Made by a program: the position numbers and the translations under genes. Source: Promethearchaeota archaeon (GTDB lineage: Archaea; Asgardarchaeota; Lokiarchaeia; Sigyniarchaeales; SOKP01). Taken from it: 64,000 nt of DNA. Where the stretch lies: contig JAHLWS010000042.1 in assembly GCA_019057795.1 (NCBI GenBank), positions 1-64,000 of the forward strand. The letters run 5' to 3'. Position 1 is the first letter of the stretch. Each line of letters opens with the position of its first letter. The notes under the pieces are model-generated. The model made no database searches and was not told where the DNA came from. It was given only the letters and a program-made list of their open reading frames with translations. Of the stretch, positions 1 through 64,000 are shown piece after piece.

Positions 1-540
1 ACTAGCAAGATATAAAAGCGTTAAAGACAAGCATAGGATCATGTTTGAAACGAGAAGAATTCAAAAGCTAACTAAAAAGCGAAATAACAAAATTAGCGAC
101 CAATTTCACAAAATTTCAAGAAGAATTATTAATTATGCGTCGATAATAATCTTGGAACGATAATTATTGGGTATAATCGATTCTGGAAACAAAAAGTTAA
201 TATGGGGCGGAGAAATAACCAAAGATTCGTTCAGCTACCCTACTTCAAATTGATTTCTCAAATTCAATACAAATCCAAATTAGTAGGAATCGAAGTTATT
301 TTAGAAAAGGAATCTTATACCTCTAAATGCAGTTTTTTAGATAACGAATCGATTCAAAAACACAAAAACTATGCCGGAAAGCGAGTTAATAGAGGGCTAT
401 TTCGAAGCAAGAAAGGAATTGTCATTAACGCCGATGTCAACGCGGGGTATAATATAATTAAGAAAGTAGTCCCAAATGCCGTATCGGTTGATGGGATAGA
501 GGGTGTAGGGTTATACCCGTATTCTATTGCTGTTTTGTAA
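1..540 (+). pseudogene. tnpB: IS200/IS605-family TnpB nuclease, 3' part (truncated by window edge), frameshifted near nt 138-141
   Basis: Frame 2 reads ...KLTKKRNNKISDQFHKISRRIINYA, then frame 1 continues DNNLGTIIIGYNRFWKQKVNMGRRNNQRFVQLPY...ESYTSKCSFLD...INADVNAGYNII. These are TnpB RuvC motifs split over two frames by a 1-nt loss. Confidence 0.85.
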
Positions 541-575
541 TTACAAAATTTAATAGAATAAAATTTTTATTTCAT
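490..575 (+). mobile_element. Putative IS200/IS605 right end / omegaRNA-type hairpins overlapping the tnpB 3' end
   Basis: Hairpin GGGTGTA..TATACCC (501-518) and long hairpin TATTCTATT-n4-TTTTGTAATTACAAAA-n3-AATAGAATA (520-560), at the position expected for the TnpB omegaRNA scaffold. Exact end not determined. Confidence 0.55.
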
Positions 576-595
576 GAAAGGAAATTAAAAATAAC

Positions 596-877
596 TTGGT
601 TAAAGTTGATCTAAATTTATTGAACATATTTGTATTGAAGGTTAAAAAAAATACTATTCAATACGAAGGACACACCGTTGGCGATATTATAACTCAATTT
701 CTTAAAGAGCATAAAAACCTATTAGATGATAGCATCCTATCCAAGAATAAGAAGAAACTAAATCCACTAATGGTCATTTTACTCAACGGCAGAAACATCA
801 CTTACATGAAGAATTATAAAACGAAACTCAAAGAAGGAGACCAACTTTACATATCGTTCCCAATTTCGGGAGGGTAA
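596..877 (+). CDS. MoaD/ThiS/SAMP-Urm1 family ubiquitin-like sulfur carrier
   Basis: 93 aa beta-grasp pattern VILLNGRNI...LKEGD, ending in C-terminal GG (PISGG). Confidence 0.85.
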   Translation: MVKVDLNLLNIFVLKVKKNTIQYEGHTVGDIITQFLKEHKNLLDDSILSKNKKKLNPLMVILLNGRNITYMKNYKTKLKEGDQLYISFPISGG

Positions 878-1001
878 TTTTCTAAATCAAACTTCTAATT
901 TTTACAATGAAAAAAGTAAGTATTTATTAGTTCCTTCTGCTATAAATATTTTGTAGAGTTACTTCCGACATTTTCAATAAAATGCCCATTGAACGATTAT
1001 T

Positions 1002-1934
1002 ATGAAAAAAATAAGCTTTATAGGACTTGATAATGCAGGTAAGACTAGTATTATCACTGTAATTACTAAAAGATTCGGTTTCGAAGAAGAGATTTCGAAA
1101 TTGATGCCTACAAGAAAAATCGCGCGTGATGCTTTCAAATTCTTAGGCGTTGAATTCATAAGAATGGATTTTGGGGGGCAATTACAATACAGAGAAGAAT
1201 ATTTGAAGAACCCAACTAAATATATTAGCGGAACCGACTTAATATTTTATGTTATCGATGCTCAGGATTACGATAGATATGTTGAGACAATAGATTACCT
1301 TGACCAAGTTTTACTCTTCCTAAAAGAAGAACAAGACTACCCTCCAATGTGTATTCTTTTTCATAAATTCGATCCGCAACTTACTAAAGAAAAGGTAATA
1401 AACCAGAGAATTTTGACTATTAAACAAGCATTAACCCGATATTCAAATGATTTTGATATCTTTTTCTTTGAGACTTCAATATACGATATTAAATCAGTAA
1501 TGGATGCTTTTTCAAGCGGGTTATCGTTATTATTTGAAAAAATGGAAATGGTATCTCAATTATTTGCTGAGATGAGTAAAAATTACAATTCGATTATGAT
1601 CGCATTATTTGACTCTAAAGGGATCACAATTGGTGAGTATTATCGGCCACATTTACATTTATTGGAAAAAATGCGGATTTACAATAAATATATGGATGCT
1701 CAAAAAAAAATAATAGCAGAAAACCGGACGCTATTAGAATTCTCAGACAAGTTTGAAAATGGCGATAGATATTCTGGATTGGTAGAAGTATTAAAGTTTG
1801 GGAACTTGGACTTCTATTTACTATTCATTATTGAAGAGGACGAACAGAATTTAGGAGATACTGTAGAAGTGTTAAATAAAATAGAAGCCGCGAAACCACA
1901 AATGGAAAATATAATTCTCCAATTAATACAGTAA
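1002..1934 (+). CDS. Arf/Rag(Gtr)-like small GTPase with C-terminal roadblock/longin-like domain
   Basis: G1 GLDNAGKT, G2 PT, G3 DFGGQ, G4 HKFD, G5 TSI. The HKxD and TSI motifs are Rag-like. About 130 aa C-terminal alpha/beta extension (IALFDSKGITIG). Confidence 0.85.
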   Translation: MKKISFIGLDNAGKTSIITVITKRFGFEEEISKLMPTRKIARDAFKFLGVEFIRMDFGGQLQYREEYLKNPTKYISGTDLIFYVIDAQDYDRYVETIDYLDQVLLFLKEEQDYPPMCILFHKFDPQLTKEKVINQRILTIKQALTRYSNDFDIFFFETSIYDIKSVMDAFSSGLSLLFEKMEMVSQLFAEMSKNYNSIMIALFDSKGITIGEYYRPHLHLLEKMRIYNKYMDAQKKIIAENRTLLEFSDKFENGDRYSGLVEVLKFGNLDFYLLFIIEEDEQNLGDTVEVLNKIEAAKPQMENIILQLIQ

Positions 1935-1945
1935 AAGAAAAAGAC

Positions 1946-3022
1946 TTATTTAATTTTAAATCCCTTAATAAAATCTTTCATCTCTTTCTGAGTTGGAATT
2001 AACTGATTAGTAATTTTGTAAATTGCCGTATATGTAGCAAATTCTACGCATTTACTTAAGATAGCTTTTAATTTTTCGCGATTCTTATTTTTATTTAATT
2101 GATCGAGCATTTCTTTATCTTTAATTAATTCAAATAATTTCGTCAAAAACCCCGCTGCAAAACAATCTCCTGCCCCCGTTCGATCAACAACTTCTTCAAC
2201 TTCTATTCCGGGAAAAAAGACTTCAAAATTATCAGTTCTTGTAAAAGAACCTCCTTTTCCAGCCGTGTAAATTCGAATTTTTGCGTACTTTTTAAATTTT
2301 TCATCGACGTGATCGATTGAAAACGTCCCATTTAATATAGAGTAAGCATCCTTTAAGTTTAAAAAAAATAAATCAAACTTTTGCTTGATTAATCCATCAA
2401 GTTGTTCGATTGATTGAACTTTTTGGGTTTCTATATTAAAAGCGGTTATTAAACCCAATTTAGAACCATTTTCAAACAGTTTTATAAACTTTTTCGCAAT
2501 AGGAGTTGAATATAGTATTTTAGCATTCAAAAAAGCATTATCTTCAATTTCTATTCCTTCGAAGTTCATTTTATTTTTTAAATTAGGAGCTAAATGGATT
2601 TTTGTTGTAAAGTCTGATTTTATAATAGTACTAACTGGTGTAATTTCATCTATTTGAAAAATGTCATCGGTGTTTATGCCTAGTTCATTTAGTTCTGTAA
2701 TCATCCATTCACTTCCTCTTCCAATTACACTAATTAATTTAGTGAAAACCCCAAGCTTGGCGATAAATTCAGCTGAATTGTTACCATTCCCTCCTCTCTT
2801 AAAGTAACAATGCCCCACTATTTTTTTGGGTGTTTCTGAGAACCCTTTTTTAACTATTTTTTCAAATAATTTTCTATTAAGATCATCTGGGTTGAATTTG
2901 ATAAAATCAATTATATTCGTTACTATTTTTTGAACTAATTGCCAATAGAAATCGCTTTCGTAGTATAAATCTTGATGTAATTCTCCTAAAACAACAATAC
3001 CCTTATTCAATTTGTTTTTCAC
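1946..3022 (-). CDS. PfkB/ribokinase family carbohydrate kinase
   Basis: GGNGNN N-terminal motif and DRTGAGDCFAAG PfkB signature. Confidence 0.85.
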   Translation of the reverse strand: MKNKLNKGIVVLGELHQDLYYESDFYWQLVQKIVTNIIDFIKFNPDDLNRKLFEKIVKKGFSETPKKIVGHCYFKRGGNGNNSAEFIAKLGVFTKLISVIGRGSEWMITELNELGINTDDIFQIDEITPVSTIIKSDFTTKIHLAPNLKNKMNFEGIEIEDNAFLNAKILYSTPIAKKFIKLFENGSKLGLITAFNIETQKVQSIEQLDGLIKQKFDLFFLNLKDAYSILNGTFSIDHVDEKFKKYAKIRIYTAGKGGSFTRTDNFEVFFPGIEVEEVVDRTGAGDCFAAGFLTKLFELIKDKEMLDQLNKNKNREKLKAILSKCVEFATYTAIYKITNQLIPTQKEMKDFIKGFKIK

Positions 3023-3045
3023 CCTAATAAATAATAAATAATAAA

Positions 3046-3154
3046 CGCAGATGGAGGGACTCGAACCCCCGAACGCTTACGCGCACCGGCTTTTATGGTA
3101 ATAGTGTATTACATTACTCTCGAAGCCGGCGTCTTACCACTGGACCACATCTGC
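3046..3154 (-). tRNA. tRNA-Ser(CGA) with a 27-nt intron at position 37/38 (intron 3092-3118); CCA not encoded
   Basis: Reverse complement: acceptor GCAGATG/CATCTGC plus discriminator G; D-arm GTCCAGTGGTAAGAC; anticodon stem CCGGC/GCCGG with TT-CGA-G; long variable arm; GGGGG-TTCGAGT-CCCTC T-arm. Confidence 0.92.
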
Positions 3155-3287
3155 TTTAAATTATATGCTTTATTAGGATTAGTCCTAAAAAATATAAATT
3201 ATTTTCTAATAACATTTAGTTTGGATTGAATAAAAGTAAGTGAAGTAAATTAAAAGAATTAATAGCGGAAACAATATAAATCAGAAA

Positions 3288-3587
3288 TTAAGATCTAGGA
3301 ACATAAATCTTTAATTTTAACGTAGGATCTAATAATTTTATTAAGCTTTCTTCTTCGTATTGCTTTAATAGCAGATTTACAGTCGATATTCTTAAATCAT
3401 ACTTTAGAGCTAAGTCAGACGCCAATATAGATTTCCGTTTCGAAAGTGATTCTCTAATTTCCTTTTCTATTGAATTAGGTATAAAAGCATCTCTTTCTAC
3501 AATAGTGATTTGTTTTGATCTTCCGTATTTTCTACGTAAATTTAAAGTTGCTTTTCTGACCACTAACTTTTCTTCCTTTTCAGACAA
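3288..3587 (-). CDS. rps25e: Small-subunit ribosomal protein eS25 (S25e)
   Basis: Basic winged-helix protein (ILASDLALKYDLRISTVNLLLKQYEEESLIK...KIYVP). Likely TTG start at 3587 after an AGGTGA Shine-Dalgarno. Confidence 0.75.
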   Translation of the reverse strand: MSEKEEKLVVRKATLNLRRKYGRSKQITIVERDAFIPNSIEKEIRESLSKRKSILASDLALKYDLRISTVNLLLKQYEEESLIKLLDPTLKLKIYVPRS

Positions 3588-3711
3588 TAGTATCACCTTA
3601 AGAAATTGAAATGTCAAAAATTAAAGCTAATTAAAATATTAAATATTTAAATTCTAATAAAATTTTTGATTTATTCTATAAATTTAAAACTCTTTATCCA
3701 AACCAATTTAA

Positions 3712-4374
3712 TTGATTAAAATCTTAGGCCATTCTAATTTGAACGATAAATATAATTTTAATATTAAAAGAAAAAGACCAGAGGAATTATACGAGAGCGC
3801 ATTAGAATATTTTAAGAATGATACTCTTTCTAGTTATGCCAAGTCTAAATCCATAATGCGTACACAAAGAAAAATTACATTGAGAGCATTAGAAATAATG
3901 GAACTTAAAGAGAATCATTGTTTAATACTTGATGCTGGTTGTGGCCCTGGATTTGTGGCGATTTACCTGAATGAATTAGGACACAAGACAATAGCACTTG
4001 ACATCATTTCAGATTTTCTCAATTTTTACGATATTAAAGGTTTAAATCCCATTCTTGCTGATATGTGTTATCCTCCATTTCAACCAAGCATTTTTGACGC
4101 AATAATTTCCATTTCTGCTTTGCAATGGATCTACAAAGATTCAAATTTAGAAAAAAAGCGTTTAGATTTGATTGGTCTTTTTAAATCGTTTTATAGTATT
4201 CTGAAGCCTAACGGGAAAGCCGTTTTTCAATTTTATCCAAAAAGTAAAGAAATTATGGATGAAATTGGTAAAATTATTACCCAAAACACTCAGTTTAAAG
4301 GGAAATTTATAATTGATAATCCAAATAATCCAAGAAAAAGAAAAATATATTTATTGACGACAAAAGGTTTTTAA
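3712..4374 (+). CDS. Class I SAM methyltransferase, Bud23/WBSCR22-like (putative SSU rRNA m7G methyltransferase)
   Basis: RPEE N-terminal motif, Q..ITLRALE, LDAGCGPG, DAIISISALQW, GKAVFQFYPK and IIDNP..RKRKIYL parallel recalled Bud23 motifs (RPEE, TLRALE, DAAISISAIQW, QFYPK, VVDDP..KKYYL). Confidence 0.75.
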   Translation: MIKILGHSNLNDKYNFNIKRKRPEELYESALEYFKNDTLSSYAKSKSIMRTQRKITLRALEIMELKENHCLILDAGCGPGFVAIYLNELGHKTIALDIISDFLNFYDIKGLNPILADMCYPPFQPSIFDAIISISALQWIYKDSNLEKKRLDLIGLFKSFYSILKPNGKAVFQFYPKSKEIMDEIGKIITQNTQFKGKFIIDNPNNPRKRKIYLLTTKGF

Positions 4375-4562
4375 AGAAAAATTGTGAAACAAGATTGTTT
4401 ATCATTTTTTTACCCACAATAATAATAATAATGCATATTGTTTTATTTTAGTCAAAAGTTAAATATGAAAATTGGTTTCTATATTGTTAAAAATACTTTT
4501 TTTTTAATCTTTAATAAAAAAATCAAATAAAAAAAAATACAAAAAGAAATGGTAGAAATATT

Positions 4563-7500
4563 ATGACAATGAAATTAACGCGAAATACAAAACGACGAAT
4601 ACTAGCTCTTCTTTTAATGTTAATGGTAATAAATATTCCTTTGTATTTCCCAACAAATTATTTGAATTCAAACAATGCTTCTACAACAATAGAAGATCAA
4701 TTGGATTTTGAATCTTTAACATTAAGTAATGATGTTGGGGAAGATCCTTGGAATAATGCATCTTTTCAGTGGAGACAGTGCATAAACATTACTAATCCTG
4801 GTGGATACAATCTAACAGACAATTTTATTAGCATATCTTTTGATTATGCGACATTAGTTGCTGAAGGTAAGATGCAATCTGATTTAGATGATGTGAGAAT
4901 TGCAGAAAACGGTGTTTTAAGAAAGTACTATATTGTTATAGATTATCCTTCAATCAATACGGCAACCGTCTGGTTCGAAACAAATTCTACTGCAGGTTTA
5001 TCTGAATATGATACTTATCTTTATTTTGGTAATGATACAGTAGGGCGTGCCACTAATTATTACATGAGCAATCATCCTGCTGGAACATCTTGGTGGAAAT
5101 TTGAGGAAGGTTCAGGTACAACCGCTATTGATTCTTTAGGGAATTATAATGGAACTTTTCGAGGAGGTCTTCCAACTTACGAAAGCACTGATCCTGCTAT
5201 AGGAGATTGGAACCTTGATTTCGATGGTACAAGTGATTACATATCTATCAATGATAAAGTCTTCGAAGATTCAAATATAATAGACGAAATAACCGTTAGC
5301 GTATGGTTCAAGACGGATTTTACAGGTTCGAGCTATTCTTCTAATTGGGCTTTTGTTGATTTCGACCGATCTGAATACTTTAATTTTTATATAAGAGGTG
5401 ATGATGGGAGGATTGGATTTTCCAGTGCTGCTACAGGATATAGTGGTCAAAATGATTTTTATGGACAAACTCTGGACTTAAACGACGGAGAATGGCATTT
5501 TGCTTGTATCGTTTACGATGGAACAGATAAAATGATATATAGAGATAACGGAGTTATGGATTCTATATGGGAAAACGCAATGGGAGGAAGAGCTTTTGGT
5601 ACCGGCACTACAAGATATGGATTTATTGGTGACGGCTCTGAAGCCTCAACCGATAATGGAGGAAGAAATAATTATTATTACGATGGAGAAATGGACGAAG
5701 TTAGATATTTTGACTATGCGGTTTCACCAAATGAAATTAAATGGTTAGCTAATTATTATCCCTTAACAACAGATTTGCTGGCTGTAACAGAAAGAGCTGC
5801 GACAGTAACAATTATAGTAAAGGACATTGACGGAAGACGCGTTCCAGGAGCTGAAGTCTCCTTATGGGAAAATTTAACACACATATTAAATATTCCCGAT
5901 ATAGGGGCCTTTACACAAAATAGTTCAGCAGACGGAACTGTAGTTTTCAATGGTGTACCGTTTGGAAAATACAACATTACTACTAACTATACATTAAACT
6001 CTGTTACTTACAAAGAAGAATATGTGTATGATAGTAGAACATTAATAGATGGGGAAGTGGAATTTAAAGGATTAATAATAACTCACACTATTTATGTAAA
6101 TCTATGGACAATCGATTTTGAAGTTGATGATTGGGACGGAGATCCATTAAATTATGGATATATTAACATTAATGAAAGTGGACAAGTAATTGAAAAGCTT
6201 ACGCTTGATTTCGATGGAAAAGCAACATTCCGGTGGTTGAATAGCAGTTCTGGTTATAATTACATGCTTTATTACGATAATGCAGATTACTCAACTTACA
6301 ATCCTACTCTCCTAAATTGGAGCACAATAACTCGTAAAGATACTAAAACTACATATTTAATATATGAAGAAAATACTGATGACTCAAGCGCATCAACATA
6401 TTCCGTTAATGTAGATACCTTCCTTTCAGGTTCGAGTTATGCTAATCCAGGTGATATTACAGTAATTGATGCTTCTGTTAATTTAACTAACATGGATAAT
6501 ATGACTCAAGTGAGAATTTGGTATTTAGATGACACAGGTCATAGATTTAAAGAATTAAAAGACTATAGTGGTTTAGCTACTGCTGATACATTTGTATATC
6601 ATCCCAAAGAAGAAGAAACATATGATGTATACGGACTTAGATTAGAGATTGATGGTGAAAATTCAACTACTTGCAATGGTGTTGTTGAAGTGTCTCTTAC
6701 ATATGCATATAACCAGAACATAACAACGCAAATGTCTAAGTTAAATATTACAATTATAGACGACACAGAAACAGTTCCAGTGGAAGGTATAACGGTAAGA
6801 ATAGAAAATAATGAGACAAAAGAACTCGTTGCTGAACTAAAGACCGATGATAATGGTGAAGCTTACGGGCAAATTAATGATGATTTAGTGTTCTGGTATA
6901 AAACGGGTTGGACGTATAATTTCTCATTATGGATCGTTTCACAACAACGCACTTTTAGAGTAAATTATTCTGATCAGTATTTTAATCCTAGCAATTTAGT
7001 CTTTCTTGATTATTATAATTATTCACTCAATTCAGCGTCTTCCCTTATTTTTGAGTTAGATTTGAATTATCAAAATAGAATTTCTGAATTTAAAAATGGA
7101 ACTTTATTTGCAGATGTAGATGTATTATGGGGTCAAAACATGAGCTTTTCTATTAATTTTACGACTTCATTGGATGGAGGTGTTATCTGGGTGGGTGATG
7201 ATGGAGATGGTAGTACTATGACTTGTACTATAAAAAGCACAGAATTTGGGAATCCAACACTTTTTGAGAGCTCAATGACATTTATAGGCGATGGAAATTA
7301 TTCGATCAAAATTAATTCAAGTCAATTTTCGGCAGGAGATTATGGGAAATCATATATCGCTGTAATATCTGGGAGAAAATTATTTTATAATAATCCTCCA
7401 AATGAGGCTTTTATAATCCAGATAAATTCTTTATCGACAGGTATAAGCGTTCATAATTATACTACACTTGCGGAATTACCGTCATATTCAGTTTCACAAT

Positions 7501-10115
7501 ACTTTAATGAACTTATCAATATAACGGTTGAATATTATGATAATATTACTAAAAATGCTTTAACTGCTGAAATAGTTACATATGAATGGGATTATGGTTC
7601 TGGTTCAATTAATGCTGATCCAATAAATCCTGGATATTATACATTTGAACTTGACACTTCCTTAGCAACTAATGTTGGACTTTACAAATTCAAGGTAACT
7701 GCTTCACTCGAGAATCATACTAAAATCGAGGATTTCACGATAGATTTATTTATATTAGAAAGACCTACTACATTAAATGGTAGCAAATCTGTTGTTTATT
7801 TTAGTAAAAATATTTATGCTTTAAATTCTCAAAATTTTACATATGATTATGTGGACAATTTAACTGGTAATGCCATAGCAAATGCAGATGAATTAAGTTA
7901 TTTCTGGCAAAAACTCGATGAAAATAAAAACCCAATTCCAGGAGAAACAGGTTCAGGAAACTTAATTGAAACAATAACTCATAGGTATATATTGAATCTT
8001 CATACAGAACTAATGTCACTTGGAGAATATTTTGTTTACATTACTCTTGAAAAGAATAGTTATGAAATAAGAACGGGGATTATATCTCTGATTATCCAAG
8101 AGCGTCCAACTTTAATTAATGACACAGCATCATTTGGTACAGTTTTCGATTCCATTGATATGTATATAGCTAAAAACTATACGTTTTCATACAAAGATTT
8201 TCAAACGGGTAATGTATTAGAAAACTTAGATAATCAATCTTATAGTTATACAAGTACAAACCCTGCTGACTCAAGCGGACTAGGAACATTATTTTATGAT
8301 TCATTAAATCAAGAATATATTTTAGACTTAGATACAGAGAATAAATTAAATGGCACTTATACCATCTCGGTTAAATTAGATAAAGATAATTACACCACCC
8401 AAGAAGCTACAATTGTTCTCACTATAACCTATAGAGTTATTGATTATAAAACATATTTGAATTTAGTTTCTAGTGATCCTGTGGACCTTCAAACTGATGT
8501 ATATTGGAGAGATAATATTACGATAACATTTCATTTCACTACTGAATATCAATCAGAGGGGGAAGTTTTAGACGATCCTGATAGCGTCTATTTACAAATT
8601 CGTGATGATAATTTGATTCCTATCGGAAATCCAATTAATTTACTTGGATATAAAACAGTTATAGGAGAATATACATTTTCATTCAAAACATCTGAATATG
8701 GTTTAATAGGTGGTAATTCTTACGATCTATTAATAACAGCAGGAAAGACAGATTATACTCTTCCAGATCCATTAGTAATACCTTTTAAAGTGAATAGTGT
8801 ACCAGTAATTCTTAAAGTGGTTGATTACACGACTAATGTTGAGCTTTCTTCTTATAGGATCTCAGAATATTGGAATGTGGCGTTAAATCTAACATTACAA
8901 TTTGTAGAACAAGGTACAGGTGCTCCTATATCAGTAGCTTATGTCACTTTTGATTGGGCATATGGTTCAGGACAAATATTGCCTGATATATCTAAAGGGG
9001 CTGGATATTATTCATTTCTATTTGATACCGGTAATACTACTGAAGTTGGTGCTTTTAGTATTGATTTATTAGCAGTGAAGGTAAATTTCTCTAATGGTAT
9101 TCCAAGTCAAAATTTAATCATAGAGATTATTAACAGACCAACTAGTTTAAATGCAGACACGGGAGTTTTGTATCTATCTCATAACCTTTACTTAAGAGAT
9201 GCTTACAACTTTACATTTGAATATATTGATATTATAACTTCACAACTTTTAGCCAATGCTGATGAATTAAGCTTTGTTTTACAAAAACTTGATGAAAACG
9301 GAGTTCCTATTACTGGTGAGACTATTACAGGAGATTTAATTGAAACAGTAGATCATAAATACATTTTAGACCTTAACACAGAAAATTTAGAGCATGGAGA
9401 GTATTCTATTGTAATAACACTAAACAAGAGAAATCATGCTTTTAGAGTTTCTATTGTCTCATTAACAGTTAATAAGAGACAATTTAGTACAACGTTCTCT
9501 ATAGAGAGCTTGATAGAAATTGGTGCTGGAAACGCTTTGCAATTTCAAATAACGCTAACTGATCCTAATAATAACTCGGTTCCAATTATAGGAGCAAATG
9601 TATATATAATTATTTCGGGTACGAGATATGATTTTACAGATAATGGAGATGGAACTTATTCAGTTAGTATACCAGAAGTATCAGATCCATTCTTCATGCC
9701 TGAAACATATATAGGATATGTCAATATTGAAAAAGTAGATTATACTACTGAATCATCATCGATAACTATTGTAGTTAAAATGAGTGAAATATTTCCAGGT
9801 ATACCGATGTTTTACTTTATTATGATTGTGGGTGCTATAGTTGCTGTTGTTGGAAGTCTTGTTGCTTATAGAATGATTCAACAGGCGAGAATTCCTACTT
9901 TTGTTAAAAAAGTAAGAGAAATGAGCAAGAACATAAAAGGAAGGAAATTTATTTCGGACGCGCTTTTATACCCATCCAAAGAAGAGTACATGGTTAAAAT
10001 ACTAGGAGACAAATGGGAAATGCTTGGTTTATCGTTAGAAGAAATCTTAGGGATCGACGCAAAGAAGGAAATGAAATTGACCGAAGCGAAAAAAATCAAG
10101 GGAGGTGCTGAATAA
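4563..10115 (+). CDS. Large single-pass cell-surface glycoprotein: N-terminal signal/TM, DUF2341-like domain, LamG/concanavalin-like domain, multiple Ig-like repeats, C-terminal TM and ~80 aa cytoplasmic tail
   Basis: WRQCINITN..DLDDVRI (DUF2341-like); WKFEEGSG..LDFDG..WHFACIVYDG..GEMDEVRYFD (LamG); many N-x-S/T sequons; TM IPMFYFIMIVGAIVAVVGSLVAY followed by a basic tail. Confidence 0.8.
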   Translation: MTMKLTRNTKRRILALLLMLMVINIPLYFPTNYLNSNNASTTIEDQLDFESLTLSNDVGEDPWNNASFQWRQCINITNPGGYNLTDNFISISFDYATLVAEGKMQSDLDDVRIAENGVLRKYYIVIDYPSINTATVWFETNSTAGLSEYDTYLYFGNDTVGRATNYYMSNHPAGTSWWKFEEGSGTTAIDSLGNYNGTFRGGLPTYESTDPAIGDWNLDFDGTSDYISINDKVFEDSNIIDEITVSVWFKTDFTGSSYSSNWAFVDFDRSEYFNFYIRGDDGRIGFSSAATGYSGQNDFYGQTLDLNDGEWHFACIVYDGTDKMIYRDNGVMDSIWENAMGGRAFGTGTTRYGFIGDGSEASTDNGGRNNYYYDGEMDEVRYFDYAVSPNEIKWLANYYPLTTDLLAVTERAATVTIIVKDIDGRRVPGAEVSLWENLTHILNIPDIGAFTQNSSADGTVVFNGVPFGKYNITTNYTLNSVTYKEEYVYDSRTLIDGEVEFKGLIITHTIYVNLWTIDFEVDDWDGDPLNYGYININESGQVIEKLTLDFDGKATFRWLNSSSGYNYMLYYDNADYSTYNPTLLNWSTITRKDTKTTYLIYEENTDDSSASTYSVNVDTFLSGSSYANPGDITVIDASVNLTNMDNMTQVRIWYLDDTGHRFKELKDYSGLATADTFVYHPKEEETYDVYGLRLEIDGENSTTCNGVVEVSLTYAYNQNITTQMSKLNITIIDDTETVPVEGITVRIENNETKELVAELKTDDNGEAYGQINDDLVFWYKTGWTYNFSLWIVSQQRTFRVNYSDQYFNPSNLVFLDYYNYSLNSASSLIFELDLNYQNRISEFKNGTLFADVDVLWGQNMSFSINFTTSLDGGVIWVGDDGDGSTMTCTIKSTEFGNPTLFESSMTFIGDGNYSIKINSSQFSAGDYGKSYIAVISGRKLFYNNPPNEAFIIQINSLSTGISVHNYTTLAELPSYSVSQYFNELINITVEYYDNITKNALTAEIVTYEWDYGSGSINADPINPGYYTFELDTSLATNVGLYKFKVTASLENHTKIEDFTIDLFILERPTTLNGSKSVVYFSKNIYALNSQNFTYDYVDNLTGNAIANADELSYFWQKLDENKNPIPGETGSGNLIETITHRYILNLHTELMSLGEYFVYITLEKNSYEIRTGIISLIIQERPTLINDTASFGTVFDSIDMYIAKNYTFSYKDFQTGNVLENLDNQSYSYTSTNPADSSGLGTLFYDSLNQEYILDLDTENKLNGTYTISVKLDKDNYTTQEATIVLTITYRVIDYKTYLNLVSSDPVDLQTDVYWRDNITITFHFTTEYQSEGEVLDDPDSVYLQIRDDNLIPIGNPINLLGYKTVIGEYTFSFKTSEYGLIGGNSYDLLITAGKTDYTLPDPLVIPFKVNSVPVILKVVDYTTNVELSSYRISEYWNVALNLTLQFVEQGTGAPISVAYVTFDWAYGSGQILPDISKGAGYYSFLFDTGNTTEVGAFSIDLLAVKVNFSNGIPSQNLIIEIINRPTSLNADTGVLYLSHNLYLRDAYNFTFEYIDIITSQLLANADELSFVLQKLDENGVPITGETITGDLIETVDHKYILDLNTENLEHGEYSIVITLNKRNHAFRVSIVSLTVNKRQFSTTFSIESLIEIGAGNALQFQITLTDPNNNSVPIIGANVYIIISGTRYDFTDNGDGTYSVSIPEVSDPFFMPETYIGYVNIEKVDYTTESSSITIVVKMSEIFPGIPMFYFIMIVGAIVAVVGSLVAYRMIQQARIPTFVKKVREMSKNIKGRKFISDALLYPSKEEYMVKILGDKWEMLGLSLEEILGIDAKKEMKLTEAKKIKGGAE
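7090..9470 (+). repeat. Internal protein-level duplication of Ig-like domain blocks in the surface protein (~7090-8100 vs ~8470-9470)
   Basis: DVLWGQN/DVYWRDN; YEWDYGSGSI..GYYTFELDT/FDWAYGSGQI..GYYSFLFDT; ERPTTLN..ANADELS..QKLDEN/NRPTSLN..ANADELS..QKLDEN, plus a third ERPTLIN unit. Confidence 0.75.
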
Positions 10116-11218
10116 TGCCAGTAGGTTTAGTAGTTATGAGATGGGACGAACGAGTTGGTACAGAAATCTTAGCAAAATATCCCGAAGAGATAGTAATCAC
10201 TGACAAAACGCTTATGCAAGTGTACAGCACTCACGAGTATAGCGGAGAATCTGGGATGATAAGCTTAATGGTTGGCTCGTTAAACATAGCTTCCTATTAT
10301 ACTGGACCCGAAAAGGGGTATTATATACTCTTACTTTTAAATCTGGACGACGACCCCGACGCGTATGAAGGAGGGTTAGCGGACGCATCAAGGATAATCT
10401 TACAAAACCTTGAAGACGACACGTATGTACAGTTTGTTCCTTCTTTATTCAGGAGATTGTCGGTGTATCCGACCTTAAACGAAGAGCAGCGATTAGCAAT
10501 GACGTATCAAGACGAAATTAAAAGGATGATCATCAACCGACTAAGGGAAGAAGGTACGGTCTCAAAATCAGAGTTAATGGTTTGGCTAAAAGACAGATAT
10601 AAGCAAGGATTTGTCGATTTAGAAGGCGTATTAATTGAATTGATTAAAAGAGAAATCATAAAAGAAACTTCAGTAAAGGGTATGCCCTCTGAATTGATTT
10701 TTCTTACTAATGACATTTTGATGTTGCGAGTCCCTCCAGTTCAATTACTTAAAGACCCTTCCGATAAAGGGTTACCTTCTCAATTAGCCACAGACTATAG
10801 AACTGAGATTAAAAAATACTTCCAAAACTATCGTCCTTCCGAGCAAGACAACCTAAGAGTTATCGAAATTATCATCAATCCCCAAGTTTACGAGACATTA
10901 CGATTGTTAAGAACTGCAATTGTAACCAAGAACGACCTTGAGAAGCTAAAGAAGAAAGGCGTTGAAGACATTGACGATGTTTTGAAAATGCTATGGGAAT
11001 GCCAAATGATTCAAGTGTTCCAAGACGATAGAAATAACGAATATTACGCTTTAATATCAGATTTTTACGTAGATAAGATATTTCCGAAGTACTTGTTGAA
11101 CATCATTAAAGCTGAATACGAGAAGAAATCAAAAGCCGATCAAGTTTTATTAGAATATTTAACAGTTCTTGAGAATACATATGTTAACTTAAAATCAGCA
11201 GTTAAAATCGAAGAATAA
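10115..11218 (+). CDS. Conserved protein with N-terminal longin/uDENN-like domain and probable C-terminal winged helices
   Basis: GLVVMRWDERVGTEILAKYP resembles the F/W-D-x-x-x-G-P-x-I..YP start of uDENN/NPRL2-type longin domains. TAATG overlap with the upstream gene. Confidence 0.55.
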   Translation: MPVGLVVMRWDERVGTEILAKYPEEIVITDKTLMQVYSTHEYSGESGMISLMVGSLNIASYYTGPEKGYYILLLLNLDDDPDAYEGGLADASRIILQNLEDDTYVQFVPSLFRRLSVYPTLNEEQRLAMTYQDEIKRMIINRLREEGTVSKSELMVWLKDRYKQGFVDLEGVLIELIKREIIKETSVKGMPSELIFLTNDILMLRVPPVQLLKDPSDKGLPSQLATDYRTEIKKYFQNYRPSEQDNLRVIEIIINPQVYETLRLLRTAIVTKNDLEKLKKKGVEDIDDVLKMLWECQMIQVFQDDRNNEYYALISDFYVDKIFPKYLLNIIKAEYEKKSKADQVLLEYLTVLENTYVNLKSAVKIEE

Positions 11219-11372
11219 ATTTTATTTTTAACTTTTTTTTTAAATCTTATCTTTTTTTAGTTATGGAGTGTTATTGAATTAGTTATATCTTCTTATTACT
11301 GATCATATTTTTATTTCCATTACTAAATAAAAAAATTTTTCAATCTTAATCAATTATTATTTTTGATGTATT

Positions 11373-12689
11373 ATGGATAGTACAGAAAAATATTTAGATA
11401 CGCCAGAAGCAATAGGTTTAGATGGTATTGATTTAGAGAAATATATTATCGCAAGTTATATCATCAAGCGACCAAAAGGAATGAATGTGAATTATTTATC
11501 CCGATTTGCGGCAATTGAACAATCGACAGGAACTTGGGTTCGAGTACCGGCTGAAACTGAAGAAGTGAGAAAAAATCATGTGGCTCGGGTATTAGGTGTC
11601 TATGAAATACCACATTACGAATATGTGATTCCAAAGGATGTTAAGGAGCGATTATATTTCGTTCAGATTGGTTTCCCAATAATAAATATTAAGGGAGATG
11701 GAATTCCAATGCTTCTTACTTCAGTTATTGGCAATATTAGTATTACACATGGACTGAAATTAGTTGATCTCGCGTTTCCAAAAGAATATTTAAAAGATTT
11801 CAAAGGTCCAAAATTTGGAATTGATGGGCTCAGAAAACTCTTGAAAGTGCCCGAAAGGCCATTGTTAAATAATATGGTAAAACCATGTACGGGACATACA
11901 TGTGACGTCGCTGCGGACTTAGTATATAAAGCTGCAGTTGGAGGCTGTGATGTCGTAAAAGATGACGAGTTAATTTCAAACCCATCGTTTAACACTTTAG
12001 AAGACAGAATTAGCGCAGTTATGGAAAGTATCGATAGAGCAGATTCAGAAAAAGGAGAGAAGACGCTATATACGATAAATATCACTAGTAAATTCCCAGA
12101 AATGTTTGAATACGCTGATAAAATGATCGAAATGGGCGCAAACGCTTTAATGATAAATTATCTCACAGCTGGTTTCGAAGCATTAAGAGCTATAGCTGAA
12201 GATCCTTCAATAAAAGTACCAATCTTAGGACACATGGATTTTGCAGGCGCATATTTTGGTGGTCATTGGACAGGATTAACAAGCATGCTAACTCTTGCTA
12301 AATTTCCAAGAATGTGTGGGGCTGATACAGTTGTCATTCCTGCACCGTATGGTAAGGCAGAGATATTAGATGAAAGGTACGAACAAAATTTAAAAGCTCT
12401 CAGATATCCGTTCCAACACATTAAACCTACTCTTCCAATGCCAAGTGGAGGAATCACGCAAGGAATGGTCGAAAAAACCATGAAAGAAGCAGGTACAGAT
12501 ATTTTAATTGGAAGTGGAGGGGGAATTCATAGCCACCCAGATGGTCCAATATCAGGTGCAAAAGCATTTAGGCAAGCAATTCATGCTGTAATGCAAGGGA
12601 TAAGTGTAAAGGAGTACGCTAAAGAACACAAGGAATTGGGAGTAGCCCTTGGAGTGTGGGGTACTGGAAAGACTGCTTTGATCGAATAA
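11373..12689 (+). CDS. RuBisCO-like protein (form IV, RLP)
   Basis: EQSTGTW, GPKFG, VKPCTG, DVVKDDE (carbamylation motif), GHMDFAG, PSGG, GGGIHSHP. Positions equivalent to Lys177, Arg295 and His327 are substituted. Confidence 0.88.
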   Translation: MDSTEKYLDTPEAIGLDGIDLEKYIIASYIIKRPKGMNVNYLSRFAAIEQSTGTWVRVPAETEEVRKNHVARVLGVYEIPHYEYVIPKDVKERLYFVQIGFPIINIKGDGIPMLLTSVIGNISITHGLKLVDLAFPKEYLKDFKGPKFGIDGLRKLLKVPERPLLNNMVKPCTGHTCDVAADLVYKAAVGGCDVVKDDELISNPSFNTLEDRISAVMESIDRADSEKGEKTLYTINITSKFPEMFEYADKMIEMGANALMINYLTAGFEALRAIAEDPSIKVPILGHMDFAGAYFGGHWTGLTSMLTLAKFPRMCGADTVVIPAPYGKAEILDERYEQNLKALRYPFQHIKPTLPMPSGGITQGMVEKTMKEAGTDILIGSGGGIHSHPDGPISGAKAFRQAIHAVMQGISVKEYAKEHKELGVALGVWGTGKTALIE

Positions 12690-12734
12690 AATGTAACTTC
12701 TTTTTTATTTTATTTTTTGTTTTATTTTCAAACT

Positions 12735-13691
12735 TTATTCTATGTATCTTTTTAATAAAACTCGTATATTGGGATTAAAATCATCATTTTTTACAACCTC
12801 CACAATAGAATTGCCACATAAATCTAAATACTGGAGTTTTGGTAATTGTTTGAGGTCTTTTAGATTCACTGAATCGCTAATTTTATTGTTTGATAATATT
12901 AGATGGGTCAAATATTTTAGTTTAATCAATCCTTTTATGTTTTTAATTTGATTATTTGAAAGATCCAATCTTTTTAAATGATTTAAATTGTGTAAACCTG
13001 ATATCTCAGAAATTTCCCGAATGTTGTTTTTCCAACCCCATGGAGTGCCTTTAACTTCAAATTCAAGATAATCTGATAAATCTAATTTTTCAACCAATAA
13101 TGTATTAGGTTCTAGTTCAAAATATACATTCGGAATTTTTTCTATTAGGTGTTTTACAGTTAAATAATTAATTAAAATTTCGGCTAGTTGTGTAGTGGTA
13201 AAACTTTTAATTCTATTTGTTTTGAGTAGGGCTTTTAGAGATTTTTTATACTTTTTATTCTCAAAACCTTTTTCAACACTCAAAAATTGAATCTTTTTAA
13301 TTTTCTTCAATTGCTCGATTAAAATTAATTTAGAATCACGAGAATTCATTTTTACTAAATTTTTTATTACAGTAATTAAGCAATTATAAGAAGTTTCGTG
13401 CTGAATTGCCCATTTAAATAGAATTAAAGTATTATTTAGATAATTTTTACCAATATAATTAGCAGAAGCGTTCCTTACAATCTCACTTGAATCAGAAAGT
13501 AATAGGTTTTCGAAGAAATTGAATAATTTCTCATCTTTTAAATTTATTTTACCTAAGATATTAATAGAATCTGCTCTAATTATATCTTCCTCGTAGTTCT
13601 CAATGATAGAAATCAACAAATTAGTGGCAGAAGATTTATCTAAGAGTTTATTACAATACTCTTCAAATATAGTTTGAGGATTTAACTCCAT
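12735..13691 (-). CDS. HEAT-like repeat + leucine-rich repeat protein
   Basis: FENLLLSDSSEIVRNASA HEAT-like unit; C-terminal LRRs LDLSNNQI, LILSNNKI, LDLCGN. Confidence 0.8.
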   Translation of the reverse strand: MELNPQTIFEEYCNKLLDKSSATNLLISIIENYEEDIIRADSINILGKINLKDEKLFNFFENLLLSDSSEIVRNASANYIGKNYLNNTLILFKWAIQHETSYNCLITVIKNLVKMNSRDSKLILIEQLKKIKKIQFLSVEKGFENKKYKKSLKALLKTNRIKSFTTTQLAEILINYLTVKHLIEKIPNVYFELEPNTLLVEKLDLSDYLEFEVKGTPWGWKNNIREISEISGLHNLNHLKRLDLSNNQIKNIKGLIKLKYLTHLILSNNKISDSVNLKDLKQLPKLQYLDLCGNSIVEVVKNDDFNPNIRVLLKRYIE

Positions 13692-13762
13692 TATGCGATA
13701 ATATTTATAATTAAATGTTTGTACACTGATTTATTAATTAAAGATGATCTAAAAATAAAAAT

Positions 13763-14950
13763 TTAAGTAAATTTGCGTTCAGAAATTTGTTTAAACAAAT
13801 CTTTAATGGTTGCTTTGAGTTTATTGAATGGTCTTAAATTTCCCGAAAAGGGCGTACCGATGCCATGATATAAAATTGGTTCTATCTGGGCTTCTACATT
13901 TTCGATCTTCCTTAAATTTCCTTCAGATAAGCAAGAAAGAAAATAGTCATTTTGATATTTTCTAAAAGTTAAAAATCGATACTTTTGAAACCCCAATTTA
14001 ACAGCAATCCACCGTGGATACGCGCCAGTGTTTCCTAATGTATTAGCAGCAATTGCCTCGATTTTGGCAGTTAGTAGCGATTCTTTCATTTCCATCTCTT
14101 CCTCTAGATTCTCAAATTCTCCCGGTACTTCTACGTTCAATTGACCTTCTTTATCAAGTAAGAGCGAAATTACACCAATCGACATTGATGACAATCCAAT
14201 GTAATCAATTCTTATCCAATCCTCTAAATATGGAATTTCTTGGTCTGAAAATACATCCTGTAATTGTAAATATTCCTTTAAGATAAAAATAAGATAACCC
14301 TTAAACTTATTATCAATTTCAAATTTTTCTATTTTTGTTAAATTGTTAATATCTTTACCTCGTACTAGTTCTGAATAATACTTCGCCATTTGTTCGAGAA
14401 ACCACTTTCCCTTTTTATCGGGAAAAACTCCATAGATTAAATATATGATATTATTCTTTTCGAAGAATTGGCATTTTACATCTTCGTTATTTTCGGATTT
14501 GAGGAGCATTTTGTCAAGGTCTCCACCTAAAATACTAGTAGCTATGAAATCTAAGTTATTTGATAATTCTAATAAATAATGTAATCTATCATTACTTGCA
14601 AATAAGGGGGTTCTCTCTACCGAGGTTATTCCACAGAATTGTATGTATTCTCCGTCCCCCCCATTTCCTCCCCCTTTTAATATAATCTTTTCGTCGTCTA
14701 AAGAAAATTTAGATGCTACTTGCTTTACTCTGACTTTACCTTTTAATTTTGAGGAAGCTGTTATAGTTTTGGGTCTAAATTGTTGAGGGGAAAGCTTTTT
14801 CGACTCATTATTTTCGGGATCCAAATATTCAAACAAATTTGCTAAGAATTTTCTACATCTGGGGCAAAGTTGGTCTTCTGGATATGGTTTTACAATTGTA
14901 TAACCACAATCTTTGCACTTTAGGGTTTTACTATTGACTCCTCTAAAAAT
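13763..14950 (-). CDS. Zn-ribbon protein with probable tandem longin/roadblock-like domains; probable ATT start at 14950
   Basis: The frame is open 38 codons upstream of the listed TTG and encodes CKDC..CPRC. An in-frame TAA at 14954-14956 bounds it. The downstream secondary-structure pattern resembles longin folds (inference). Confidence 0.6.
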   Translation of the reverse strand: MFRGVNSKTLKCKDCGYTIVKPYPEDQLCPRCRKFLANLFEYLDPENNESKKLSPQQFRPKTITASSKLKGKVRVKQVASKFSLDDEKIILKGGGNGGDGEYIQFCGITSVERTPLFASNDRLHYLLELSNNLDFIATSILGGDLDKMLLKSENNEDVKCQFFEKNNIIYLIYGVFPDKKGKWFLEQMAKYYSELVRGKDINNLTKIEKFEIDNKFKGYLIFILKEYLQLQDVFSDQEIPYLEDWIRIDYIGLSSMSIGVISLLLDKEGQLNVEVPGEFENLEEEMEMKESLLTAKIEAIAANTLGNTGAYPRWIAVKLGFQKYRFLTFRKYQNDYFLSCLSEGNLRKIENVEAQIEPILYHGIGTPFSGNLRPFNKLKATIKDLFKQISERKFT

Positions 14951-15049
14951 GTTTTACCAACTCCGCCAAAAAAATTAGGATAGATAATAAAAACTAATAA
15001 ATAATAATTAATGTTTGGAAATAAAAAAGTTTGTAAATCTTAGTAAAGA

Positions 15050-16141
15050 TTATAAATATTTCTCAGCAACAGTTTTAAATGCTTGTAAGAACTTATTATT
15101 TTCTTCTTTTGTTCCAATAGTTATTCTAAGATAGTTATAAAGGTCCGGCTTACTGAAGTGTCGTACTAAGATTTTGATATCTTTTAAATCCCATAAAAAT
15201 TTTAAAGTAGTTGATTTATCATCAAATTTAATAAAAATAAAATTCGCATCTGAGGGTAGCACGCTGATACCTGCATACTTATTAAGTATTTCTGACAATC
15301 TTTTTCTTTCTGTGATTATATTCTTATTTTGATCGTATACTTTATTTCTATGTTTTATACAAGATAATGCTGCATGTTGTGCGATAGAATTTGTATTAAA
15401 AGGCAATTTAACTCTATTCATTTCTTTAACGATGGAAGCATCAGCTAAAGCGTATCCAATTCTTAAGGAAGCAAGCGAGAAAGCTTTTGAAAAAGATCTG
15501 CAAACGATTAAATTTTTTACATCTTTCAGTAATGGTAAACACGTATATTCTGAGAAATCAGCGTAGGCTTCGTCCACTACGACAATTCCAGGAAAATTGT
15601 GGCAAATTTTAAGAATAGTATCATTATCAAATGACTTCCCGTTAGGATCGTTTGGTGAATTTATAAAGAGTAATTTTCCTTTTTGGTTATAAGCACTTTC
15701 TGGTATAGCAAAATTGTCATCTAATTTAATCTCGGTGATTTTTGCGCCATAAAGATTAGCTAAAACTTTATATAATCCAAAAGTGGGATAAAATATAATA
15801 ACTTCATCTCCAAGATTAACAAATACTTTGAAAATTACATCCAAAATATCGCTGGAACCATTTCCTACAAAAACAGTATTTCTATTAGTTAATGTATCTT
15901 TATTTCTCAATAGTTGATTTAGAACCGCTTTACGAACCTCAAGAGCTAACGAATCGGGGTATTTTCGTAATAAATCTTTATTTTCTATAGCTAATTTTAA
16001 ATCATCTAGTATTTCTTGGATTGGGGGATATGCGTTTTCAGTTGTATTTAATTTTACCCAACCATCTCCTTCCGGTTGTTCTTCTGGTTCATAAGCGCTA
16101 TATTTTCGAAGATTTTCTCTAAATAACTTTTCTAATTCCAT
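15050..16141 (-). CDS. hisC: Histidinol-phosphate aminotransferase
   Basis: KLNTTEN, GNGSSD, NSPNDPNG, VDEAY, RSFSKAFSLASLRIGY (PLP lysine), RITIG. Confidence 0.88.
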   Translation of the reverse strand: MELEKLFRENLRKYSAYEPEEQPEGDGWVKLNTTENAYPPIQEILDDLKLAIENKDLLRKYPDSLALEVRKAVLNQLLRNKDTLTNRNTVFVGNGSSDILDVIFKVFVNLGDEVIIFYPTFGLYKVLANLYGAKITEIKLDDNFAIPESAYNQKGKLLFINSPNDPNGKSFDNDTILKICHNFPGIVVVDEAYADFSEYTCLPLLKDVKNLIVCRSFSKAFSLASLRIGYALADASIVKEMNRVKLPFNTNSIAQHAALSCIKHRNKVYDQNKNIITERKRLSEILNKYAGISVLPSDANFIFIKFDDKSTTLKFLWDLKDIKILVRHFSKPDLYNYLRITIGTKEENNKFLQAFKTVAEKYL

Positions 16142-16372
16142 CTCGATTACCTTTTTTTTAAAATAGACTATTTGGTAGCAATTTCTTAATAATTTAATAT
16201 TTTATATAACTACTTTATAACATTTATTTTTTGTCTTTTAACCTCTCATTCACTGAAATTAAAATAAATCACTATTTAAAAAAGCAAGTCAAAAAACTCA
16301 ATTTTTAAATGTATGAAATCTATTAATTTTATAATATTATTTATAGAAGATAGAGATAAAGTGAATATTAAA

Positions 16373-17227
16373 ATGCAATACGCTATTATGTTTCAAGTTT
16401 TCGAAGGCGGAGTAAGTGAACCTATAAAATGGAATAAAGACAGTCTCACAGCTGAAAACAATATTATCATCTTAGATGAGGGATCTTCCTCTCTTTTTTT
16501 ATGGTATGGGTCAAAACAAGGGTTAGTTTCAAGAAGAACTGCACTTAGACAAGCACAATCACTAAGAGGACATGGATTTACTGTCGGTAAAAGTATAGTC
16601 GGGAGAGATATTAAAGATTTAAAAGAAATTGATCAAAGGAAAATTGGTAGGGTTCTTGAAACCGATGAAATAAATGAGGATCTTCAAACTTTATTAAATA
16701 AAGAGTATAAGGAATTAGATAATTTTGTTATAACCTTTGAATTAAAAGAAATTGTAAAACTCGTTGAAAAAGTAATACCTAAACCTGAACCTAAGATTGT
16801 ACCTAAACCCGAACCAGTAATCGAGCAAGAAACTCCTAAAGTTGTAAAAACAGAAATGAAATTTGCTTCTGAATATGACATTAAGCCAGATCTTGTTTTA
16901 GAAAGTAAACCAACCGAAAAGCCATCAATATCTACTACAAAAGGTTCTACACCAGAACCCAAAGTTGCGTCTAAACCTGCGTTAGATCTTTCCATCCAAG
17001 CTAAAATAGGATTTGTGTTAGTAGGAATTTTAGAACATTATGATGATATTTGGATTTCAATAAAAGAAGATAAGAGATATTCCGTTGAGCACATGGATGG
17101 AAGAGTATGTGAATTCTCAATTGTCGAAGGTAAGATTAAATTTACAGTAGATTCTTTTTCAGGCATCTCTACAAAGATTAAAACTGAAATACAAAAGAAA
17201 TTTGTAGAACTATCAAAACTAATGTAA
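16373..17227 (+). CDS. Single gelsolin-like domain protein with Pro/Lys/Glu-rich linker and C-terminal unknown domain
   Basis: IIILDEGSSSLFLWYGSKQGLVSRRTALRQAQSL matches the gelsolin-repeat pattern (ILD..IFxWxG....R..A...A); linker PKPEPKIVPKPEP. Start uncertain (16313, 16373 or 16388). Confidence 0.65.
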   Translation: MQYAIMFQVFEGGVSEPIKWNKDSLTAENNIIILDEGSSSLFLWYGSKQGLVSRRTALRQAQSLRGHGFTVGKSIVGRDIKDLKEIDQRKIGRVLETDEINEDLQTLLNKEYKELDNFVITFELKEIVKLVEKVIPKPEPKIVPKPEPVIEQETPKVVKTEMKFASEYDIKPDLVLESKPTEKPSISTTKGSTPEPKVASKPALDLSIQAKIGFVLVGILEHYDDIWISIKEDKRYSVEHMDGRVCEFSIVEGKIKFTVDSFSGISTKIKTEIQKKFVELSKLM

Positions 17228-17357
17228 TTCTTTTTTTCCTAATTTTTTATATATTGGAATTTAAATTTTAAGCTTTTTTCTTTATTATTATTAAGAATAA
17301 TAGTTTCGATTCTTAATGTTATAGTTATTATTTTTAAAAAAATAATTTTGTAAAATT

Positions 17358-19115
17358 ATGAAATTCAAAACATTAGCAGTTTTATTTTCTGATTTAGAGG
17401 CCACCCCAAAAAGGCTCGAAATGATCGATATCTTGTCGATGTTTTTTAGAAATATAAAAAAGAATATAGATTTTAAGGATTTAGATAAAATAATCTATTT
17501 GTTGCAAGGTAAATTAGTTTCGAATATAAAACAATTTCCAAAAATCGGTCTTGCAGAAAAAATGATAATTGAGGCGCTTTCTTTACATTCTGGGATCGAA
17601 AAAAATAAAATAAAAGAAGTTCTAATAAAAATTGGAGATATTGGGGCTACTGCCGAATTAGTATTAACAAAAAAGAAAAAGCAAAAATCTCTATTTGATT
17701 TTGAAGATAAACCTAGTGAAATGGAATCTTTATTAGAGATTTCTGAATTATATTCTGCTTTACAAAAAATTGCCTTAAGTGAAGGAGCAGGATCGCAGGA
17801 TGTGAAACTAGGAATTTTAAGAGGTTTAATGAGTAAAAGTTCTCCTTTAGAGACTAAGTATCTATTACGCATAATTACATCAACTCTAAGAGTAGGTGTA
17901 TCAACATTAACTATTATTGATGGGTTAGCTTTAGGGTTTACCGGCGTTAAAAAGAATAGAGAATTTATCGAAAAAGCCTATAATTTGCATCCTGATATGG
18001 GAAATATTACAATAATTTTAGCAGAAAACGGTATAGAAGAAGTAAAAAAGATTAATATTAGTTATGGCATTCCAATTCGAAGTATGCTTGCCTCTCGGGT
18101 TCCTTATGCAGAAATTATTGAAAAAATAGGTTCACCTTTAATAGCAGAATATAAATTAGACGGAGAGAGATTACAAATTCACAAGCAAGGAGATAATGTT
18201 TTGCTCTTTTCACGGCGATTACTTGAGATATCTAAACAGTTTCCAGATGTTTGTCAAATTGTACGTGAAAATGTGAAAGTAAGTAATGTTATTATTGAAG
18301 GTGAAGTTGTTGCTATGGATGCCTTTTACGAAAAAATGCTCCCATTTCAAGTTTTAAGTAAAAGAAGGAGAAAATATGACATCGAAGATGTTTCAAAAGA
18401 AGTTCCTGTCAGCTTATTTTTATTTGATTTGCTAAAAATTGAAGACGAATCCTATATAGAAAAACCATTCCTTGAACGACGAAAAAAATTAGAAGAAATT
18501 GTGAAGGAAAGAGATGAAATACATTTAGTTAAATCCGTTTTAATAAATACAACACAAGAATTATTAGAATTTTTTAATGAAGCACGAAATAATGGAACGG
18601 AAGGAATTATAGCAAAATCTATTAAAGTGGAGTCTGTATATCAAGCAGGGAACCGTGGTTTTCTCTGGATTAAATTAAAGGGATTGGAAGGAGGCAAATT
18701 AAAAGATTCTATAGATGTAGTATTAGTTGGTGCTTTCCATGGCAAGGGTCGAAGAACAGGCGTTTATGGAACATATATAGGCGCTGTATTTGATCCTGTG
18801 GATAATAAATATATTGCTTTTACTCGATTCTTCTCAGGGTTAACTGACGAATTATCAGAATCCTTAACAAAAGATATGGAGCAATATAAGGAAAAAAAAA
18901 AACCTAATAATGTTATTTGTGAAGATATTCCAGAGATTTGGTTTAATCCAGAAGTTGTAGTTGAAATTATTGGTGACGAGATCACTGTTAGCGAGAAGTT
19001 TTCTACTTTAGGATACTCCCTGAGATTCCCTGTTTTCCAGAGATTTCGACCAGATAAAGGTCCAGAGGATATAACTACAGTTGATGAAATTAAAAAGCTT
19101 TATAATTCTCAGTAA
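17358..19115 (+). CDS. lig: ATP-dependent DNA ligase
   Basis: EYKLDGER adenylation motif, EGEVV, FDLL, EGIIAK, WIKLK, SLRFP. Confidence 0.96.
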   Translation: MKFKTLAVLFSDLEATPKRLEMIDILSMFFRNIKKNIDFKDLDKIIYLLQGKLVSNIKQFPKIGLAEKMIIEALSLHSGIEKNKIKEVLIKIGDIGATAELVLTKKKKQKSLFDFEDKPSEMESLLEISELYSALQKIALSEGAGSQDVKLGILRGLMSKSSPLETKYLLRIITSTLRVGVSTLTIIDGLALGFTGVKKNREFIEKAYNLHPDMGNITIILAENGIEEVKKINISYGIPIRSMLASRVPYAEIIEKIGSPLIAEYKLDGERLQIHKQGDNVLLFSRRLLEISKQFPDVCQIVRENVKVSNVIIEGEVVAMDAFYEKMLPFQVLSKRRRKYDIEDVSKEVPVSLFLFDLLKIEDESYIEKPFLERRKKLEEIVKERDEIHLVKSVLINTTQELLEFFNEARNNGTEGIIAKSIKVESVYQAGNRGFLWIKLKGLEGGKLKDSIDVVLVGAFHGKGRRTGVYGTYIGAVFDPVDNKYIAFTRFFSGLTDELSESLTKDMEQYKEKKKPNNVICEDIPEIWFNPEVVVEIIGDEITVSEKFSTLGYSLRFPVFQRFRPDKGPEDITTVDEIKKLYNSQ

Positions 19116-19132
19116 AGAAAAAAATTTATTTT

Positions 19133-20515
19133 TTAAATATAAACCTGAAGCCCCTTTTCTTCTAATTTTTTCAAAAAAGAGGGGTAAATTTTAAGGTTAT
19201 TTTCTGTTAAATATAATTCTTCTAAAAAATCAAGAGAATTAAGGGTATCTGGAAGTTTAGTTAATTTATTCCTAGACAAGTTTAAAATTTTTAAATTTTT
19301 TAAATTTCCAATTGTACTTGGAATCGTTTCTAATTGATTATCGCCTAAATTTAATATTTCTAAGGAATTAAGTGAGCCTATTGACAATGGAACGTTTACT
19401 AACTCGTTTCTTTCAAGATCTAAAGATTTTAGAGATGATAGATTATTTAATGAGGAAGGAATGCTAGTCAATAAATTCCAACTCAAATTCAAGGTTATTA
19501 ATGATTTTAGGGATAAAATAGAATCCGGAATTTTTGTTAGTTTATTGTCGTGAAGATTTAAATCTTTTAGGTTAATTAAATTTCCAAAATAGTTAGGTAA
19601 TAGTGTAAGCTGGTTTAGCCTTAAATTTAATTGTTCTAATGAGATTAAGGAACAGATTGAGTTTGGAAGATTTTGGAGTTCATTCTTCCAAAGTAATAAT
19701 TCTTTAAGCTTTGAAAGCAAACCAATATTCTCAGGAAGATTATTTAAATTATTTACATTTAAATTAAGGTATTCTAACGAAATTAAAGTACTAATCCACC
19801 CTGGAAGTTCTGTTATTTGATTATATCTTAAAGTCAATTTTTTGAGAGAAGTAAGGTATTTAATAGCAATAGGTAATTTTGTTAAACCTTTAAATATAAA
19901 ATCTAACTCCACGATTTTACAACGGTTAATAGTATATTTCAATCTCCAATAAGTCTTTTTCAAGTAAATCAATGTGAAATAATTAATTAAAATGTCAGCT
20001 AATTCCATACGAGTAAATAATTTCGAGCCCTTGGCAAAGCTTAAAGTCTCAAAGCCAATTTTAAAATCTTTATCATCGATTTGTTTTATCTCGTGAATCA
20101 AGATTAGTTTTATAATGGGTTCGTTTCTTTTTTCTAAGTTGTTAATTATAGCTATTAATGAATCAAAAATTGTATACAAACAAGTTTGAGATTCTTCGTG
20201 ATGAAGAGCCCATCTTAGTGGGTTCAAAGCTTTATCTTTAAAATTATACCGTAAAATAAGAGTGGCTTCGTTTCTGATTTTTTCATCTGAGTCCGAAATA
20301 AGTAAATTTTCAAAGAAACTAAAAAGCTCCTCCTTTTTTACGCCAGTATTTTCAAAATTATCCCCAATACTTCTTAAAATTTGAAGGCTCTCGTAGCGGT
20401 CTTTAACTTTTGTACTATTTTCTATTAATGTGATTAGTTGCTTAACTGCTGACGATACATCTATTATTTTTTTATTAAATTCGTCAAAAATCTTAGTCGG
20501 TGTGCGTCTCGTAAT
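19133..20515 (-). CDS. HEAT-like repeat + LRR protein; probable ATT start at 20515
   Basis: The frame is open 96 codons upstream of the listed TTG and encodes the N-terminus shared with the paralogs (KQLITLIENS..FENLLISDSDEKIRNEA); bounded by TGA at 20525-20527. About 11 LRRs of the LxLxxNxLxxLP type. Confidence 0.8.
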   Translation of the reverse strand: MTRRTPTKIFDEFNKKIIDVSSAVKQLITLIENSTKVKDRYESLQILRSIGDNFENTGVKKEELFSFFENLLISDSDEKIRNEATLILRYNFKDKALNPLRWALHHEESQTCLYTIFDSLIAIINNLEKRNEPIIKLILIHEIKQIDDKDFKIGFETLSFAKGSKLFTRMELADILINYFTLIYLKKTYWRLKYTINRCKIVELDFIFKGLTKLPIAIKYLTSLKKLTLRYNQITELPGWISTLISLEYLNLNVNNLNNLPENIGLLSKLKELLLWKNELQNLPNSICSLISLEQLNLRLNQLTLLPNYFGNLINLKDLNLHDNKLTKIPDSILSLKSLITLNLSWNLLTSIPSSLNNLSSLKSLDLERNELVNVPLSIGSLNSLEILNLGDNQLETIPSTIGNLKNLKILNLSRNKLTKLPDTLNSLDFLEELYLTENNLKIYPSFLKKLEEKGLQVYI

Positions 20516-20528
20516 GTAAATCCCTCAA

Positions 20529-22028
20529 CTATTTATAAATTATTAAGCCATTTTTTTCTAATTTACCCAAAAAATCGGGTGTTTCTTCAATATTATTAAA
20601 GTTTAAATCTATAATTTTCAATGATTTAAGATTCTCAAGAGATTCGGGAAGTTTTTTCAATTTATTCCCCCATAAACTCAATGTCTCAAGAGATTTAAGA
20701 TAACCCACACAATCGGGTAAAATTTCAAAACGATTCCAACTTAAATTTAAATCTTTTAAATTAATTAACGAGCTAAACGACTTAGGTAAAGAAGTTAAAT
20801 TATTATTCCATAGAGTTAATTCTTTAAGCGTAGAAATTTTACCAATTGATTCAGGAAGTTCAATTAACTTATTATCAAATAATTGTAATATTTCTAATGA
20901 TTGCAACGACCCAAGCCAAGAAGGAAGTGATGTCAATTTATTTCCTCCCAAACCCAATTTTTTAAGAAATTTAAGAGGTTTTACCCATTTAGGAAGTCTT
21001 TCTATATTGTTCAATCCCAAATCTAATTTCTTAAGAGAAGTCATTCGCTTGAAAGAACCCTTTAATTTGCTTAGATTGTTTCCGTGCAAATCTAAGACTT
21101 CTAAGGTTGCTATATTCTTTATTGTTTTTGGTAAAGAAGTTAATTCATTAGCTCTTAAATCTAGATGTTTCAACGATTTTAAAGAGCCAATAGAAAGTGG
21201 TAAACTTTTTAGTTTATTATATCTCAAATTTAACACATTTAAGGCCGTTAATAAACCAATAGAATGAGGAATTGATTTAATTTTATTATAACTCAAATCT
21301 AAGTGAATCATTGAAGATAAAAAGCTAATAGTTTTAGGTATCATAGTAAGTCTATTAAACTTTAAATCTAGAATTTCTAATGATGTTAAAAATTCCATAA
21401 AATCAGGAAATTTGTTCAAAATTGTCCATCCAAAAACATGACTACTAACATCGGATAAATCTAATTCAAAAATTAGACCCTCTCTTACCTTAAAATTAAT
21501 TTGACCAAATCTTTTTTCCAGATCGGCCACAATAAAATAATTCTCGATAATTTGTGAAAGTTCAAAACTCGAGAAACTTTCAATATCTCTTTTTTTGAAT
21601 AAGAGATTTAAATTTTCAATTATTTTCTCGTTTCTTATTTTTTTTATTTTATTAATTAACAAGGATTTTGATTGAGGAGTATCAATTTTTCCTAATATAT
21701 TTGAGATTGCTAACAAACATTTTAAGGATTCTTCATGTTTAAAAGACCATACCATCGGCTCAAAGGCAATATCTAAAAATAATTTATCTATGACATTAGC
21801 AGCGGCATATCTTATACCCTCTTGGGAATCTGAAATAAGTAAATTTTCTAATAGTTTGAAAACATCCTTAGATTTAGCATCAATCTGAGATAGCGTATTA
21901 ATGCTTTCGATTCTTTTATTTAGATTATCGCTATTATCTATAATCGATATTAATTGATTTATTACTGAAAATTTATCTAATTTTTTGCTCTTATAATTTT
22001 TTTTAATTAATTTTTGAGATAATTCCAT
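20529..22028 (-). CDS. HEAT-like repeat + LRR protein
   Basis: LENLLISDSQEGIRYAAA, followed by about 12 regular 23-aa LRRs. Confidence 0.88.
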   Translation of the reverse strand: MELSQKLIKKNYKSKKLDKFSVINQLISIIDNSDNLNKRIESINTLSQIDAKSKDVFKLLENLLISDSQEGIRYAAANVIDKLFLDIAFEPMVWSFKHEESLKCLLAISNILGKIDTPQSKSLLINKIKKIRNEKIIENLNLLFKKRDIESFSSFELSQIIENYFIVADLEKRFGQINFKVREGLIFELDLSDVSSHVFGWTILNKFPDFMEFLTSLEILDLKFNRLTMIPKTISFLSSMIHLDLSYNKIKSIPHSIGLLTALNVLNLRYNKLKSLPLSIGSLKSLKHLDLRANELTSLPKTIKNIATLEVLDLHGNNLSKLKGSFKRMTSLKKLDLGLNNIERLPKWVKPLKFLKKLGLGGNKLTSLPSWLGSLQSLEILQLFDNKLIELPESIGKISTLKELTLWNNNLTSLPKSFSSLINLKDLNLSWNRFEILPDCVGYLKSLETLSLWGNKLKKLPESLENLKSLKIIDLNFNNIEETPDFLGKLEKNGLIIYK

Positions 22029-22292
22029 TAATCTTCCAAATTTGGTTTAGTTTTTTAAATTTTTTGTGTTGTATTAAAGTAGTTAACTTTTCATAATGAT
22101 TTTTATTTTTCTTTTAATGATGATCTTGAAACATCGACAGTAATATAATTATTAGAATTTTTTTAAGAGAATTATAAGTTGAGATTAGTTTTAATTACTT
22201 TTCATTTAAAAAAATTCACAGATGCTTCTCACTGTGTTCCTCGAAATTTCTTTAAAAATTAAACCAGATTAACTTTGTATAAAATTTTGATT

Positions 22293-23570
22293 TTATAGTC
22301 TAAAATATAAATCACAAAATTGTAAGCGTTCTTCGATCCAATCATAGAGAAATTGAACTGCTTCATTCAAATCAAATTCATCATTACTGTAAAGATATTG
22401 GTCTGGCCATTTAGGTTGAATATCTCCTTCAACAGTTATAGGCTTCCACATTTCAAGATCGATTTCTAATACTTTCTGAATTTGATTATACATTTTTGTA
22501 ATTAAATCAAAAATATATTCTTTTGTCCATAAATCGGCTCTTAATTCTGCCCAACGAATTTTTACTTCTTGCATAAATTCCTTATTAAGGGATAATCGCA
22601 AATATAATAAATTACGTCTTTGAAAATAAACTTCTGAATTCGAATCGTACTTTTTCCAACCCAGTTGCCCAAATGAACCATCAAAATCCCATGGAATTAA
22701 AAAAAATTTACTCGGTATAGAATTTCGTACAAGATAATAATTTTTACTCCAAAAATCCTTATGCAAAATAAAGAAGTTGAAAAGATAGAAATCTATTAAA
22801 TTCTTTTTATCAAATTTTGAAAAAATCCCCGTAGTTTCATTAAAAAATTCCACGTTGGAGGTATTATTTATAAAAAGTACCAAATCCTCAATTATCTGAT
22901 CAGCAATATAAATTCCATCTTCCTCATTAGGATATTCTTGCTCCCAATGTACTATTACATAAAAATTATAATGGTGACTTGGAGTTTGAAGGAGTAGACT
23001 GGTATTCAAATTGTTTTGAGCATCATCAAGCCCAAATAACCTTCTATCTGTTCTTTCTGCAAGTAAATAAAGTCCTTGGAATTCGTTGTTAATAAACAAT
23101 TTTACGAACATAGATTCAGGTAGGATTGCTGTAGGATTTGATGGAAAGAGACTACGCCATAAATCAAAAGCTAACTTAGTTCTCATTCGTGTATGATCAA
23201 AATAATTTCCAAATAACTGCCAATCATCATCTATCCTCATTCCATATAAAGAGTGTCTACCTTTTAGTTCTAATCGATAACTTTTCTTGGGAAGTACAAC
23301 ACTTGTTCTTCCCCTATACTTTATATTGGATAAGAAAATGCATTTATTTAACTCTACGACTGCTGGTATATAATAGTTACCTTTGATTTCTTGATCATAC
23401 CTTATGTATATTTCAGGCAATTCTGAAGTCTCTTTTTCAGTCTCTTTCTCTGGTGTGCTATTACGCTGAATGATAACTAAAGTTGGAGTTATGATTAAAA
23501 AGAAAATAGAAAAAAGTAAAAAATCTCTCCTTTTTCTATTTTTTGGGGATTTATTAATTTTATTCAACAA
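22293..23570 (-). CDS. cotH: CotH-family kinase, N-terminally membrane anchored
   Basis: KYRGRTS..PKKSYR, LFINNEFQGLYLLAE, KNYYL, LIPWDFDGSFG; N-terminal TM segment. Confidence 0.85.
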   Translation of the reverse strand: MLNKINKSPKNRKRRDFLLFSIFFLIITPTLVIIQRNSTPEKETEKETSELPEIYIRYDQEIKGNYYIPAVVELNKCIFLSNIKYRGRTSVVLPKKSYRLELKGRHSLYGMRIDDDWQLFGNYFDHTRMRTKLAFDLWRSLFPSNPTAILPESMFVKLFINNEFQGLYLLAERTDRRLFGLDDAQNNLNTSLLLQTPSHHYNFYVIVHWEQEYPNEEDGIYIADQIIEDLVLFINNTSNVEFFNETTGIFSKFDKKNLIDFYLFNFFILHKDFWSKNYYLVRNSIPSKFFLIPWDFDGSFGQLGWKKYDSNSEVYFQRRNLLYLRLSLNKEFMQEVKIRWAELRADLWTKEYIFDLITKMYNQIQKVLEIDLEMWKPITVEGDIQPKWPDQYLYSNDEFDLNEAVQFLYDWIEERLQFCDLYFRL

Positions 23571-23595
23571 AACCTCACATTTTGTATTAAATCTA

Positions 23596-24348
23596 CTATA
23601 ATTCTTCAGCAGAATTTCCTTCGATTAATTTGATATCAGAAATAAATTCCTTCTCTTGAATTTTTGAGAGTAGTGATGATTTAATTTTCATCGAATCTTT
23701 AAAAATTTCTCTTTTTTTTTTTATTAACGATAATTTAGGGCTTTTAAATGTTATAATAAAACTTAATCGATTGTTTTCATCATCAATAGAACTAACACTT
23801 AAAAGAGAGTAATACTTTAAATGTTGAGTAAAAATAGTACTTAAGAATTCAAAATAATCTTTTGATTTAGGAAAATTCATTTCTAAAAGATCTTGAGCTA
23901 AATATTTTTGTCCAAATTTTGTAATATTCATGAGATACATTATTAGACAGCCTGTAATGGTTAACAACATTGCTATAGGATAAAATCTGATTCCACATGC
24001 CATGCCCATTGCCATAATAAAGAAAATAAAACCTAAATCTCGAGCATCTTTTATAGCACTCCGAAATCTGACAATAGATAAAGCACCTATCAATGTAAAA
24101 GCTCGTGCTATATTTGATCCAATTATTAACATTATTATACTGACAATTATTCCTAATAGCACTAAAGTTTGAGTAAAATTATGTGAATATGATACACTTG
24201 TATGAGTCCCCCTATATGTTATTGCTATTATAAAGGATAATACAATACTCCAAAATAGAACCATCATAACATCTATAATATCAAATTCAGCTCCAATAAT
24301 TATAAATGAGTCTTCTAAAAATCTCTTAATAAAATCGTCAATCGCCAT
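23596..24348 (-). CDS. DUF4956 family membrane protein
   Basis: IGSNIARAFTLIGALSIVRFRSAIKDARD..FIF..MAMGMACG signature. Confidence 0.85.
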   Translation of the reverse strand: MAIDDFIKRFLEDSFIIIGAEFDIIDVMMVLFWSIVLSFIIAITYRGTHTSVSYSHNFTQTLVLLGIIVSIIMLIIGSNIARAFTLIGALSIVRFRSAIKDARDLGFIFFIMAMGMACGIRFYPIAMLLTITGCLIMYLMNITKFGQKYLAQDLLEMNFPKSKDYFEFLSTIFTQHLKYYSLLSVSSIDDENNRLSFIITFKSPKLSLIKKKREIFKDSMKIKSSLLSKIQEKEFISDIKLIEGNSAEEL

Positions 24349-24520
24349 TATTTTCTTTTAATAAATTATCTAAAATAAAGTTTATTTAAAAATAACTAAC
24401 AAAAGATAAGATTTAGATTAAAATATATCTTTTTTCTACTGGTTGTACAATTAATCATAAAAATCTAATCAATTCAAAATCAATCTGTTTAGATAATTGA
24501 AAATTTTATATAAAGCAAAT

Positions 24521-25303
24521 TCATCTAATCATAACATTAAATAACTTCTTTTGCCGGGAAAGTAGGTATTTGATATCTAATTTTTCAACTCCACTAACAA
24601 ATTTGGACATCTTTTCTCTAACCATATTGTTTCTTTGTATAATATTGATGGCCCATTTTGGGATATATTTATTGAATTTTAATTCCATAATACATACATT
24701 TGGAGATTTAATATAATGCAAGCCTCCACCATCATGGAAATTAAAATTATAATTTCGAACCCTTAAATTTGTATCAAATGTAATTCTAAATTTCGATACG
24801 AATTCAGTATTAAAAGCTTGCCTTTTATAGCAGATAAAATTAACTGGTCTTAAATGAAATCTGTTATAATTAAACCATACCTCATCTAGAACTTTTTTAT
24901 TTTGAGGTGAAAGACTTCTAGAAAAATTTCTTGCTTCTTGAGTTTTATTATTAATAATTTTAAAAACATTATTCAAAGGTACTTTAATTCGTTTTTTTGA
25001 AAAGCTTTCATTTACTCTTTTTTTAAGTTCAATATAAACATAGTCCTCCTCCATATTATCAAAAAAATCTGGATAGTACCGAATTCTAAATTTTACTCTA
25101 ATATTTATACCATTTTTCTTTCTATAATAAGATTTTCCAAAAGGAGAGTCAAAATATAAACTTCTTACTTCATAACTATGGTTATTTTTGACATATTTAT
25201 CAAGTTCCATAAATGGCGTTATTTCTTTTAAAATTTTATCTCTTTCCATCAATGAAATGATATATTTTAACTCAAATCGATTAAAAGTTATTTGGATCAT
25301 CAA
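24521..25303 (-). CDS. VTC-domain (CYTH-like) polyphosphate polymerase domain protein
   Basis: RFELKY, VRSLYFDS, KFRIRYY, ELKKR, YKRQAF, RITFD, MELKF, SKF. Confidence 0.85.
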   Translation of the reverse strand: MMIQITFNRFELKYIISLMERDKILKEITPFMELDKYVKNNHSYEVRSLYFDSPFGKSYYRKKNGINIRVKFRIRYYPDFFDNMEEDYVYIELKKRVNESFSKKRIKVPLNNVFKIINNKTQEARNFSRSLSPQNKKVLDEVWFNYNRFHLRPVNFICYKRQAFNTEFVSKFRITFDTNLRVRNYNFNFHDGGGLHYIKSPNVCIMELKFNKYIPKWAINIIQRNNMVREKMSKFVSGVEKLDIKYLLSRQKKLFNVMIR

Positions 25304-25505
25304 AATTTAATATATACTTGCTTATCAAAATTAAAATGAAATATATATTTATAATATTATTAAAAAAGGACTATCAAATATTCATTTTAAGAAAATTGTG
25401 TATTTTCTTTTAAGGTTAGGTTATATATTTAATTCAAAAAATATCAAATGAAATTGGTGAGGCGTTTAGTAGAGATCTGGGATATATGTCCAAATTATTA
25501 TAATT

Positions 25506-27410
25506 CTAAAAATATTTCTCTAAAGCCAGCGCTTTAATTTTACTTATTGTGGGGTAACTATTTTGTTTATCCCAACCTCGTTCGTCGTAATAATCGTCCA
25601 ATAATTGATTGGCAATGTCTTGAGTAATAACTACTTCTCCGTAAAAGTCTTGGAATTTAAGCACATTTTCCCCAATATTTAAGGGTTTAAACCATCCTTT
25701 AGGAAATTTATCGTCCTTTCGAGAAAAACCTTCCTTTAAATTCATTAACTTCAATAAATTCCAAGAACGTTCAGCTGATAGTCTCAATTCTTCTTGATGC
25801 AAATTAAATCCAGTAATTAAATTGTATATTTGGGTAACTAATTCTAAACTATAAAATCTATTCATTTGAGCTCTAGCACACAATCCTAGAGATGTTAGAA
25901 CAGTGTACCAATCTTCAGAGTATCTGGTTAGTCGTCCAACATTTACGCCCATTTCTTTTTTGGGTGGAGTAAATATTCTAGAGAAAGCAGTATCGGGGAT
26001 ACCCATCCGATTAAAATGGCTTTTCATTTTATCTGGAGTTCCACCAGCGCCAACATATGTCGGTGATCCGCCTGAAGCAACATGAGCGCCTTTAGGATTT
26101 ACTACTTGTTCGAATTCCATTGTTCCTAATCGTAAAAACCTAGGTTCGAATATAACATCTAATCCTTTCACCGTAAGCATTTCGTTTGAAAAAGTTTTAT
26201 CTTCCCCAGCTAATTTTTTCCATCCATCTGCTAATATATCTCCAAACCCTTCCCTTTTAGTGATTATGTCGATAAGGTGCTGAAAAGTCTTAAAATCCTG
26301 CTTCCACTCGAAACCTAGTTTTTCATTAGTGAGAAGATCTCGTTCATTCATTTTACTTATAAATTCAAATAGTGCGGTCATAGTTAATGAATCCAATCCA
26401 TATCTACTTATTAGATCAAACGCTTTTATTGCTTGGTCGTATGTGTCTAACCCATCTACGGTAAACATCATTAAGGGGTTAATTATTGAGGAGGTGTAAT
26501 TAATCAAACCGCTAAATTCTCCTTCACGTATTTCAAGGATATCTTTATCAGCCATAGGACAAGATGGACAAGCAATACGTCTTTTTTTCATTTTTTTTAA
26601 GTACATCCTATCGCTACATTGGCGAGCTTTTTTCTTTTGACCTTTTGCGGTTAAGAACATGCCAACTGGCAAACTTCTTAACATACCCAGTTCAATCCAC
26701 GAATCTCTATGAGGATATTTGCGAATGCGTTCAATAAAACTTTTATACAATTTATTAAACTTTTTTGGTTCTGCTATTGGAATCCCTTTTGTCCCTTGAG
26801 TCAAAATAGCTTTAAGGTTTTTCGACCCCATAATTGCTCCAAGTCCACCACGTCCTAAAGTCGAGGTTTTATCTATTAGCGTCATCGAAGATTTAACAAG
26901 ATTTTCTCCCGCTTGTCCAATAGCAATTACTCCACTTGAACCATGTTTCCTCTTTAAAAAATTAGTTGTTTCAACGATATCTTTACCCCATATTACTTTA
27001 GCTTTACATAATTCAACATGATCGTCAGATATGAGTAAATATACGGGTTTTTCTGATTTTCCAGTTATAATTATATGATCAAATCCCGCTTGCTTTAAGT
27101 TAAACGCAAAACTCATACTCCCGCAAGAATTAGCAACGGCTTCGGTCGCCGGAAATTTTGAAATTGCAACGGTTCGAGAAGAACCAGGTACAATAGTTCC
27201 TACTAAGGGGCCAGTTCCAAATATTATTAAATTTTTTGATGAAAATGGATCCGTTAACGGTTTGAATCGATCAGCAAAAAGTTTACAATTCATCCCGAAT
27301 CCACCAATGAACTTTTTAAGGTCTCTGACATCTTCTTTAACAACTGACACTCTATTTTCCGTTAAATCAATGTCAAGTATATTTCCAGTGTAACCAAACC
27401 AATCCGTTAT
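25506..27410 (-). CDS. aor: Aldehyde:ferredoxin oxidoreductase family (W/Mo-pterin) protein; probable ATA start at 27410
   Basis: The upstream in-frame segment encodes the canonical AOR N-terminus (WFGYTGNILDIDLT); GRGGLGAIMGSKNLKA, CPSCP, GLC, YYDERGWD. Confidence 0.88.
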   Translation of the reverse strand: MTDWFGYTGNILDIDLTENRVSVVKEDVRDLKKFIGGFGMNCKLFADRFKPLTDPFSSKNLIIFGTGPLVGTIVPGSSRTVAISKFPATEAVANSCGSMSFAFNLKQAGFDHIIITGKSEKPVYLLISDDHVELCKAKVIWGKDIVETTNFLKRKHGSSGVIAIGQAGENLVKSSMTLIDKTSTLGRGGLGAIMGSKNLKAILTQGTKGIPIAEPKKFNKLYKSFIERIRKYPHRDSWIELGMLRSLPVGMFLTAKGQKKKARQCSDRMYLKKMKKRRIACPSCPMADKDILEIREGEFSGLINYTSSIINPLMMFTVDGLDTYDQAIKAFDLISRYGLDSLTMTALFEFISKMNERDLLTNEKLGFEWKQDFKTFQHLIDIITKREGFGDILADGWKKLAGEDKTFSNEMLTVKGLDVIFEPRFLRLGTMEFEQVVNPKGAHVASGGSPTYVGAGGTPDKMKSHFNRMGIPDTAFSRIFTPPKKEMGVNVGRLTRYSEDWYTVLTSLGLCARAQMNRFYSLELVTQIYNLITGFNLHQEELRLSAERSWNLLKLMNLKEGFSRKDDKFPKGWFKPLNIGENVLKFQDFYGEVVITQDIANQLLDDYYDERGWDKQNSYPTISKIKALALEKYF

Positions 27411-27652
27411 TTCTCACCCTCCTTGAGTTCTAAAGCTCCATACAGACAATAATTTGCGCATTGCCCGCAGTGAGTACATCCATCTAAGAACGAGATTTTT
27501 GGGATTAATTCGTAGACATCAACAATTTGAATAAAGGCTTCAGTAGGGGAATATTTATTCTTATATATGGAAGAACAGATTAATTGACAGATTCTACATC
27601 CTGTGCATCTTTCCTCGTGTATAATTATCTCAATTAATTTAGATTTTGCCAA
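27407..27652 (-). CDS. 4Fe-4S dicluster ferredoxin-like partner of AOR
   Basis: CTGCRICQLIC and CTHCGQCANYC; its stop codon overlaps the AOR start. Confidence 0.85.
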   Translation of the reverse strand: MAKSKLIEIIIHEERCTGCRICQLICSSIYKNKYSPTEAFIQIVDVYELIPKISFLDGCTHCGQCANYCLYGALELKEGEK

Positions 27653-27776
27653 AATAAATCAAATCTTTAAAGTACTATTACTAACTTGTAAATTTTATTA
27701 GGTTCACTATACTTAATGTGTAATAATTTGAGTTTTTAATATATATAGCTTTTTAAGTATGATGTTAAAATAAAAA

Positions 27777-29315
27777 TTATATCCTTTCTATCATCATACC
27801 TCCTAAAATGATGGGTCCACCAGTCGAATTATATATTTTCTCGGCTTTTTTTAATTTGTTTTGACTATCAGAATGAATTCTAAAGATTAAATCTCCTTCC
27901 TTTATTCTTGCTCCTTGCTTTTTAAAAATCTCAACACCAGAATATTTTGAATGGGGGCAACCAGTAGCTTTAGCTATACTGTTAATAATTGCGTTATTTA
28001 CTCCAGTTATATGTCCTGCTTTAGTAGCAAAAAATTCTTTAGAATGGGGACCTATTTTAATATCTTTGGGTTTTAATTCTGGATTTCCTCCCTGAACTTC
28101 GATTATTCTTTTCATTTTCTCATAAGCCTTACCAGAACGCAATATCTCTTTGGCTAAGCTTTGTCCCTCTCCTTTCTGAGCTTTTCCACCCATTTCGAGC
28201 AATATACCCGCTAAATCGGTTGATTTTTCAATCAAAGAATTCGGACCTGCAGAATAATCCATAAGCAAAGTTAACGCTTCTTTAGCTTCTAATCCTGGAC
28301 CAATTGCATGCCCAATTGGTTGATGAGCAAGAGTTAGGGCACACACCGCTTCAATCCCCACATTTTTTGCAATTTCTTTAAATAAATATGCAAACTGCTT
28401 TCCATTATCATGAGTAGGAAATTTTGTTCCCTTGCCAACGGGTATATCTAGTACGAGCTTCCTAACTCCTAGAGAAAGCTTTTTAGTGAGTATAGATGGA
28501 ATCATAAGTCCTACTGGATCCATGTGGAGTGGCCGTTCAATTTCGATCAATATATTATCTGCTGGAGAAGTATTTAGAGCTCCACCCCATATAATGCACG
28601 CTTTTTCTTTCGATACAATGCTTTTCAATTTTTCAGCGTTAAAAGCAATAGGAGCCAGAACTTCCATAGAATCAGCAGTTCCAGAGGGAGAAGTTATAGC
28701 TCTTGTTGATGATTTTGGAATTGTTAGCCCAGCAGCTGCGACAATTGGAACAATAATAAGCGTAACTTTATTTCCTGGCACACCACCTGTCGAATGCTTG
28801 TCATAAACTTCCGGTCCGAAGTCGAAAAGCTCTCCACTTCTTGCTTCAGCATAAGTCAATGCTGTCATCTCTTCGTTATCCATGCCATTTATAGACACTG
28901 CCGTTATAAATGCTGCTAAGTCGATTCTTGATAAAGAACCAGAAACTGTATCGTGAATTATACTATTGATTTCTTCAGTTGTTAGTTTTACGCCTCTGAT
29001 TTTTTTCTGAATATATTTAAAAGAATCAGGCGGATCAGCCGGTTTAACTGATATTATCACATTATCAACTAAATCCTGTTTCTCTTTAAGGATATCTAAA
29101 AAAATTCCGATCTCTCCAGGGTGAACCAAAGAATTAGAATAATCAATTTGTAGTATTGCCACCCAATATTTATCTTCAAGAGATTTTGATTGAGTATTTT
29201 TTACGATTATACGTTCGCCGGCTTTCTGTCCTAATTCTTGAGCGTCTTTAATATTAAGAACAACATCTTTAGTATTCCCAGTTTCAAATTTTATTTCTTT
29301 TACTTTTAGCTTCAT
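27777..29315 (-). CDS. deoA: AMP phosphorylase (thymidine phosphorylase family)
   Basis: DKHSTGGVPGNK, PKSSTRAITSPSGTAD, DIPVGKGTK; has the archaeal N-terminal extension. Confidence 0.9.
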   Translation of the reverse strand: MKLKVKEIKFETGNTKDVVLNIKDAQELGQKAGERIIVKNTQSKSLEDKYWVAILQIDYSNSLVHPGEIGIFLDILKEKQDLVDNVIISVKPADPPDSFKYIQKKIRGVKLTTEEINSIIHDTVSGSLSRIDLAAFITAVSINGMDNEEMTALTYAEARSGELFDFGPEVYDKHSTGGVPGNKVTLIIVPIVAAAGLTIPKSSTRAITSPSGTADSMEVLAPIAFNAEKLKSIVSKEKACIIWGGALNTSPADNILIEIERPLHMDPVGLMIPSILTKKLSLGVRKLVLDIPVGKGTKFPTHDNGKQFAYLFKEIAKNVGIEAVCALTLAHQPIGHAIGPGLEAKEALTLLMDYSAGPNSLIEKSTDLAGILLEMGGKAQKGEGQSLAKEILRSGKAYEKMKRIIEVQGGNPELKPKDIKIGPHSKEFFATKAGHITGVNNAIINSIAKATGCPHSKYSGVEIFKKQGARIKEGDLIFRIHSDSQNKLKKAEKIYNSTGGPIILGGMMIERI

Positions 29316-29463
29316 AATATCAAAATTTTGTGTAATTAATTATTAATTAGAGAGCTTGATTAAATAAATTTAATTGAAATTATTACAATTGTATTAGTTT
29401 TTTCGATTATTTTATTTATTCATTTTAATAAAATTAATTAAAAACCATTAAATGATTTGATAT

Positions 29464-30603
29464 ATGAATAAGTTCGAAAAAGCTCAAAAAGTACTCCACG
29501 AACTGAAGAGCGATGGTTGGTTAATTGTTTGCAACGAAGATAGCGATGTTAATTCTCGATTTCTAATAGGTGTTGAATCTCACGCCCGACACTACATCTA
29601 TGTGGCAAAAGATGGGAAACATAAAGTCCTTGCCGTCGAAATGGAAGCACCTATGATCGAGCGTTCTTTAAAAAGCAGAGGAATTGATGTTGATGTAATA
29701 GCCTATAGATCTATAAAGGATTTAGTTTCATCGTTAACTTCAATAATTAATAAACCACGAATAGCTCTGAATTTTGGGGAAAGTATTTTAAGCGCGGAAA
29801 GTACGGCATATGCGGACTATATTCGTGCTGGAGATTATTTTTCGTTGAAAAAGTTGGCTCCTCAAACGGAGTTTATTTCAGCAGCACCAATAATAGATAA
29901 TTTAAGGAGCGTTAAATCTTCAGAGGAATTAAATGACTTACGGAACGTGTGTAAAGCAACTATAGAAATCTTAGATACGATACCGGATTGGGTTAAAGTT
30001 GGTATGACAGAAAAAGAAATCAAAGCAAAAATAGAATACGAATATATGAAGTTAGGAAAACCATCATTTGGAGCGATTGTTGCAACCGGAGCTCATTCAG
30101 CCGATCCTCACCACAACACATCCATGAAAAAAATTGAACAAGGAGTTTTATTAATAGATACTGGACTACAAATTGATGAGATGTGTTCTGACATAACTTG
30201 GACATTTTGGGTCGGGAAACATCCTACGGAAGAGTTTATTCGCGCGTATCACGCTCTTTATGATTCTAAACAAGTGGCAAATAAATACTTTACTGATGGC
30301 ACCCCAAACAATATGTCCGCTAAAAAATGTCGCGAATATTTATCAGAAGAGGGGTACGATCATGAAAAACTATTTTTCCATGGATTAGGGCATTCGTTAG
30401 GTTTTGAAGCGCATGACATTGGAGGAAGAATAAGTTGGAAAATGCCTGACAAATATAAACTTAAAGAAAATATGGTATACACTAACGAACCAGGTTTATA
30501 CTGGTTAGGTAAGTGGGGAATAAGATTAGAAGACGATATAATAATTGGTAAAAATGAATGCGAGCAAGTTACTTTTCTCTCAAAAGAACCAATTCAAATA
30601 TAA
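29464..30603 (+). CDS. M24 family Xaa-Pro peptidase
   Basis: PHH, IDTG, SDITWT, HGLGHSLG..AHD, EPG, RLEDD. Confidence 0.9.
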   Translation: MNKFEKAQKVLHELKSDGWLIVCNEDSDVNSRFLIGVESHARHYIYVAKDGKHKVLAVEMEAPMIERSLKSRGIDVDVIAYRSIKDLVSSLTSIINKPRIALNFGESILSAESTAYADYIRAGDYFSLKKLAPQTEFISAAPIIDNLRSVKSSEELNDLRNVCKATIEILDTIPDWVKVGMTEKEIKAKIEYEYMKLGKPSFGAIVATGAHSADPHHNTSMKKIEQGVLLIDTGLQIDEMCSDITWTFWVGKHPTEEFIRAYHALYDSKQVANKYFTDGTPNNMSAKKCREYLSEEGYDHEKLFFHGLGHSLGFEAHDIGGRISWKMPDKYKLKENMVYTNEPGLYWLGKWGIRLEDDIIIGKNECEQVTFLSKEPIQI

Positions 30604-30617
30604 TTAAAAGAAAAGCG

Positions 30618-31928
30618 TTATAATTTTATAGAGATTGGAAAATCTTTTGTTTCTTCTATTTTGTTTTGATCAGAGTCCATAAATTTTATAATTATTTTAA
30701 TTATGTAGTCTCCTGCTTCAATGGGTTTAAGACTAATTTCCCATTTTAAATCTTCCTTCGTCTTCAATGAAAAGATTTGTTTATTCGTGGTACCCCTCAT
30801 AACTTTCAAATCTTCGGGAAATTCAACATCAATTTTTACATCTAACGCTTCTCCTTCGCCTTCATTCTCAACCACAATTTCTAAGGGAAACGTTTGACCA
30901 ATAAGAGGAGGTCTTAAATTCTTAATCGATGCATTTAATGTGGTAGGAGGAGAAATTAGATGTGGTTCTATCGATTGAGTTTTATAAATAAATATCAAAT
31001 TATTGTTTAACTCGCACGTTAAAAACATAGGACCTATTCTTGGATTATCGACTTGAAAATGTGGTTTAAATGTGAACTCTAAGTGCGATTGTTTTCCAAC
31101 TTCAATTCGGAAAGGAACTTTTGATTTTTTACTAATAGACAAATTATCTGAGAGATTTACTAATATTTTTGTTATGTTGAATTCGTCTAATTCATAATGT
31201 AAAAAAGAGTCTTTTAAAACTTGTAAGAGGTTTGAAGTATCAAAACCCAAATTCAAATTTATAATTTCTTTAGTCGTGTATGTTTCTTTATCTAATTTAA
31301 ATGTGATGTTTATTAAAAGCTTAAATTTTGTTAATAGTAAAACGTTCTTTAACAATTTTAATTCAGCATCTCTGAATTTATAACGCCCAATATTGTTTTT
31401 AATTTTATCGAGATATTTTAGATCCTCATCTCTTAGTGCTATTGTTAGTTCAGAAACGAGCTTTATTAGAGAATGTTCTTTAAAATATTCTTTATCAACT
31501 CTTTTTTTAGTTCTTTTTATAAAATCTAAACCCTCATCAGGAGAACCTTTAACAAACGAGCATAAATACGATAATACCGGAAATATTACGAAATTTGAAT
31601 TCCTATCGCTGCTATTTTTCAATTTAGGAATATAGTTAATGACCTCTTTATAAATTTGGTTAGCTTCTAAAAATTTACTATCATGTAAACAAGCCTCTCC
31701 AGATTGTCTTAATAACTCGATACTAGTATCAAATTTCTCTAATATTATAAACGCTTTTGCACCATTAATGAAACAAACTTTTGCTTTTTCAAATTCATTT
31801 AATTTAAGATAAGAATTTCCCGCTACATGGTATTTATTACCAGCTTTTTTAAATTGTCTAGCCTTAAACAGTTGCTCAGCTCTTAAAAATTGATTTTCGG
31901 CAACTAATCTTTGATCCTTCTTTCCCAT
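30618..31928 (-). CDS. TPR/SNAP-like alpha-solenoid protein with two C-terminal Ig-like domains
   Basis: Helical repeats AGNKYHVAGNSYLKL..AKVCFINGA; C-terminal GQTFPLEIVVENEGEGEA..V.VEFPEDL..W.I..P..AGDY Ig/DUF11-like pattern. Confidence 0.6.
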   Translation of the reverse strand: MGKKDQRLVAENQFLRAEQLFKARQFKKAGNKYHVAGNSYLKLNEFEKAKVCFINGAKAFIILEKFDTSIELLRQSGEACLHDSKFLEANQIYKEVINYIPKLKNSSDRNSNFVIFPVLSYLCSFVKGSPDEGLDFIKRTKKRVDKEYFKEHSLIKLVSELTIALRDEDLKYLDKIKNNIGRYKFRDAELKLLKNVLLLTKFKLLINITFKLDKETYTTKEIINLNLGFDTSNLLQVLKDSFLHYELDEFNITKILVNLSDNLSISKKSKVPFRIEVGKQSHLEFTFKPHFQVDNPRIGPMFLTCELNNNLIFIYKTQSIEPHLISPPTTLNASIKNLRPPLIGQTFPLEIVVENEGEGEALDVKIDVEFPEDLKVMRGTTNKQIFSLKTKEDLKWEISLKPIEAGDYIIKIIIKFMDSDQNKIEETKDFPISIKL

Positions 31929-32090
31929 TAAAAATCACTATTATTATTATAAATTCATTGTGAAATTAAAAATTAAGTGAATAGTCTGAATTTTCTATTA
32001 TAATATTACATAGAATAAAACCTTTAAAAAAAAAAGATTTTTAATTGTTTTAAACTTCAAATTCTATTAATTTAGAATAAATAATAATTT

Positions 32091-32156
32091 CCGAAACCAT
32101 AGCTAATGTTTTGTCATCTTGCGACTAATATTTTCTCGCAAAAGTCATTCCTTCGG
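32091..32156 (-). promoter_or_regulatory. SECIS element, eukaryote-like (Lokiarchaeal type), in the 3' UTR of hdrA-mvhD
   Basis: Minus strand: CCGAAGGA-AUGAC-UUUUGCGA-GAAAAUAUUAG-UCGCAAGA-UGAC...UUCGG. AUGA/GA core, 8-bp upper stem, AAAA in the loop, lower CCGAA/UUCGG stem, directly after the mvhD stop. Confidence 0.8.
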
Positions 32157-32157
32157 T

Positions 32158-32631
32158 TTAATTTTTCTTTTGTTCTTTTTTTGAATCTTTTTTGCTCTTT
32201 TCGGAACGCAGAGATTCTTTAATTGGATTGCTGCCTAAATTTTCGATTATTTCTGAGACTCTGGTGACTTCTTCTTGAAATTTTTGGCCTTCAGCCGCGC
32301 TACAATGGAACATTTGGATTCTATCGGGGGAAACACCTGTAGTTTTTAAAATTTCTCTCGTATACTTCACGTTTCTTGCTGCTACTAAATTACCCGTTTC
32401 ATAATCGCATTCTCCTTCGTATCATCCAGCAACAATAACTCCATCGGCACCCTTTCCAATCGCGCGCATCATTAGTGAAGGCGTTACGCGTCCAGTACAG
32501 TTGATTCTTATAGGTCTAATCGTAGAAGGGTATTGAGCTCGTATCGTACCAGCCATATCTCCAGCACCATAACCTCATTTCCAGCACATAAATGCTAAAA
32601 TCTTTATTTGGTCTTTATCGTTTGTCGTCAC
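32158..32631 (-). CDS. mvhD: Hydrogenase iron-sulfur subunit MvhD/VhuD, selenoprotein with 2 Sec (UGA at 32575-32577 and 32422-32424)
   Basis: GTG start after GAGGTG. Reads ILAFMCWK-U-GYGAGDMAG..INCTGRV..GADGVIVAG-U-YEGECDY..CSAAEG; both UGAs sit at conserved Cys ligand positions. 157 aa. Confidence 0.92.
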
Positions 32632-32644
32632 TTTTTACACCTCT

Positions 32645-34609
32645 CTATATCTCTTCTAAAATAGCATCGATTTGTTTTTCATATTGAGGTTCACGGTAGT
32701 ATCTTAGCGTAATCGCCTCAGAAGGACAATTGGCTAAGCACGAACCGCATCCACGGCATAATATCTCGTTTACTTCTGCTCCGTCAGCTAAAGTCTTAAT
32801 CGCATCGTAAGGACAATTTAATTCACACAGTCCACATTTCGCACATCTATCTTTATCTACAGTAGCTCGAATTAATAAAATCCTATATTTATCCTTCCAC
32901 ATCAATCGTGCTAAAGAAGATGCTGCTGCTCTCCCTTGAGCTATTGATTCAGCTATAGATTTAGGGCTTTGAGAAGCTCCTGCAAGTACGATACCCGGAA
33001 TTTTTGTGTCAATTGGATTTAAACGAGAGTGAAATTCCTTGAAGAATCCATCTCGGCTCGTTTCAAGCTTTAAGATTCTTCCAATTTTCCCTACTCCCTT
33101 TGCGGGTACCATAGCGCACGATAGAACAACCATATCGTACTCAAGTTCTTTTAATCTTGTGCTACTAAGTGTGTTTTGGATAATTATTTTAAGATTTTGA
33201 GTTTCTGGGTCTTCTTGAATTTTTGAGACATTAGTTCTAATGTATCTTATACCTTCTTTTCGTGATGCGGTGTAATACTCTTCATAATCTTTTCCAGCGG
33301 CTCGAATATCTATGTAGGCAACAGAGATTTCCATTTCAGGATAATGTTGTTTTATAAGTTTAGTATTTTTAATTGAAATCATACAACATACTCCGGCACT
33401 GCAATAAGTATTCATGTTCAAATCTCTCGATCCGACACATTGAATAAATAGTATTTTTTCAGGTTTTTTTCCGTCAGAAGGGCGAACTAGATGTCCAACG
33501 GTTGGTCCGTTAGGTGCAAGCATCCTTTCTAACTTCATTTGGGTTATTACATTTGGATAAACGTTGTAACCTAAATAACCCGTTTCTGGTTCGTACTCGT
33601 CCCATCCTGTAGCTACTATTATTGAGCCAACTTCAACATCTACAATTTCATCTTCTTGATCAAAATCAATTGCTTTAAATTCACAAACACCTTTGCATAA
33701 TTCACATTTAATGCATCTCGTCATATCAATTTGGGCTATCGAGGGTACTGCTTGAGCAAAGGAAACGTAAATTGCTTTTCTCGGGTTCATTCCTTCGTTA
33801 AATTCGTCGTATCCGTAAGCGGGACACACTTCAAAGCAAGCACCGCAACCATTGCAGTCGTTATTAACATACCTTGCCCTTTTTCGGATTTTAACATTGA
33901 AGTTTCCAACAAATCCAGAAACATCTTCCACTTCACTATAAGTATATACATTTAACCCTGGAGTTCTTGATGCTTCGAGCATAACAGGGCCAAGGATTCA
34001 TATACTGCAATCGTCAGTGGGAAATGTTCGATCTAACATAGCCATTTTTCCACCTGTTGTCGGATTTTTCTCAACCAAATGGACTTCAAAACCCTCTTCA
34101 GCCAAATCTATTCCTGCTGATAATCCTGCTACGCCACCGCCAATAATTAAGGCTTTCTTAGTGATATCTACCTCTTTGACTAAGATTTTTTCTAAAACAC
34201 TAGCCCTAGCAACACCAGACCGAATAACATCCTCAGCGGTTCTTTGTGCCCCTGGTTTATCTTGTCTGTGGACATAACTCGCGTGTTCTCGTATGTTCAC
34301 GAATTCCAAGTAAGAAGGGTCCAAACCCATAGATTCTAGTACGCTTTTAAAAACCGGTTCGTGAGTTTTGGGGGTGCAAGATGCCATAACTAACCTATTA
34401 GCGTTGTTCTCGAGCATTTTTTCTTTAATGAACTCAGCCCCAGGTTGTGTACACATTGATATATAATCTAAAGCTTCAACTACATTTGGAAGCGTTTTTG
34501 AATATTCTGATAGAGCTTTTGTATCAATTATTTCGGCAATATTAATACCTCATTGGCATACTGCCACGAAGATTCTTGGTTCATCATTTGTAATTTTAGT
34601 TTCTACCAT
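32645..34609 (-). CDS. hdrA: Heterodisulfide reductase subunit A, selenoprotein with 2 Sec (UGA at 34550-34552 and 33998-34000)
   Basis: One continuous frame of 654 aa: RIFVAVCQ-U-GINIA (consensus CxCGxNI), ASCTP, IGGGVAG, TFPTDDCSI-U-ILGP (consensus DCSxCI), ferredoxin motifs, QCVGSRD. Confidence 0.93.
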
Positions 34610-34833
34610 TGCATATCATTCCTTTTGTTCCTTTTTGTTAGTTTCCTCCAATAATTTGTAATTATTGTTATTATGAATCTAAATATTTTATTCTAATTTA
34701 AAATATCTGATTAAAAAAAATTAACTTTAAATCAAAAATCTTTTATGTATTTTTTAAGTAATTAAGTAATTGAATAAAAAAAAGTTCAATTAAATCAAAT
34801 TTAAATAGAACTTCTACGGTTATTGAGATAGAG

Positions 34834-35262
34834 ATGTTATTAAATTTATTACAAATGGGAGGTCCTCTAAATGAGGAGACTATGGGTCTAATCCTTATGG
34901 CTGCTTTTGCGGGTGGAGATATCTTGTTATTAAAGCTCGGGTTAACAATAACTAAAGCTCAAAAAAGAACTAGTATGAAATGGGTAGCGGTAAGTTTTCT
35001 AATTCAATTCGGAGTAATTCTTATTATTAGTTCTCCCATGTTTTTGTTAGGATTCGCAGGGGCGTTCAAAGGAGAACCTGAAGTAATCATCCCAATAATA
35101 ATACTTTGTACTTTTATTGACTTAAACGTAATTAATGTCATACATCAAGTTGGCCTTAAACGTTCGTTAATCGTAGTATCGATAATAATCCTTCCCATCG
35201 TCTTTATTATGGTTAATATAGGATCCGTTCTCTCAGGTCCCCCAGGTCCCCCAGGATTTTAA
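34834..35262 (+). CDS. Hypothetical membrane protein (about 4 TM)
   Basis: Four hydrophobic segments; ATG start; ends in GPPGPPGF. Confidence 0.7.
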   Translation: MLLNLLQMGGPLNEETMGLILMAAFAGGDILLLKLGLTITKAQKRTSMKWVAVSFLIQFGVILIISSPMFLLGFAGAFKGEPEVIIPIIILCTFIDLNVINVIHQVGLKRSLIVVSIIILPIVFIMVNIGSVLSGPPGPPGF

Positions 35263-35272
35263 TAATTTATTT

Positions 35273-36193
35273 TCACAAATTAATTTCTTTGTTAATTTTC
35301 TTGTTCATGTCAATGATTTCGTCTCTCGCAGCTTCACCATACTTATCAGGAGAGAATGATTCTTTTTTATCATACGAATATATTATCCCTCTTGACGAAT
35401 TTACAATTCCCCCCAATCCATTATCGTTAAAACCGTGTTTAATTTCTTTCGCCTGAGCACCTTGAGCTCCAAACCCCGGTATTAGTATGTAGGAGTTTTT
35501 GACTATTTTCCTTATTGCTTTTAATTCTTGTGGGTAAGTTGCTCCTACTACTACTCCCAAATTATGAAAATTAGAAATTTGTTCAAGGTTTTGTCCCCAC
35601 ATAGAAACTAGTTTTGCCATGTGGATATAATTTCTTTCCAGGGTTATATGATCTACTATAACTTCAACATCAGAGTCGGGAACATTAAGGATCCTAGCGC
35701 TAAAGATATCTTGAAAATCTTTACTACTAGGGTTTGAAGTTTTTACTAAAATAAAAAGACCTTTCTCTTTATAACTTAAATAGGGTTTAATCCCATCAAA
35801 TCCAAGGTATGCGTTTATTGTACAAGCGTCAGCATTATAAACTTTAAACGTGGAATACGCGTACGCTTCCGAAGTTGAACCAATATCGTTACGCTTTGAA
35901 TCTAAAATGACAAGTAAATCTTTTTTATGGGCGTATTTTATCGTTTCTTTCAACGCTGCTAACGCCTCATATTTCTCGTAAAATGCGATCTGCGGTTTTA
36001 CAACGGGGATTAAATCAGATGCATGATCAATAAGATTTTTGTTAAATTCTAGAATTATTTTACTCGGTTCTTTTAACTCATCTATTAAATACTTAGGAAT
36101 TTCGCCTTGCTTATCCATCCTGGGATCAAGTCCCATACAAACTACGCTTTTCTTATCCTTTATAGACTGAATTAATCGTTCAATAAAATGCAT
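35273..36193 (-). CDS. pyrF: Orotidine-5'-phosphate decarboxylase
   Basis: CMGLDP, KPQIAFYE, ILDSKRNDIGST, KTSNP, VVGAT, LIPGFGAQG, NSSRGI. ATG at 36193 preferred as start. Confidence 0.93.
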   Translation of the reverse strand: MHFIERLIQSIKDKKSVVCMGLDPRMDKQGEIPKYLIDELKEPSKIILEFNKNLIDHASDLIPVVKPQIAFYEKYEALAALKETIKYAHKKDLLVILDSKRNDIGSTSEAYAYSTFKVYNADACTINAYLGFDGIKPYLSYKEKGLFILVKTSNPSSKDFQDIFSARILNVPDSDVEVIVDHITLERNYIHMAKLVSMWGQNLEQISNFHNLGVVVGATYPQELKAIRKIVKNSYILIPGFGAQGAQAKEIKHGFNDNGLGGIVNSSRGIIYSYDKKESFSPDKYGEAARDEIIDMNKKINKEINL

Positions 36194-36489
36194 ATCTAAC
36201 TTTGGTGATTTTTTTATATAATATTGGCAATACACTTAATAATCATTAGCATTGAATTATCAAAATTTTAGAAATTTTTAGCAATAATCTTAAATCTGTA
36301 TATATATAGGAAGTGGTTTCTAAAAAATTTAAAGAATAAAATAAAAAATAGAATTAATTAATTTTATTTAAAAGATTTATACTCCTGAAAAACAGGAGTA
36401 AGCTGTATCTACAGATATTAAATATAAGAATATTATCAAAAACAGTTAAAAAAACATATTTTTTTAACTTCTAAAAATTTCAGAGAAAT

Positions 36490-36834
36490 TTAAATTTGGT
36501 TAATTATTTCTCTCAAAATCTGTTCATTGAAAGATCCAATTGTAACTCCTTTATTTACGATTAATTCCCCATACACTCTAATGTTTTTATTTAAGAGCTT
36601 GCAATCCTTAAAAAATATTAAAGCGGGTACTACATTGATATTCAATTCTCGAGCTAACTTAGAATTGTCACCAATATCAATTTCTTTTAACTTTATAAAA
36701 CCTTCATCTCTAATTTGTTGTAATGTTGTAGAGAGTAATTTACAAGACCTACACCATTTAGTACATAAAACAATTATAAATATACCTTCATCAGGACCAT
36801 CAATTCCAAATTTTTTTAACTCTTCTATATCCAA
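36490..36834 (-). CDS. Thioredoxin family protein
   Basis: WCRSC active-site motif; VVPALIFFKD cis-Pro motif. Confidence 0.8.
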   Translation of the reverse strand: MDIEELKKFGIDGPDEGIFIIVLCTKWCRSCKLLSTTLQQIRDEGFIKLKEIDIGDNSKLARELNINVVPALIFFKDCKLLNKNIRVYGELIVNKGVTIGSFNEQILREIINQI

Positions 36835-36855
36835 ATAATGTTATCTCTTTTTTTT

Positions 36856-38217
36856 TTAACTTCCATATTCTTCAATAATGTTATAGATTTTATCAATTAA
36901 ATCTCCAATATCAATAGTACTTTGTTCCTCTGTTTTCATATTTTTAATAGAAACTTTATCATTCTCAGCTTCTTTTGGTCCTATTATCAATACGATTAAA
37001 ACACCAAGCTCATTAGCTTTTTTTAATTGGTTTTTTAAATTTTTAAATCTGTAATCTATTATGCACGGAAAATCCTCATCTCTTACCATTTTTGCTAATT
37101 TTAACGCGTAATTAGACACATTATCGTTAATAGAGGCAATATAAATAGTATCAGTATAGTCTTTTTCTTTAATTTCTTCAGGAATTAAATTATATGTTTT
37201 TAAGAATAATGAAAACATTAACACGCCCATTCCAAACCCTATTCCTGATATTTTTTCGTCTGAGAATAGAGATAACAAGTCGTCGTAACGTCCTCCTCCA
37301 AAAATGCTTCTGATGTTATCTTTTCCGGTATCCAATACTTCGAATACAATACCAGTATAATAATCTAGACCTCTAACAACGCTTGAAGAAAATGTACAAT
37401 ATTCTGTGATGTTTGCTTCTGAAAGTAATAAATTAAAATTTACTAATTCAACATAACCGCGAGAATTGTAAAACTCTTCGGGGATATCCTCGAATTTATT
37501 TAATAAATCCTCTAAAGATGTAGACTCTTTTAGCTTAAAAATGCCTTGTACAATTGTTTCGTCTTGGAAAGAGTCAAGAACAAATCTCTCAAATTCCGAT
37601 TCCTCTAATTTATCGAATTTATCTAATACTTTATATATTAACTTTGATTTCCCTTTAGGTACTTTTAGTATCAGTTCAAACACAGAATCGATAAATCGTC
37701 GATTATTATAAAAAATTTGAAATTGATCTGATGTGGCTCCAAATTCTAAAAAGATATCAACTACGGCATTAAATATTTCGAGTTCTGCATAGAGACCATT
37801 TTCTCCCAAGATGTCCATGTTAATCTGCTTAAATTCCCTTTTCCGACCTTTCTGGGGTCGCTCGTACCTATAACATGTAGGTACTGAAAACCACCTTATG
37901 GGTTTTTTAAGTTCTTGACTTTTTGCCGTGATCATTCGTGCTAACGATGGAGTAAGTTCTGGAATTAGTATTAACTTTTCTCCTTTTTTCTTCTCTACAA
38001 TGAAGGATTGTTCATTTACTAACTCGTCTGAAGATTTAGCAGCAAAAATCTCAATTGGTTCTAATCTTGGACTTTCAAATTCTTCATAACTATATAGTTC
38101 CGCAACATCTCGAATTGTATCAATTATCCAGTTTATTTCCCGTAAATCGGGTGGATAATAATCTTTCATTCCTCTTAGTGGTTTTGTTGAAAATTTCTTA
38201 GACATAATATTATTCAC
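36856..38217 (-). CDS. hisS: Histidine--tRNA ligase
   Basis: RGMKDY, PELTPS, RYERPQKGRKREF, VRGLDYYTG, GGGRYD, C-terminal anticodon-binding domain. Confidence 0.96.
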   Translation of the reverse strand: MNNIMSKKFSTKPLRGMKDYYPPDLREINWIIDTIRDVAELYSYEEFESPRLEPIEIFAAKSSDELVNEQSFIVEKKKGEKLILIPELTPSLARMITAKSQELKKPIRWFSVPTCYRYERPQKGRKREFKQINMDILGENGLYAELEIFNAVVDIFLEFGATSDQFQIFYNNRRFIDSVFELILKVPKGKSKLIYKVLDKFDKLEESEFERFVLDSFQDETIVQGIFKLKESTSLEDLLNKFEDIPEEFYNSRGYVELVNFNLLLSEANITEYCTFSSSVVRGLDYYTGIVFEVLDTGKDNIRSIFGGGRYDDLLSLFSDEKISGIGFGMGVLMFSLFLKTYNLIPEEIKEKDYTDTIYIASINDNVSNYALKLAKMVRDEDFPCIIDYRFKNLKNQLKKANELGVLIVLIIGPKEAENDKVSIKNMKTEEQSTIDIGDLIDKIYNIIEEYGS

Positions 38218-38365
38218 TTAAATTAACGCTAGAGTTATTTAAAAAAACGATCATTTACAAATATTTTTTTCGATTTTATTCGATTAAAACACTCTATTTT
38301 TGATTTTTCTAATTAGGAAGTTTTGAGAAGAAAATCTATTAAAATAATTGAGCTTAAAATTAATT

Positions 38366-38743
38366 ATGTCAGGTATTGAAATTATTAATCCTGGAACCCC
38401 TGTTGCAGGACCTTATAGCCCGGGCATAAAGGTAGGTAATTTACTATTTGTTTCTGGTCAAGGATCGGCTCAGCCGGCAACTGATATTAAAGAACAGACT
38501 TTAGCTGCGCTAACTAATATTAAAAAAATCGTAGAAGCTGCTGGAGGTAAAATTTCGAACATTGTCAACACAACCGTATTTTTAAAGAATATTAAAGAAT
38601 TTAACGAAATGAACAGCGTTTATAAAAGGTTTTTTAATGACAACGGAGTTTCTGAATTTTATCCTGCGAGAGCAACAGTGGAAGTATCAAATTTACCTCT
38701 TGCTAGTATGTTAATAGAAATAAGTGCGATTGTAGCGCTATAA
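38366..38743 (+). CDS. ridA: RidA/YjgF family reactive intermediate deaminase
   Basis: GPYS, LFVSGQ, F..MN.VY, PARATVEV..LP, IEI. Confidence 0.9.
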   Translation: MSGIEIINPGTPVAGPYSPGIKVGNLLFVSGQGSAQPATDIKEQTLAALTNIKKIVEAAGGKISNIVNTTVFLKNIKEFNEMNSVYKRFFNDNGVSEFYPARATVEVSNLPLASMLIEISAIVAL

Positions 38744-38885
38744 ATTAATTAATTATCTTTTTTTTCCTTTTAAATATTATTTCAAATTTTAGGTCATGTC
38801 ACAGCTAATTCCTTATTAACAAAGTCTAAAAAGTAATTTTCATGTATTATCAATTAATTATTAAAGTTGATAGGTTGAAAATAGA

Positions 38886-40070
38886 TTGATATTATCCACT
38901 AGTTATGAGGAATTAAAGGATTTGGTCAAAGATAAAAAATTTCCTATGGTAATTTGTGATCTCGATGCTTTCAATCAGAATTTAGAAAGGGTTGGGAATT
39001 ATTTAAGGAGAGTGAAAAAAAGTTTAAGATTATGCACTAAATCAGTTAGAGTTCCTGAATTGGTAAGTAAAGTTGAAAAGGAAGACTTTGTTAACGGGAT
39101 ATTTACTTATAATTCAGCTGAAGCTTTGTTTTACGCTGAAAATTATAAAATTAAAGATATTTTGTTGGGTTATCCTACGATGTCTAAGGTGGATGTTGAT
39201 GAATTATGCAAAGCAGCTAGCATAGACGGTGTAAGCATTACAGTTATGGTTGACGATGTAAAACATATAAATTTGTTAGAAGAATTAGCAGTTAAAAATA
39301 ATATTGAATTTGATACATTGATCGAAATAGATGTTGCAGACAAATTATTTGGAAGAAATGTTGGCGTTTATAGAAGTCCAATAAGGGACCCCGAAGCAGC
39401 AGTGAAACTAGCACAAATAATAAGTAAAGCAAATAACTTGCATTTTAGGGGAATTATGGGTTACGAAGCTCAAAATGCTAGTATAGGCGATGATAAAGCA
39501 TTATTTAGATTTGCAAAAAAAAGATCTAGGAAACACGTAAATATTTGGCGTCAAAACTTTGTAGACGCCCTTACAAAGGCCGGGTTTCAACCTGAAGTTG
39601 TTAACGGTGGAGGATCTGGGTGTTTTCAAGAAACTGCTGCTGAACCCTCTATAACAGAAATTGGTATAGGGTCTTTGCTTTTTAAATCGCATATTTTCGA
39701 TACAATTAATTCTTTGAACGAGTTTTTACCATCTCTTTTTTTCGTTATTCAAATTGTTAGAAAACCAAAAGAAAATATTGCAACTGCTTTTTCAGGAGGA
39801 TATGTAAGTTCTGGAAGCGTAAGAGCATTACCCATCCCTGTTCTCCCAAAGAAAATAATAACATCTAAAGACGAAGAGTTCGGAGAAGTGCAAACGCCCT
39901 TTACTTTTAACCCGAAACAATTAGATTTAGATCTTGGAGACCCGATATTTTGTAGATTTGGTAAAGCAGGGGAGCCTTTAGGGCATTTTAATCAAGTTTA
40001 TATTTATAAGAATGGTGAAATAATTGACACTTATAAAACCTATAGAGGTTATGGCAAAAGATTTTCTTGA
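38886..40070 (+). CDS. Fold-type III PLP enzyme (alanine racemase-like; DSD1/D-threonine aldolase family)
   Basis: LRLCTKSVR (PLP lysine), GIMGYEAQ, NGGGSG, EIGIGS, GEVQTP, TYRG. Confidence 0.8.
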   Translation: MILSTSYEELKDLVKDKKFPMVICDLDAFNQNLERVGNYLRRVKKSLRLCTKSVRVPELVSKVEKEDFVNGIFTYNSAEALFYAENYKIKDILLGYPTMSKVDVDELCKAASIDGVSITVMVDDVKHINLLEELAVKNNIEFDTLIEIDVADKLFGRNVGVYRSPIRDPEAAVKLAQIISKANNLHFRGIMGYEAQNASIGDDKALFRFAKKRSRKHVNIWRQNFVDALTKAGFQPEVVNGGGSGCFQETAAEPSITEIGIGSLLFKSHIFDTINSLNEFLPSLFFVIQIVRKPKENIATAFSGGYVSSGSVRALPIPVLPKKIITSKDEEFGEVQTPFTFNPKQLDLDLGDPIFCRFGKAGEPLGHFNQVYIYKNGEIIDTYKTYRGYGKRFS

Positions 40071-40117
40071 GAAATCTTAAAGATTTAAGAAAAAAAAGAA
40101 AAAAAATTGAAATTGAC

Positions 40118-41953
40118 TTAATATAAATCCTTAATAACAAAATCTAAATTGAGATCTGTTAATGTTTCTTTGAGAGGATAACCCGTTTCAGGATTCCAAC
40201 CCATCTTTTCACAATATCCTTTGTAATCCTCTAAATAATCTACAGTTACTGTTCTTTCAGGTAATTTATTCTTAATGATATCTATTCCTTCTCGTAGCGT
40301 GAATGCTTGTCTCAAAGTTTGAATTCTTTGACCTGTTTTAATCGCTTCGTCGATGTCTAATTCCCATCCAACAACAGCTTTAACTAATTCTAATAGAGGA
40401 TATTTCTGAAAAATATATGCAAATTCACATAGTCCAAGACTATTAGTATATTGCATTATCGCAGTAAAAAGCTTTTCAGCTTCACTTCTATCATCGCCAG
40501 GACGCTTAAATTTTCTTGGTAATGTTAATCCTTCGAATAATCCATTTGGTTTAACTATCGGCCCCATTACAAAAAAATCCAAACTTGCTGTAGTATGTCT
40601 ACCTGGCGTTGGATCGTAAGCGAAAGTAGTACCCATGTTTTTATAATATTTTGGTGAATGCATACCTAATTCTTGGCCTAAGGAGTGCATAGCGTATTCC
40701 GATCCTCTCCCTAATTTTTCTGCTGCTATTTTAGAACCATCTGCCAGTAAATCACCAATTCCTTCCCTATTTATCATTTTATTTAGTAGCGTAATTATAG
40801 ATTCTGAATTTCCCTAAGTCAATTCGAGTCCATCTGTATCATCCTTAGAAATTAAATTGTTTTCGTAACATTCGATTGCAAATGCAATCGTCGCCCCAGC
40901 AGAAATTGTATCTATTCCAGCTCGATTACATATGTCGTTAGCTTTAAAAATTGACATGAGATCGTCGTTAAGCAATAAGTGCCCAAAACTGGAACAAGTC
41001 TCATATTCAGGACGATGAGTCTCTTCTAAATCTACTTCCGGAACTTTCATTATCGCACCACACTGCACTGGGCATGAGAAGCATCCGTAGGGTTTTTCTT
41101 TATATTTATCTATTTCATTACCAGAAATTTTAGTCAATTTATCATCTGGAAAATCTTCTTTAGTACCTCCCCAATTTTTGCAAGGAGTATCCCCTATTTT
41201 AAATAAAATTTCATTTCCCATTGTAGTTCCTAATGTTTTATACCCTAAAATTCCAGCTGCTGTAGAAGTATTAATTCCATTATTATAATCTTTTGTATGT
41301 TGAATAAGAGCATCTTTATCGGAGACAGTAATTTTTTTTCCTCCCTTAAGAACAATTGCTTTAAGTTTTTTGGAACCCATAACAGCTCCAAATCCAGATC
41401 TCCCTGCAACCCTAGCTTTATCATTAACAATTCCAGATATTAAACTTAAATTTTCTCCTGCCTGACCAATACTAGCAATTTGAACGCTTCCATGCTTTTC
41501 TTTTAGTTTATCTTCGGTTTGCACAACATCTAAACCCCATAAATCTGAAGCATCTAAAATTTGCTTATCATCTTCCAAAATTGTTATGTATTTTGGACTG
41601 TTAGCCATACCTTTAATTAAAATTGCATCATACCCACATTTCTTAATTTCTGGACCAAAATAACCTCCACAATTTGAGTCGCCCCAAGTTTTTGTTAGCG
41701 GTGATTTACCCGCAACCATGAAGCGTCCTGTTAAAGGCGCTACTGTTCCAGTTAATAGTCCAGGAAAAAATCCAAATACAGATTCTGGACTGAGAGCATC
41801 TGTTTTTGGAGGTACATTTTCATAAATGAGTTTGGCTGCCAACCCAATACCGCCTAAATATTGTCGATATAACTCTTCTTGTACATCTTCTTCCTTAAAA
41901 GTCCCATCAGTAAGATTTACCCATAATACTTTTCCCATATAACCATTTGGCAT
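40118..41953 (-). pseudogene. aor: Aldehyde:ferredoxin oxidoreductase family gene interrupted by an in-frame TAG (40814-40816)
   Basis: The two listed ORFs share one frame: ...DGLELT*GNSES..MINREGIGDLLADG. The stop falls at the Trp of the usual L-x-W-G-[ND] motif (TGG>TAG). Confidence 0.75.
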
Positions 41954-42069
41954 TCTTATTAACTCTTTTTAAAAATTTGTAATAAATTCATATACAATTA
42001 TTAAATATAATAAATGCTAAGAAAGTTTAAAAACATTATAAAACAGAATTTGAAAATTTTTAATCTGAG

Positions 42070-42354
42070 ATGTCTGATTTAAAAAAGAAATTCATTATTA
42101 TGCATTTGGATGATAATTGCGCTACGGCTTTAATAGATATTTCTAAAGACACTGAATTAAGAACAAACGAAATTTTCATAAGAATAAATCAAAATATTCC
42201 GATGGGGCATAAATTCTCACTGAAAGATATTAATAAAGGAGAATTAATAAAAAAATACGGTCAAATTATTGGTATAACTACTCAAGATATAAAAACGGGT
42301 GATTGGATTCACACACACAATCTAAAAAGTTACTATTTGGAGGTGGCTAAATAA
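42070..42354 (+). CDS. UxaA/GarD-family dehydratase small subunit (SAF domain)
   Basis: DNCATAL, IPMGHKFS, IKKYGQIIG, GDWIHTHN. Confidence 0.88.
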   Translation: MSDLKKKFIIMHLDDNCATALIDISKDTELRTNEIFIRINQNIPMGHKFSLKDINKGELIKKYGQIIGITTQDIKTGDWIHTHNLKSYYLEVAK

Positions 42355-43538
42355 TAACCGAAGAATTCTTTGGTTACCAAAGACCTAAAGGAAAAGTAGG
42401 CATTCGTAACAAAGTAGCTGTTATATCTTCAGTAGTATGCGTTAATCACGTCACACAACAAATTGCGAAACAAATTGAAAATGCGGTAGCTATAACGCAC
42501 CCTCTAGGTTGTGGTCAATTTGGTCCAGACTTTAATTATACAGTTCGAACTTTATCTGGTTTAGGAATAAACCCAAATATTTATGGGGTTATTGTGGTTG
42601 GTTTAGGTTGTGAGAATATCACCAGTAAATTATTGGCAAGAAAAATTAAACAATCAAAAAAACCAGTGGAATTCTTTGATGTCCAAGACATTCAAGGAGG
42701 AACAACCGCAGCAATAGAAAAAGGCATCAAAATTGGAAAAAACATGTCAGAAGCTGCAAAAGAATTAAAACGAGAACCGTTCGACTTCTTTCACTTAGTA
42801 TTAGGTTTAGAATGTGGGAGTTCTGACTCAATTTCTGGAATATCTGCAAATCCTTCTTTGGGAATGATTTCAGATAAGGTCGTAAAATTAGGAGGCACAT
42901 CTATTCTTCCTGAATTTACAGAATGGATAGGTACAGAACATTTGTTAATTGAAAGAGCAGTAAATAAAGATGTAGCTGAAAAAATCCATTCCACTTTAAA
43001 TCGATTTCTAGAAGGAACTAGAAGACTCGGAATAGATTTCCGAGGAATTCAACCAACACCTGGAAATATAAAGGGTGGATTAACTACAATTGAGGAAAAA
43101 TCATTAGGTACTATCGCCAAAGCAGGAAAGGCACCTATCCAAGGATTATTAGAATATTCGGAGGGGGTAAAAGGAAGGGGTTTGTGGTTAATGATTGAAC
43201 CTGGATTAGATATAGAATCAATGACGGGGCTTGCTGCTGCGGGAGCACAGGTAATTATTATGACAACAGGTCGAGGAAGTCCATGTGGGAATCCAGTTGC
43301 CCCTGTAATTAAAGTTTGTGGGAATAAACGAAGTTGTGAATGGATGGCAGGAAATATCGATATTGACGCGAGTAAGATTTTTACGGAAAATAAAAATGTT
43401 GAGAATATTGCTCAAGTACTATGGACTAAACTAAAATCAACTTGTAACGGGGAAAGAACTTTCGCTGAAATTCTAGGTTTTGAAGATTTGGCAATTTTGA
43501 GAGCAAATACAATCCTTTCAACAATGTATCAGCTATAG
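42354..43538 (+). CDS. uxaA: UxaA/GarD-family (altronate/galactarate/sulfolactate-type) dehydratase large subunit; probable ATA start
   Basis: The in-frame upstream segment encodes FFGYQRPKGKVGIRN..SSVVC..HPLGCGQ; also GLGCE, ECGSSD, GNIKGGLTTIEEKSLG, TTGRG. In-frame TAA at 42348-42350. Confidence 0.85.
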   Translation: MTEEFFGYQRPKGKVGIRNKVAVISSVVCVNHVTQQIAKQIENAVAITHPLGCGQFGPDFNYTVRTLSGLGINPNIYGVIVVGLGCENITSKLLARKIKQSKKPVEFFDVQDIQGGTTAAIEKGIKIGKNMSEAAKELKREPFDFFHLVLGLECGSSDSISGISANPSLGMISDKVVKLGGTSILPEFTEWIGTEHLLIERAVNKDVAEKIHSTLNRFLEGTRRLGIDFRGIQPTPGNIKGGLTTIEEKSLGTIAKAGKAPIQGLLEYSEGVKGRGLWLMIEPGLDIESMTGLAAAGAQVIIMTTGRGSPCGNPVAPVIKVCGNKRSCEWMAGNIDIDASKIFTENKNVENIAQVLWTKLKSTCNGERTFAEILGFEDLAILRANTILSTMYQL

Positions 43539-43690
43539 ATTTTACGCAAAACTAATAACCCTTTTTGAATTTAACATAAAATGCATTTAGATTTTTATGA
43601 TCTACGATTTTCCAGTCGAAACTAAGTAAGTTTTTTTTTGTAAAGAAAATTTTCCAAAAAAGTTTATAACAATATCTTTTTTCTGATTAT

Positions 43691-44296
43691 TTGGTGATTT
43701 TGATAATAATAAATAAATATATCTCAGAAAAAGAACTTTCACTAATTTTTAACTTGTTAAAACATCCATTGCGGAGAGGGATTCTTAAACAACTATCTAA
43801 AAGTCCACAAGCTTACTCACAGATTTTGAAAAATCTTAATATTCCGGAAAGTAGTATTTTAAACTATCACTTAAGAGAAATGGACGATTTACTGATTAAA
43901 AAAGATGTTAATGGAAAATATATATTAAATGAAATCGGTGAAATTTGTTTGCAACTTATAGTTAAAGTCAAGGAAAAGGAGGATATTCATAGTTTCAATA
44001 AACTTCAGCTAGTGTTAGAAAAATTAAAATCAACAATATTTGTGATTCAAATAGTATTCTTGCCACTCGTAGTTATTTTAGTATTAGAACTTTACTTGTT
44101 AAATATTATTGATTTTGGATCTATTCTTGGAATTTTTACTTCAGGCGCAATTTTTAGTACAGTATTAGGAGCTGGCATTATCTTGAGTAATAAAGAATCG
44201 GGCAGTAAATTAGAAAAGAAAGAGAAATTAGGAACTTATTCCATATTATTTGCCATTTATGTACTTGTTCTAACAATAGTCAAACTAATATGGTAA
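43691..44296 (+). CDS. Winged-helix (ArsR-like) transcription regulator with C-terminal TM helices
   Basis: LKHPLRRGILKQL..LNYHLREM..GKYILNEIG, followed by three hydrophobic segments. Confidence 0.75.
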   Translation: MVILIIINKYISEKELSLIFNLLKHPLRRGILKQLSKSPQAYSQILKNLNIPESSILNYHLREMDDLLIKKDVNGKYILNEIGEICLQLIVKVKEKEDIHSFNKLQLVLEKLKSTIFVIQIVFLPLVVILVLELYLLNIIDFGSILGIFTSGAIFSTVLGAGIILSNKESGSKLEKKEKLGTYSILFAIYVLVLTIVKLIW

Positions 44297-44358
44297 TTAG
44301 CTATTCGTTATATTACAATATAGGATTATTAAATCAAGCCAATAATCTTATTCTAAAA

Positions 44359-45663
44359 TTAAATGAATGGATTCTTATCTCTGAATATTTTTTCTTTATA
44401 TTCTTTTAACGAAGGAGGACAAAGCTCTTTTTCTGTAGCTTCTTTTTTAAGTGTTTTCATGATTTCTGCTAACTCAACTCCCACAGGACACCAGTTAGTA
44501 CAATTTTCGCAGCTTGTACATAAGAATAAACCATCTTTAACAGCAGCTTCGATTCCATTATGAATATAATCTCGAACGATATTTATTGCTCCAATACCGT
44601 ATTTTGACGCATAGATATTACCAAATGCTCGAGAAGCTGTGCATACATAATCACAACTTTTGCATGCGATACATTTTAAAATATCTTTATAAAATAGATT
44701 TTCTTTTGCCGCTTTAATTCTCCAGTCATCTACAAATATTACAACTACTTCTTTCGCACCATACATACCAAATACGCGTTTTCCTTGAATATCGGAAGTA
44801 TTTGATGCCGCAGATATAAAACTAATGTAAGCTCCATCTACACTATTTATTCTCTCATGTATTTTAGCTACAATTAGAGCATCAAAAACATTTGGAACGA
44901 TTTTTTGTATTCCTACTACAACGATGTGTTTCTCAGTCGCCCTAGTTAAGAGACTAATATTTCCTTCGTTCTCAATTAGAACGATAGAACCATCATTTGC
45001 AGCAATTACATTAGCTGATGTAAGAGAAACTTTTACATCGTTAAGTAATTCAGGACGATAATTCTTCCGGTAATAGGCTACTATCGCTTCTGCTTTCTCC
45101 TCTACATCTATTCCATACTTTTCTTTCATTTTTGCGACGATTTCTTTTTCAGTAAATTGGACTCCAGGAGCTAAGGTGAAACTTGGATATTTGTAATCAA
45201 ATAGTTGACAAAGAACATCGCCTAAATCCGTTTCTTTAATTTCTATATTATTATTCTTTAAAACATCAATTATTCCTATATCCTTTGCTTCCAAAGATTT
45301 TGATTTGTATAAAACTTTATTATCTCCTAACTCTTCCATAAAGATTTTTTGAGCTTCTTCGTTTGTTTTGGCATAATAAACCTTAAATTTATTAGTCTTA
45401 CGCATCACATCTATGCATTTTTTTACATATTCCTCAATATTTTCAACGAAATCTTCACGTATTTTGGTAAGATGTTCTTTGTGTTCTTCAACAAATTCTC
45501 TACTAGTATCTTCGTAAAGATATCGTAAATCGAAGGAGCGATACTTACCTAAGCTTGCTAACTTCCAAATGTCTCCAAACTTACTGTAGATTGAATCTTT
45601 ATCGTTTAATTGTTCTATTTTTTCTTTTACTTCTTCATATAGCTCTTTTCCTTTCTCACTCAT
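44359..45663 (-). CDS. LUD-domain 4Fe-4S protein (LutB-like)
   Basis: KSKS, ETDLGD, ENEGN, CIACKSCDYVC, CTSCENCTNWCPV. Confidence 0.85.
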   Translation of the reverse strand: MSEKGKELYEEVKEKIEQLNDKDSIYSKFGDIWKLASLGKYRSFDLRYLYEDTSREFVEEHKEHLTKIREDFVENIEEYVKKCIDVMRKTNKFKVYYAKTNEEAQKIFMEELGDNKVLYKSKSLEAKDIGIIDVLKNNNIEIKETDLGDVLCQLFDYKYPSFTLAPGVQFTEKEIVAKMKEKYGIDVEEKAEAIVAYYRKNYRPELLNDVKVSLTSANVIAANDGSIVLIENEGNISLLTRATEKHIVVVGIQKIVPNVFDALIVAKIHERINSVDGAYISFISAASNTSDIQGKRVFGMYGAKEVVVIFVDDWRIKAAKENLFYKDILKCIACKSCDYVCTASRAFGNIYASKYGIGAINIVRDYIHNGIEAAVKDGLFLCTSCENCTNWCPVGVELAEIMKTLKKEATEKELCPPSLKEYKEKIFRDKNPFI

Positions 45664-46397
45664 ATTAGTGGATCCTCTTGATTCATTACTTTGATTATAA
45701 AATCCTCAAACTTAATTACAGGTTTCCTAATATTATTTTCTTCTTGTATTCTTTTTAATGCGGTATAACAAAATGGACAAGCTGTCAACAAAGCTTTTCC
45801 TTTCCTCATTTGATTGAAAATAGATTTAGCGTTATAATCACTATTTTCTTTAAAAATGGCGTAGACACCTCCGCCAGCCCCGCAACAAATGCTATTAATT
45901 TTAGTATTTTCCATTTCAAATAATTCTATATTTTCAATTGAGTTGATAATTTCTCTTGGTTCCTCGATAATTGGTTGAATCGCATTTCGTAGATGGCAAG
46001 CATCGTAATAATTGACAGTTAATTTTTTTCCAGAATACTTTAAATTCAACTTCTTTAAATTTTCAGGTGTAGCCATAAATTGTAAAAGGTGTTTAACTTC
46101 GATGTTGAAATCAGAGCCTAAATATTGTTTATAATATCGAGTTAAGTAATTATAACAACCTGCGCAAATCGTAACAATTTTAGAAACATCATTTGATTTG
46201 AACCAATCATTTACAAATTCTACATGATTCTTTAATTCTTCGTCACTGGAAATGTGATAAGATAACGCGCCGCAACAAGGGACATCATCAAGGATTTCGT
46301 ATTCGTCGTCAAGGAATTTAATGATCTTTATTCCATTTTCGCAAGTTTCTTTATATTTTGAGCTTGATAAACACCCTAAATAAATTAACTTTCTCAT
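45660..46397 (-). CDS. CCG-domain Fe-S protein (LutA/GlpC/HdrB-like)
   Basis: YLGC, CCG, CAGC, DACH, CCGAGGG, TACPFC; ATGA overlap with the downstream gene. Confidence 0.85.
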   Translation of the reverse strand: MRKLIYLGCLSSSKYKETCENGIKIIKFLDDEYEILDDVPCCGALSYHISSDEELKNHVEFVNDWFKSNDVSKIVTICAGCYNYLTRYYKQYLGSDFNIEVKHLLQFMATPENLKKLNLKYSGKKLTVNYYDACHLRNAIQPIIEEPREIINSIENIELFEMENTKINSICCGAGGGVYAIFKENSDYNAKSIFNQMRKGKALLTACPFCYTALKRIQEENNIRKPVIKFEDFIIKVMNQEDPLI

Positions 46398-46529
46398 AAT
46401 TTAATTAACTTTTTAGTTTTAATTAAGATTTGATGTTATTTTATTTAAGAATAATTGTAGAAAGACTTAAAATAAATTAAATTGAAATATATAAAGATAA
46501 AAATATTTAAGTAAAATATCAGATAAAAA

Positions 46530-46823
46530 GTGAGTTGGTCTAAAATTCCAAAATTGTTAGAGAACGAAGAGAAGAATTTTTCATTATTCCTTAATAAAAA
46601 TAGGTGTGGCGGTTGTCAAGTCTGTGTCTATTTGTGCCCAACGGGTATTTTAGAGATGGGAGACGAGTTAAATATGAGAATTGCCTATATTCCACGCGTT
46701 AAAGAAGGGAAAGCAAAATATTGTACAGCGTGTAAGCGATGCGAATATGGATGCCCAGATTGGTGTTTATACATTTTGCAAGAAACTGAAAATGAAAATG
46801 TGGCTAATAAAGCCAAAGTATAA
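46530..46823 (+). CDS. korD: 2-oxoacid:ferredoxin oxidoreductase delta (ferredoxin) subunit
   Basis: CGGCQVCVYLCP and CTACKRCEYGCPD; first gene of the operon. Confidence 0.85.
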   Translation: MSWSKIPKLLENEEKNFSLFLNKNRCGGCQVCVYLCPTGILEMGDELNMRIAYIPRVKEGKAKYCTACKRCEYGCPDWCLYILQETENENVANKAKV

Positions 46824-46838
46824 CAAGGTGAAAAAAAA

Positions 46839-48008
46839 ATGGATATAGAAAATAGTAAAAGGTTCTTACCAGAAGGTAAACATCTAATGATGGGAAATAT
46901 AGCGATGTCCGAAGGCGCTATAGCTGCTGGTCTGAGATTCTTTGGAGGCTACCCTATCACTCCAAGCACCGAAGTAATTGAACATCTTTCTGTTAGGTTA
47001 CCACAAATTGGAGGCGTTTGTATGCAAATGGAAGACGAAATAGCATCTATTAATTCTGTAATCGGAGCTTCTTTAGTCGGAGCTAAGGCTATGACAGCAA
47101 CTTCTGGTCCTGGTCTTTGTTTAATGACCGAAACGATCTCTATGGCAGCAAATTTAGAAATCCCTTTTGTTTTTTGTGATGTTCAGCGTAATGGTCCTGG
47201 GACGGGATATGTAACAGAACCGCATCATAATGATATAGGGTTAATGCGTTTTGCGGGAAATGGTGAATTTCAAGTTATAACATTAGCACCAATGAGTTGT
47301 CAAGAATTATACGATTTAACAATTACAGCATTTAACTTTGCTGAGACATATCGTTGCCCAGTGTTTATTATGTCAGACGCCTATTTAGGACACCTTCATG
47401 AAGTAGTTAATATACCAAAGCAAGAAGAAGTGTTAAAGAGAGTAATCGACCGCGAATTACCGAATGATATTACCAAAAAGTTTTCTTATAAAGACGAGAA
47501 TCTTGGGAAATATGTTATCCCTAAACCGCCGGTTATGGGTACTGATTATTGTCCAGGAATGTTCCTTTCTCAACCTCACAATTACGAAGGTTTACCGACC
47601 CCTAAACCACTTAAATTTATAGAAATGATGATTGATAAAATAACTAGCAATTTAGATAAAATTTCCCTAACAGAATCATATAAATTGGACGATGCTGAAA
47701 TTATTATAATTGCTTATGGTCTACCTGTTAGAACTAGTTATCGTGCGGTTGATTTAGCACGGAAAGAAGGAATAAAGGTTGGAATTTTTAGACTTATAAC
47801 AATCTGGCCTTTTCCAGACGAGAAAGTTAAAGAAACCGTTAAGGATGCTAAAGCGGTTATAGTTCCTGAGTTGAATTACATGGGAGTTATAGCAGAACAG
47901 GTCGAACGGGTAACCAAGCTTAACACGCCAGTTATTAGAATTCCAAATGCATGTGAAATTCATCATCCACATGACATTTTAAAAGTTATTAAGGAGGTGG
48001 CTAATTAA
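46839..48008 (+). CDS. korA: 2-oxoacid:ferredoxin oxidoreductase alpha subunit
   Basis: GYPITPSTE, QMEDEIAS, TATSGPG, VQRNGPGTG. Substrate specificity not determined. Confidence 0.9.
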   Translation: MDIENSKRFLPEGKHLMMGNIAMSEGAIAAGLRFFGGYPITPSTEVIEHLSVRLPQIGGVCMQMEDEIASINSVIGASLVGAKAMTATSGPGLCLMTETISMAANLEIPFVFCDVQRNGPGTGYVTEPHHNDIGLMRFAGNGEFQVITLAPMSCQELYDLTITAFNFAETYRCPVFIMSDAYLGHLHEVVNIPKQEEVLKRVIDRELPNDITKKFSYKDENLGKYVIPKPPVMGTDYCPGMFLSQPHNYEGLPTPKPLKFIEMMIDKITSNLDKISLTESYKLDDAEIIIIAYGLPVRTSYRAVDLARKEGIKVGIFRLITIWPFPDEKVKETVKDAKAVIVPELNYMGVIAEQVERVTKLNTPVIRIPNACEIHHPHDILKVIKEVAN

Positions 48009-48925
48009 TGTCGGGAATAGGACCAATGTTTCCAAACGAGAAACCAGAGAATCCTTACGTATTAGTCTCTTACGCGGGCCATTTATTGGGTAATTATTCG
48101 TCTAGGTTTTGCGCTGGATGCGGTTATGGGATCATCGGGCATATTTTTACTCGAATATTTGAAGACGATAAACTAGATCCAAAATTATACCCGTTAGTTA
48201 TCGGAATTGGTTGCTACAGTCAGATGTTATTACTAGTACATCATGCTACCCAAAAAGTTTTATCGCTTCACGGTCGTGCACCCTCATTAGCAACTGGCAT
48301 GAAAATGGCAAACCCTCAAATGAAACCTATAATATTTACAGGAGATGGCGATTGTTTAGGAATTGGAGGGAACCATTTTATACATACTTGTCGCCGAAAT
48401 ATAGATTGTGTTATATTAATATTTAATAATAGCATATACGCAATGACAGGTGGTCAAGGTGCGCCAACGACCCTGTACGGTGCTAATAGTACGACAACGC
48501 CATATAAAATGTTTGAAAATAGAAGCGATGGAGTGACACTTGCTCTTGCAGCTGGTGCAACTTACGTAGCACGAACTACTGTTGCCCATCCTCGTACTTT
48601 CATGAAATATTTCAGAAAAGCCTTAAATCATAAAGGTACTTCAGTAATTGAGCTAATCACGCCTTGTGTTACCTATTTTGGCAGAAAAAATCTGAGTAGT
48701 TTAGGATCTGAATATTTAGGAGAAAAAGGAGAAAAAATGGATACAGCAGGTAAGATGATAGAATGGATTAAGCGTAATAGCGTAAGAAAAAACCTAGCTA
48801 AATTCATGAGTGAAGAAGAATTGTTTAATAAATACATTATTGGAGAATTTAGATACGAACCAAATAAACCAGAGTACTCAGAAGAATACGCGAAAATACA
48901 AAAAATCGCAAGAGGAGGCACATAA
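48008..48925 (+). CDS. korB: 2-oxoacid:ferredoxin oxidoreductase beta subunit
   Basis: CAGCG, GIGC, HGRA, GDGD..IGGNH, NNSIYAMTGGQ (TPP binding), PCVT. Confidence 0.9.
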   Translation: MSGIGPMFPNEKPENPYVLVSYAGHLLGNYSSRFCAGCGYGIIGHIFTRIFEDDKLDPKLYPLVIGIGCYSQMLLLVHHATQKVLSLHGRAPSLATGMKMANPQMKPIIFTGDGDCLGIGGNHFIHTCRRNIDCVILIFNNSIYAMTGGQGAPTTLYGANSTTTPYKMFENRSDGVTLALAAGATYVARTTVAHPRTFMKYFRKALNHKGTSVIELITPCVTYFGRKNLSSLGSEYLGEKGEKMDTAGKMIEWIKRNSVRKNLAKFMSEEELFNKYIIGEFRYEPNKPEYSEEYAKIQKIARGGT

Positions 48926-48928
48926 TCA

Positions 48929-49528
48929 ATGGCTCGATATGAAATTCGCGTAAGTGGGTTTGGCGGGCAAGGAGTTATTACGCTCACCAAAATGATAATT
49001 ATGGCAAGTTCAATCTATGAAGGTCTCGCTGCTACGCAAACTGAGGCCTATTCGGCTTCTGCGCGTGGAGGAAAATGTTGGGGAGAAGTTGTCGTGGATT
49101 TAGATAAAAGTATTGAACTTATTGATTACCCAAAAGCTTTAAAACCGTACGATTTTTTAATAGTTTTATCTCAAGAATCTGCTAATGACATAAAAGCTAA
49201 TTTTGTTAAATCTGATGAAAACACCGGGTTCTTAGTTTGGGACCCCTCAACGATAAACAAATTTAGAGCAGCGAAAAAAATTAGTAAAACCTTGAGCATC
49301 CCCGTTCAGAAATTAGCTGTTGAAAAATTTGGTAATATAGTATTTGGAAATACAATTTTGTTTGCTGTTTTTACTGTACTTGCAGGGATATTTTCTGAAG
49401 AATCTGCTTTAGAAACGATTAAAAAGTTTGTGCCAAGTTCTACATTAGACACAAATATAGAGGCGTTTGAGCTTGGAAAGCAAGAAGCAAAAAAATTTCT
49501 TCAAAAATTAAAGGAGGAAGGTAAATAA
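48929..49528 (+). CDS. korC: 2-oxoacid:ferredoxin oxidoreductase gamma subunit
   Basis: SGFGGQGV, Y...ARGG, N..AF..G. Confidence 0.88.
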   Translation: MARYEIRVSGFGGQGVITLTKMIIMASSIYEGLAATQTEAYSASARGGKCWGEVVVDLDKSIELIDYPKALKPYDFLIVLSQESANDIKANFVKSDENTGFLVWDPSTINKFRAAKKISKTLSIPVQKLAVEKFGNIVFGNTILFAVFTVLAGIFSEESALETIKKFVPSSTLDTNIEAFELGKQEAKKFLQKLKEEGK

Positions 49529-49529
49529 A

Positions 49530-51347
49530 TTGTATATTGGGAAAACTCAAAAAGGCTGGAAAGAACTAAACGAAGAAATAATTCAAACTGGGAAATGCGT
49601 ATACTGTGGAGCTTGTGGAGCTTTTTGTGCTAGCATTCAATTTGATAAAGAAAAAGAAATTCCAATAGAAGATGGATCTTGTAAAGACATGAATACTTGT
49701 AGAGACGGATTCGGACTTTGTTATAATCTCTGTCCGAAAACAGAAATTAATAAGATTCCTTTGTCACTATTAGATAAGTGGGTTTTTGGTAAAGAACACG
49801 ATAAAATTTTGGGCCACTATATCGAAATAGTTTCTGTAAAACTAACAAATAAAGCACGTAAAATCATCCCAGCTGAAGCAGGACCTTTAACAGGATTACT
49901 ATGGGTTGCTATGGAGAATGGTTTAATCGATGCATCGATTATTACTGATAAAGATGAGAACTTTAGACCTTTTCCAATAATTGCTCAGAATCAACAAGAT
50001 TTATTTAAAGGAGCCGGGTATAAACCAAGCCAAGGTCCAACTCTTTCGCTTGTAGGTGATGTTATCAATAAGGAATATACAGATATCGCAATAGTAGGCA
50101 CTCCATGCCAAATACAAGCTTTGAGAAAATTACAAAACCATCCTGCTTTCGATTACGAAGCTTATGATTTAGTAACATTAGCCATTGGAACCTTTTGTTT
50201 TGGAACTTATTACAACCAATTATTAAAAATGGTGTTTGAGGAATTTAACATCAACCTGAGTGAGGTTGATAAAATTGATACAGATAAAGATAATTTCAAA
50301 ATGAAAGTAAGCGTTGATTCAACAGTCAAAGAAATACCCCTTAATTATTTATACGATAAAGCGATTAGAGCCGCTTGTTTCTCGTGCTCCGATTATACAG
50401 CCTCGTTTGCAGATATATCTGTTGGAAAGTTTGGCAGTGAAGACGGATGGAATACTATAATTGTGCGAACTAAAAGAGGTAAAGAAGTTTTTGAGATAGC
50501 TGTCGAACAGGGTTTTCTCGAAACAAAACCTTTAGAACACGAAAAGGAGGAATTGATTTTAGACATTACAAGAAATAAAACCGATATAGTAAAAATTAAG
50601 TCGATAACGGAGCACACTCCCGAGATTAAAAGTTTCATCGTCAAAAACCCGCGAATTGCGAAAGCCTACAAACCAGGGATGTTTGTTGTATTATGGCTTC
50701 CCGATATTGATTTCTTTCCAATGTCCATCTCTAGCATAAATGATAATCTTATCGAAATAACAGTTCAAAAAATCGGCGAAGGAACATCAAAATTATTTGA
50801 ATTAAGAGAAGGAGATTCTATAGGGATTAGAGGTCCTTTTGGAAACTCGTTTAATTACGAAAATGCAAAAAATATCCTAGTAGTTGGGGGTGGAATGGGC
50901 GTAGCAGCATTAACTACATTAATAGAATCTCTAAGACTAAACAAAAAGAACATATTTGTAGCGATCGGAGCGAAAGATGAGCCCTCGTTAATATTTGCCG
51001 ATCGAATAATAGATCTAATTCCAAATACGATGTGTACTACGGAAGACGGGTCTGTAGGTAAGAAATGTGTTGTAACGGATCCTATTGAAGATATAATTGA
51101 AACGGAAAATATTGATCTAATTATTACATGTGGACCGGAAATCATGATGAAACGGGTTCTTGAAATCGTAGATTCTAAAAACATTGAAATTCAAGCTAGT
51201 CTGGAAAGAAAAATGAAATGTGGAGTAGGATTGTGTGGATCCTGTTGTGTAGGAGAAAAGAACGATATTAGTGTATGTAAAGATGGGCCTATCTTTAATT
51301 CGACCCAATTAAAGACATTTCCTCAATTTGGAAGTTATTCTAAATAA
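49530..51347 (+). CDS. Fusion of a ferredoxin + FrhB/FdhB (F420-binding) domain with a PyrK/NfnA-like FAD/NAD(P)H/2Fe-2S domain
   Basis: N-part: CVYCGACGAFC, VGTPCQI, GTFC, ACFSCSDYTASFADISVG. C-part from ~50580: PMSIS, RGPFG, VGGGMG, TCGP, MKCGVGLCGSC..VCKDGP. Confidence 0.85.
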   Translation: MYIGKTQKGWKELNEEIIQTGKCVYCGACGAFCASIQFDKEKEIPIEDGSCKDMNTCRDGFGLCYNLCPKTEINKIPLSLLDKWVFGKEHDKILGHYIEIVSVKLTNKARKIIPAEAGPLTGLLWVAMENGLIDASIITDKDENFRPFPIIAQNQQDLFKGAGYKPSQGPTLSLVGDVINKEYTDIAIVGTPCQIQALRKLQNHPAFDYEAYDLVTLAIGTFCFGTYYNQLLKMVFEEFNINLSEVDKIDTDKDNFKMKVSVDSTVKEIPLNYLYDKAIRAACFSCSDYTASFADISVGKFGSEDGWNTIIVRTKRGKEVFEIAVEQGFLETKPLEHEKEELILDITRNKTDIVKIKSITEHTPEIKSFIVKNPRIAKAYKPGMFVVLWLPDIDFFPMSISSINDNLIEITVQKIGEGTSKLFELREGDSIGIRGPFGNSFNYENAKNILVVGGGMGVAALTTLIESLRLNKKNIFVAIGAKDEPSLIFADRIIDLIPNTMCTTEDGSVGKKCVVTDPIEDIIETENIDLIITCGPEIMMKRVLEIVDSKNIEIQASLERKMKCGVGLCGSCCVGEKNDISVCKDGPIFNSTQLKTFPQFGSYSK

Positions 51348-51448
51348 TATTTTTTACTTTTCTATTGTTTAAATTGTTAATTACTTAAATTTTAAAAAGA
51401 AACTATTTTTTAAATAGTATCAATTAAATCTGAATTTACAAACGACAA

Positions 51449-52423
51449 ATGGAAAATTATAATTTAAAAAAAGGATTAATCTGTGGCACAATTGGAGTAT
51501 TGGGGATCTCTCTTCAACCGATTATTGCCAATTCTAGACCATCTGTTATTGATCCTTACATCTTTGCTGCAGTAACAGCTTTAATTATGGCTATAATCTT
51601 TTTTCCGTTATTTATATTTGAAAGGCACAAATTAAAATCGTCAATAGAAGAAAATTCAGATGAAAAGATATATTCCTTGTTAAACGGATGGAAAAAGAAA
51701 AACAATTTAAAGTTTCTGGTATTAATAGGAATTACCTTTTCAATTGTCCCTGTGCTATTATTTTTGAGTTTTGACCTTGCAGGGGCAATTAATAGCTCAC
51801 TAACTTTAAAAAGTGAAGTTTTTTTCGCTTTATTATTTGGTTACATATTTTTAAAAGAAAAAAGGATATCAAAAGTTCAACTTCTATTCTGTGCAACCCT
51901 ATTCTTCGGAGTTTATATTGCAATAACACAGGGTTCTTTTAATTTGCTTGAATTTAATATTGGAGTTTTAATCTTACTGATAGATGTTGCCTTGTTTACT
52001 CTCATGCACACTTTCACTAAATCTAGATTCGACAGAAATGAACTCTCCCCTATTCAAGTAGTTTTTATTCGGAATCTGTTAAGTGGAATAATATTATTTT
52101 CTACATATTTCATTTTTTTTCCTCTAGACAGAATAAGTATTGTATTCAATCCTGATTATTTCATATATTATCTTCTGATGGGATTAGATTACAGTGTAAG
52201 CTTATTTCTTTGGTATAAAACTTTATCTTATATACAAATAGGAAAAGCTGGCGTAATAAATTCATTAACACCAATTATAACAGCTTTTTTCGCTTGGATC
52301 ATTCTGGGTGATATATTCACTATATTCCATCTAATAGGCATGGTAATTATTATAATTTCAATTTACATGATTGTAAGAGAAAAAAAGGTAAAAAAGAATC
52401 TTATACTTAATGAGAAAAAATAA
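51449..52423 (+). CDS. EamA/DMT family transporter
   Basis: About 10 TM; F..LFGYIFLKE and TPIITAFFAWIILGD two-repeat pattern. Confidence 0.85.
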   Translation: MENYNLKKGLICGTIGVLGISLQPIIANSRPSVIDPYIFAAVTALIMAIIFFPLFIFERHKLKSSIEENSDEKIYSLLNGWKKKNNLKFLVLIGITFSIVPVLLFLSFDLAGAINSSLTLKSEVFFALLFGYIFLKEKRISKVQLLFCATLFFGVYIAITQGSFNLLEFNIGVLILLIDVALFTLMHTFTKSRFDRNELSPIQVVFIRNLLSGIILFSTYFIFFPLDRISIVFNPDYFIYYLLMGLDYSVSLFLWYKTLSYIQIGKAGVINSLTPIITAFFAWIILGDIFTIFHLIGMVIIIISIYMIVREKKVKKNLILNEKK

Positions 52424-52424
52424 T

Positions 52425-53585
52425 TTAATCAATATTATGTAAAGGGTAAACACCTAATTTATTAGTAGCTTCAATCATCCATTTTAAACGATCAACTGTT
52501 ATGCTTGGATGAAAGTTAGCTGGAGATATCATAAACCCTCCTCCCTTACCCATTGCGTTTATTGCATTCGCCACGGCTTGTTCTACTTCCTGTTTAGTAG
52601 CATCAACTAAGATATGTTTTGTATCAATATTTCCAGATAAGCATAATTTATCTCCAACTTTCTTTTTAACCAAATAGGGATCAACCCAAGGAGGTTCAAG
52701 GCATTGAAGACCATCAAAACCAGATTCAACAATAAAATCTAATTGAGAAGTGATGTCACCATCTGTGTGTAATATATATTTTCCGCCCCAATCATGTATT
52801 GCTTCTGAAACTTCTTTGTACCGTGGTAATAGATATTTGTTGAAGTATTTTGGACTCATCATTGGACCTCCTTTATGTGCTATGTCCCCTCCTTCGAGAA
52901 AAATCTTAGCACCACAATCGGAATACGCTCTAAAAACGGTCAAGACAAAATCAGTGCAAAATCGAAAACGTTCTTCAATTAATTTAGGGTCATTCTTTAA
53001 AGCACGAGCAAAGTTATTCATTCCCATGCCTTGCCATACAGGAGGAAATACTGATGTTAAAGCATTTTGAGCTATAATACAAATATCATCTTTGATATCT
53101 TTACACTTTCTTAGAACTCCTTTATAAAATTTTTTAGCAGCTTTATATTCCTCTTTCATATCTGGCTTAGGATATTTTTCCCAATCATCTCGATTTTTAA
53201 TGTATCCTCCATAGTAATCTGGATAAGGGTTTCCATCAATATTTCTTACTTTATGTCTCTTTCCAAATATGTCCGTCATCTCTGTCTGACTTTCGAAAAT
53301 GAATGGTATGTATTGTACTCCCACGCCATCAAACCCTATTTCATGCCCCGCTCTAACTGCTTTCGAAAAGGTAGATATTTCAATATCGACAATGATAGAA
53401 TTGATTTTATCAGCCCAATCATCTGGATATTGTTTTTCCATATCGTCAAATACATCAAACGCAGTTCTTTTTGGACGACCTACGATCTTATCAGCAACAT
53501 TACCATCGATATTTATCGTATGTGTTGGAATTCTATCGGGTTCTTCGAGATTTAAAGCTGTCCATATTCTTTCGAAACTATTCAT
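52425..53585 (-). CDS. Uroporphyrinogen decarboxylase (URO-D/MtaA-CmuA) superfamily protein
   Basis: EPDRIP, GDIA..GPMMSP, LHTDGDI, L.GNID, GGGFMISP. Confidence 0.85.
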   Translation of the reverse strand: MNSFERIWTALNLEEPDRIPTHTINIDGNVADKIVGRPKRTAFDVFDDMEKQYPDDWADKINSIIVDIEISTFSKAVRAGHEIGFDGVGVQYIPFIFESQTEMTDIFGKRHKVRNIDGNPYPDYYGGYIKNRDDWEKYPKPDMKEEYKAAKKFYKGVLRKCKDIKDDICIIAQNALTSVFPPVWQGMGMNNFARALKNDPKLIEERFRFCTDFVLTVFRAYSDCGAKIFLEGGDIAHKGGPMMSPKYFNKYLLPRYKEVSEAIHDWGGKYILHTDGDITSQLDFIVESGFDGLQCLEPPWVDPYLVKKKVGDKLCLSGNIDTKHILVDATKQEVEQAVANAINAMGKGGGFMISPANFHPSITVDRLKWMIEATNKLGVYPLHNID

Positions 53586-53703
53586 AATTAATATTTCAAC
53601 AAAGGAATATTTAATAGTATTTTTTCTTTATATCGAGGTTTAGACTTTTCTATTCTTTTTTGTTGTAAAACTTTTTAATTTTTTATAGCTTTTCTTAAAT
53701 ACC

Positions 53704-54648
53704 TTGAACAAGAACTTAAAGAAAGGTTTAATTTTTGGGGTTATTGGGAATTTTTTTGTAGGTTTTCAACCAATAATTGCTAACAGCCGCCCAGCTGCGC
53801 TTGATGCTCATATTTTTGCCGTAATGACTTGTTTAGTAGAAGCAGTAATTTTCTTACCATTAATTCTTATAGAGAAAAAAGTGAATCTAGCGAAAAATAA
53901 TAATGCAAGTACTAGTCATAGCAATTCCATGATTAAAAACTGGAGAAAGAATATTTGGCTATTTCTTTTTATTGGAATAATTTTTGGTCTCAACCAACTT
54001 CTATTTTTTATAGGATATGAATTAGCTGGAGCAATTAATGGATCTCTTACTCAAAAAACAACAGTCTTTTTTAGTTTGATTTTTGGATTTCTAATTTTAA
54101 AAGAGCGGATAACTAAAGTACAAATAATATTTTCAACGATTTTATTTTTTGGGTTAATCCTTGCTATTTCGCAAGGATCGTTCAATCTCTTAACTTTTAG
54201 TATAGATATCTTGAGTGGTGTGTTGATTATGTTATTTATTACTTGTTTATGGATGTTTGGGCATTCAATTACTAAGCCGGTTTTCAATAGAAATGAAGCT
54301 ACTCCGACTCAGATGGTTTTTATTAGAAATATTTTAAGTGGGATTATTTTATTTTCTACCTATTTTTTATTCTTTCCTTTCGAAAACATTGGCCTATTAT
54401 TTGTTCCGATAAACCAATTCTATTACATCTCAATGGGCGCCGTTTATGGGGCGGGATTATACTGCTGGTATAAAACGCTCTCATATTTAGATGTTTCGAA
54501 AGCAACAATCCTTTTTTCGCCAACGCCCATTATTACTGCGATATTTGCTACGCTATTTTTAGGAGAACTGTTTACAATCTTTCATTTAATAGGCCTTGTT
54601 ATCATTATCGTATCGATCATTATAATTGTTAAGCAAAAAGAAGAATAA
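53704..54648 (+). CDS. EamA/DMT family transporter (paralog of 51449..52423)
   Basis: Shares NLKKGLI, QPIIANSRP, LAGAING/S, QMVFIRN and WYKTLSY with the upstream paralog. Confidence 0.85.
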   Translation: MNKNLKKGLIFGVIGNFFVGFQPIIANSRPAALDAHIFAVMTCLVEAVIFLPLILIEKKVNLAKNNNASTSHSNSMIKNWRKNIWLFLFIGIIFGLNQLLFFIGYELAGAINGSLTQKTTVFFSLIFGFLILKERITKVQIIFSTILFFGLILAISQGSFNLLTFSIDILSGVLIMLFITCLWMFGHSITKPVFNRNEATPTQMVFIRNILSGIILFSTYFLFFPFENIGLLFVPINQFYYISMGAVYGAGLYCWYKTLSYLDVSKATILFSPTPIITAIFATLFLGELFTIFHLIGLVIIIVSIIIIVKQKEE

Positions 54649-54914
54649 ACCATAAATTATCAAACCTAATTTTTAGCAATAACAACATTTAAATCCCATA
54701 TCTTTTAAAGTTGTTACTTTATATATTATAATATATTATCATATATTATATTATTCCTCTGTTAGAATGTCAATTTATAAGAGAAAAACATTATTCATAA
54801 CATTTATATATTGAAGGAATATAGTATAATATAAAAATATATATAAATAAAAGATAGGATAAATTAAGATTATTACTAAAAATAATCAACATAAAACTTA
54901 AGAATCAATTAAAA

Positions 54915-55721
54915 ATGAAAGATAATATAACGATCTCTGTTCGAGATTTGAAAAAGTATTTTGGTGAGGTTAAAGCTGTTAATGGTATCTCTTTTGATGT
55001 AAAAAAGGGTGAGGTTTTCGGCCTTTTAGGGCCGAACGGAGCTGGGAAAACAACTACAATTAAACTTCTGTTAGGATTACTTGAACCTTTAGAAGGAACC
55101 ATCCGTATTTTTGGTTTAAATCCCGAGCGTGAAGTGGTTCGAATGAAAGAGAAAGTAGGCTATGTTTCAGAAGAGCCTTTTATATTTAAATCGCTCACGC
55201 CTAAAGATTTGTTTAATTTTATAGCATCTATTCGTAGGTTAGATGCAGAGGAGACCACAGAGCGGGTACAAAGGTATTTAGAAAGCTTAGGCGCTGTGGA
55301 GTATTATGAACACTTGATTGCTACATTATCACACGGAAACAAGCAAAAAATGCAAATTATTGCCTCTATACTTCATGAACCAGAGCTTTTAATTTTAGAC
55401 GAACCAATAGCCGGACTTGACGCTAAATCTGTTAAGGTAGTGAAAGAGATCTTAGATATGCATATTGAAAAGGGAGGTTCTGTACTGTTTTCAACCCATA
55501 TCATGGAAATCGCAGAAGATTTGTGCGATCGTATAGCAATAATGAACAGGGGTAAGTTAGTAGGACTTGGAACTATTGACGAGCTTAGACAACAAGCGGA
55601 CAAATTGGGTGCGAGTTTGGAAGATGTTTTTCTTAGATTAACTGAACAAGATTCTTCCGTCGAAGAAATTGTTAAGAAGCTAAGGGCATCATATAAGAAA
55701 AAAATCAAGGCGGCAGGTTAA
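54915..55721 (+). CDS. ABC transporter ATP-binding protein (ABC-2/exporter type)
   Basis: GPNGAGKT, LSHGNKQK, ILDEP, STH. Confidence 0.93.
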   Translation: MKDNITISVRDLKKYFGEVKAVNGISFDVKKGEVFGLLGPNGAGKTTTIKLLLGLLEPLEGTIRIFGLNPEREVVRMKEKVGYVSEEPFIFKSLTPKDLFNFIASIRRLDAEETTERVQRYLESLGAVEYYEHLIATLSHGNKQKMQIIASILHEPELLILDEPIAGLDAKSVKVVKEILDMHIEKGGSVLFSTHIMEIAEDLCDRIAIMNRGKLVGLGTIDELRQQADKLGASLEDVFLRLTEQDSSVEEIVKKLRASYKKKIKAAG

Positions 55722-55722
55722 A

Positions 55723-58362
55723 ATGAAAGATAAGAAGAAAACAAGCTGTTTCTCACTTTCAAAATTCACTAATTACGAGATGATTATGGATTCTATGTTT
55801 GCTTCTTCTGGCGCTCATCAAGCTAAAGTACTTGAAAAGTTTGAGAAAAATAATAAATATATAAAAAATCAATCGATTGTGTTAAAGTTTGTTTCTGCTT
55901 TAGTTATGATGTTCATGCCATTTCTTTCAATCATTTTATATATTGAAATTACCGAGGGTATTTATCCTTCATACCCTATAGAAGGACAAATCTTTCTCTA
56001 TAGTTTTTTTATGTGGATATTTTTAACGATATCGATCCTTTATATCTTTCTTTTTGGGTTGTTTACTACTAGTTCTTTAATGTCAGGAAACTCCTTCAAA
56101 TGGTTACAAACCTTACCAATATCTCGAAATGATTTAAAAAAATTAGGATTTATGACATTATTACGAAATTTAATTGCCCCGATAATTGTAATGACTTTTG
56201 CTCTTCCAATTGTTTTACTTATAGTAACTCAGAGTTTTCTAACTTTTATTTTAAGCGTTATATCATCATTCTTCATTACAATTTTAGGTGTAAGTATTCT
56301 GATTATTGTTGCAGAGAGATTTAGCCGAATTTTTTCTGAATCAAACCGAAATTCAAAAAAAGCAAATACTTTAAGAATTGTCTCTTTGATGGGGTTTTTT
56401 TTTGTAGCTTTTGGCTCAAGTTTTGTTTTACAATTTGGAATGAATTCTATAGTAAATCTTATTGATGATTTTAGCACAAATCCTCCCTCAATGGATTTAA
56501 ATATTTTATTGAGTTTTATTCCATTACCGTTTGCGCCTGGCTATTTAGTTGGTTTAAGTTTAACGACTGAACAAGTTCCTCTCATTTTATGGATATCAAG
56601 TTTAATAGGAATGGCAATTCTAGCAGTAATCGCTTTTCTTTTTTATAAAGTAGCTATAAAATCTTTAAATAGCGTAGCCACTATTGATTATAATTATGCT
56701 AAGATAAAAAAGGAATCTAAAACAATAACAAAACCTATTGAAATTGAAATTAAAACGATGTCTCCCGTCAAATCTTATATTCGTAAGGATTTAATATCTT
56801 CAACGCGTGATTATCAATCTTTAATTTTTATTCTTATGCCTCTTCTCTATCCTATAATTATGATTATTTCGATGCAAGCTCCAATAACTAGAGACGTATC
56901 ATCAACCTTTAGTATTATGATATTATGGGCAATTATTATGATGGTTAGTCAATTTATACCACTTATGCTTGTTGGAGGATTATTAACTCTTGAGGAATCA
57001 GGTTCGTCTACTCTTGCATCATTACCTCTTTTACCACGCGATCAAGCTAAAGGCAAATTAATATTAATGTTAATTATCCAAGGAATTTCATTAATTTTAA
57101 TGGCTACACTTCTAACAATTCTAACTCAATCGATTATTGTTCTAATCCTATTTCTAAGCTGTTTACCAATTGTTTGGATGTTTCTACTATTTGTATTCGA
57201 AATGAAGATTCGATTATTCGGTACAATGAAATACAAATATGTTCTTGAGGAAGTAAATAAAAAACATAAATTAGAGAAATGGCTTTTGATGATTGGTGCT
57301 GATTTAGCCATATGCATATTTATATTAATTATCGGTTTTACATTATTCGTTAGTGTAGGGATTACAACTTCAATAATAGCGTTGTTTTTCATAGGATTAG
57401 TTGGGTTATCAATGGTTATCTATATTTTTTCAAAAATGTTCCCTAAGGCTGACAAATTACCATTATTTGAAACACGAGGCTTGTTAAGAAATAAACCGAT
57501 TCTAGGGGGATTAGTGGTATTAGTATTATTTATAATTTTTCCAATTCTCGCAAGCTTAATTAAGATTATTTTTCTCCCGTTTTTATTAACGTTGCCATAT
57601 GTGGGAATATTATTTGTTGAATTTCTTCTCATAGAGGGGTTTCTATTACTCTTATTTCTTTTAGTAGTTCCAAAGGGGTTGAAATTACCTTGTAGAGATG
57701 AGACGCTTAGTGATTATAGTAGAACAATCGGATTAACTAAGATTAAACCTTTAGGCCGAAATCTCCTTATTGGATTAGGTTCTTTTGCAATTTTTGGCAT
57801 TGTTGTATGGATTGGCGCTAATCTTTTAGGACATTATTATTGGGCCCCTGAATTCTTATTTAGAGTTCCAAACCCTTTGATTCCGGGAATTGCTAGTTTT
57901 GGTTGGTTTATTTGGATTTTTATGATTAGACCAGGATTATGGGAAGAAGTAGCTTTCCGAGGTGTTATTTTACCCCTCCTTTCAAGAAAATATAAGCAAA
58001 TAATATCGATTCTAATAAGTGGCGTAATTTTTGGATTAGCATATGCATTTAATATTATAAATGTTTTATTATCAGGAGGAGATCCCTTATTCGTAATATT
58101 TCAAGTCATATACACGACTTTACTTGGTTTTTCGATGGGATATATGTATATAAAAACTAAAAGTCTGCTTCCATCTATCATATATCATTACTTAATTGAT
58201 ACAGTCGGTCTAATCTTGATAAACTCTCAAATGGAGAATATGTTTATTGTAGGAATATATTTAATCGTGTTTGTCGGCGTAATTCCAACATTTTTAAATA
58301 TTCTCTTTATAAAATTCCTTTTTAGGAAAGAGAGAAAAAAAGATTTACTAATTAATAAATAA
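55723..58362 (+). CDS. ABC exporter permease fused to a C-terminal CPBP (CAAX protease/Abi) domain; conserved His replaced by Tyr
   Basis: About 20 TM; LQTLPIS and LASLP permease repeats; CPBP motifs WEEVAFRG, FGLAY (vs FGxxH), SIIYHYLID. Confidence 0.75.
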   Translation: MKDKKKTSCFSLSKFTNYEMIMDSMFASSGAHQAKVLEKFEKNNKYIKNQSIVLKFVSALVMMFMPFLSIILYIEITEGIYPSYPIEGQIFLYSFFMWIFLTISILYIFLFGLFTTSSLMSGNSFKWLQTLPISRNDLKKLGFMTLLRNLIAPIIVMTFALPIVLLIVTQSFLTFILSVISSFFITILGVSILIIVAERFSRIFSESNRNSKKANTLRIVSLMGFFFVAFGSSFVLQFGMNSIVNLIDDFSTNPPSMDLNILLSFIPLPFAPGYLVGLSLTTEQVPLILWISSLIGMAILAVIAFLFYKVAIKSLNSVATIDYNYAKIKKESKTITKPIEIEIKTMSPVKSYIRKDLISSTRDYQSLIFILMPLLYPIIMIISMQAPITRDVSSTFSIMILWAIIMMVSQFIPLMLVGGLLTLEESGSSTLASLPLLPRDQAKGKLILMLIIQGISLILMATLLTILTQSIIVLILFLSCLPIVWMFLLFVFEMKIRLFGTMKYKYVLEEVNKKHKLEKWLLMIGADLAICIFILIIGFTLFVSVGITTSIIALFFIGLVGLSMVIYIFSKMFPKADKLPLFETRGLLRNKPILGGLVVLVLFIIFPILASLIKIIFLPFLLTLPYVGILFVEFLLIEGFLLLLFLLVVPKGLKLPCRDETLSDYSRTIGLTKIKPLGRNLLIGLGSFAIFGIVVWIGANLLGHYYWAPEFLFRVPNPLIPGIASFGWFIWIFMIRPGLWEEVAFRGVILPLLSRKYKQIISILISGVIFGLAYAFNIINVLLSGGDPLFVIFQVIYTTLLGFSMGYMYIKTKSLLPSIIYHYLIDTVGLILINSQMENMFIVGIYLIVFVGVIPTFLNILFIKFLFRKERKKDLLINK

Positions 58363-58398
58363 TAATAATGTTGAAAAATATTGTTAGAGTGATAAAGA

Positions 58399-59193
58399 AT
58401 GAAAGATAATGTAATGATTTCAATTAGCGGATTGAAAAAGTTTTTTGGGGATGTTAAAGCAGTAAATGGAATATCCTTTGACGTAAAAAAGGGTGAAGTT
58501 TTCGGTCTCTTAGGGCCGAACGGAGCGGGTAAAACTACTACTTTAAAATTGTTATTAGGGTTATTAGAGCCCAACGAAGGAAATATAACTATAATGGGCT
58601 TAAATCCAGAAACAGACGAGGTTCAAATTAAGAGCCGAGTAGGTTACGTATCAGAAGAGCCATTAATCTTCAAATCGCTCACGCCTAAAGATTTGTTTAA
58701 TTTTATAGCTTCTATTCGTAGATTAGACGCAGAGGAAGCCACAGAGCGAGCAAAAGAGTATCTGGAAAGTTTGGGAGCCCTGGAATATTATGAACAATTA
58801 GTAGCAACTTTATCCCACGGGAATAAGCAAAAAATTCAAATTGTTTCGGCGATTCTTCACGACCCAGATTTACTAATCTTAGACGAGCCTTTGGCAGGAC
58901 TTGACGCGAAGTCCGTAAGAGTTGTTAAAGAGATATTGGATATACATATTGAGAAAGGAGGCTCCGTTCTTTTTTCTACCCATATCATGGAAATAGCAGA
59001 AGATTTATGTAACCGAATTGCAATAATGAACAAGGGTAAATTGGTTGGAATCGGAACGATGGACGAACTTCGACAACAAGCCGACAAGTTAGGAGCGAGT
59101 TTAGAAGATGTTTTCTTAAGATTGACAGAACAAGATACGAGCGTCAACGAAATTGTTAAAAAATTGCGAAAATCTTTCAAAGCTAAGAAATAA
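58399..59193 (+). CDS. ABC transporter ATP-binding protein (paralog of 54915..55721)
   Basis: Near-identical Walker A, LSHGNKQK and DEP motifs. Confidence 0.93.
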   Translation: MKDNVMISISGLKKFFGDVKAVNGISFDVKKGEVFGLLGPNGAGKTTTLKLLLGLLEPNEGNITIMGLNPETDEVQIKSRVGYVSEEPLIFKSLTPKDLFNFIASIRRLDAEEATERAKEYLESLGALEYYEQLVATLSHGNKQKIQIVSAILHDPDLLILDEPLAGLDAKSVRVVKEILDIHIEKGGSVLFSTHIMEIAEDLCNRIAIMNKGKLVGIGTMDELRQQADKLGASLEDVFLRLTEQDTSVNEIVKKLRKSFKAKK

Positions 59194-59207
59194 GGAGATT
59201 CATTTAT

Positions 59208-61832
59208 ATGACAGAAAAAGATTTAACGCTATATAAACTGGCTAAATTCACTAATTTAGAGATCACGATGGAGGGGCAGGTTCAATCTTCTGGAGCGAAC
59301 CAAGCCCGCCTTATGGAGAAATACAAAAAAAATAAAAGTTCTATTAAACAACAAGTTATTGCTATAAAAATAATATTTGCCTTAATGCTTTTATTCATCT
59401 CTTTTTTACCAATAAGTACTTATTTAGAAGCTAAAGACGCTCTTGGTAATCCTCTAATTTCTGCAGATTCGGTCTTAATCCCCGGAAGTATTCTTTTTGG
59501 AGCATTTTTTATTATGCAATTATTATTTTTAACAATGTTGGGGATGTTCAGTATTGCGGCCATGATGTCCGGAGAGGCTTTTAGGTGGTACGAGACCCTA
59601 CCCATCTCTAAGGATAAATTAAGGAAATTAGGATTTATGACGGTTTTTCGCAATTTAGATGTCGGACTTATAACTATGACTCTTGCTTTTCCAGTCGTAA
59701 TGTTCATCATTTCACTAAATATAATATTGGCTTTAATTGCTGCATTTGTTTCTATAATTAACGTTATGTTTTCTTTTAGCGTATTGGTTTTAATATCAGA
59801 AAGGATTAGCCGCGTATTAAAGGTTAGCGAAGCAGGTTCTAAGAAGGCGACACTTATCCGTATATTTACTATGTTGAGTTATATGATAGTAATATTTTCC
59901 GCTACTTTTTTTATTCAAGGGATAATAAGTGCTTCGAGAGAATTTTTTTATTTAAGTGCTTCACTTGAAATTCCATTTTTAGTAAAAATCTTTATGAGTT
60001 TAATCCCGTTTCCTTTTGCACCAGGTTATTTATTAACATTGGCTCTTGAACCAACGAGTTTTCCTGCTATTTTTTGGATTACTACTATTTTAGGAGTTGT
60101 GCTCTCCATATTATTAACCCGATTCGTCTATAAAAGAGCGTTAAAGGCAATGTGGATAGTTACTTCTTCAGCCGCACTTGAAACAAAACAAAAGACTACT
60201 TCCAAAAAAAAACCTGAAAAAGAAATAGAAGTGCTTATTATATCACGAACCCCAATAAAAGCTTATATCCGTAAGGATTTATCTACTACAACAAGAGATT
60301 TTCAGACATTTATGTTTGTAATTATGCCTTTCATCCTCCCTTTTATGACATTAATTCCCATTTTGACGAGTGTAAGCGGAATAGGTGCTTCTTATTATGA
60401 AGACTATATTGTAATTTGGGCTTTTCTAACTATGTACCAACCCATGATTTCAATGATGCTTACTTCAGGGTTTTTAAATATGGAAGATACTGGGGCGGCA
60501 ATACTTTCTTCTTTACCAATTAATCCTCGCGACCAAGCTAAAGCGAAATTGTTTTTAGTGGGTTCAATTCAGACGATCTCTTATTTCCTACCGATTTTTC
60601 TGTTTATTGGAAATCCCGAATTTTTAAACTATTTGCTGTCGTTTATTGCGTGGTATCCAGTAGTATTGACATTGCTATTATCCATGTTCCAATTGAAAAT
60701 TCGATTTTTTGGGAGAATGAAATATAAATTTGTTGTAGAGGAAGTTGCTCCAGAAAAAAAAGTAGTTAAATGGACTATATTGATAGTTGGTTTATATTTG
60801 ATTTACTTAGCATTTAACTTCTTAGGGGGTATTTTATTAATGTTTTACGGTGCCAATGTGATGTTTTTAGTAACTTTTATTGCGGGCTTGTTCTCTTTCG
60901 GTATTTTACTTCTTTCATTTAATAGCATGTTTCCAAAAGTACCAGGAAAGAAGAAAATGATAAGTATAAGGGAAAGCTTCAGAAAATACCCTATCTTTGG
61001 TACATTAATTCTATTATTATTATATGCGGGATTCTTATTTTTACCAGCACTTATTGAATTACCTTTAATCTTTATCTTGGAATTTATCCCCTTCATTGCT
61101 TTATTATTTATTGATTTCTTCGTTTCTTTTGGAGTAATGGCATTATTTTGGTTATTAGTTGTTCCACGTTCATTAGATCTTCCAGAGGGAAAACAGTCTC
61201 TAAAAGAATATGTAAAAACCATTGGGTTGAAATTTGATAATAAAATAGTTCGCAATATACTGCTTGGAATTGGATGTTCAATAATATTTTTCATTAGTAC
61301 TTTTATTACAGGGAATTTTTTCGGGAATTATACCTTTGATTTAGATGTGATTTTTGGAACTCCTGGTTCTAGTATTGCGTTATTTGGATGGTTTTTCCTT
61401 ATTATAATGTTGATTCCCGGGATATGGGAAGAAGTAGCATTTAGGGGTGTAATCACTAAATTAAATTTAAGGAGATATTCTCAAAGAACAACATGGATAA
61501 TAGTATCCATATTATTTGGATTATTTCATTTTGTCAATTTATTAGTTGGGAGATATTTGGTTCTAACAATTTTACAAGTAATATATGCGGCTCTATTAGG
61601 GTTTCTCTTCGGATACATGTTTATCAAAACTAAAAGTTTAATACCTAGCATTATTGCGCACTATCTCATAGATTCTGTTGGACAACTATTTTTGTTTACG
61701 AGTTTTGAGAATATTACTCAACTAATTTTATTTGCAGTAATAGGTGTCGGAATTATCCCTACTGTTTTTGGTATGTTGTTAATTAAATTAGTTGTTAGAG
61801 ACAAAGACGAGAGATTTGATTTAATAAACTAA
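59208..61832 (+). CDS. ABC exporter permease fused to a CPBP (CAAX protease/Abi) domain with intact motifs
   Basis: WEEVAFRG, FGLFH, SIIAHYLID; collinear with 55723..58362. Confidence 0.78.
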   Translation: MTEKDLTLYKLAKFTNLEITMEGQVQSSGANQARLMEKYKKNKSSIKQQVIAIKIIFALMLLFISFLPISTYLEAKDALGNPLISADSVLIPGSILFGAFFIMQLLFLTMLGMFSIAAMMSGEAFRWYETLPISKDKLRKLGFMTVFRNLDVGLITMTLAFPVVMFIISLNIILALIAAFVSIINVMFSFSVLVLISERISRVLKVSEAGSKKATLIRIFTMLSYMIVIFSATFFIQGIISASREFFYLSASLEIPFLVKIFMSLIPFPFAPGYLLTLALEPTSFPAIFWITTILGVVLSILLTRFVYKRALKAMWIVTSSAALETKQKTTSKKKPEKEIEVLIISRTPIKAYIRKDLSTTTRDFQTFMFVIMPFILPFMTLIPILTSVSGIGASYYEDYIVIWAFLTMYQPMISMMLTSGFLNMEDTGAAILSSLPINPRDQAKAKLFLVGSIQTISYFLPIFLFIGNPEFLNYLLSFIAWYPVVLTLLLSMFQLKIRFFGRMKYKFVVEEVAPEKKVVKWTILIVGLYLIYLAFNFLGGILLMFYGANVMFLVTFIAGLFSFGILLLSFNSMFPKVPGKKKMISIRESFRKYPIFGTLILLLLYAGFLFLPALIELPLIFILEFIPFIALLFIDFFVSFGVMALFWLLVVPRSLDLPEGKQSLKEYVKTIGLKFDNKIVRNILLGIGCSIIFFISTFITGNFFGNYTFDLDVIFGTPGSSIALFGWFFLIIMLIPGIWEEVAFRGVITKLNLRRYSQRTTWIIVSILFGLFHFVNLLVGRYLVLTILQVIYAALLGFLFGYMFIKTKSLIPSIIAHYLIDSVGQLFLFTSFENITQLILFAVIGVGIIPTVFGMLLIKLVVRDKDERFDLIN

Positions 61833-61844
61833 ATTTTTTTTCTT

Positions 61845-63134
61845 TTACAACTTTTTTTTAGATCCGCCAATAATGTAGGAAATACAAATCTTTAAAACAT
61901 TCTCAAGAGCTCCTTTTTCAATTTTATCCAAAGTATCTGTAGGTTGGTGGTAAAATCCAAGCATTTTTTTTAAATCCATGGCAGAAATATTAGCAGCTTT
62001 AATCTTTGCTTTTGAGAATGCTGTAGCATCTGTGCCACCAGTAATTTGGCCAAATAATTTTTCTAACTTATTTGATCCTCCTAATCCAGATGTTTGAAGC
62101 TTAATTTCGGAATTTTTAGCGGCGCTTATTATTTTTTTAACAACAACATCGGAATGTTTTGTGCGAGTTGTTGGTTCAAAATCTATGATAGAAATATTGT
62201 CTTTGCTTTGTATTGCGTCCATATTAACACATTCTGCGTCGAACTTTACTAATTCGTCGTAATGTTCTTTAACATATCTATAAGCGCCCCTTAAACCAGC
62301 TTCTTCGCAACCAAAAGATACCAATCTAATTTCTGTGTTTTTTAGTATAATTTCTTTATGATTTTTTAGGTATTTTCCAATAGCTAATACGATTGATACG
62401 GCACTTAAATTATCAACAGCCCCGGGTACTTTATTAGCCTTTTTTCCAAACGATACGAAGAAGAATAAACCAATAAAAGCTGGGGTTCCTATTAAAAACA
62501 GGCTCAATACAAAAATAAAAAAGATTTCATAGAAAAATAAACCCATTAAGGTTAATAGTAATATAACTGTTGAAACTATCAACCACAAGAACATAATACC
62601 TAAGCCTAAAAAGATAATAATGGGATAACCTATTTTTAAATGAGTTAATAAATTAAATTCAAGCGCACTATCGTGATGGCCAGAGAAGATCACGATTTTT
62701 TTTAATTCTTCCTTAGGGTAAATTTTTCCAATAACATTTTGTGATTCTCTTGATTTAAATAATGGATCAATGAATTCTCGATAATTAAAAAATTCATTCC
62801 ATATGATTAAAAACGCAATTATGTTTAAGCCAAACGATAAAAATGTCATTACATAACTCCAATAATTTATTAAATTAAGCGGTATCAGAAAAAAGGTTAG
62901 AAATGACATAACAACTAAAATAAGGTTAACCTTTATAAATCCTAAGAACGCACGAGGATTACACGAGAAGGGTTCTATTACCGTCTTATCACAGACAGAT
63001 GCTAATTCCTCTTTTATTATTTCTGCACTTTGAGCCTCTTGAGGGCTACAAGGCATTCTTGGACCGCACTCTTCGATAATTCTTTGGATTATTTCATACA
63101 TGTATTTTGAATCTTTGCTTGAGATTTCAATCAT
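61845..63134 (-). CDS. M28 family metallopeptidase with inserted TM segments
   Basis: SGHHDS, GAVDNLSAV, GCEEAGLRG, NMD, YHQPTDT; four hydrophobic segments. Confidence 0.85.
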   Translation of the reverse strand: MIEISSKDSKYMYEIIQRIIEECGPRMPCSPQEAQSAEIIKEELASVCDKTVIEPFSCNPRAFLGFIKVNLILVVMSFLTFFLIPLNLINYWSYVMTFLSFGLNIIAFLIIWNEFFNYREFIDPLFKSRESQNVIGKIYPKEELKKIVIFSGHHDSALEFNLLTHLKIGYPIIIFLGLGIMFLWLIVSTVILLLTLMGLFFYEIFFIFVLSLFLIGTPAFIGLFFFVSFGKKANKVPGAVDNLSAVSIVLAIGKYLKNHKEIILKNTEIRLVSFGCEEAGLRGAYRYVKEHYDELVKFDAECVNMDAIQSKDNISIIDFEPTTRTKHSDVVVKKIISAAKNSEIKLQTSGLGGSNKLEKLFGQITGGTDATAFSKAKIKAANISAMDLKKMLGFYHQPTDTLDKIEKGALENVLKICISYIIGGSKKKL

Positions 63135-63404
63135 TAATATCACTAGTTAATTGGTTTTGAAATTGTTTTAAAAAATTTATTATATAATTTTAGACGAATT
63201 TAAAAATTGTATTTGATATTTAAAGTGTATTTAAAATTTAATTTCTATTTTTAACAAATAAAATTAACAAAATGTTAAAATTTTTTAATGAAAACTTTTA
63301 CTAGTATTTTTGTCTAAAACAATATCAAAATATTATATGAATATAAATTTGTTTTACTATAATTTTTATGTAAGCTGAAAAACTAATCGGAATTTAGTGA
63401 TTGA

Positions 63405-64000
63405 ATGAGTAGTAACTTGAAAAAATTTGAGGTTTCTTGCCCCAGATGTGGCGTGGGAAGAGAAATATCAGTTCCAGAATCGTTATTTTTTAATAAAAAG
63501 TTTGGTACCGTTAAGATTAAAGTGCCTCAAGGAGCAGTGTGTAAAGAGCACAATTTTATCGTTTTTATTTCTACTAAAGGAAATATTGTTGGATACGACA
63601 TAATTGACGCTTCCGTATCGTTAGATCAAAAAGACAAATTGCCGATTGATTTAATTAGTTTGACATTAGATGAATTAATTGATGCGTTTGGTTTTAATTG
63701 TGTTGCGGGTTTCATACACGCTAAATTATTCGATTACAGCGCCCGTATTATTAGAAACGAAGAATTCACCCTCGACATAGAAAAATTAAACGAGTTATTT
63801 GACAGTTTAATCCCTGTTAAGTATCGAAATTCGAATGCTATAATAGACGAAGAATTTGACTCTTATGTGTTTTCTAATCCAAATTTTTACTATACTATGA
63901 TTAAAAATAAACATAACAGCGCGTTTTTAATCAATAATCGTAAATTGGTTATCCAAGTGCCATGGCATACGCACATTGATTTTGAAAAGACTATATTAAG
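63405..64000 (+). CDS. Zn-ribbon (CPxC...CxxH) protein, partial (runs off the window)
   Basis: Open frame MSSNLKKFEVSCPRCGVGREISVPES..VPQGAVCKEHNFIVFISTKGNIVGYDIID with no stop to the window end; absent from the ORF track because it is truncated. Confidence 0.75.
   Translation, partial: MSSNLKKFEVSCPRCGVGREISVPESLFFNKKFGTVKIKVPQGAVCKEHNFIVFISTKGNIVGYDIIDASVSLDQKDKLPIDLISLTLDELIDAFGFNCVAGFIHAKLFDYSARIIRNEEFTLDIEKLNELFDSLIPVKYRNSNAIIDEEFDSYVFSNPNFYYTMIKNKHNSAFLINNRKLVIQVPWHTHIDFEKTIL

Follow-up and report, generated by a model that had tools for sequence, protein, structure and literature searches.

Translation in archaea canonically starts at AUG, GUG or UUG. In the window analysed here, a stretch of 64,000 nucleotides from a Promethearchaeota archaeon, four genes have, by stop-to-stop translations and Pfam coordinates, a conserved N-terminus without any in-frame ATG, GTG or TTG, and an in-frame stop lies only 0–3 codons upstream of each. 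They encode a uxaA-type dehydratase large subunit, an aldehyde:ferredoxin oxidoreductase, a HEAT-LRR protein and a Zn-ribbon protein. At all four sites, an ATA or ATT lies 4–7 nt behind a match to the Shine–Dalgarno (SD) sequence, a spacing like that of ATG genes.

The uxaA-type altronate/galactarate dehydratase large subunit (42354..43538, plus strand) has its proposed start at ATA 42354–42356, with a further in-frame ATA at 42351–42353. Its frame begins directly after TAA 42348–42350, and the first canonical codon, GTG 42594, lies 80 codons past 42354. The Pfam domains GD_AH_second and GD_AH_C span residues 8–385 of the stop-to-stop frame, with position 1 of the GD_AH_second profile at residue 8. 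The SD sequence GGAGGTG (42339..42345, plus strand) is complementary to the 16S 3′ end GGATCACCTCCT and lies 8 nt ahead of ATA 42354, inside the spacing distribution of ATG genes. The preceding SAF-domain small subunit (42070..42354, plus strand; Pfam SAF) ends in TAA 42352–42354, which overlaps the ATA, and relatives show an ATGA overlap in the same place. At the position homologous to codon 42354, ATG is found in 36 of 48 orthologous loci, ATA in 8, TTG in 3 and GTG in 1. The ATA loci are those of five sister MAGs (ABR02, Loki_b31 and three CSMAG) together with L024, L025 and L041, and this distribution implies two or three origins of ATA. L025 carries an ATG in the codon right after the ATA, and L041 a TTG five codons downstream.

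The aldehyde:ferredoxin oxidoreductase gene (aor; 25506..27410, minus strand) has its proposed start at ATA 27410–27408; position 1 of the AFOR_N profile corresponds to residue 10 of this frame. On the minus strand, TGA 27416–27414 is followed by GAA and then by this ATA, with the first GTG 20 codons in. The SD sequence AGGAGG (27418..27423, minus strand) lies 7 nt ahead of the ATA and is kept in all close orthologues. A small 2x[4Fe-4S] ferredoxin ORF (27407..27652, minus strand; Pfam Fer4 families) ends in TAA 27409–27407, giving an ATAA overlap. Seven species have ATA at the orthologous codon and three have ATG, every ORF being 635 aa long, and more distant orthologues start with TTG, ATG or GTG. 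The downstream GTG position is unconserved, being ATT in G009. At both the SAF–UxaA and the ferredoxin–AOR junction, the displayed upstream frames end within or just past the start codon of the large subunit (ATGA-type overlap). A fused or frameshifted gene at these junctions was ruled out, as most orthologues show two ORFs there.

The HEAT-LRR gene (19133..20515, minus strand; LRR families by Pfam) has its proposed start at ATT 20515–20513 and an alternative at ATT 20521–20519. Its 5′ order on the minus strand is TGA 20527–20525, GGG, ATT 20521, TAC, ATT 20515, and the first TTG is reached 96 codons past 20515. The SD-like GAGGG (20522..20526, minus strand), 6 nt ahead of ATT 20515, appears as GAGGG or GAGGT in orthologues. 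Its start lies 13 nt past the stop codon of the paralogue that precedes it. All 19 close orthologues with an N-terminus alignable to ATT 20515 retain this codon, and G012 has ATG at the codon equivalent to 20521. Distant orthologues start with ATG (one with TTG) just upstream of the aligned region. The first canonical codon varies among orthologues, from 90 to 115 codons in.

The Zn-ribbon (CxxC...CxxC) gene (13763..14950, minus strand) belongs to no Pfam family and has its proposed start at ATT 14950–14948, preceded on the minus strand by TAA 14956–14954 and AAC. An imperfect SD, GGAGTTGG (14957..14964, minus strand), matches GGAGGTGA at 6 of 8 positions and is conserved across the genus. Both CxxC pairs lie inside the 38-codon start-less leader, ahead of the first TTG. 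Among the 22 orthologues read, 16 have ATT, ATC or ATA behind the conserved SD and without ATG, GTG or TTG before the first CxxC. Thus, unlike uxaA, aor and HEAT-LRR, which have ATG in relatives, most orthologues of this gene are themselves ATH, and its start codon is ATT, ATC or ATA genus-wide.

The anatomy of these sites agrees to the base with that proposed in an earlier note: for uxaA the paired ATA codons after an in-frame TAA, the GGAGGTG, the overlap and the 80 codons; for aor the ATA, the ATAA overlap and the upstream TGA; for HEAT-LRR the ATT, the GAGGG and the 96 codons; and for the Zn-ribbon gene the ATT with both CxxC pairs ahead of the first TTG. The same note had suggested that conservation of ATA/ATT be checked in related genomes, and had held that the idea would fail if close relatives all had ATG and the genes were decaying. 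The ATA codons of uxaA and aor, which align with ATG in most relatives, are kept in 6–7 species, and each flagged ATA or ATT recurs in as many independently assembled species from different studies and assemblers, with full-length ORFs. The dN/dS of the start-less leader equals that of the gene body in uxaA (0.11–0.15) and in HEAT-LRR (0.18–0.27), so that both leaders are under purifying selection like the rest of the gene; the aor and Zn-ribbon leaders have too few substitutions for a meaningful value. A pseudogene reading was ruled out by the full-length ORFs in all sister species and by dN/dS well below 1. The predicted 5′ truncation by gene callers was also met with, as the public protein representing the uxaA ATA clade has 380 aa and begins MGIRN, compared to 393–395 aa in ATG orthologues. 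ATT and ATA are common codons in this genome (5.1% and 3.4%), and a chance ATH is therefore expected near about 27% of ORF starts. For the same reason, individual assignments, such as 42354 over 42351 or 20515 over 20521, rest on orthologue alignment and spacing only.

Near-cognate starts are not confined to the window. In an SD-anchored census of genes that open right behind an SD match, a strong SD (at least 6 nt) precedes 171 genes, of which 129 have ATG, TTG or GTG, 24 have a clean near-cognate codon (ATT, ATA, ATC, CTG or ACG, with no canonical one close by) and 3 lack both (p = 2e-11). With an SD of at least 5 nt, the corresponding counts are 313, 55 and 25 (p = 7e-15). The near-cognate share is thus about 14–15%, or roughly one gene in seven, among those opening behind an SD match. 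The spacing to the SD has its mode at 6 nt for ATT/ATA and at 6–7 nt for ATG. Across the genome, ATT and ATA in frame at this spacing are strongly enriched, beyond what chance would give.

A genome-wide coding-potential scan for start-less leaders of at least 15 codons yielded 215 ORFs with a coding-like leader. An SD lies at the 5′ boundary in 58 of these 215, compared to 4 of 171 controls (p = 2e-12), and an ATH codon (ATT, ATA, ATC) lies in frame in 33 cases, compared to 12 and 2 in the other two frames. Among the 215 are many without an SD, which could represent broken genes or noise of the model. In a sample of 20 candidates, Pfam places a domain inside the leader in 10, the other 10 being uninformative. 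These domains are a TFB Zn ribbon, a Ras-type GTPase, DAO, a PFL-like domain, an IF-2B family member, JAB, two alpha/beta-hydrolases, an amidohydrolase and a TPR repeat, the last reaching the leader by six residues only. Codon-by-codon SD enrichment over all leader positions proved too diluted (background SD-like 5-mers 3.7%) and gave only a mild excess for ATH, CTG and ACG; the boundary-anchored and SD-anchored tests were used in its place.

Near-cognate starts behind an SD are also found in three further genomes of the order. Raw counts of coding-leader candidates do not separate G000 (about 5%) from G026 (3.8%), a comparison genome from a different family of that order, where 12 of 317 were found in a 400-kb sample and only one has an SD; informative candidates are solely those with SD support. 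Samples for the comparison across genomes are small (400 kb each), so the apparent excess of family f1 (15–28%) over family f2 (7–9%) is only a tendency.

The initiator tRNA appears ordinary. A motif search for the archaeal initiator anticodon stem-loop GGGCTCATAACCC matched a single locus, on C70, with a normal CAT anticodon, and found no initiator-like stem with another anticodon. The initiator was located by motif because ARAGORN is unusable for this intron-rich tRNA set: it reported 14 tRNAs, or 29 with introns allowed, none of them tRNA-Met, and missed most intron-bearing tRNAs.

The essential single-copy genes for aIF1 and TFB show the same start-less pattern as the four genes. Upstream of its Zn knuckle, the aIF1 gene contains no canonical start, and the DNA ahead of the gene is non-coding for about 100 nt or more. 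Its start is ATT or ATC in 37 of 40 genomes read in the family and GTG in the other three; outside the family, three other families of the class have ATA, and the other genera read have TTG. This means that the gene for aIF1 itself carries a conserved suboptimal start.

The explanation favoured here, with a probability of roughly 85% and in the absence of expression data, is that the four intact genes are translated from AUA or AUU by SD-directed near-cognate initiation, and that this is a habit of the whole lineage. AUA would serve uxaA and aor, and AUU the HEAT-LRR and Zn-ribbon genes. The duplex between SD and anti-SD would position the small ribosomal subunit on the AUA or AUU, and the ordinary initiator Met-tRNA (anticodon CAU) would pair with this near-cognate codon despite a mismatch at the third position; methionine is accordingly the expected first residue of the proteins. 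Initiation at these codons, methionine insertion and an efficiency below that of AUG are all inferred. One G-to-A substitution each, in uxaA and in aor, converted the ATGA start/stop overlap into ATAA; this keeps the stop of the upstream gene (TGA to TAA) and fits the strong A+T pressure on this 31% G+C genome. Near-cognate initiation is a property of the lineage and not peculiar to four genes; the codons used are ATT and ATA, more rarely ATC, CTG and ACG, and the genes concerned probably number from several tens to about two hundred. Routine AUH initiation with SD or coupling support had been inferred in the earlier note. The SD census, the coding-leader scan and the orthologue alignments support the former, with initiation itself still an inference, and coupling fits uxaA, aor and HEAT-LRR but not the Zn-ribbon gene, which lies behind about 100 nt of intergenic DNA.

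It is unlikely that coupling alone accounts for these starts, through ribosomes that terminate and restart on the next gene so that start-codon identity carries little weight and ATA/ATT is tolerated only there. The two ATAA overlaps and the 13-nt distance of HEAT-LRR from its paralogue suit such reinitiation, but the non-coding DNA ahead of the Zn-ribbon and aIF1 genes does not, many genome-wide near-cognate cases follow A/T-rich intergenic DNA, and the codon at SD spacing is specifically ATT or ATA, not any codon. Coupling may help at three of the sites as a variant of SD-directed near-cognate initiation, and is no substitute for it. Initiation at the first downstream GTG or TTG, giving proteins shorter at the N-terminus than their homologues, would require only codons that exist and that public gene calls use. 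This is very improbable, as GD_AH_second would lose 60%, AFOR_N its first strand, the HEAT-LRR gene 96 conserved HEAT codons and the Zn-ribbon protein its entire ribbon. Moreover, the leaders discarded are under purifying selection, the canonical codons are not conserved in position (the aor GTG and the first canonical codon of HEAT-LRR), and an SD precedes the ATH codons but none precedes the downstream ones.

A change at the RNA or tRNA level could restore cognate pairing, either by editing AUA/AUU to AUG or by a modified initiator C34 that reads AUA, and nothing in the DNA excludes it. C34 modifications that read AUA exist (f5C in mitochondria, agmatidine in tRNA-Ile2), and in archaea C34 of tRNA-Ile2 is modified by the enzyme TiaS. 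To our knowledge, start-codon editing has no precedent in archaea. A single modification would not explain the use of AUU, AUC, CUG and ACG besides AUA, and the sole initiator tRNA gene found is ordinary, which leaves this possibility hardly credible. The least credible source of the pattern is sequencing or assembly error, or recent inactivation in which loss of the start codon is followed by decay. The genome is a MAG with an estimated contamination of 7.5%, and ATG to ATA is a one-step change favoured by A+T pressure; however, identical ATA/ATT codons occur in 6–7 species-level genomes from different studies and assemblers, all ORFs are full length with dN/dS of 0.1–0.3, and essential single-copy aIF1 and TFB show the same pattern.

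SD-directed AUU and AUA starts are known in bacteria from infC (encoding IF3) and pcnB of Escherichia coli, which likewise have a near-cognate AUH behind an SD, read by the normal initiator tRNA. In both systems, the gene of a start-codon proofreader has a weak codon, infC in bacteria and aIF1 here; autoregulation of infC has been discussed (PMC4705826). Bacteria differ in having a handful of such genes per genome, compared to about 14–15% of SD-led genes here, in an archaeon with eukaryotic-type initiation factors (aIF1, aIF1A, aIF2). SD-led initiation with the aIF1/aIF2 machinery is shared with canonical archaea. In Sulfolobus, aIF1 discriminates against non-canonical codons (PMC6237735). 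In Haloferax ribosome profiling, about 30% of putative alternative initiation sites were near-cognate and were set aside (PMC7261190). In the literature searched, AUH was not described for any archaeon as the principal start codon of conserved, full-length genes.

In eukaryotes, eIF1 is homologous to aIF1 (SUI1 domain), and near-cognate codons are likewise used at a sizeable minority of sites. Autoregulation of eIF1 by way of its poor start context has been described (Ivanov et al. 2010, as cited in PMC6237735), and the suboptimal start on the aIF1 mRNA would similarly give negative feedback. Eukaryotes differ in relying on scanning and Kozak context, with an eIF1 start that is AUG in a poor context, whereas here the SD positions the ribosome and the codon is AUU or AUA. 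A tentative extension, which is doubtful at present, is that start-codon stringency in Loki-type Asgard archaea is low and tunable. In this extension, the AUH genes, numbering tens to hundreds and including those for aIF1, TFB, small GTPases and metabolic enzymes, would make up a weak-start regulon. Its output would follow the concentration of aIF1 by way of feedback on aIF1, and the arrangement would be a prokaryotic counterpart of near-cognate initiation under eIF1 control in eukaryotes, and perhaps its forerunner.

NCBI translation table 11 formally allows ATT, ATC, ATA and CTG as initiators, and the codons used here are in that sense permitted. In practice, common gene finders take only ATG, GTG and TTG, as the truncated public call for the uxaA ATA clade illustrates. 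With about one in seven SD-led genes starting at a near-cognate codon, standard gene finders would shorten these proteins. If SD-directed near-cognate initiation holds, N-termini are systematically missing or cut short in Asgard gene catalogues, zinc ribbons, P-loops and FAD-binding folds among them, with distorted domain inventories, structure predictions and orthology as a result. Gene callers for these lineages should then permit ATT, ATA and ATC (and CTG and ACG) behind an SD. Asgard archaea are the closest known prokaryotic relatives of eukaryotes, and an archaeon with eukaryote-type factors would be accepting AUU and AUA far above the frequency generally known from bacteria. The evolution of fidelity control by IF3, aIF1 and eIF1 would become directly testable, with the aIF1 gene itself carrying such a codon.

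Two further features were considered. Pyrrolysine at the in-frame TAG of a neighbouring AOR paralogue was ruled out, with no PylS or PylD above the cut-off. A fifth candidate for a near-cognate start in the window belongs to an HdrA-like selenoprotein, whose N-terminal part (33998..34549, minus strand) has 31 codons without any canonical start and ATT 34546 or ATT 34540 behind GAGGT.

AUU and AUA are known to serve as start codons for a handful of bacterial genes and in mitochondria, and to a weak extent in eukaryotes; translation table 11 permits both. To our knowledge, only AUG, GUG and UUG are treated as starts in archaea. It has been reported that aIF1 discriminates against codons other than these three (PMC6237735), and near-cognate sites seen by ribosome profiling in Haloferax were set aside (PMC7261190). 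Full-text literature searches found no description of a near-cognate start habit (ATT, ATA, ATC, CTG or ACG) in Asgard archaea. Four genes in the window very probably (about 0.85) start at ATA or ATT, directed by Shine-Dalgarno (SD) sequences and lineage-wide, although there is no direct evidence of initiation. Near-cognate initiation as such is already known; new here is its inferred lineage-wide, SD-directed use in an Asgard archaeon.

The source genome, G000, belongs to a Loki-type Asgard archaeon and is a 4.95-Mb, 87-contig assembly with 31% G+C, of which the window is contig C42. Its 16S rRNA has the 3′ end GGATCACCTCCT, and the SD consensus derived from it is AGGAGGTGA. On re-reading, the sequence matched the description of all four sites in the earlier note exactly. 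In the uxaA large subunit gene (+), ATA 42351 and ATA 42354 stand right after TAA 42348-50 and behind GGAGGTG 42339-45, while the upstream SAF-domain ORF terminates with TAA at 42352-54. The first canonical codon (ATG, GTG or TTG), GTG 42594, is 80 codons in, and Pfam GD_AH_second begins at residue 8. On the minus strand, aor reads AGGAGG 27423-18, G, TGA, GAA, ATA 27410-08, and the TAA stop of an upstream ferredoxin overlaps this ATA; residue 10 matches AFOR_N profile position 1, and no GTG occurs until 20 codons in. The HEAT-LRR gene (minus) reads TGA, GGG, ATT 20521, TAC, ATT 20515, with its first TTG 96 codons on. The Zn-ribbon gene (minus) reads GGAGTTGG, then TAA, AAC, ATT 14950, and its first TTG, 38 codons in, lies downstream of both CxxC pairs. 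The HEAT-LRR gene belongs to a cluster of three paralogues at 12735-22046 (-), namely 12735-13730, 19133-20524 and 20529-22046, with the Zn-ribbon gene interleaved. The Zn-ribbon, HEAT-LRR and aor gene order is syntenic in sister genomes, such as related genome G009 (contig C41).

The earlier note had proposed looking for these codons in related genomes, and ATA/ATT proved to be kept in orthologues of all four genes. For uxaA, 48 loci were informative; in the remaining four the upstream sequence diverges or the start lies elsewhere. At the codon of 42354, 36 loci have ATG, 3 TTG, 1 GTG and 8 ATA. The ATA loci comprise five sister MAGs from different studies (ABR02, Loki_b31, CSMAG_2412, CSMAG_2743 and CSMAG_2258) and the orthologous loci L024, which lacks a canonical alternative, L025, in which the next codon is ATG, and L041 (genome G010), which has TTG five codons downstream. 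Genome G012 has ACG at this position and ATG five codons on. A frameshift or fusion at the SAF/uxaA junction was also considered. Most orthologues show two ORFs there, with the upstream stop, wherever that frame was displayed, either overlapping the large-subunit start codon or coming immediately after it (ATGA-type overlap); therefore, both readings fail. The truncation of 5′ ends by gene callers, which the earlier note had inferred, is seen in ATA-clade uxaA: the public cluster representing this clade (94% identical, 64 member sequences) begins MGIRN and has 380 aa called from an internal GTG, compared to 393-395 aa in ATG orthologues.

The proposed aor start codon is ATA in seven species (G000, G052, G038, G040, G005, G009 and G032), ATG in G014, G046 and G002, and TTG, ATG or GTG further out, with an ORF of 635-636 aa in all orthologues. 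Since G005 has ATG in uxaA and ATA in aor, the two changes are independent events. ATT 20515 of the HEAT-LRR gene is kept in all 19 close orthologues with N-termini alignable to it; the codon of 20521 is ATG in G012, and distant orthologues start with ATG (TTG in one) just 5′ of the aligned region. In 16 of the 22 Zn-ribbon orthologues read, ATT, ATC or ATA occurs 0-3 codons after the frame opens, preceded by a conserved GGAGTTGG or GAGTTGA, and the first CxxC is reached without any ATG, GTG or TTG. The remaining six have ATG, GTG or TTG in the part of the upstream sequence displayed, or else an upstream frame that stays open for longer.

Sequencing errors, pseudogenes and initiation at downstream canonical codons could each be invoked for start-less leaders, that is, N-terminal codons upstream of the first in-frame canonical codon. 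Nei-Gojobori dN/dS was 0.11-0.15 in the uxaA leader versus 0.12-0.18 in the body, and 0.18-0.27 versus 0.21-0.26 in the HEAT-LRR gene; the aor and Zn-ribbon leaders were too short to measure. Leader values are like those of the gene bodies, and all three explanations are therefore very unlikely.

ATA and ATT initiation was also inferred genome-wide. A hexamer coding model trained on the long ORFs of G000 itself identified, among 4,095 ORFs, 215 candidates of at least 120 codons with a coding-like stretch that runs for 15 codons or more without ATG, GTG or TTG, beginning at most 12 codons from the upstream stop. The 5′ boundary carries an SD core (5 nt or longer) in 58 of the 215 (27%), versus 4 of 171 controls, which are ORFs with a coding signal that starts from the canonical codon (Fisher p = 2e-12). 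At SD spacings of 3-10 the commonest in-frame codons were ATT (20) and ATA (17), and 33 of the 58 had ATT, ATA or ATC in frame, compared to 12 and 2 for the other two frames. A census anchored on SDs took sites with an SD of 6 nt or more directly ahead of a coding ORF no shorter than 100 codons; 129 of 171 sites were canonical (ATG 91, TTG 27, GTG 11) and 24 were near-cognate with no canonical codon within 8 codons (ATT 10, ATA 9, ATC 2, CTG 2, ACG 1); 15 were ambiguous, with a canonical codon at most 8 codons downstream, and 3 had neither kind. Near-cognate codons thus occupy 24 of 27 sites, against the 27% expected by chance (p = 2e-11). With SD of at least 5 nt, the counts were 313 canonical, 55 near-cognate and 25 neither (p = 7e-15). 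ATT/ATA codons most often lie 6 nt from the SD, and ATG codons 6-7 nt.

Among 20 candidates with SD and a near-cognate codon, a Pfam domain falls within the start-less leader in 10, and none there in the other 10. Eight of these domains are DAO (from residue 7), PFL-like (from 13), JAB (from 14), IF-2B family (from 17), alpha/beta-hydrolase (two cases), an amidohydrolase for which the leader must hold the first 66 profile positions, and a TPR repeat with only six residues inside it. The other two of the ten are in transcription factor B (G000:C78:31659-32624, -), where ATT follows AGGTG and the leader holds the Zn ribbon (23-62), and in a Ras-family GTPase (G000:C27:13084-13662, -), which has its domain from residue 9 and a P-loop reachable only from ACG behind AGGTG. 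The earlier note's reading, that the lineage routinely initiates at AUH codons with SD or coupling support, is supported by the orthologues, leader dN/dS and genome-wide SD tests, with initiation itself inferred.

The same SD test (at least 5 nt) was applied to 400-kb samples of other genomes, which gave small numbers. For G087, which belongs to another genus of the same family, clean near-cognate against canonical counts were 7 versus 18. They were 3 versus 31 for G026, 2 versus 25 for G024, which represents another family of the order, and 55 versus 313 for the whole of G000. Thus, the habit extends across the order, perhaps with a higher frequency in the family of G000 than elsewhere in it.

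Only one G000 locus fits the archaeal initiator anticodon stem-loop motif, and its anticodon is a normal CAT; the motif search found no initiator-like stem with another anticodon. ARAGORN misses most G000 tRNAs (14-29 found, none for Met). With an ordinary CAT initiator and no other such stem, the simplest reading is that Met-tRNAi pairs with near-cognate start codons through a third-position mismatch. The initiator tRNA gene (G000:C70 around 174350, +) contains an intron-like insertion in the T-arm region. The aIF1 (SUI1) gene (G000:C70:199623-199979, -) itself has no ATG, GTG or TTG before its Zn knuckle, and ATT lies 9 nt after AAAGGTTGTGA. Of the 40 family genomes read, 37 share this arrangement, with ATT or ATC, across seven genera, and the other three have GTG. 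The homologous position is ATA in three other families of the class and TTG in the last two genera read. Bacterial infC and eukaryotic eIF1 offer parallels for such a weak start on the mRNA of the proofreader itself, which suggests, by inference, that aIF1 may feed back on its own translation.

Elsewhere in the window, a short ORF at 133-540 (+) encodes a Cas12f1-like TNB domain (a TnpB/Fanzor-type nuclease remnant) and has a 23-codon leader without a canonical start. A second AOR paralogue at 40118-41968 (-) is divided by one in-frame TAG (40816-40814) into 384- and 231-codon parts, and AFOR_C runs on past it. Neither PylS nor PylD was found above cut-off in G000, so pyrrolysine is disfavoured, and a nonsense mutation or readthrough is more likely. 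An HdrA-like FAD/4Fe-4S protein at 32645-34549 (-) consists of two same-frame ORFs separated by TGA 34000-33998 (TFPTDDCSI[TGA]ILGP). This TGA is very probably a selenocysteine codon, since HdrA homologues presumably have Cys there. The N-terminal ORF opens with 31 codons without a canonical start, and contains an ATT behind GAGGT.
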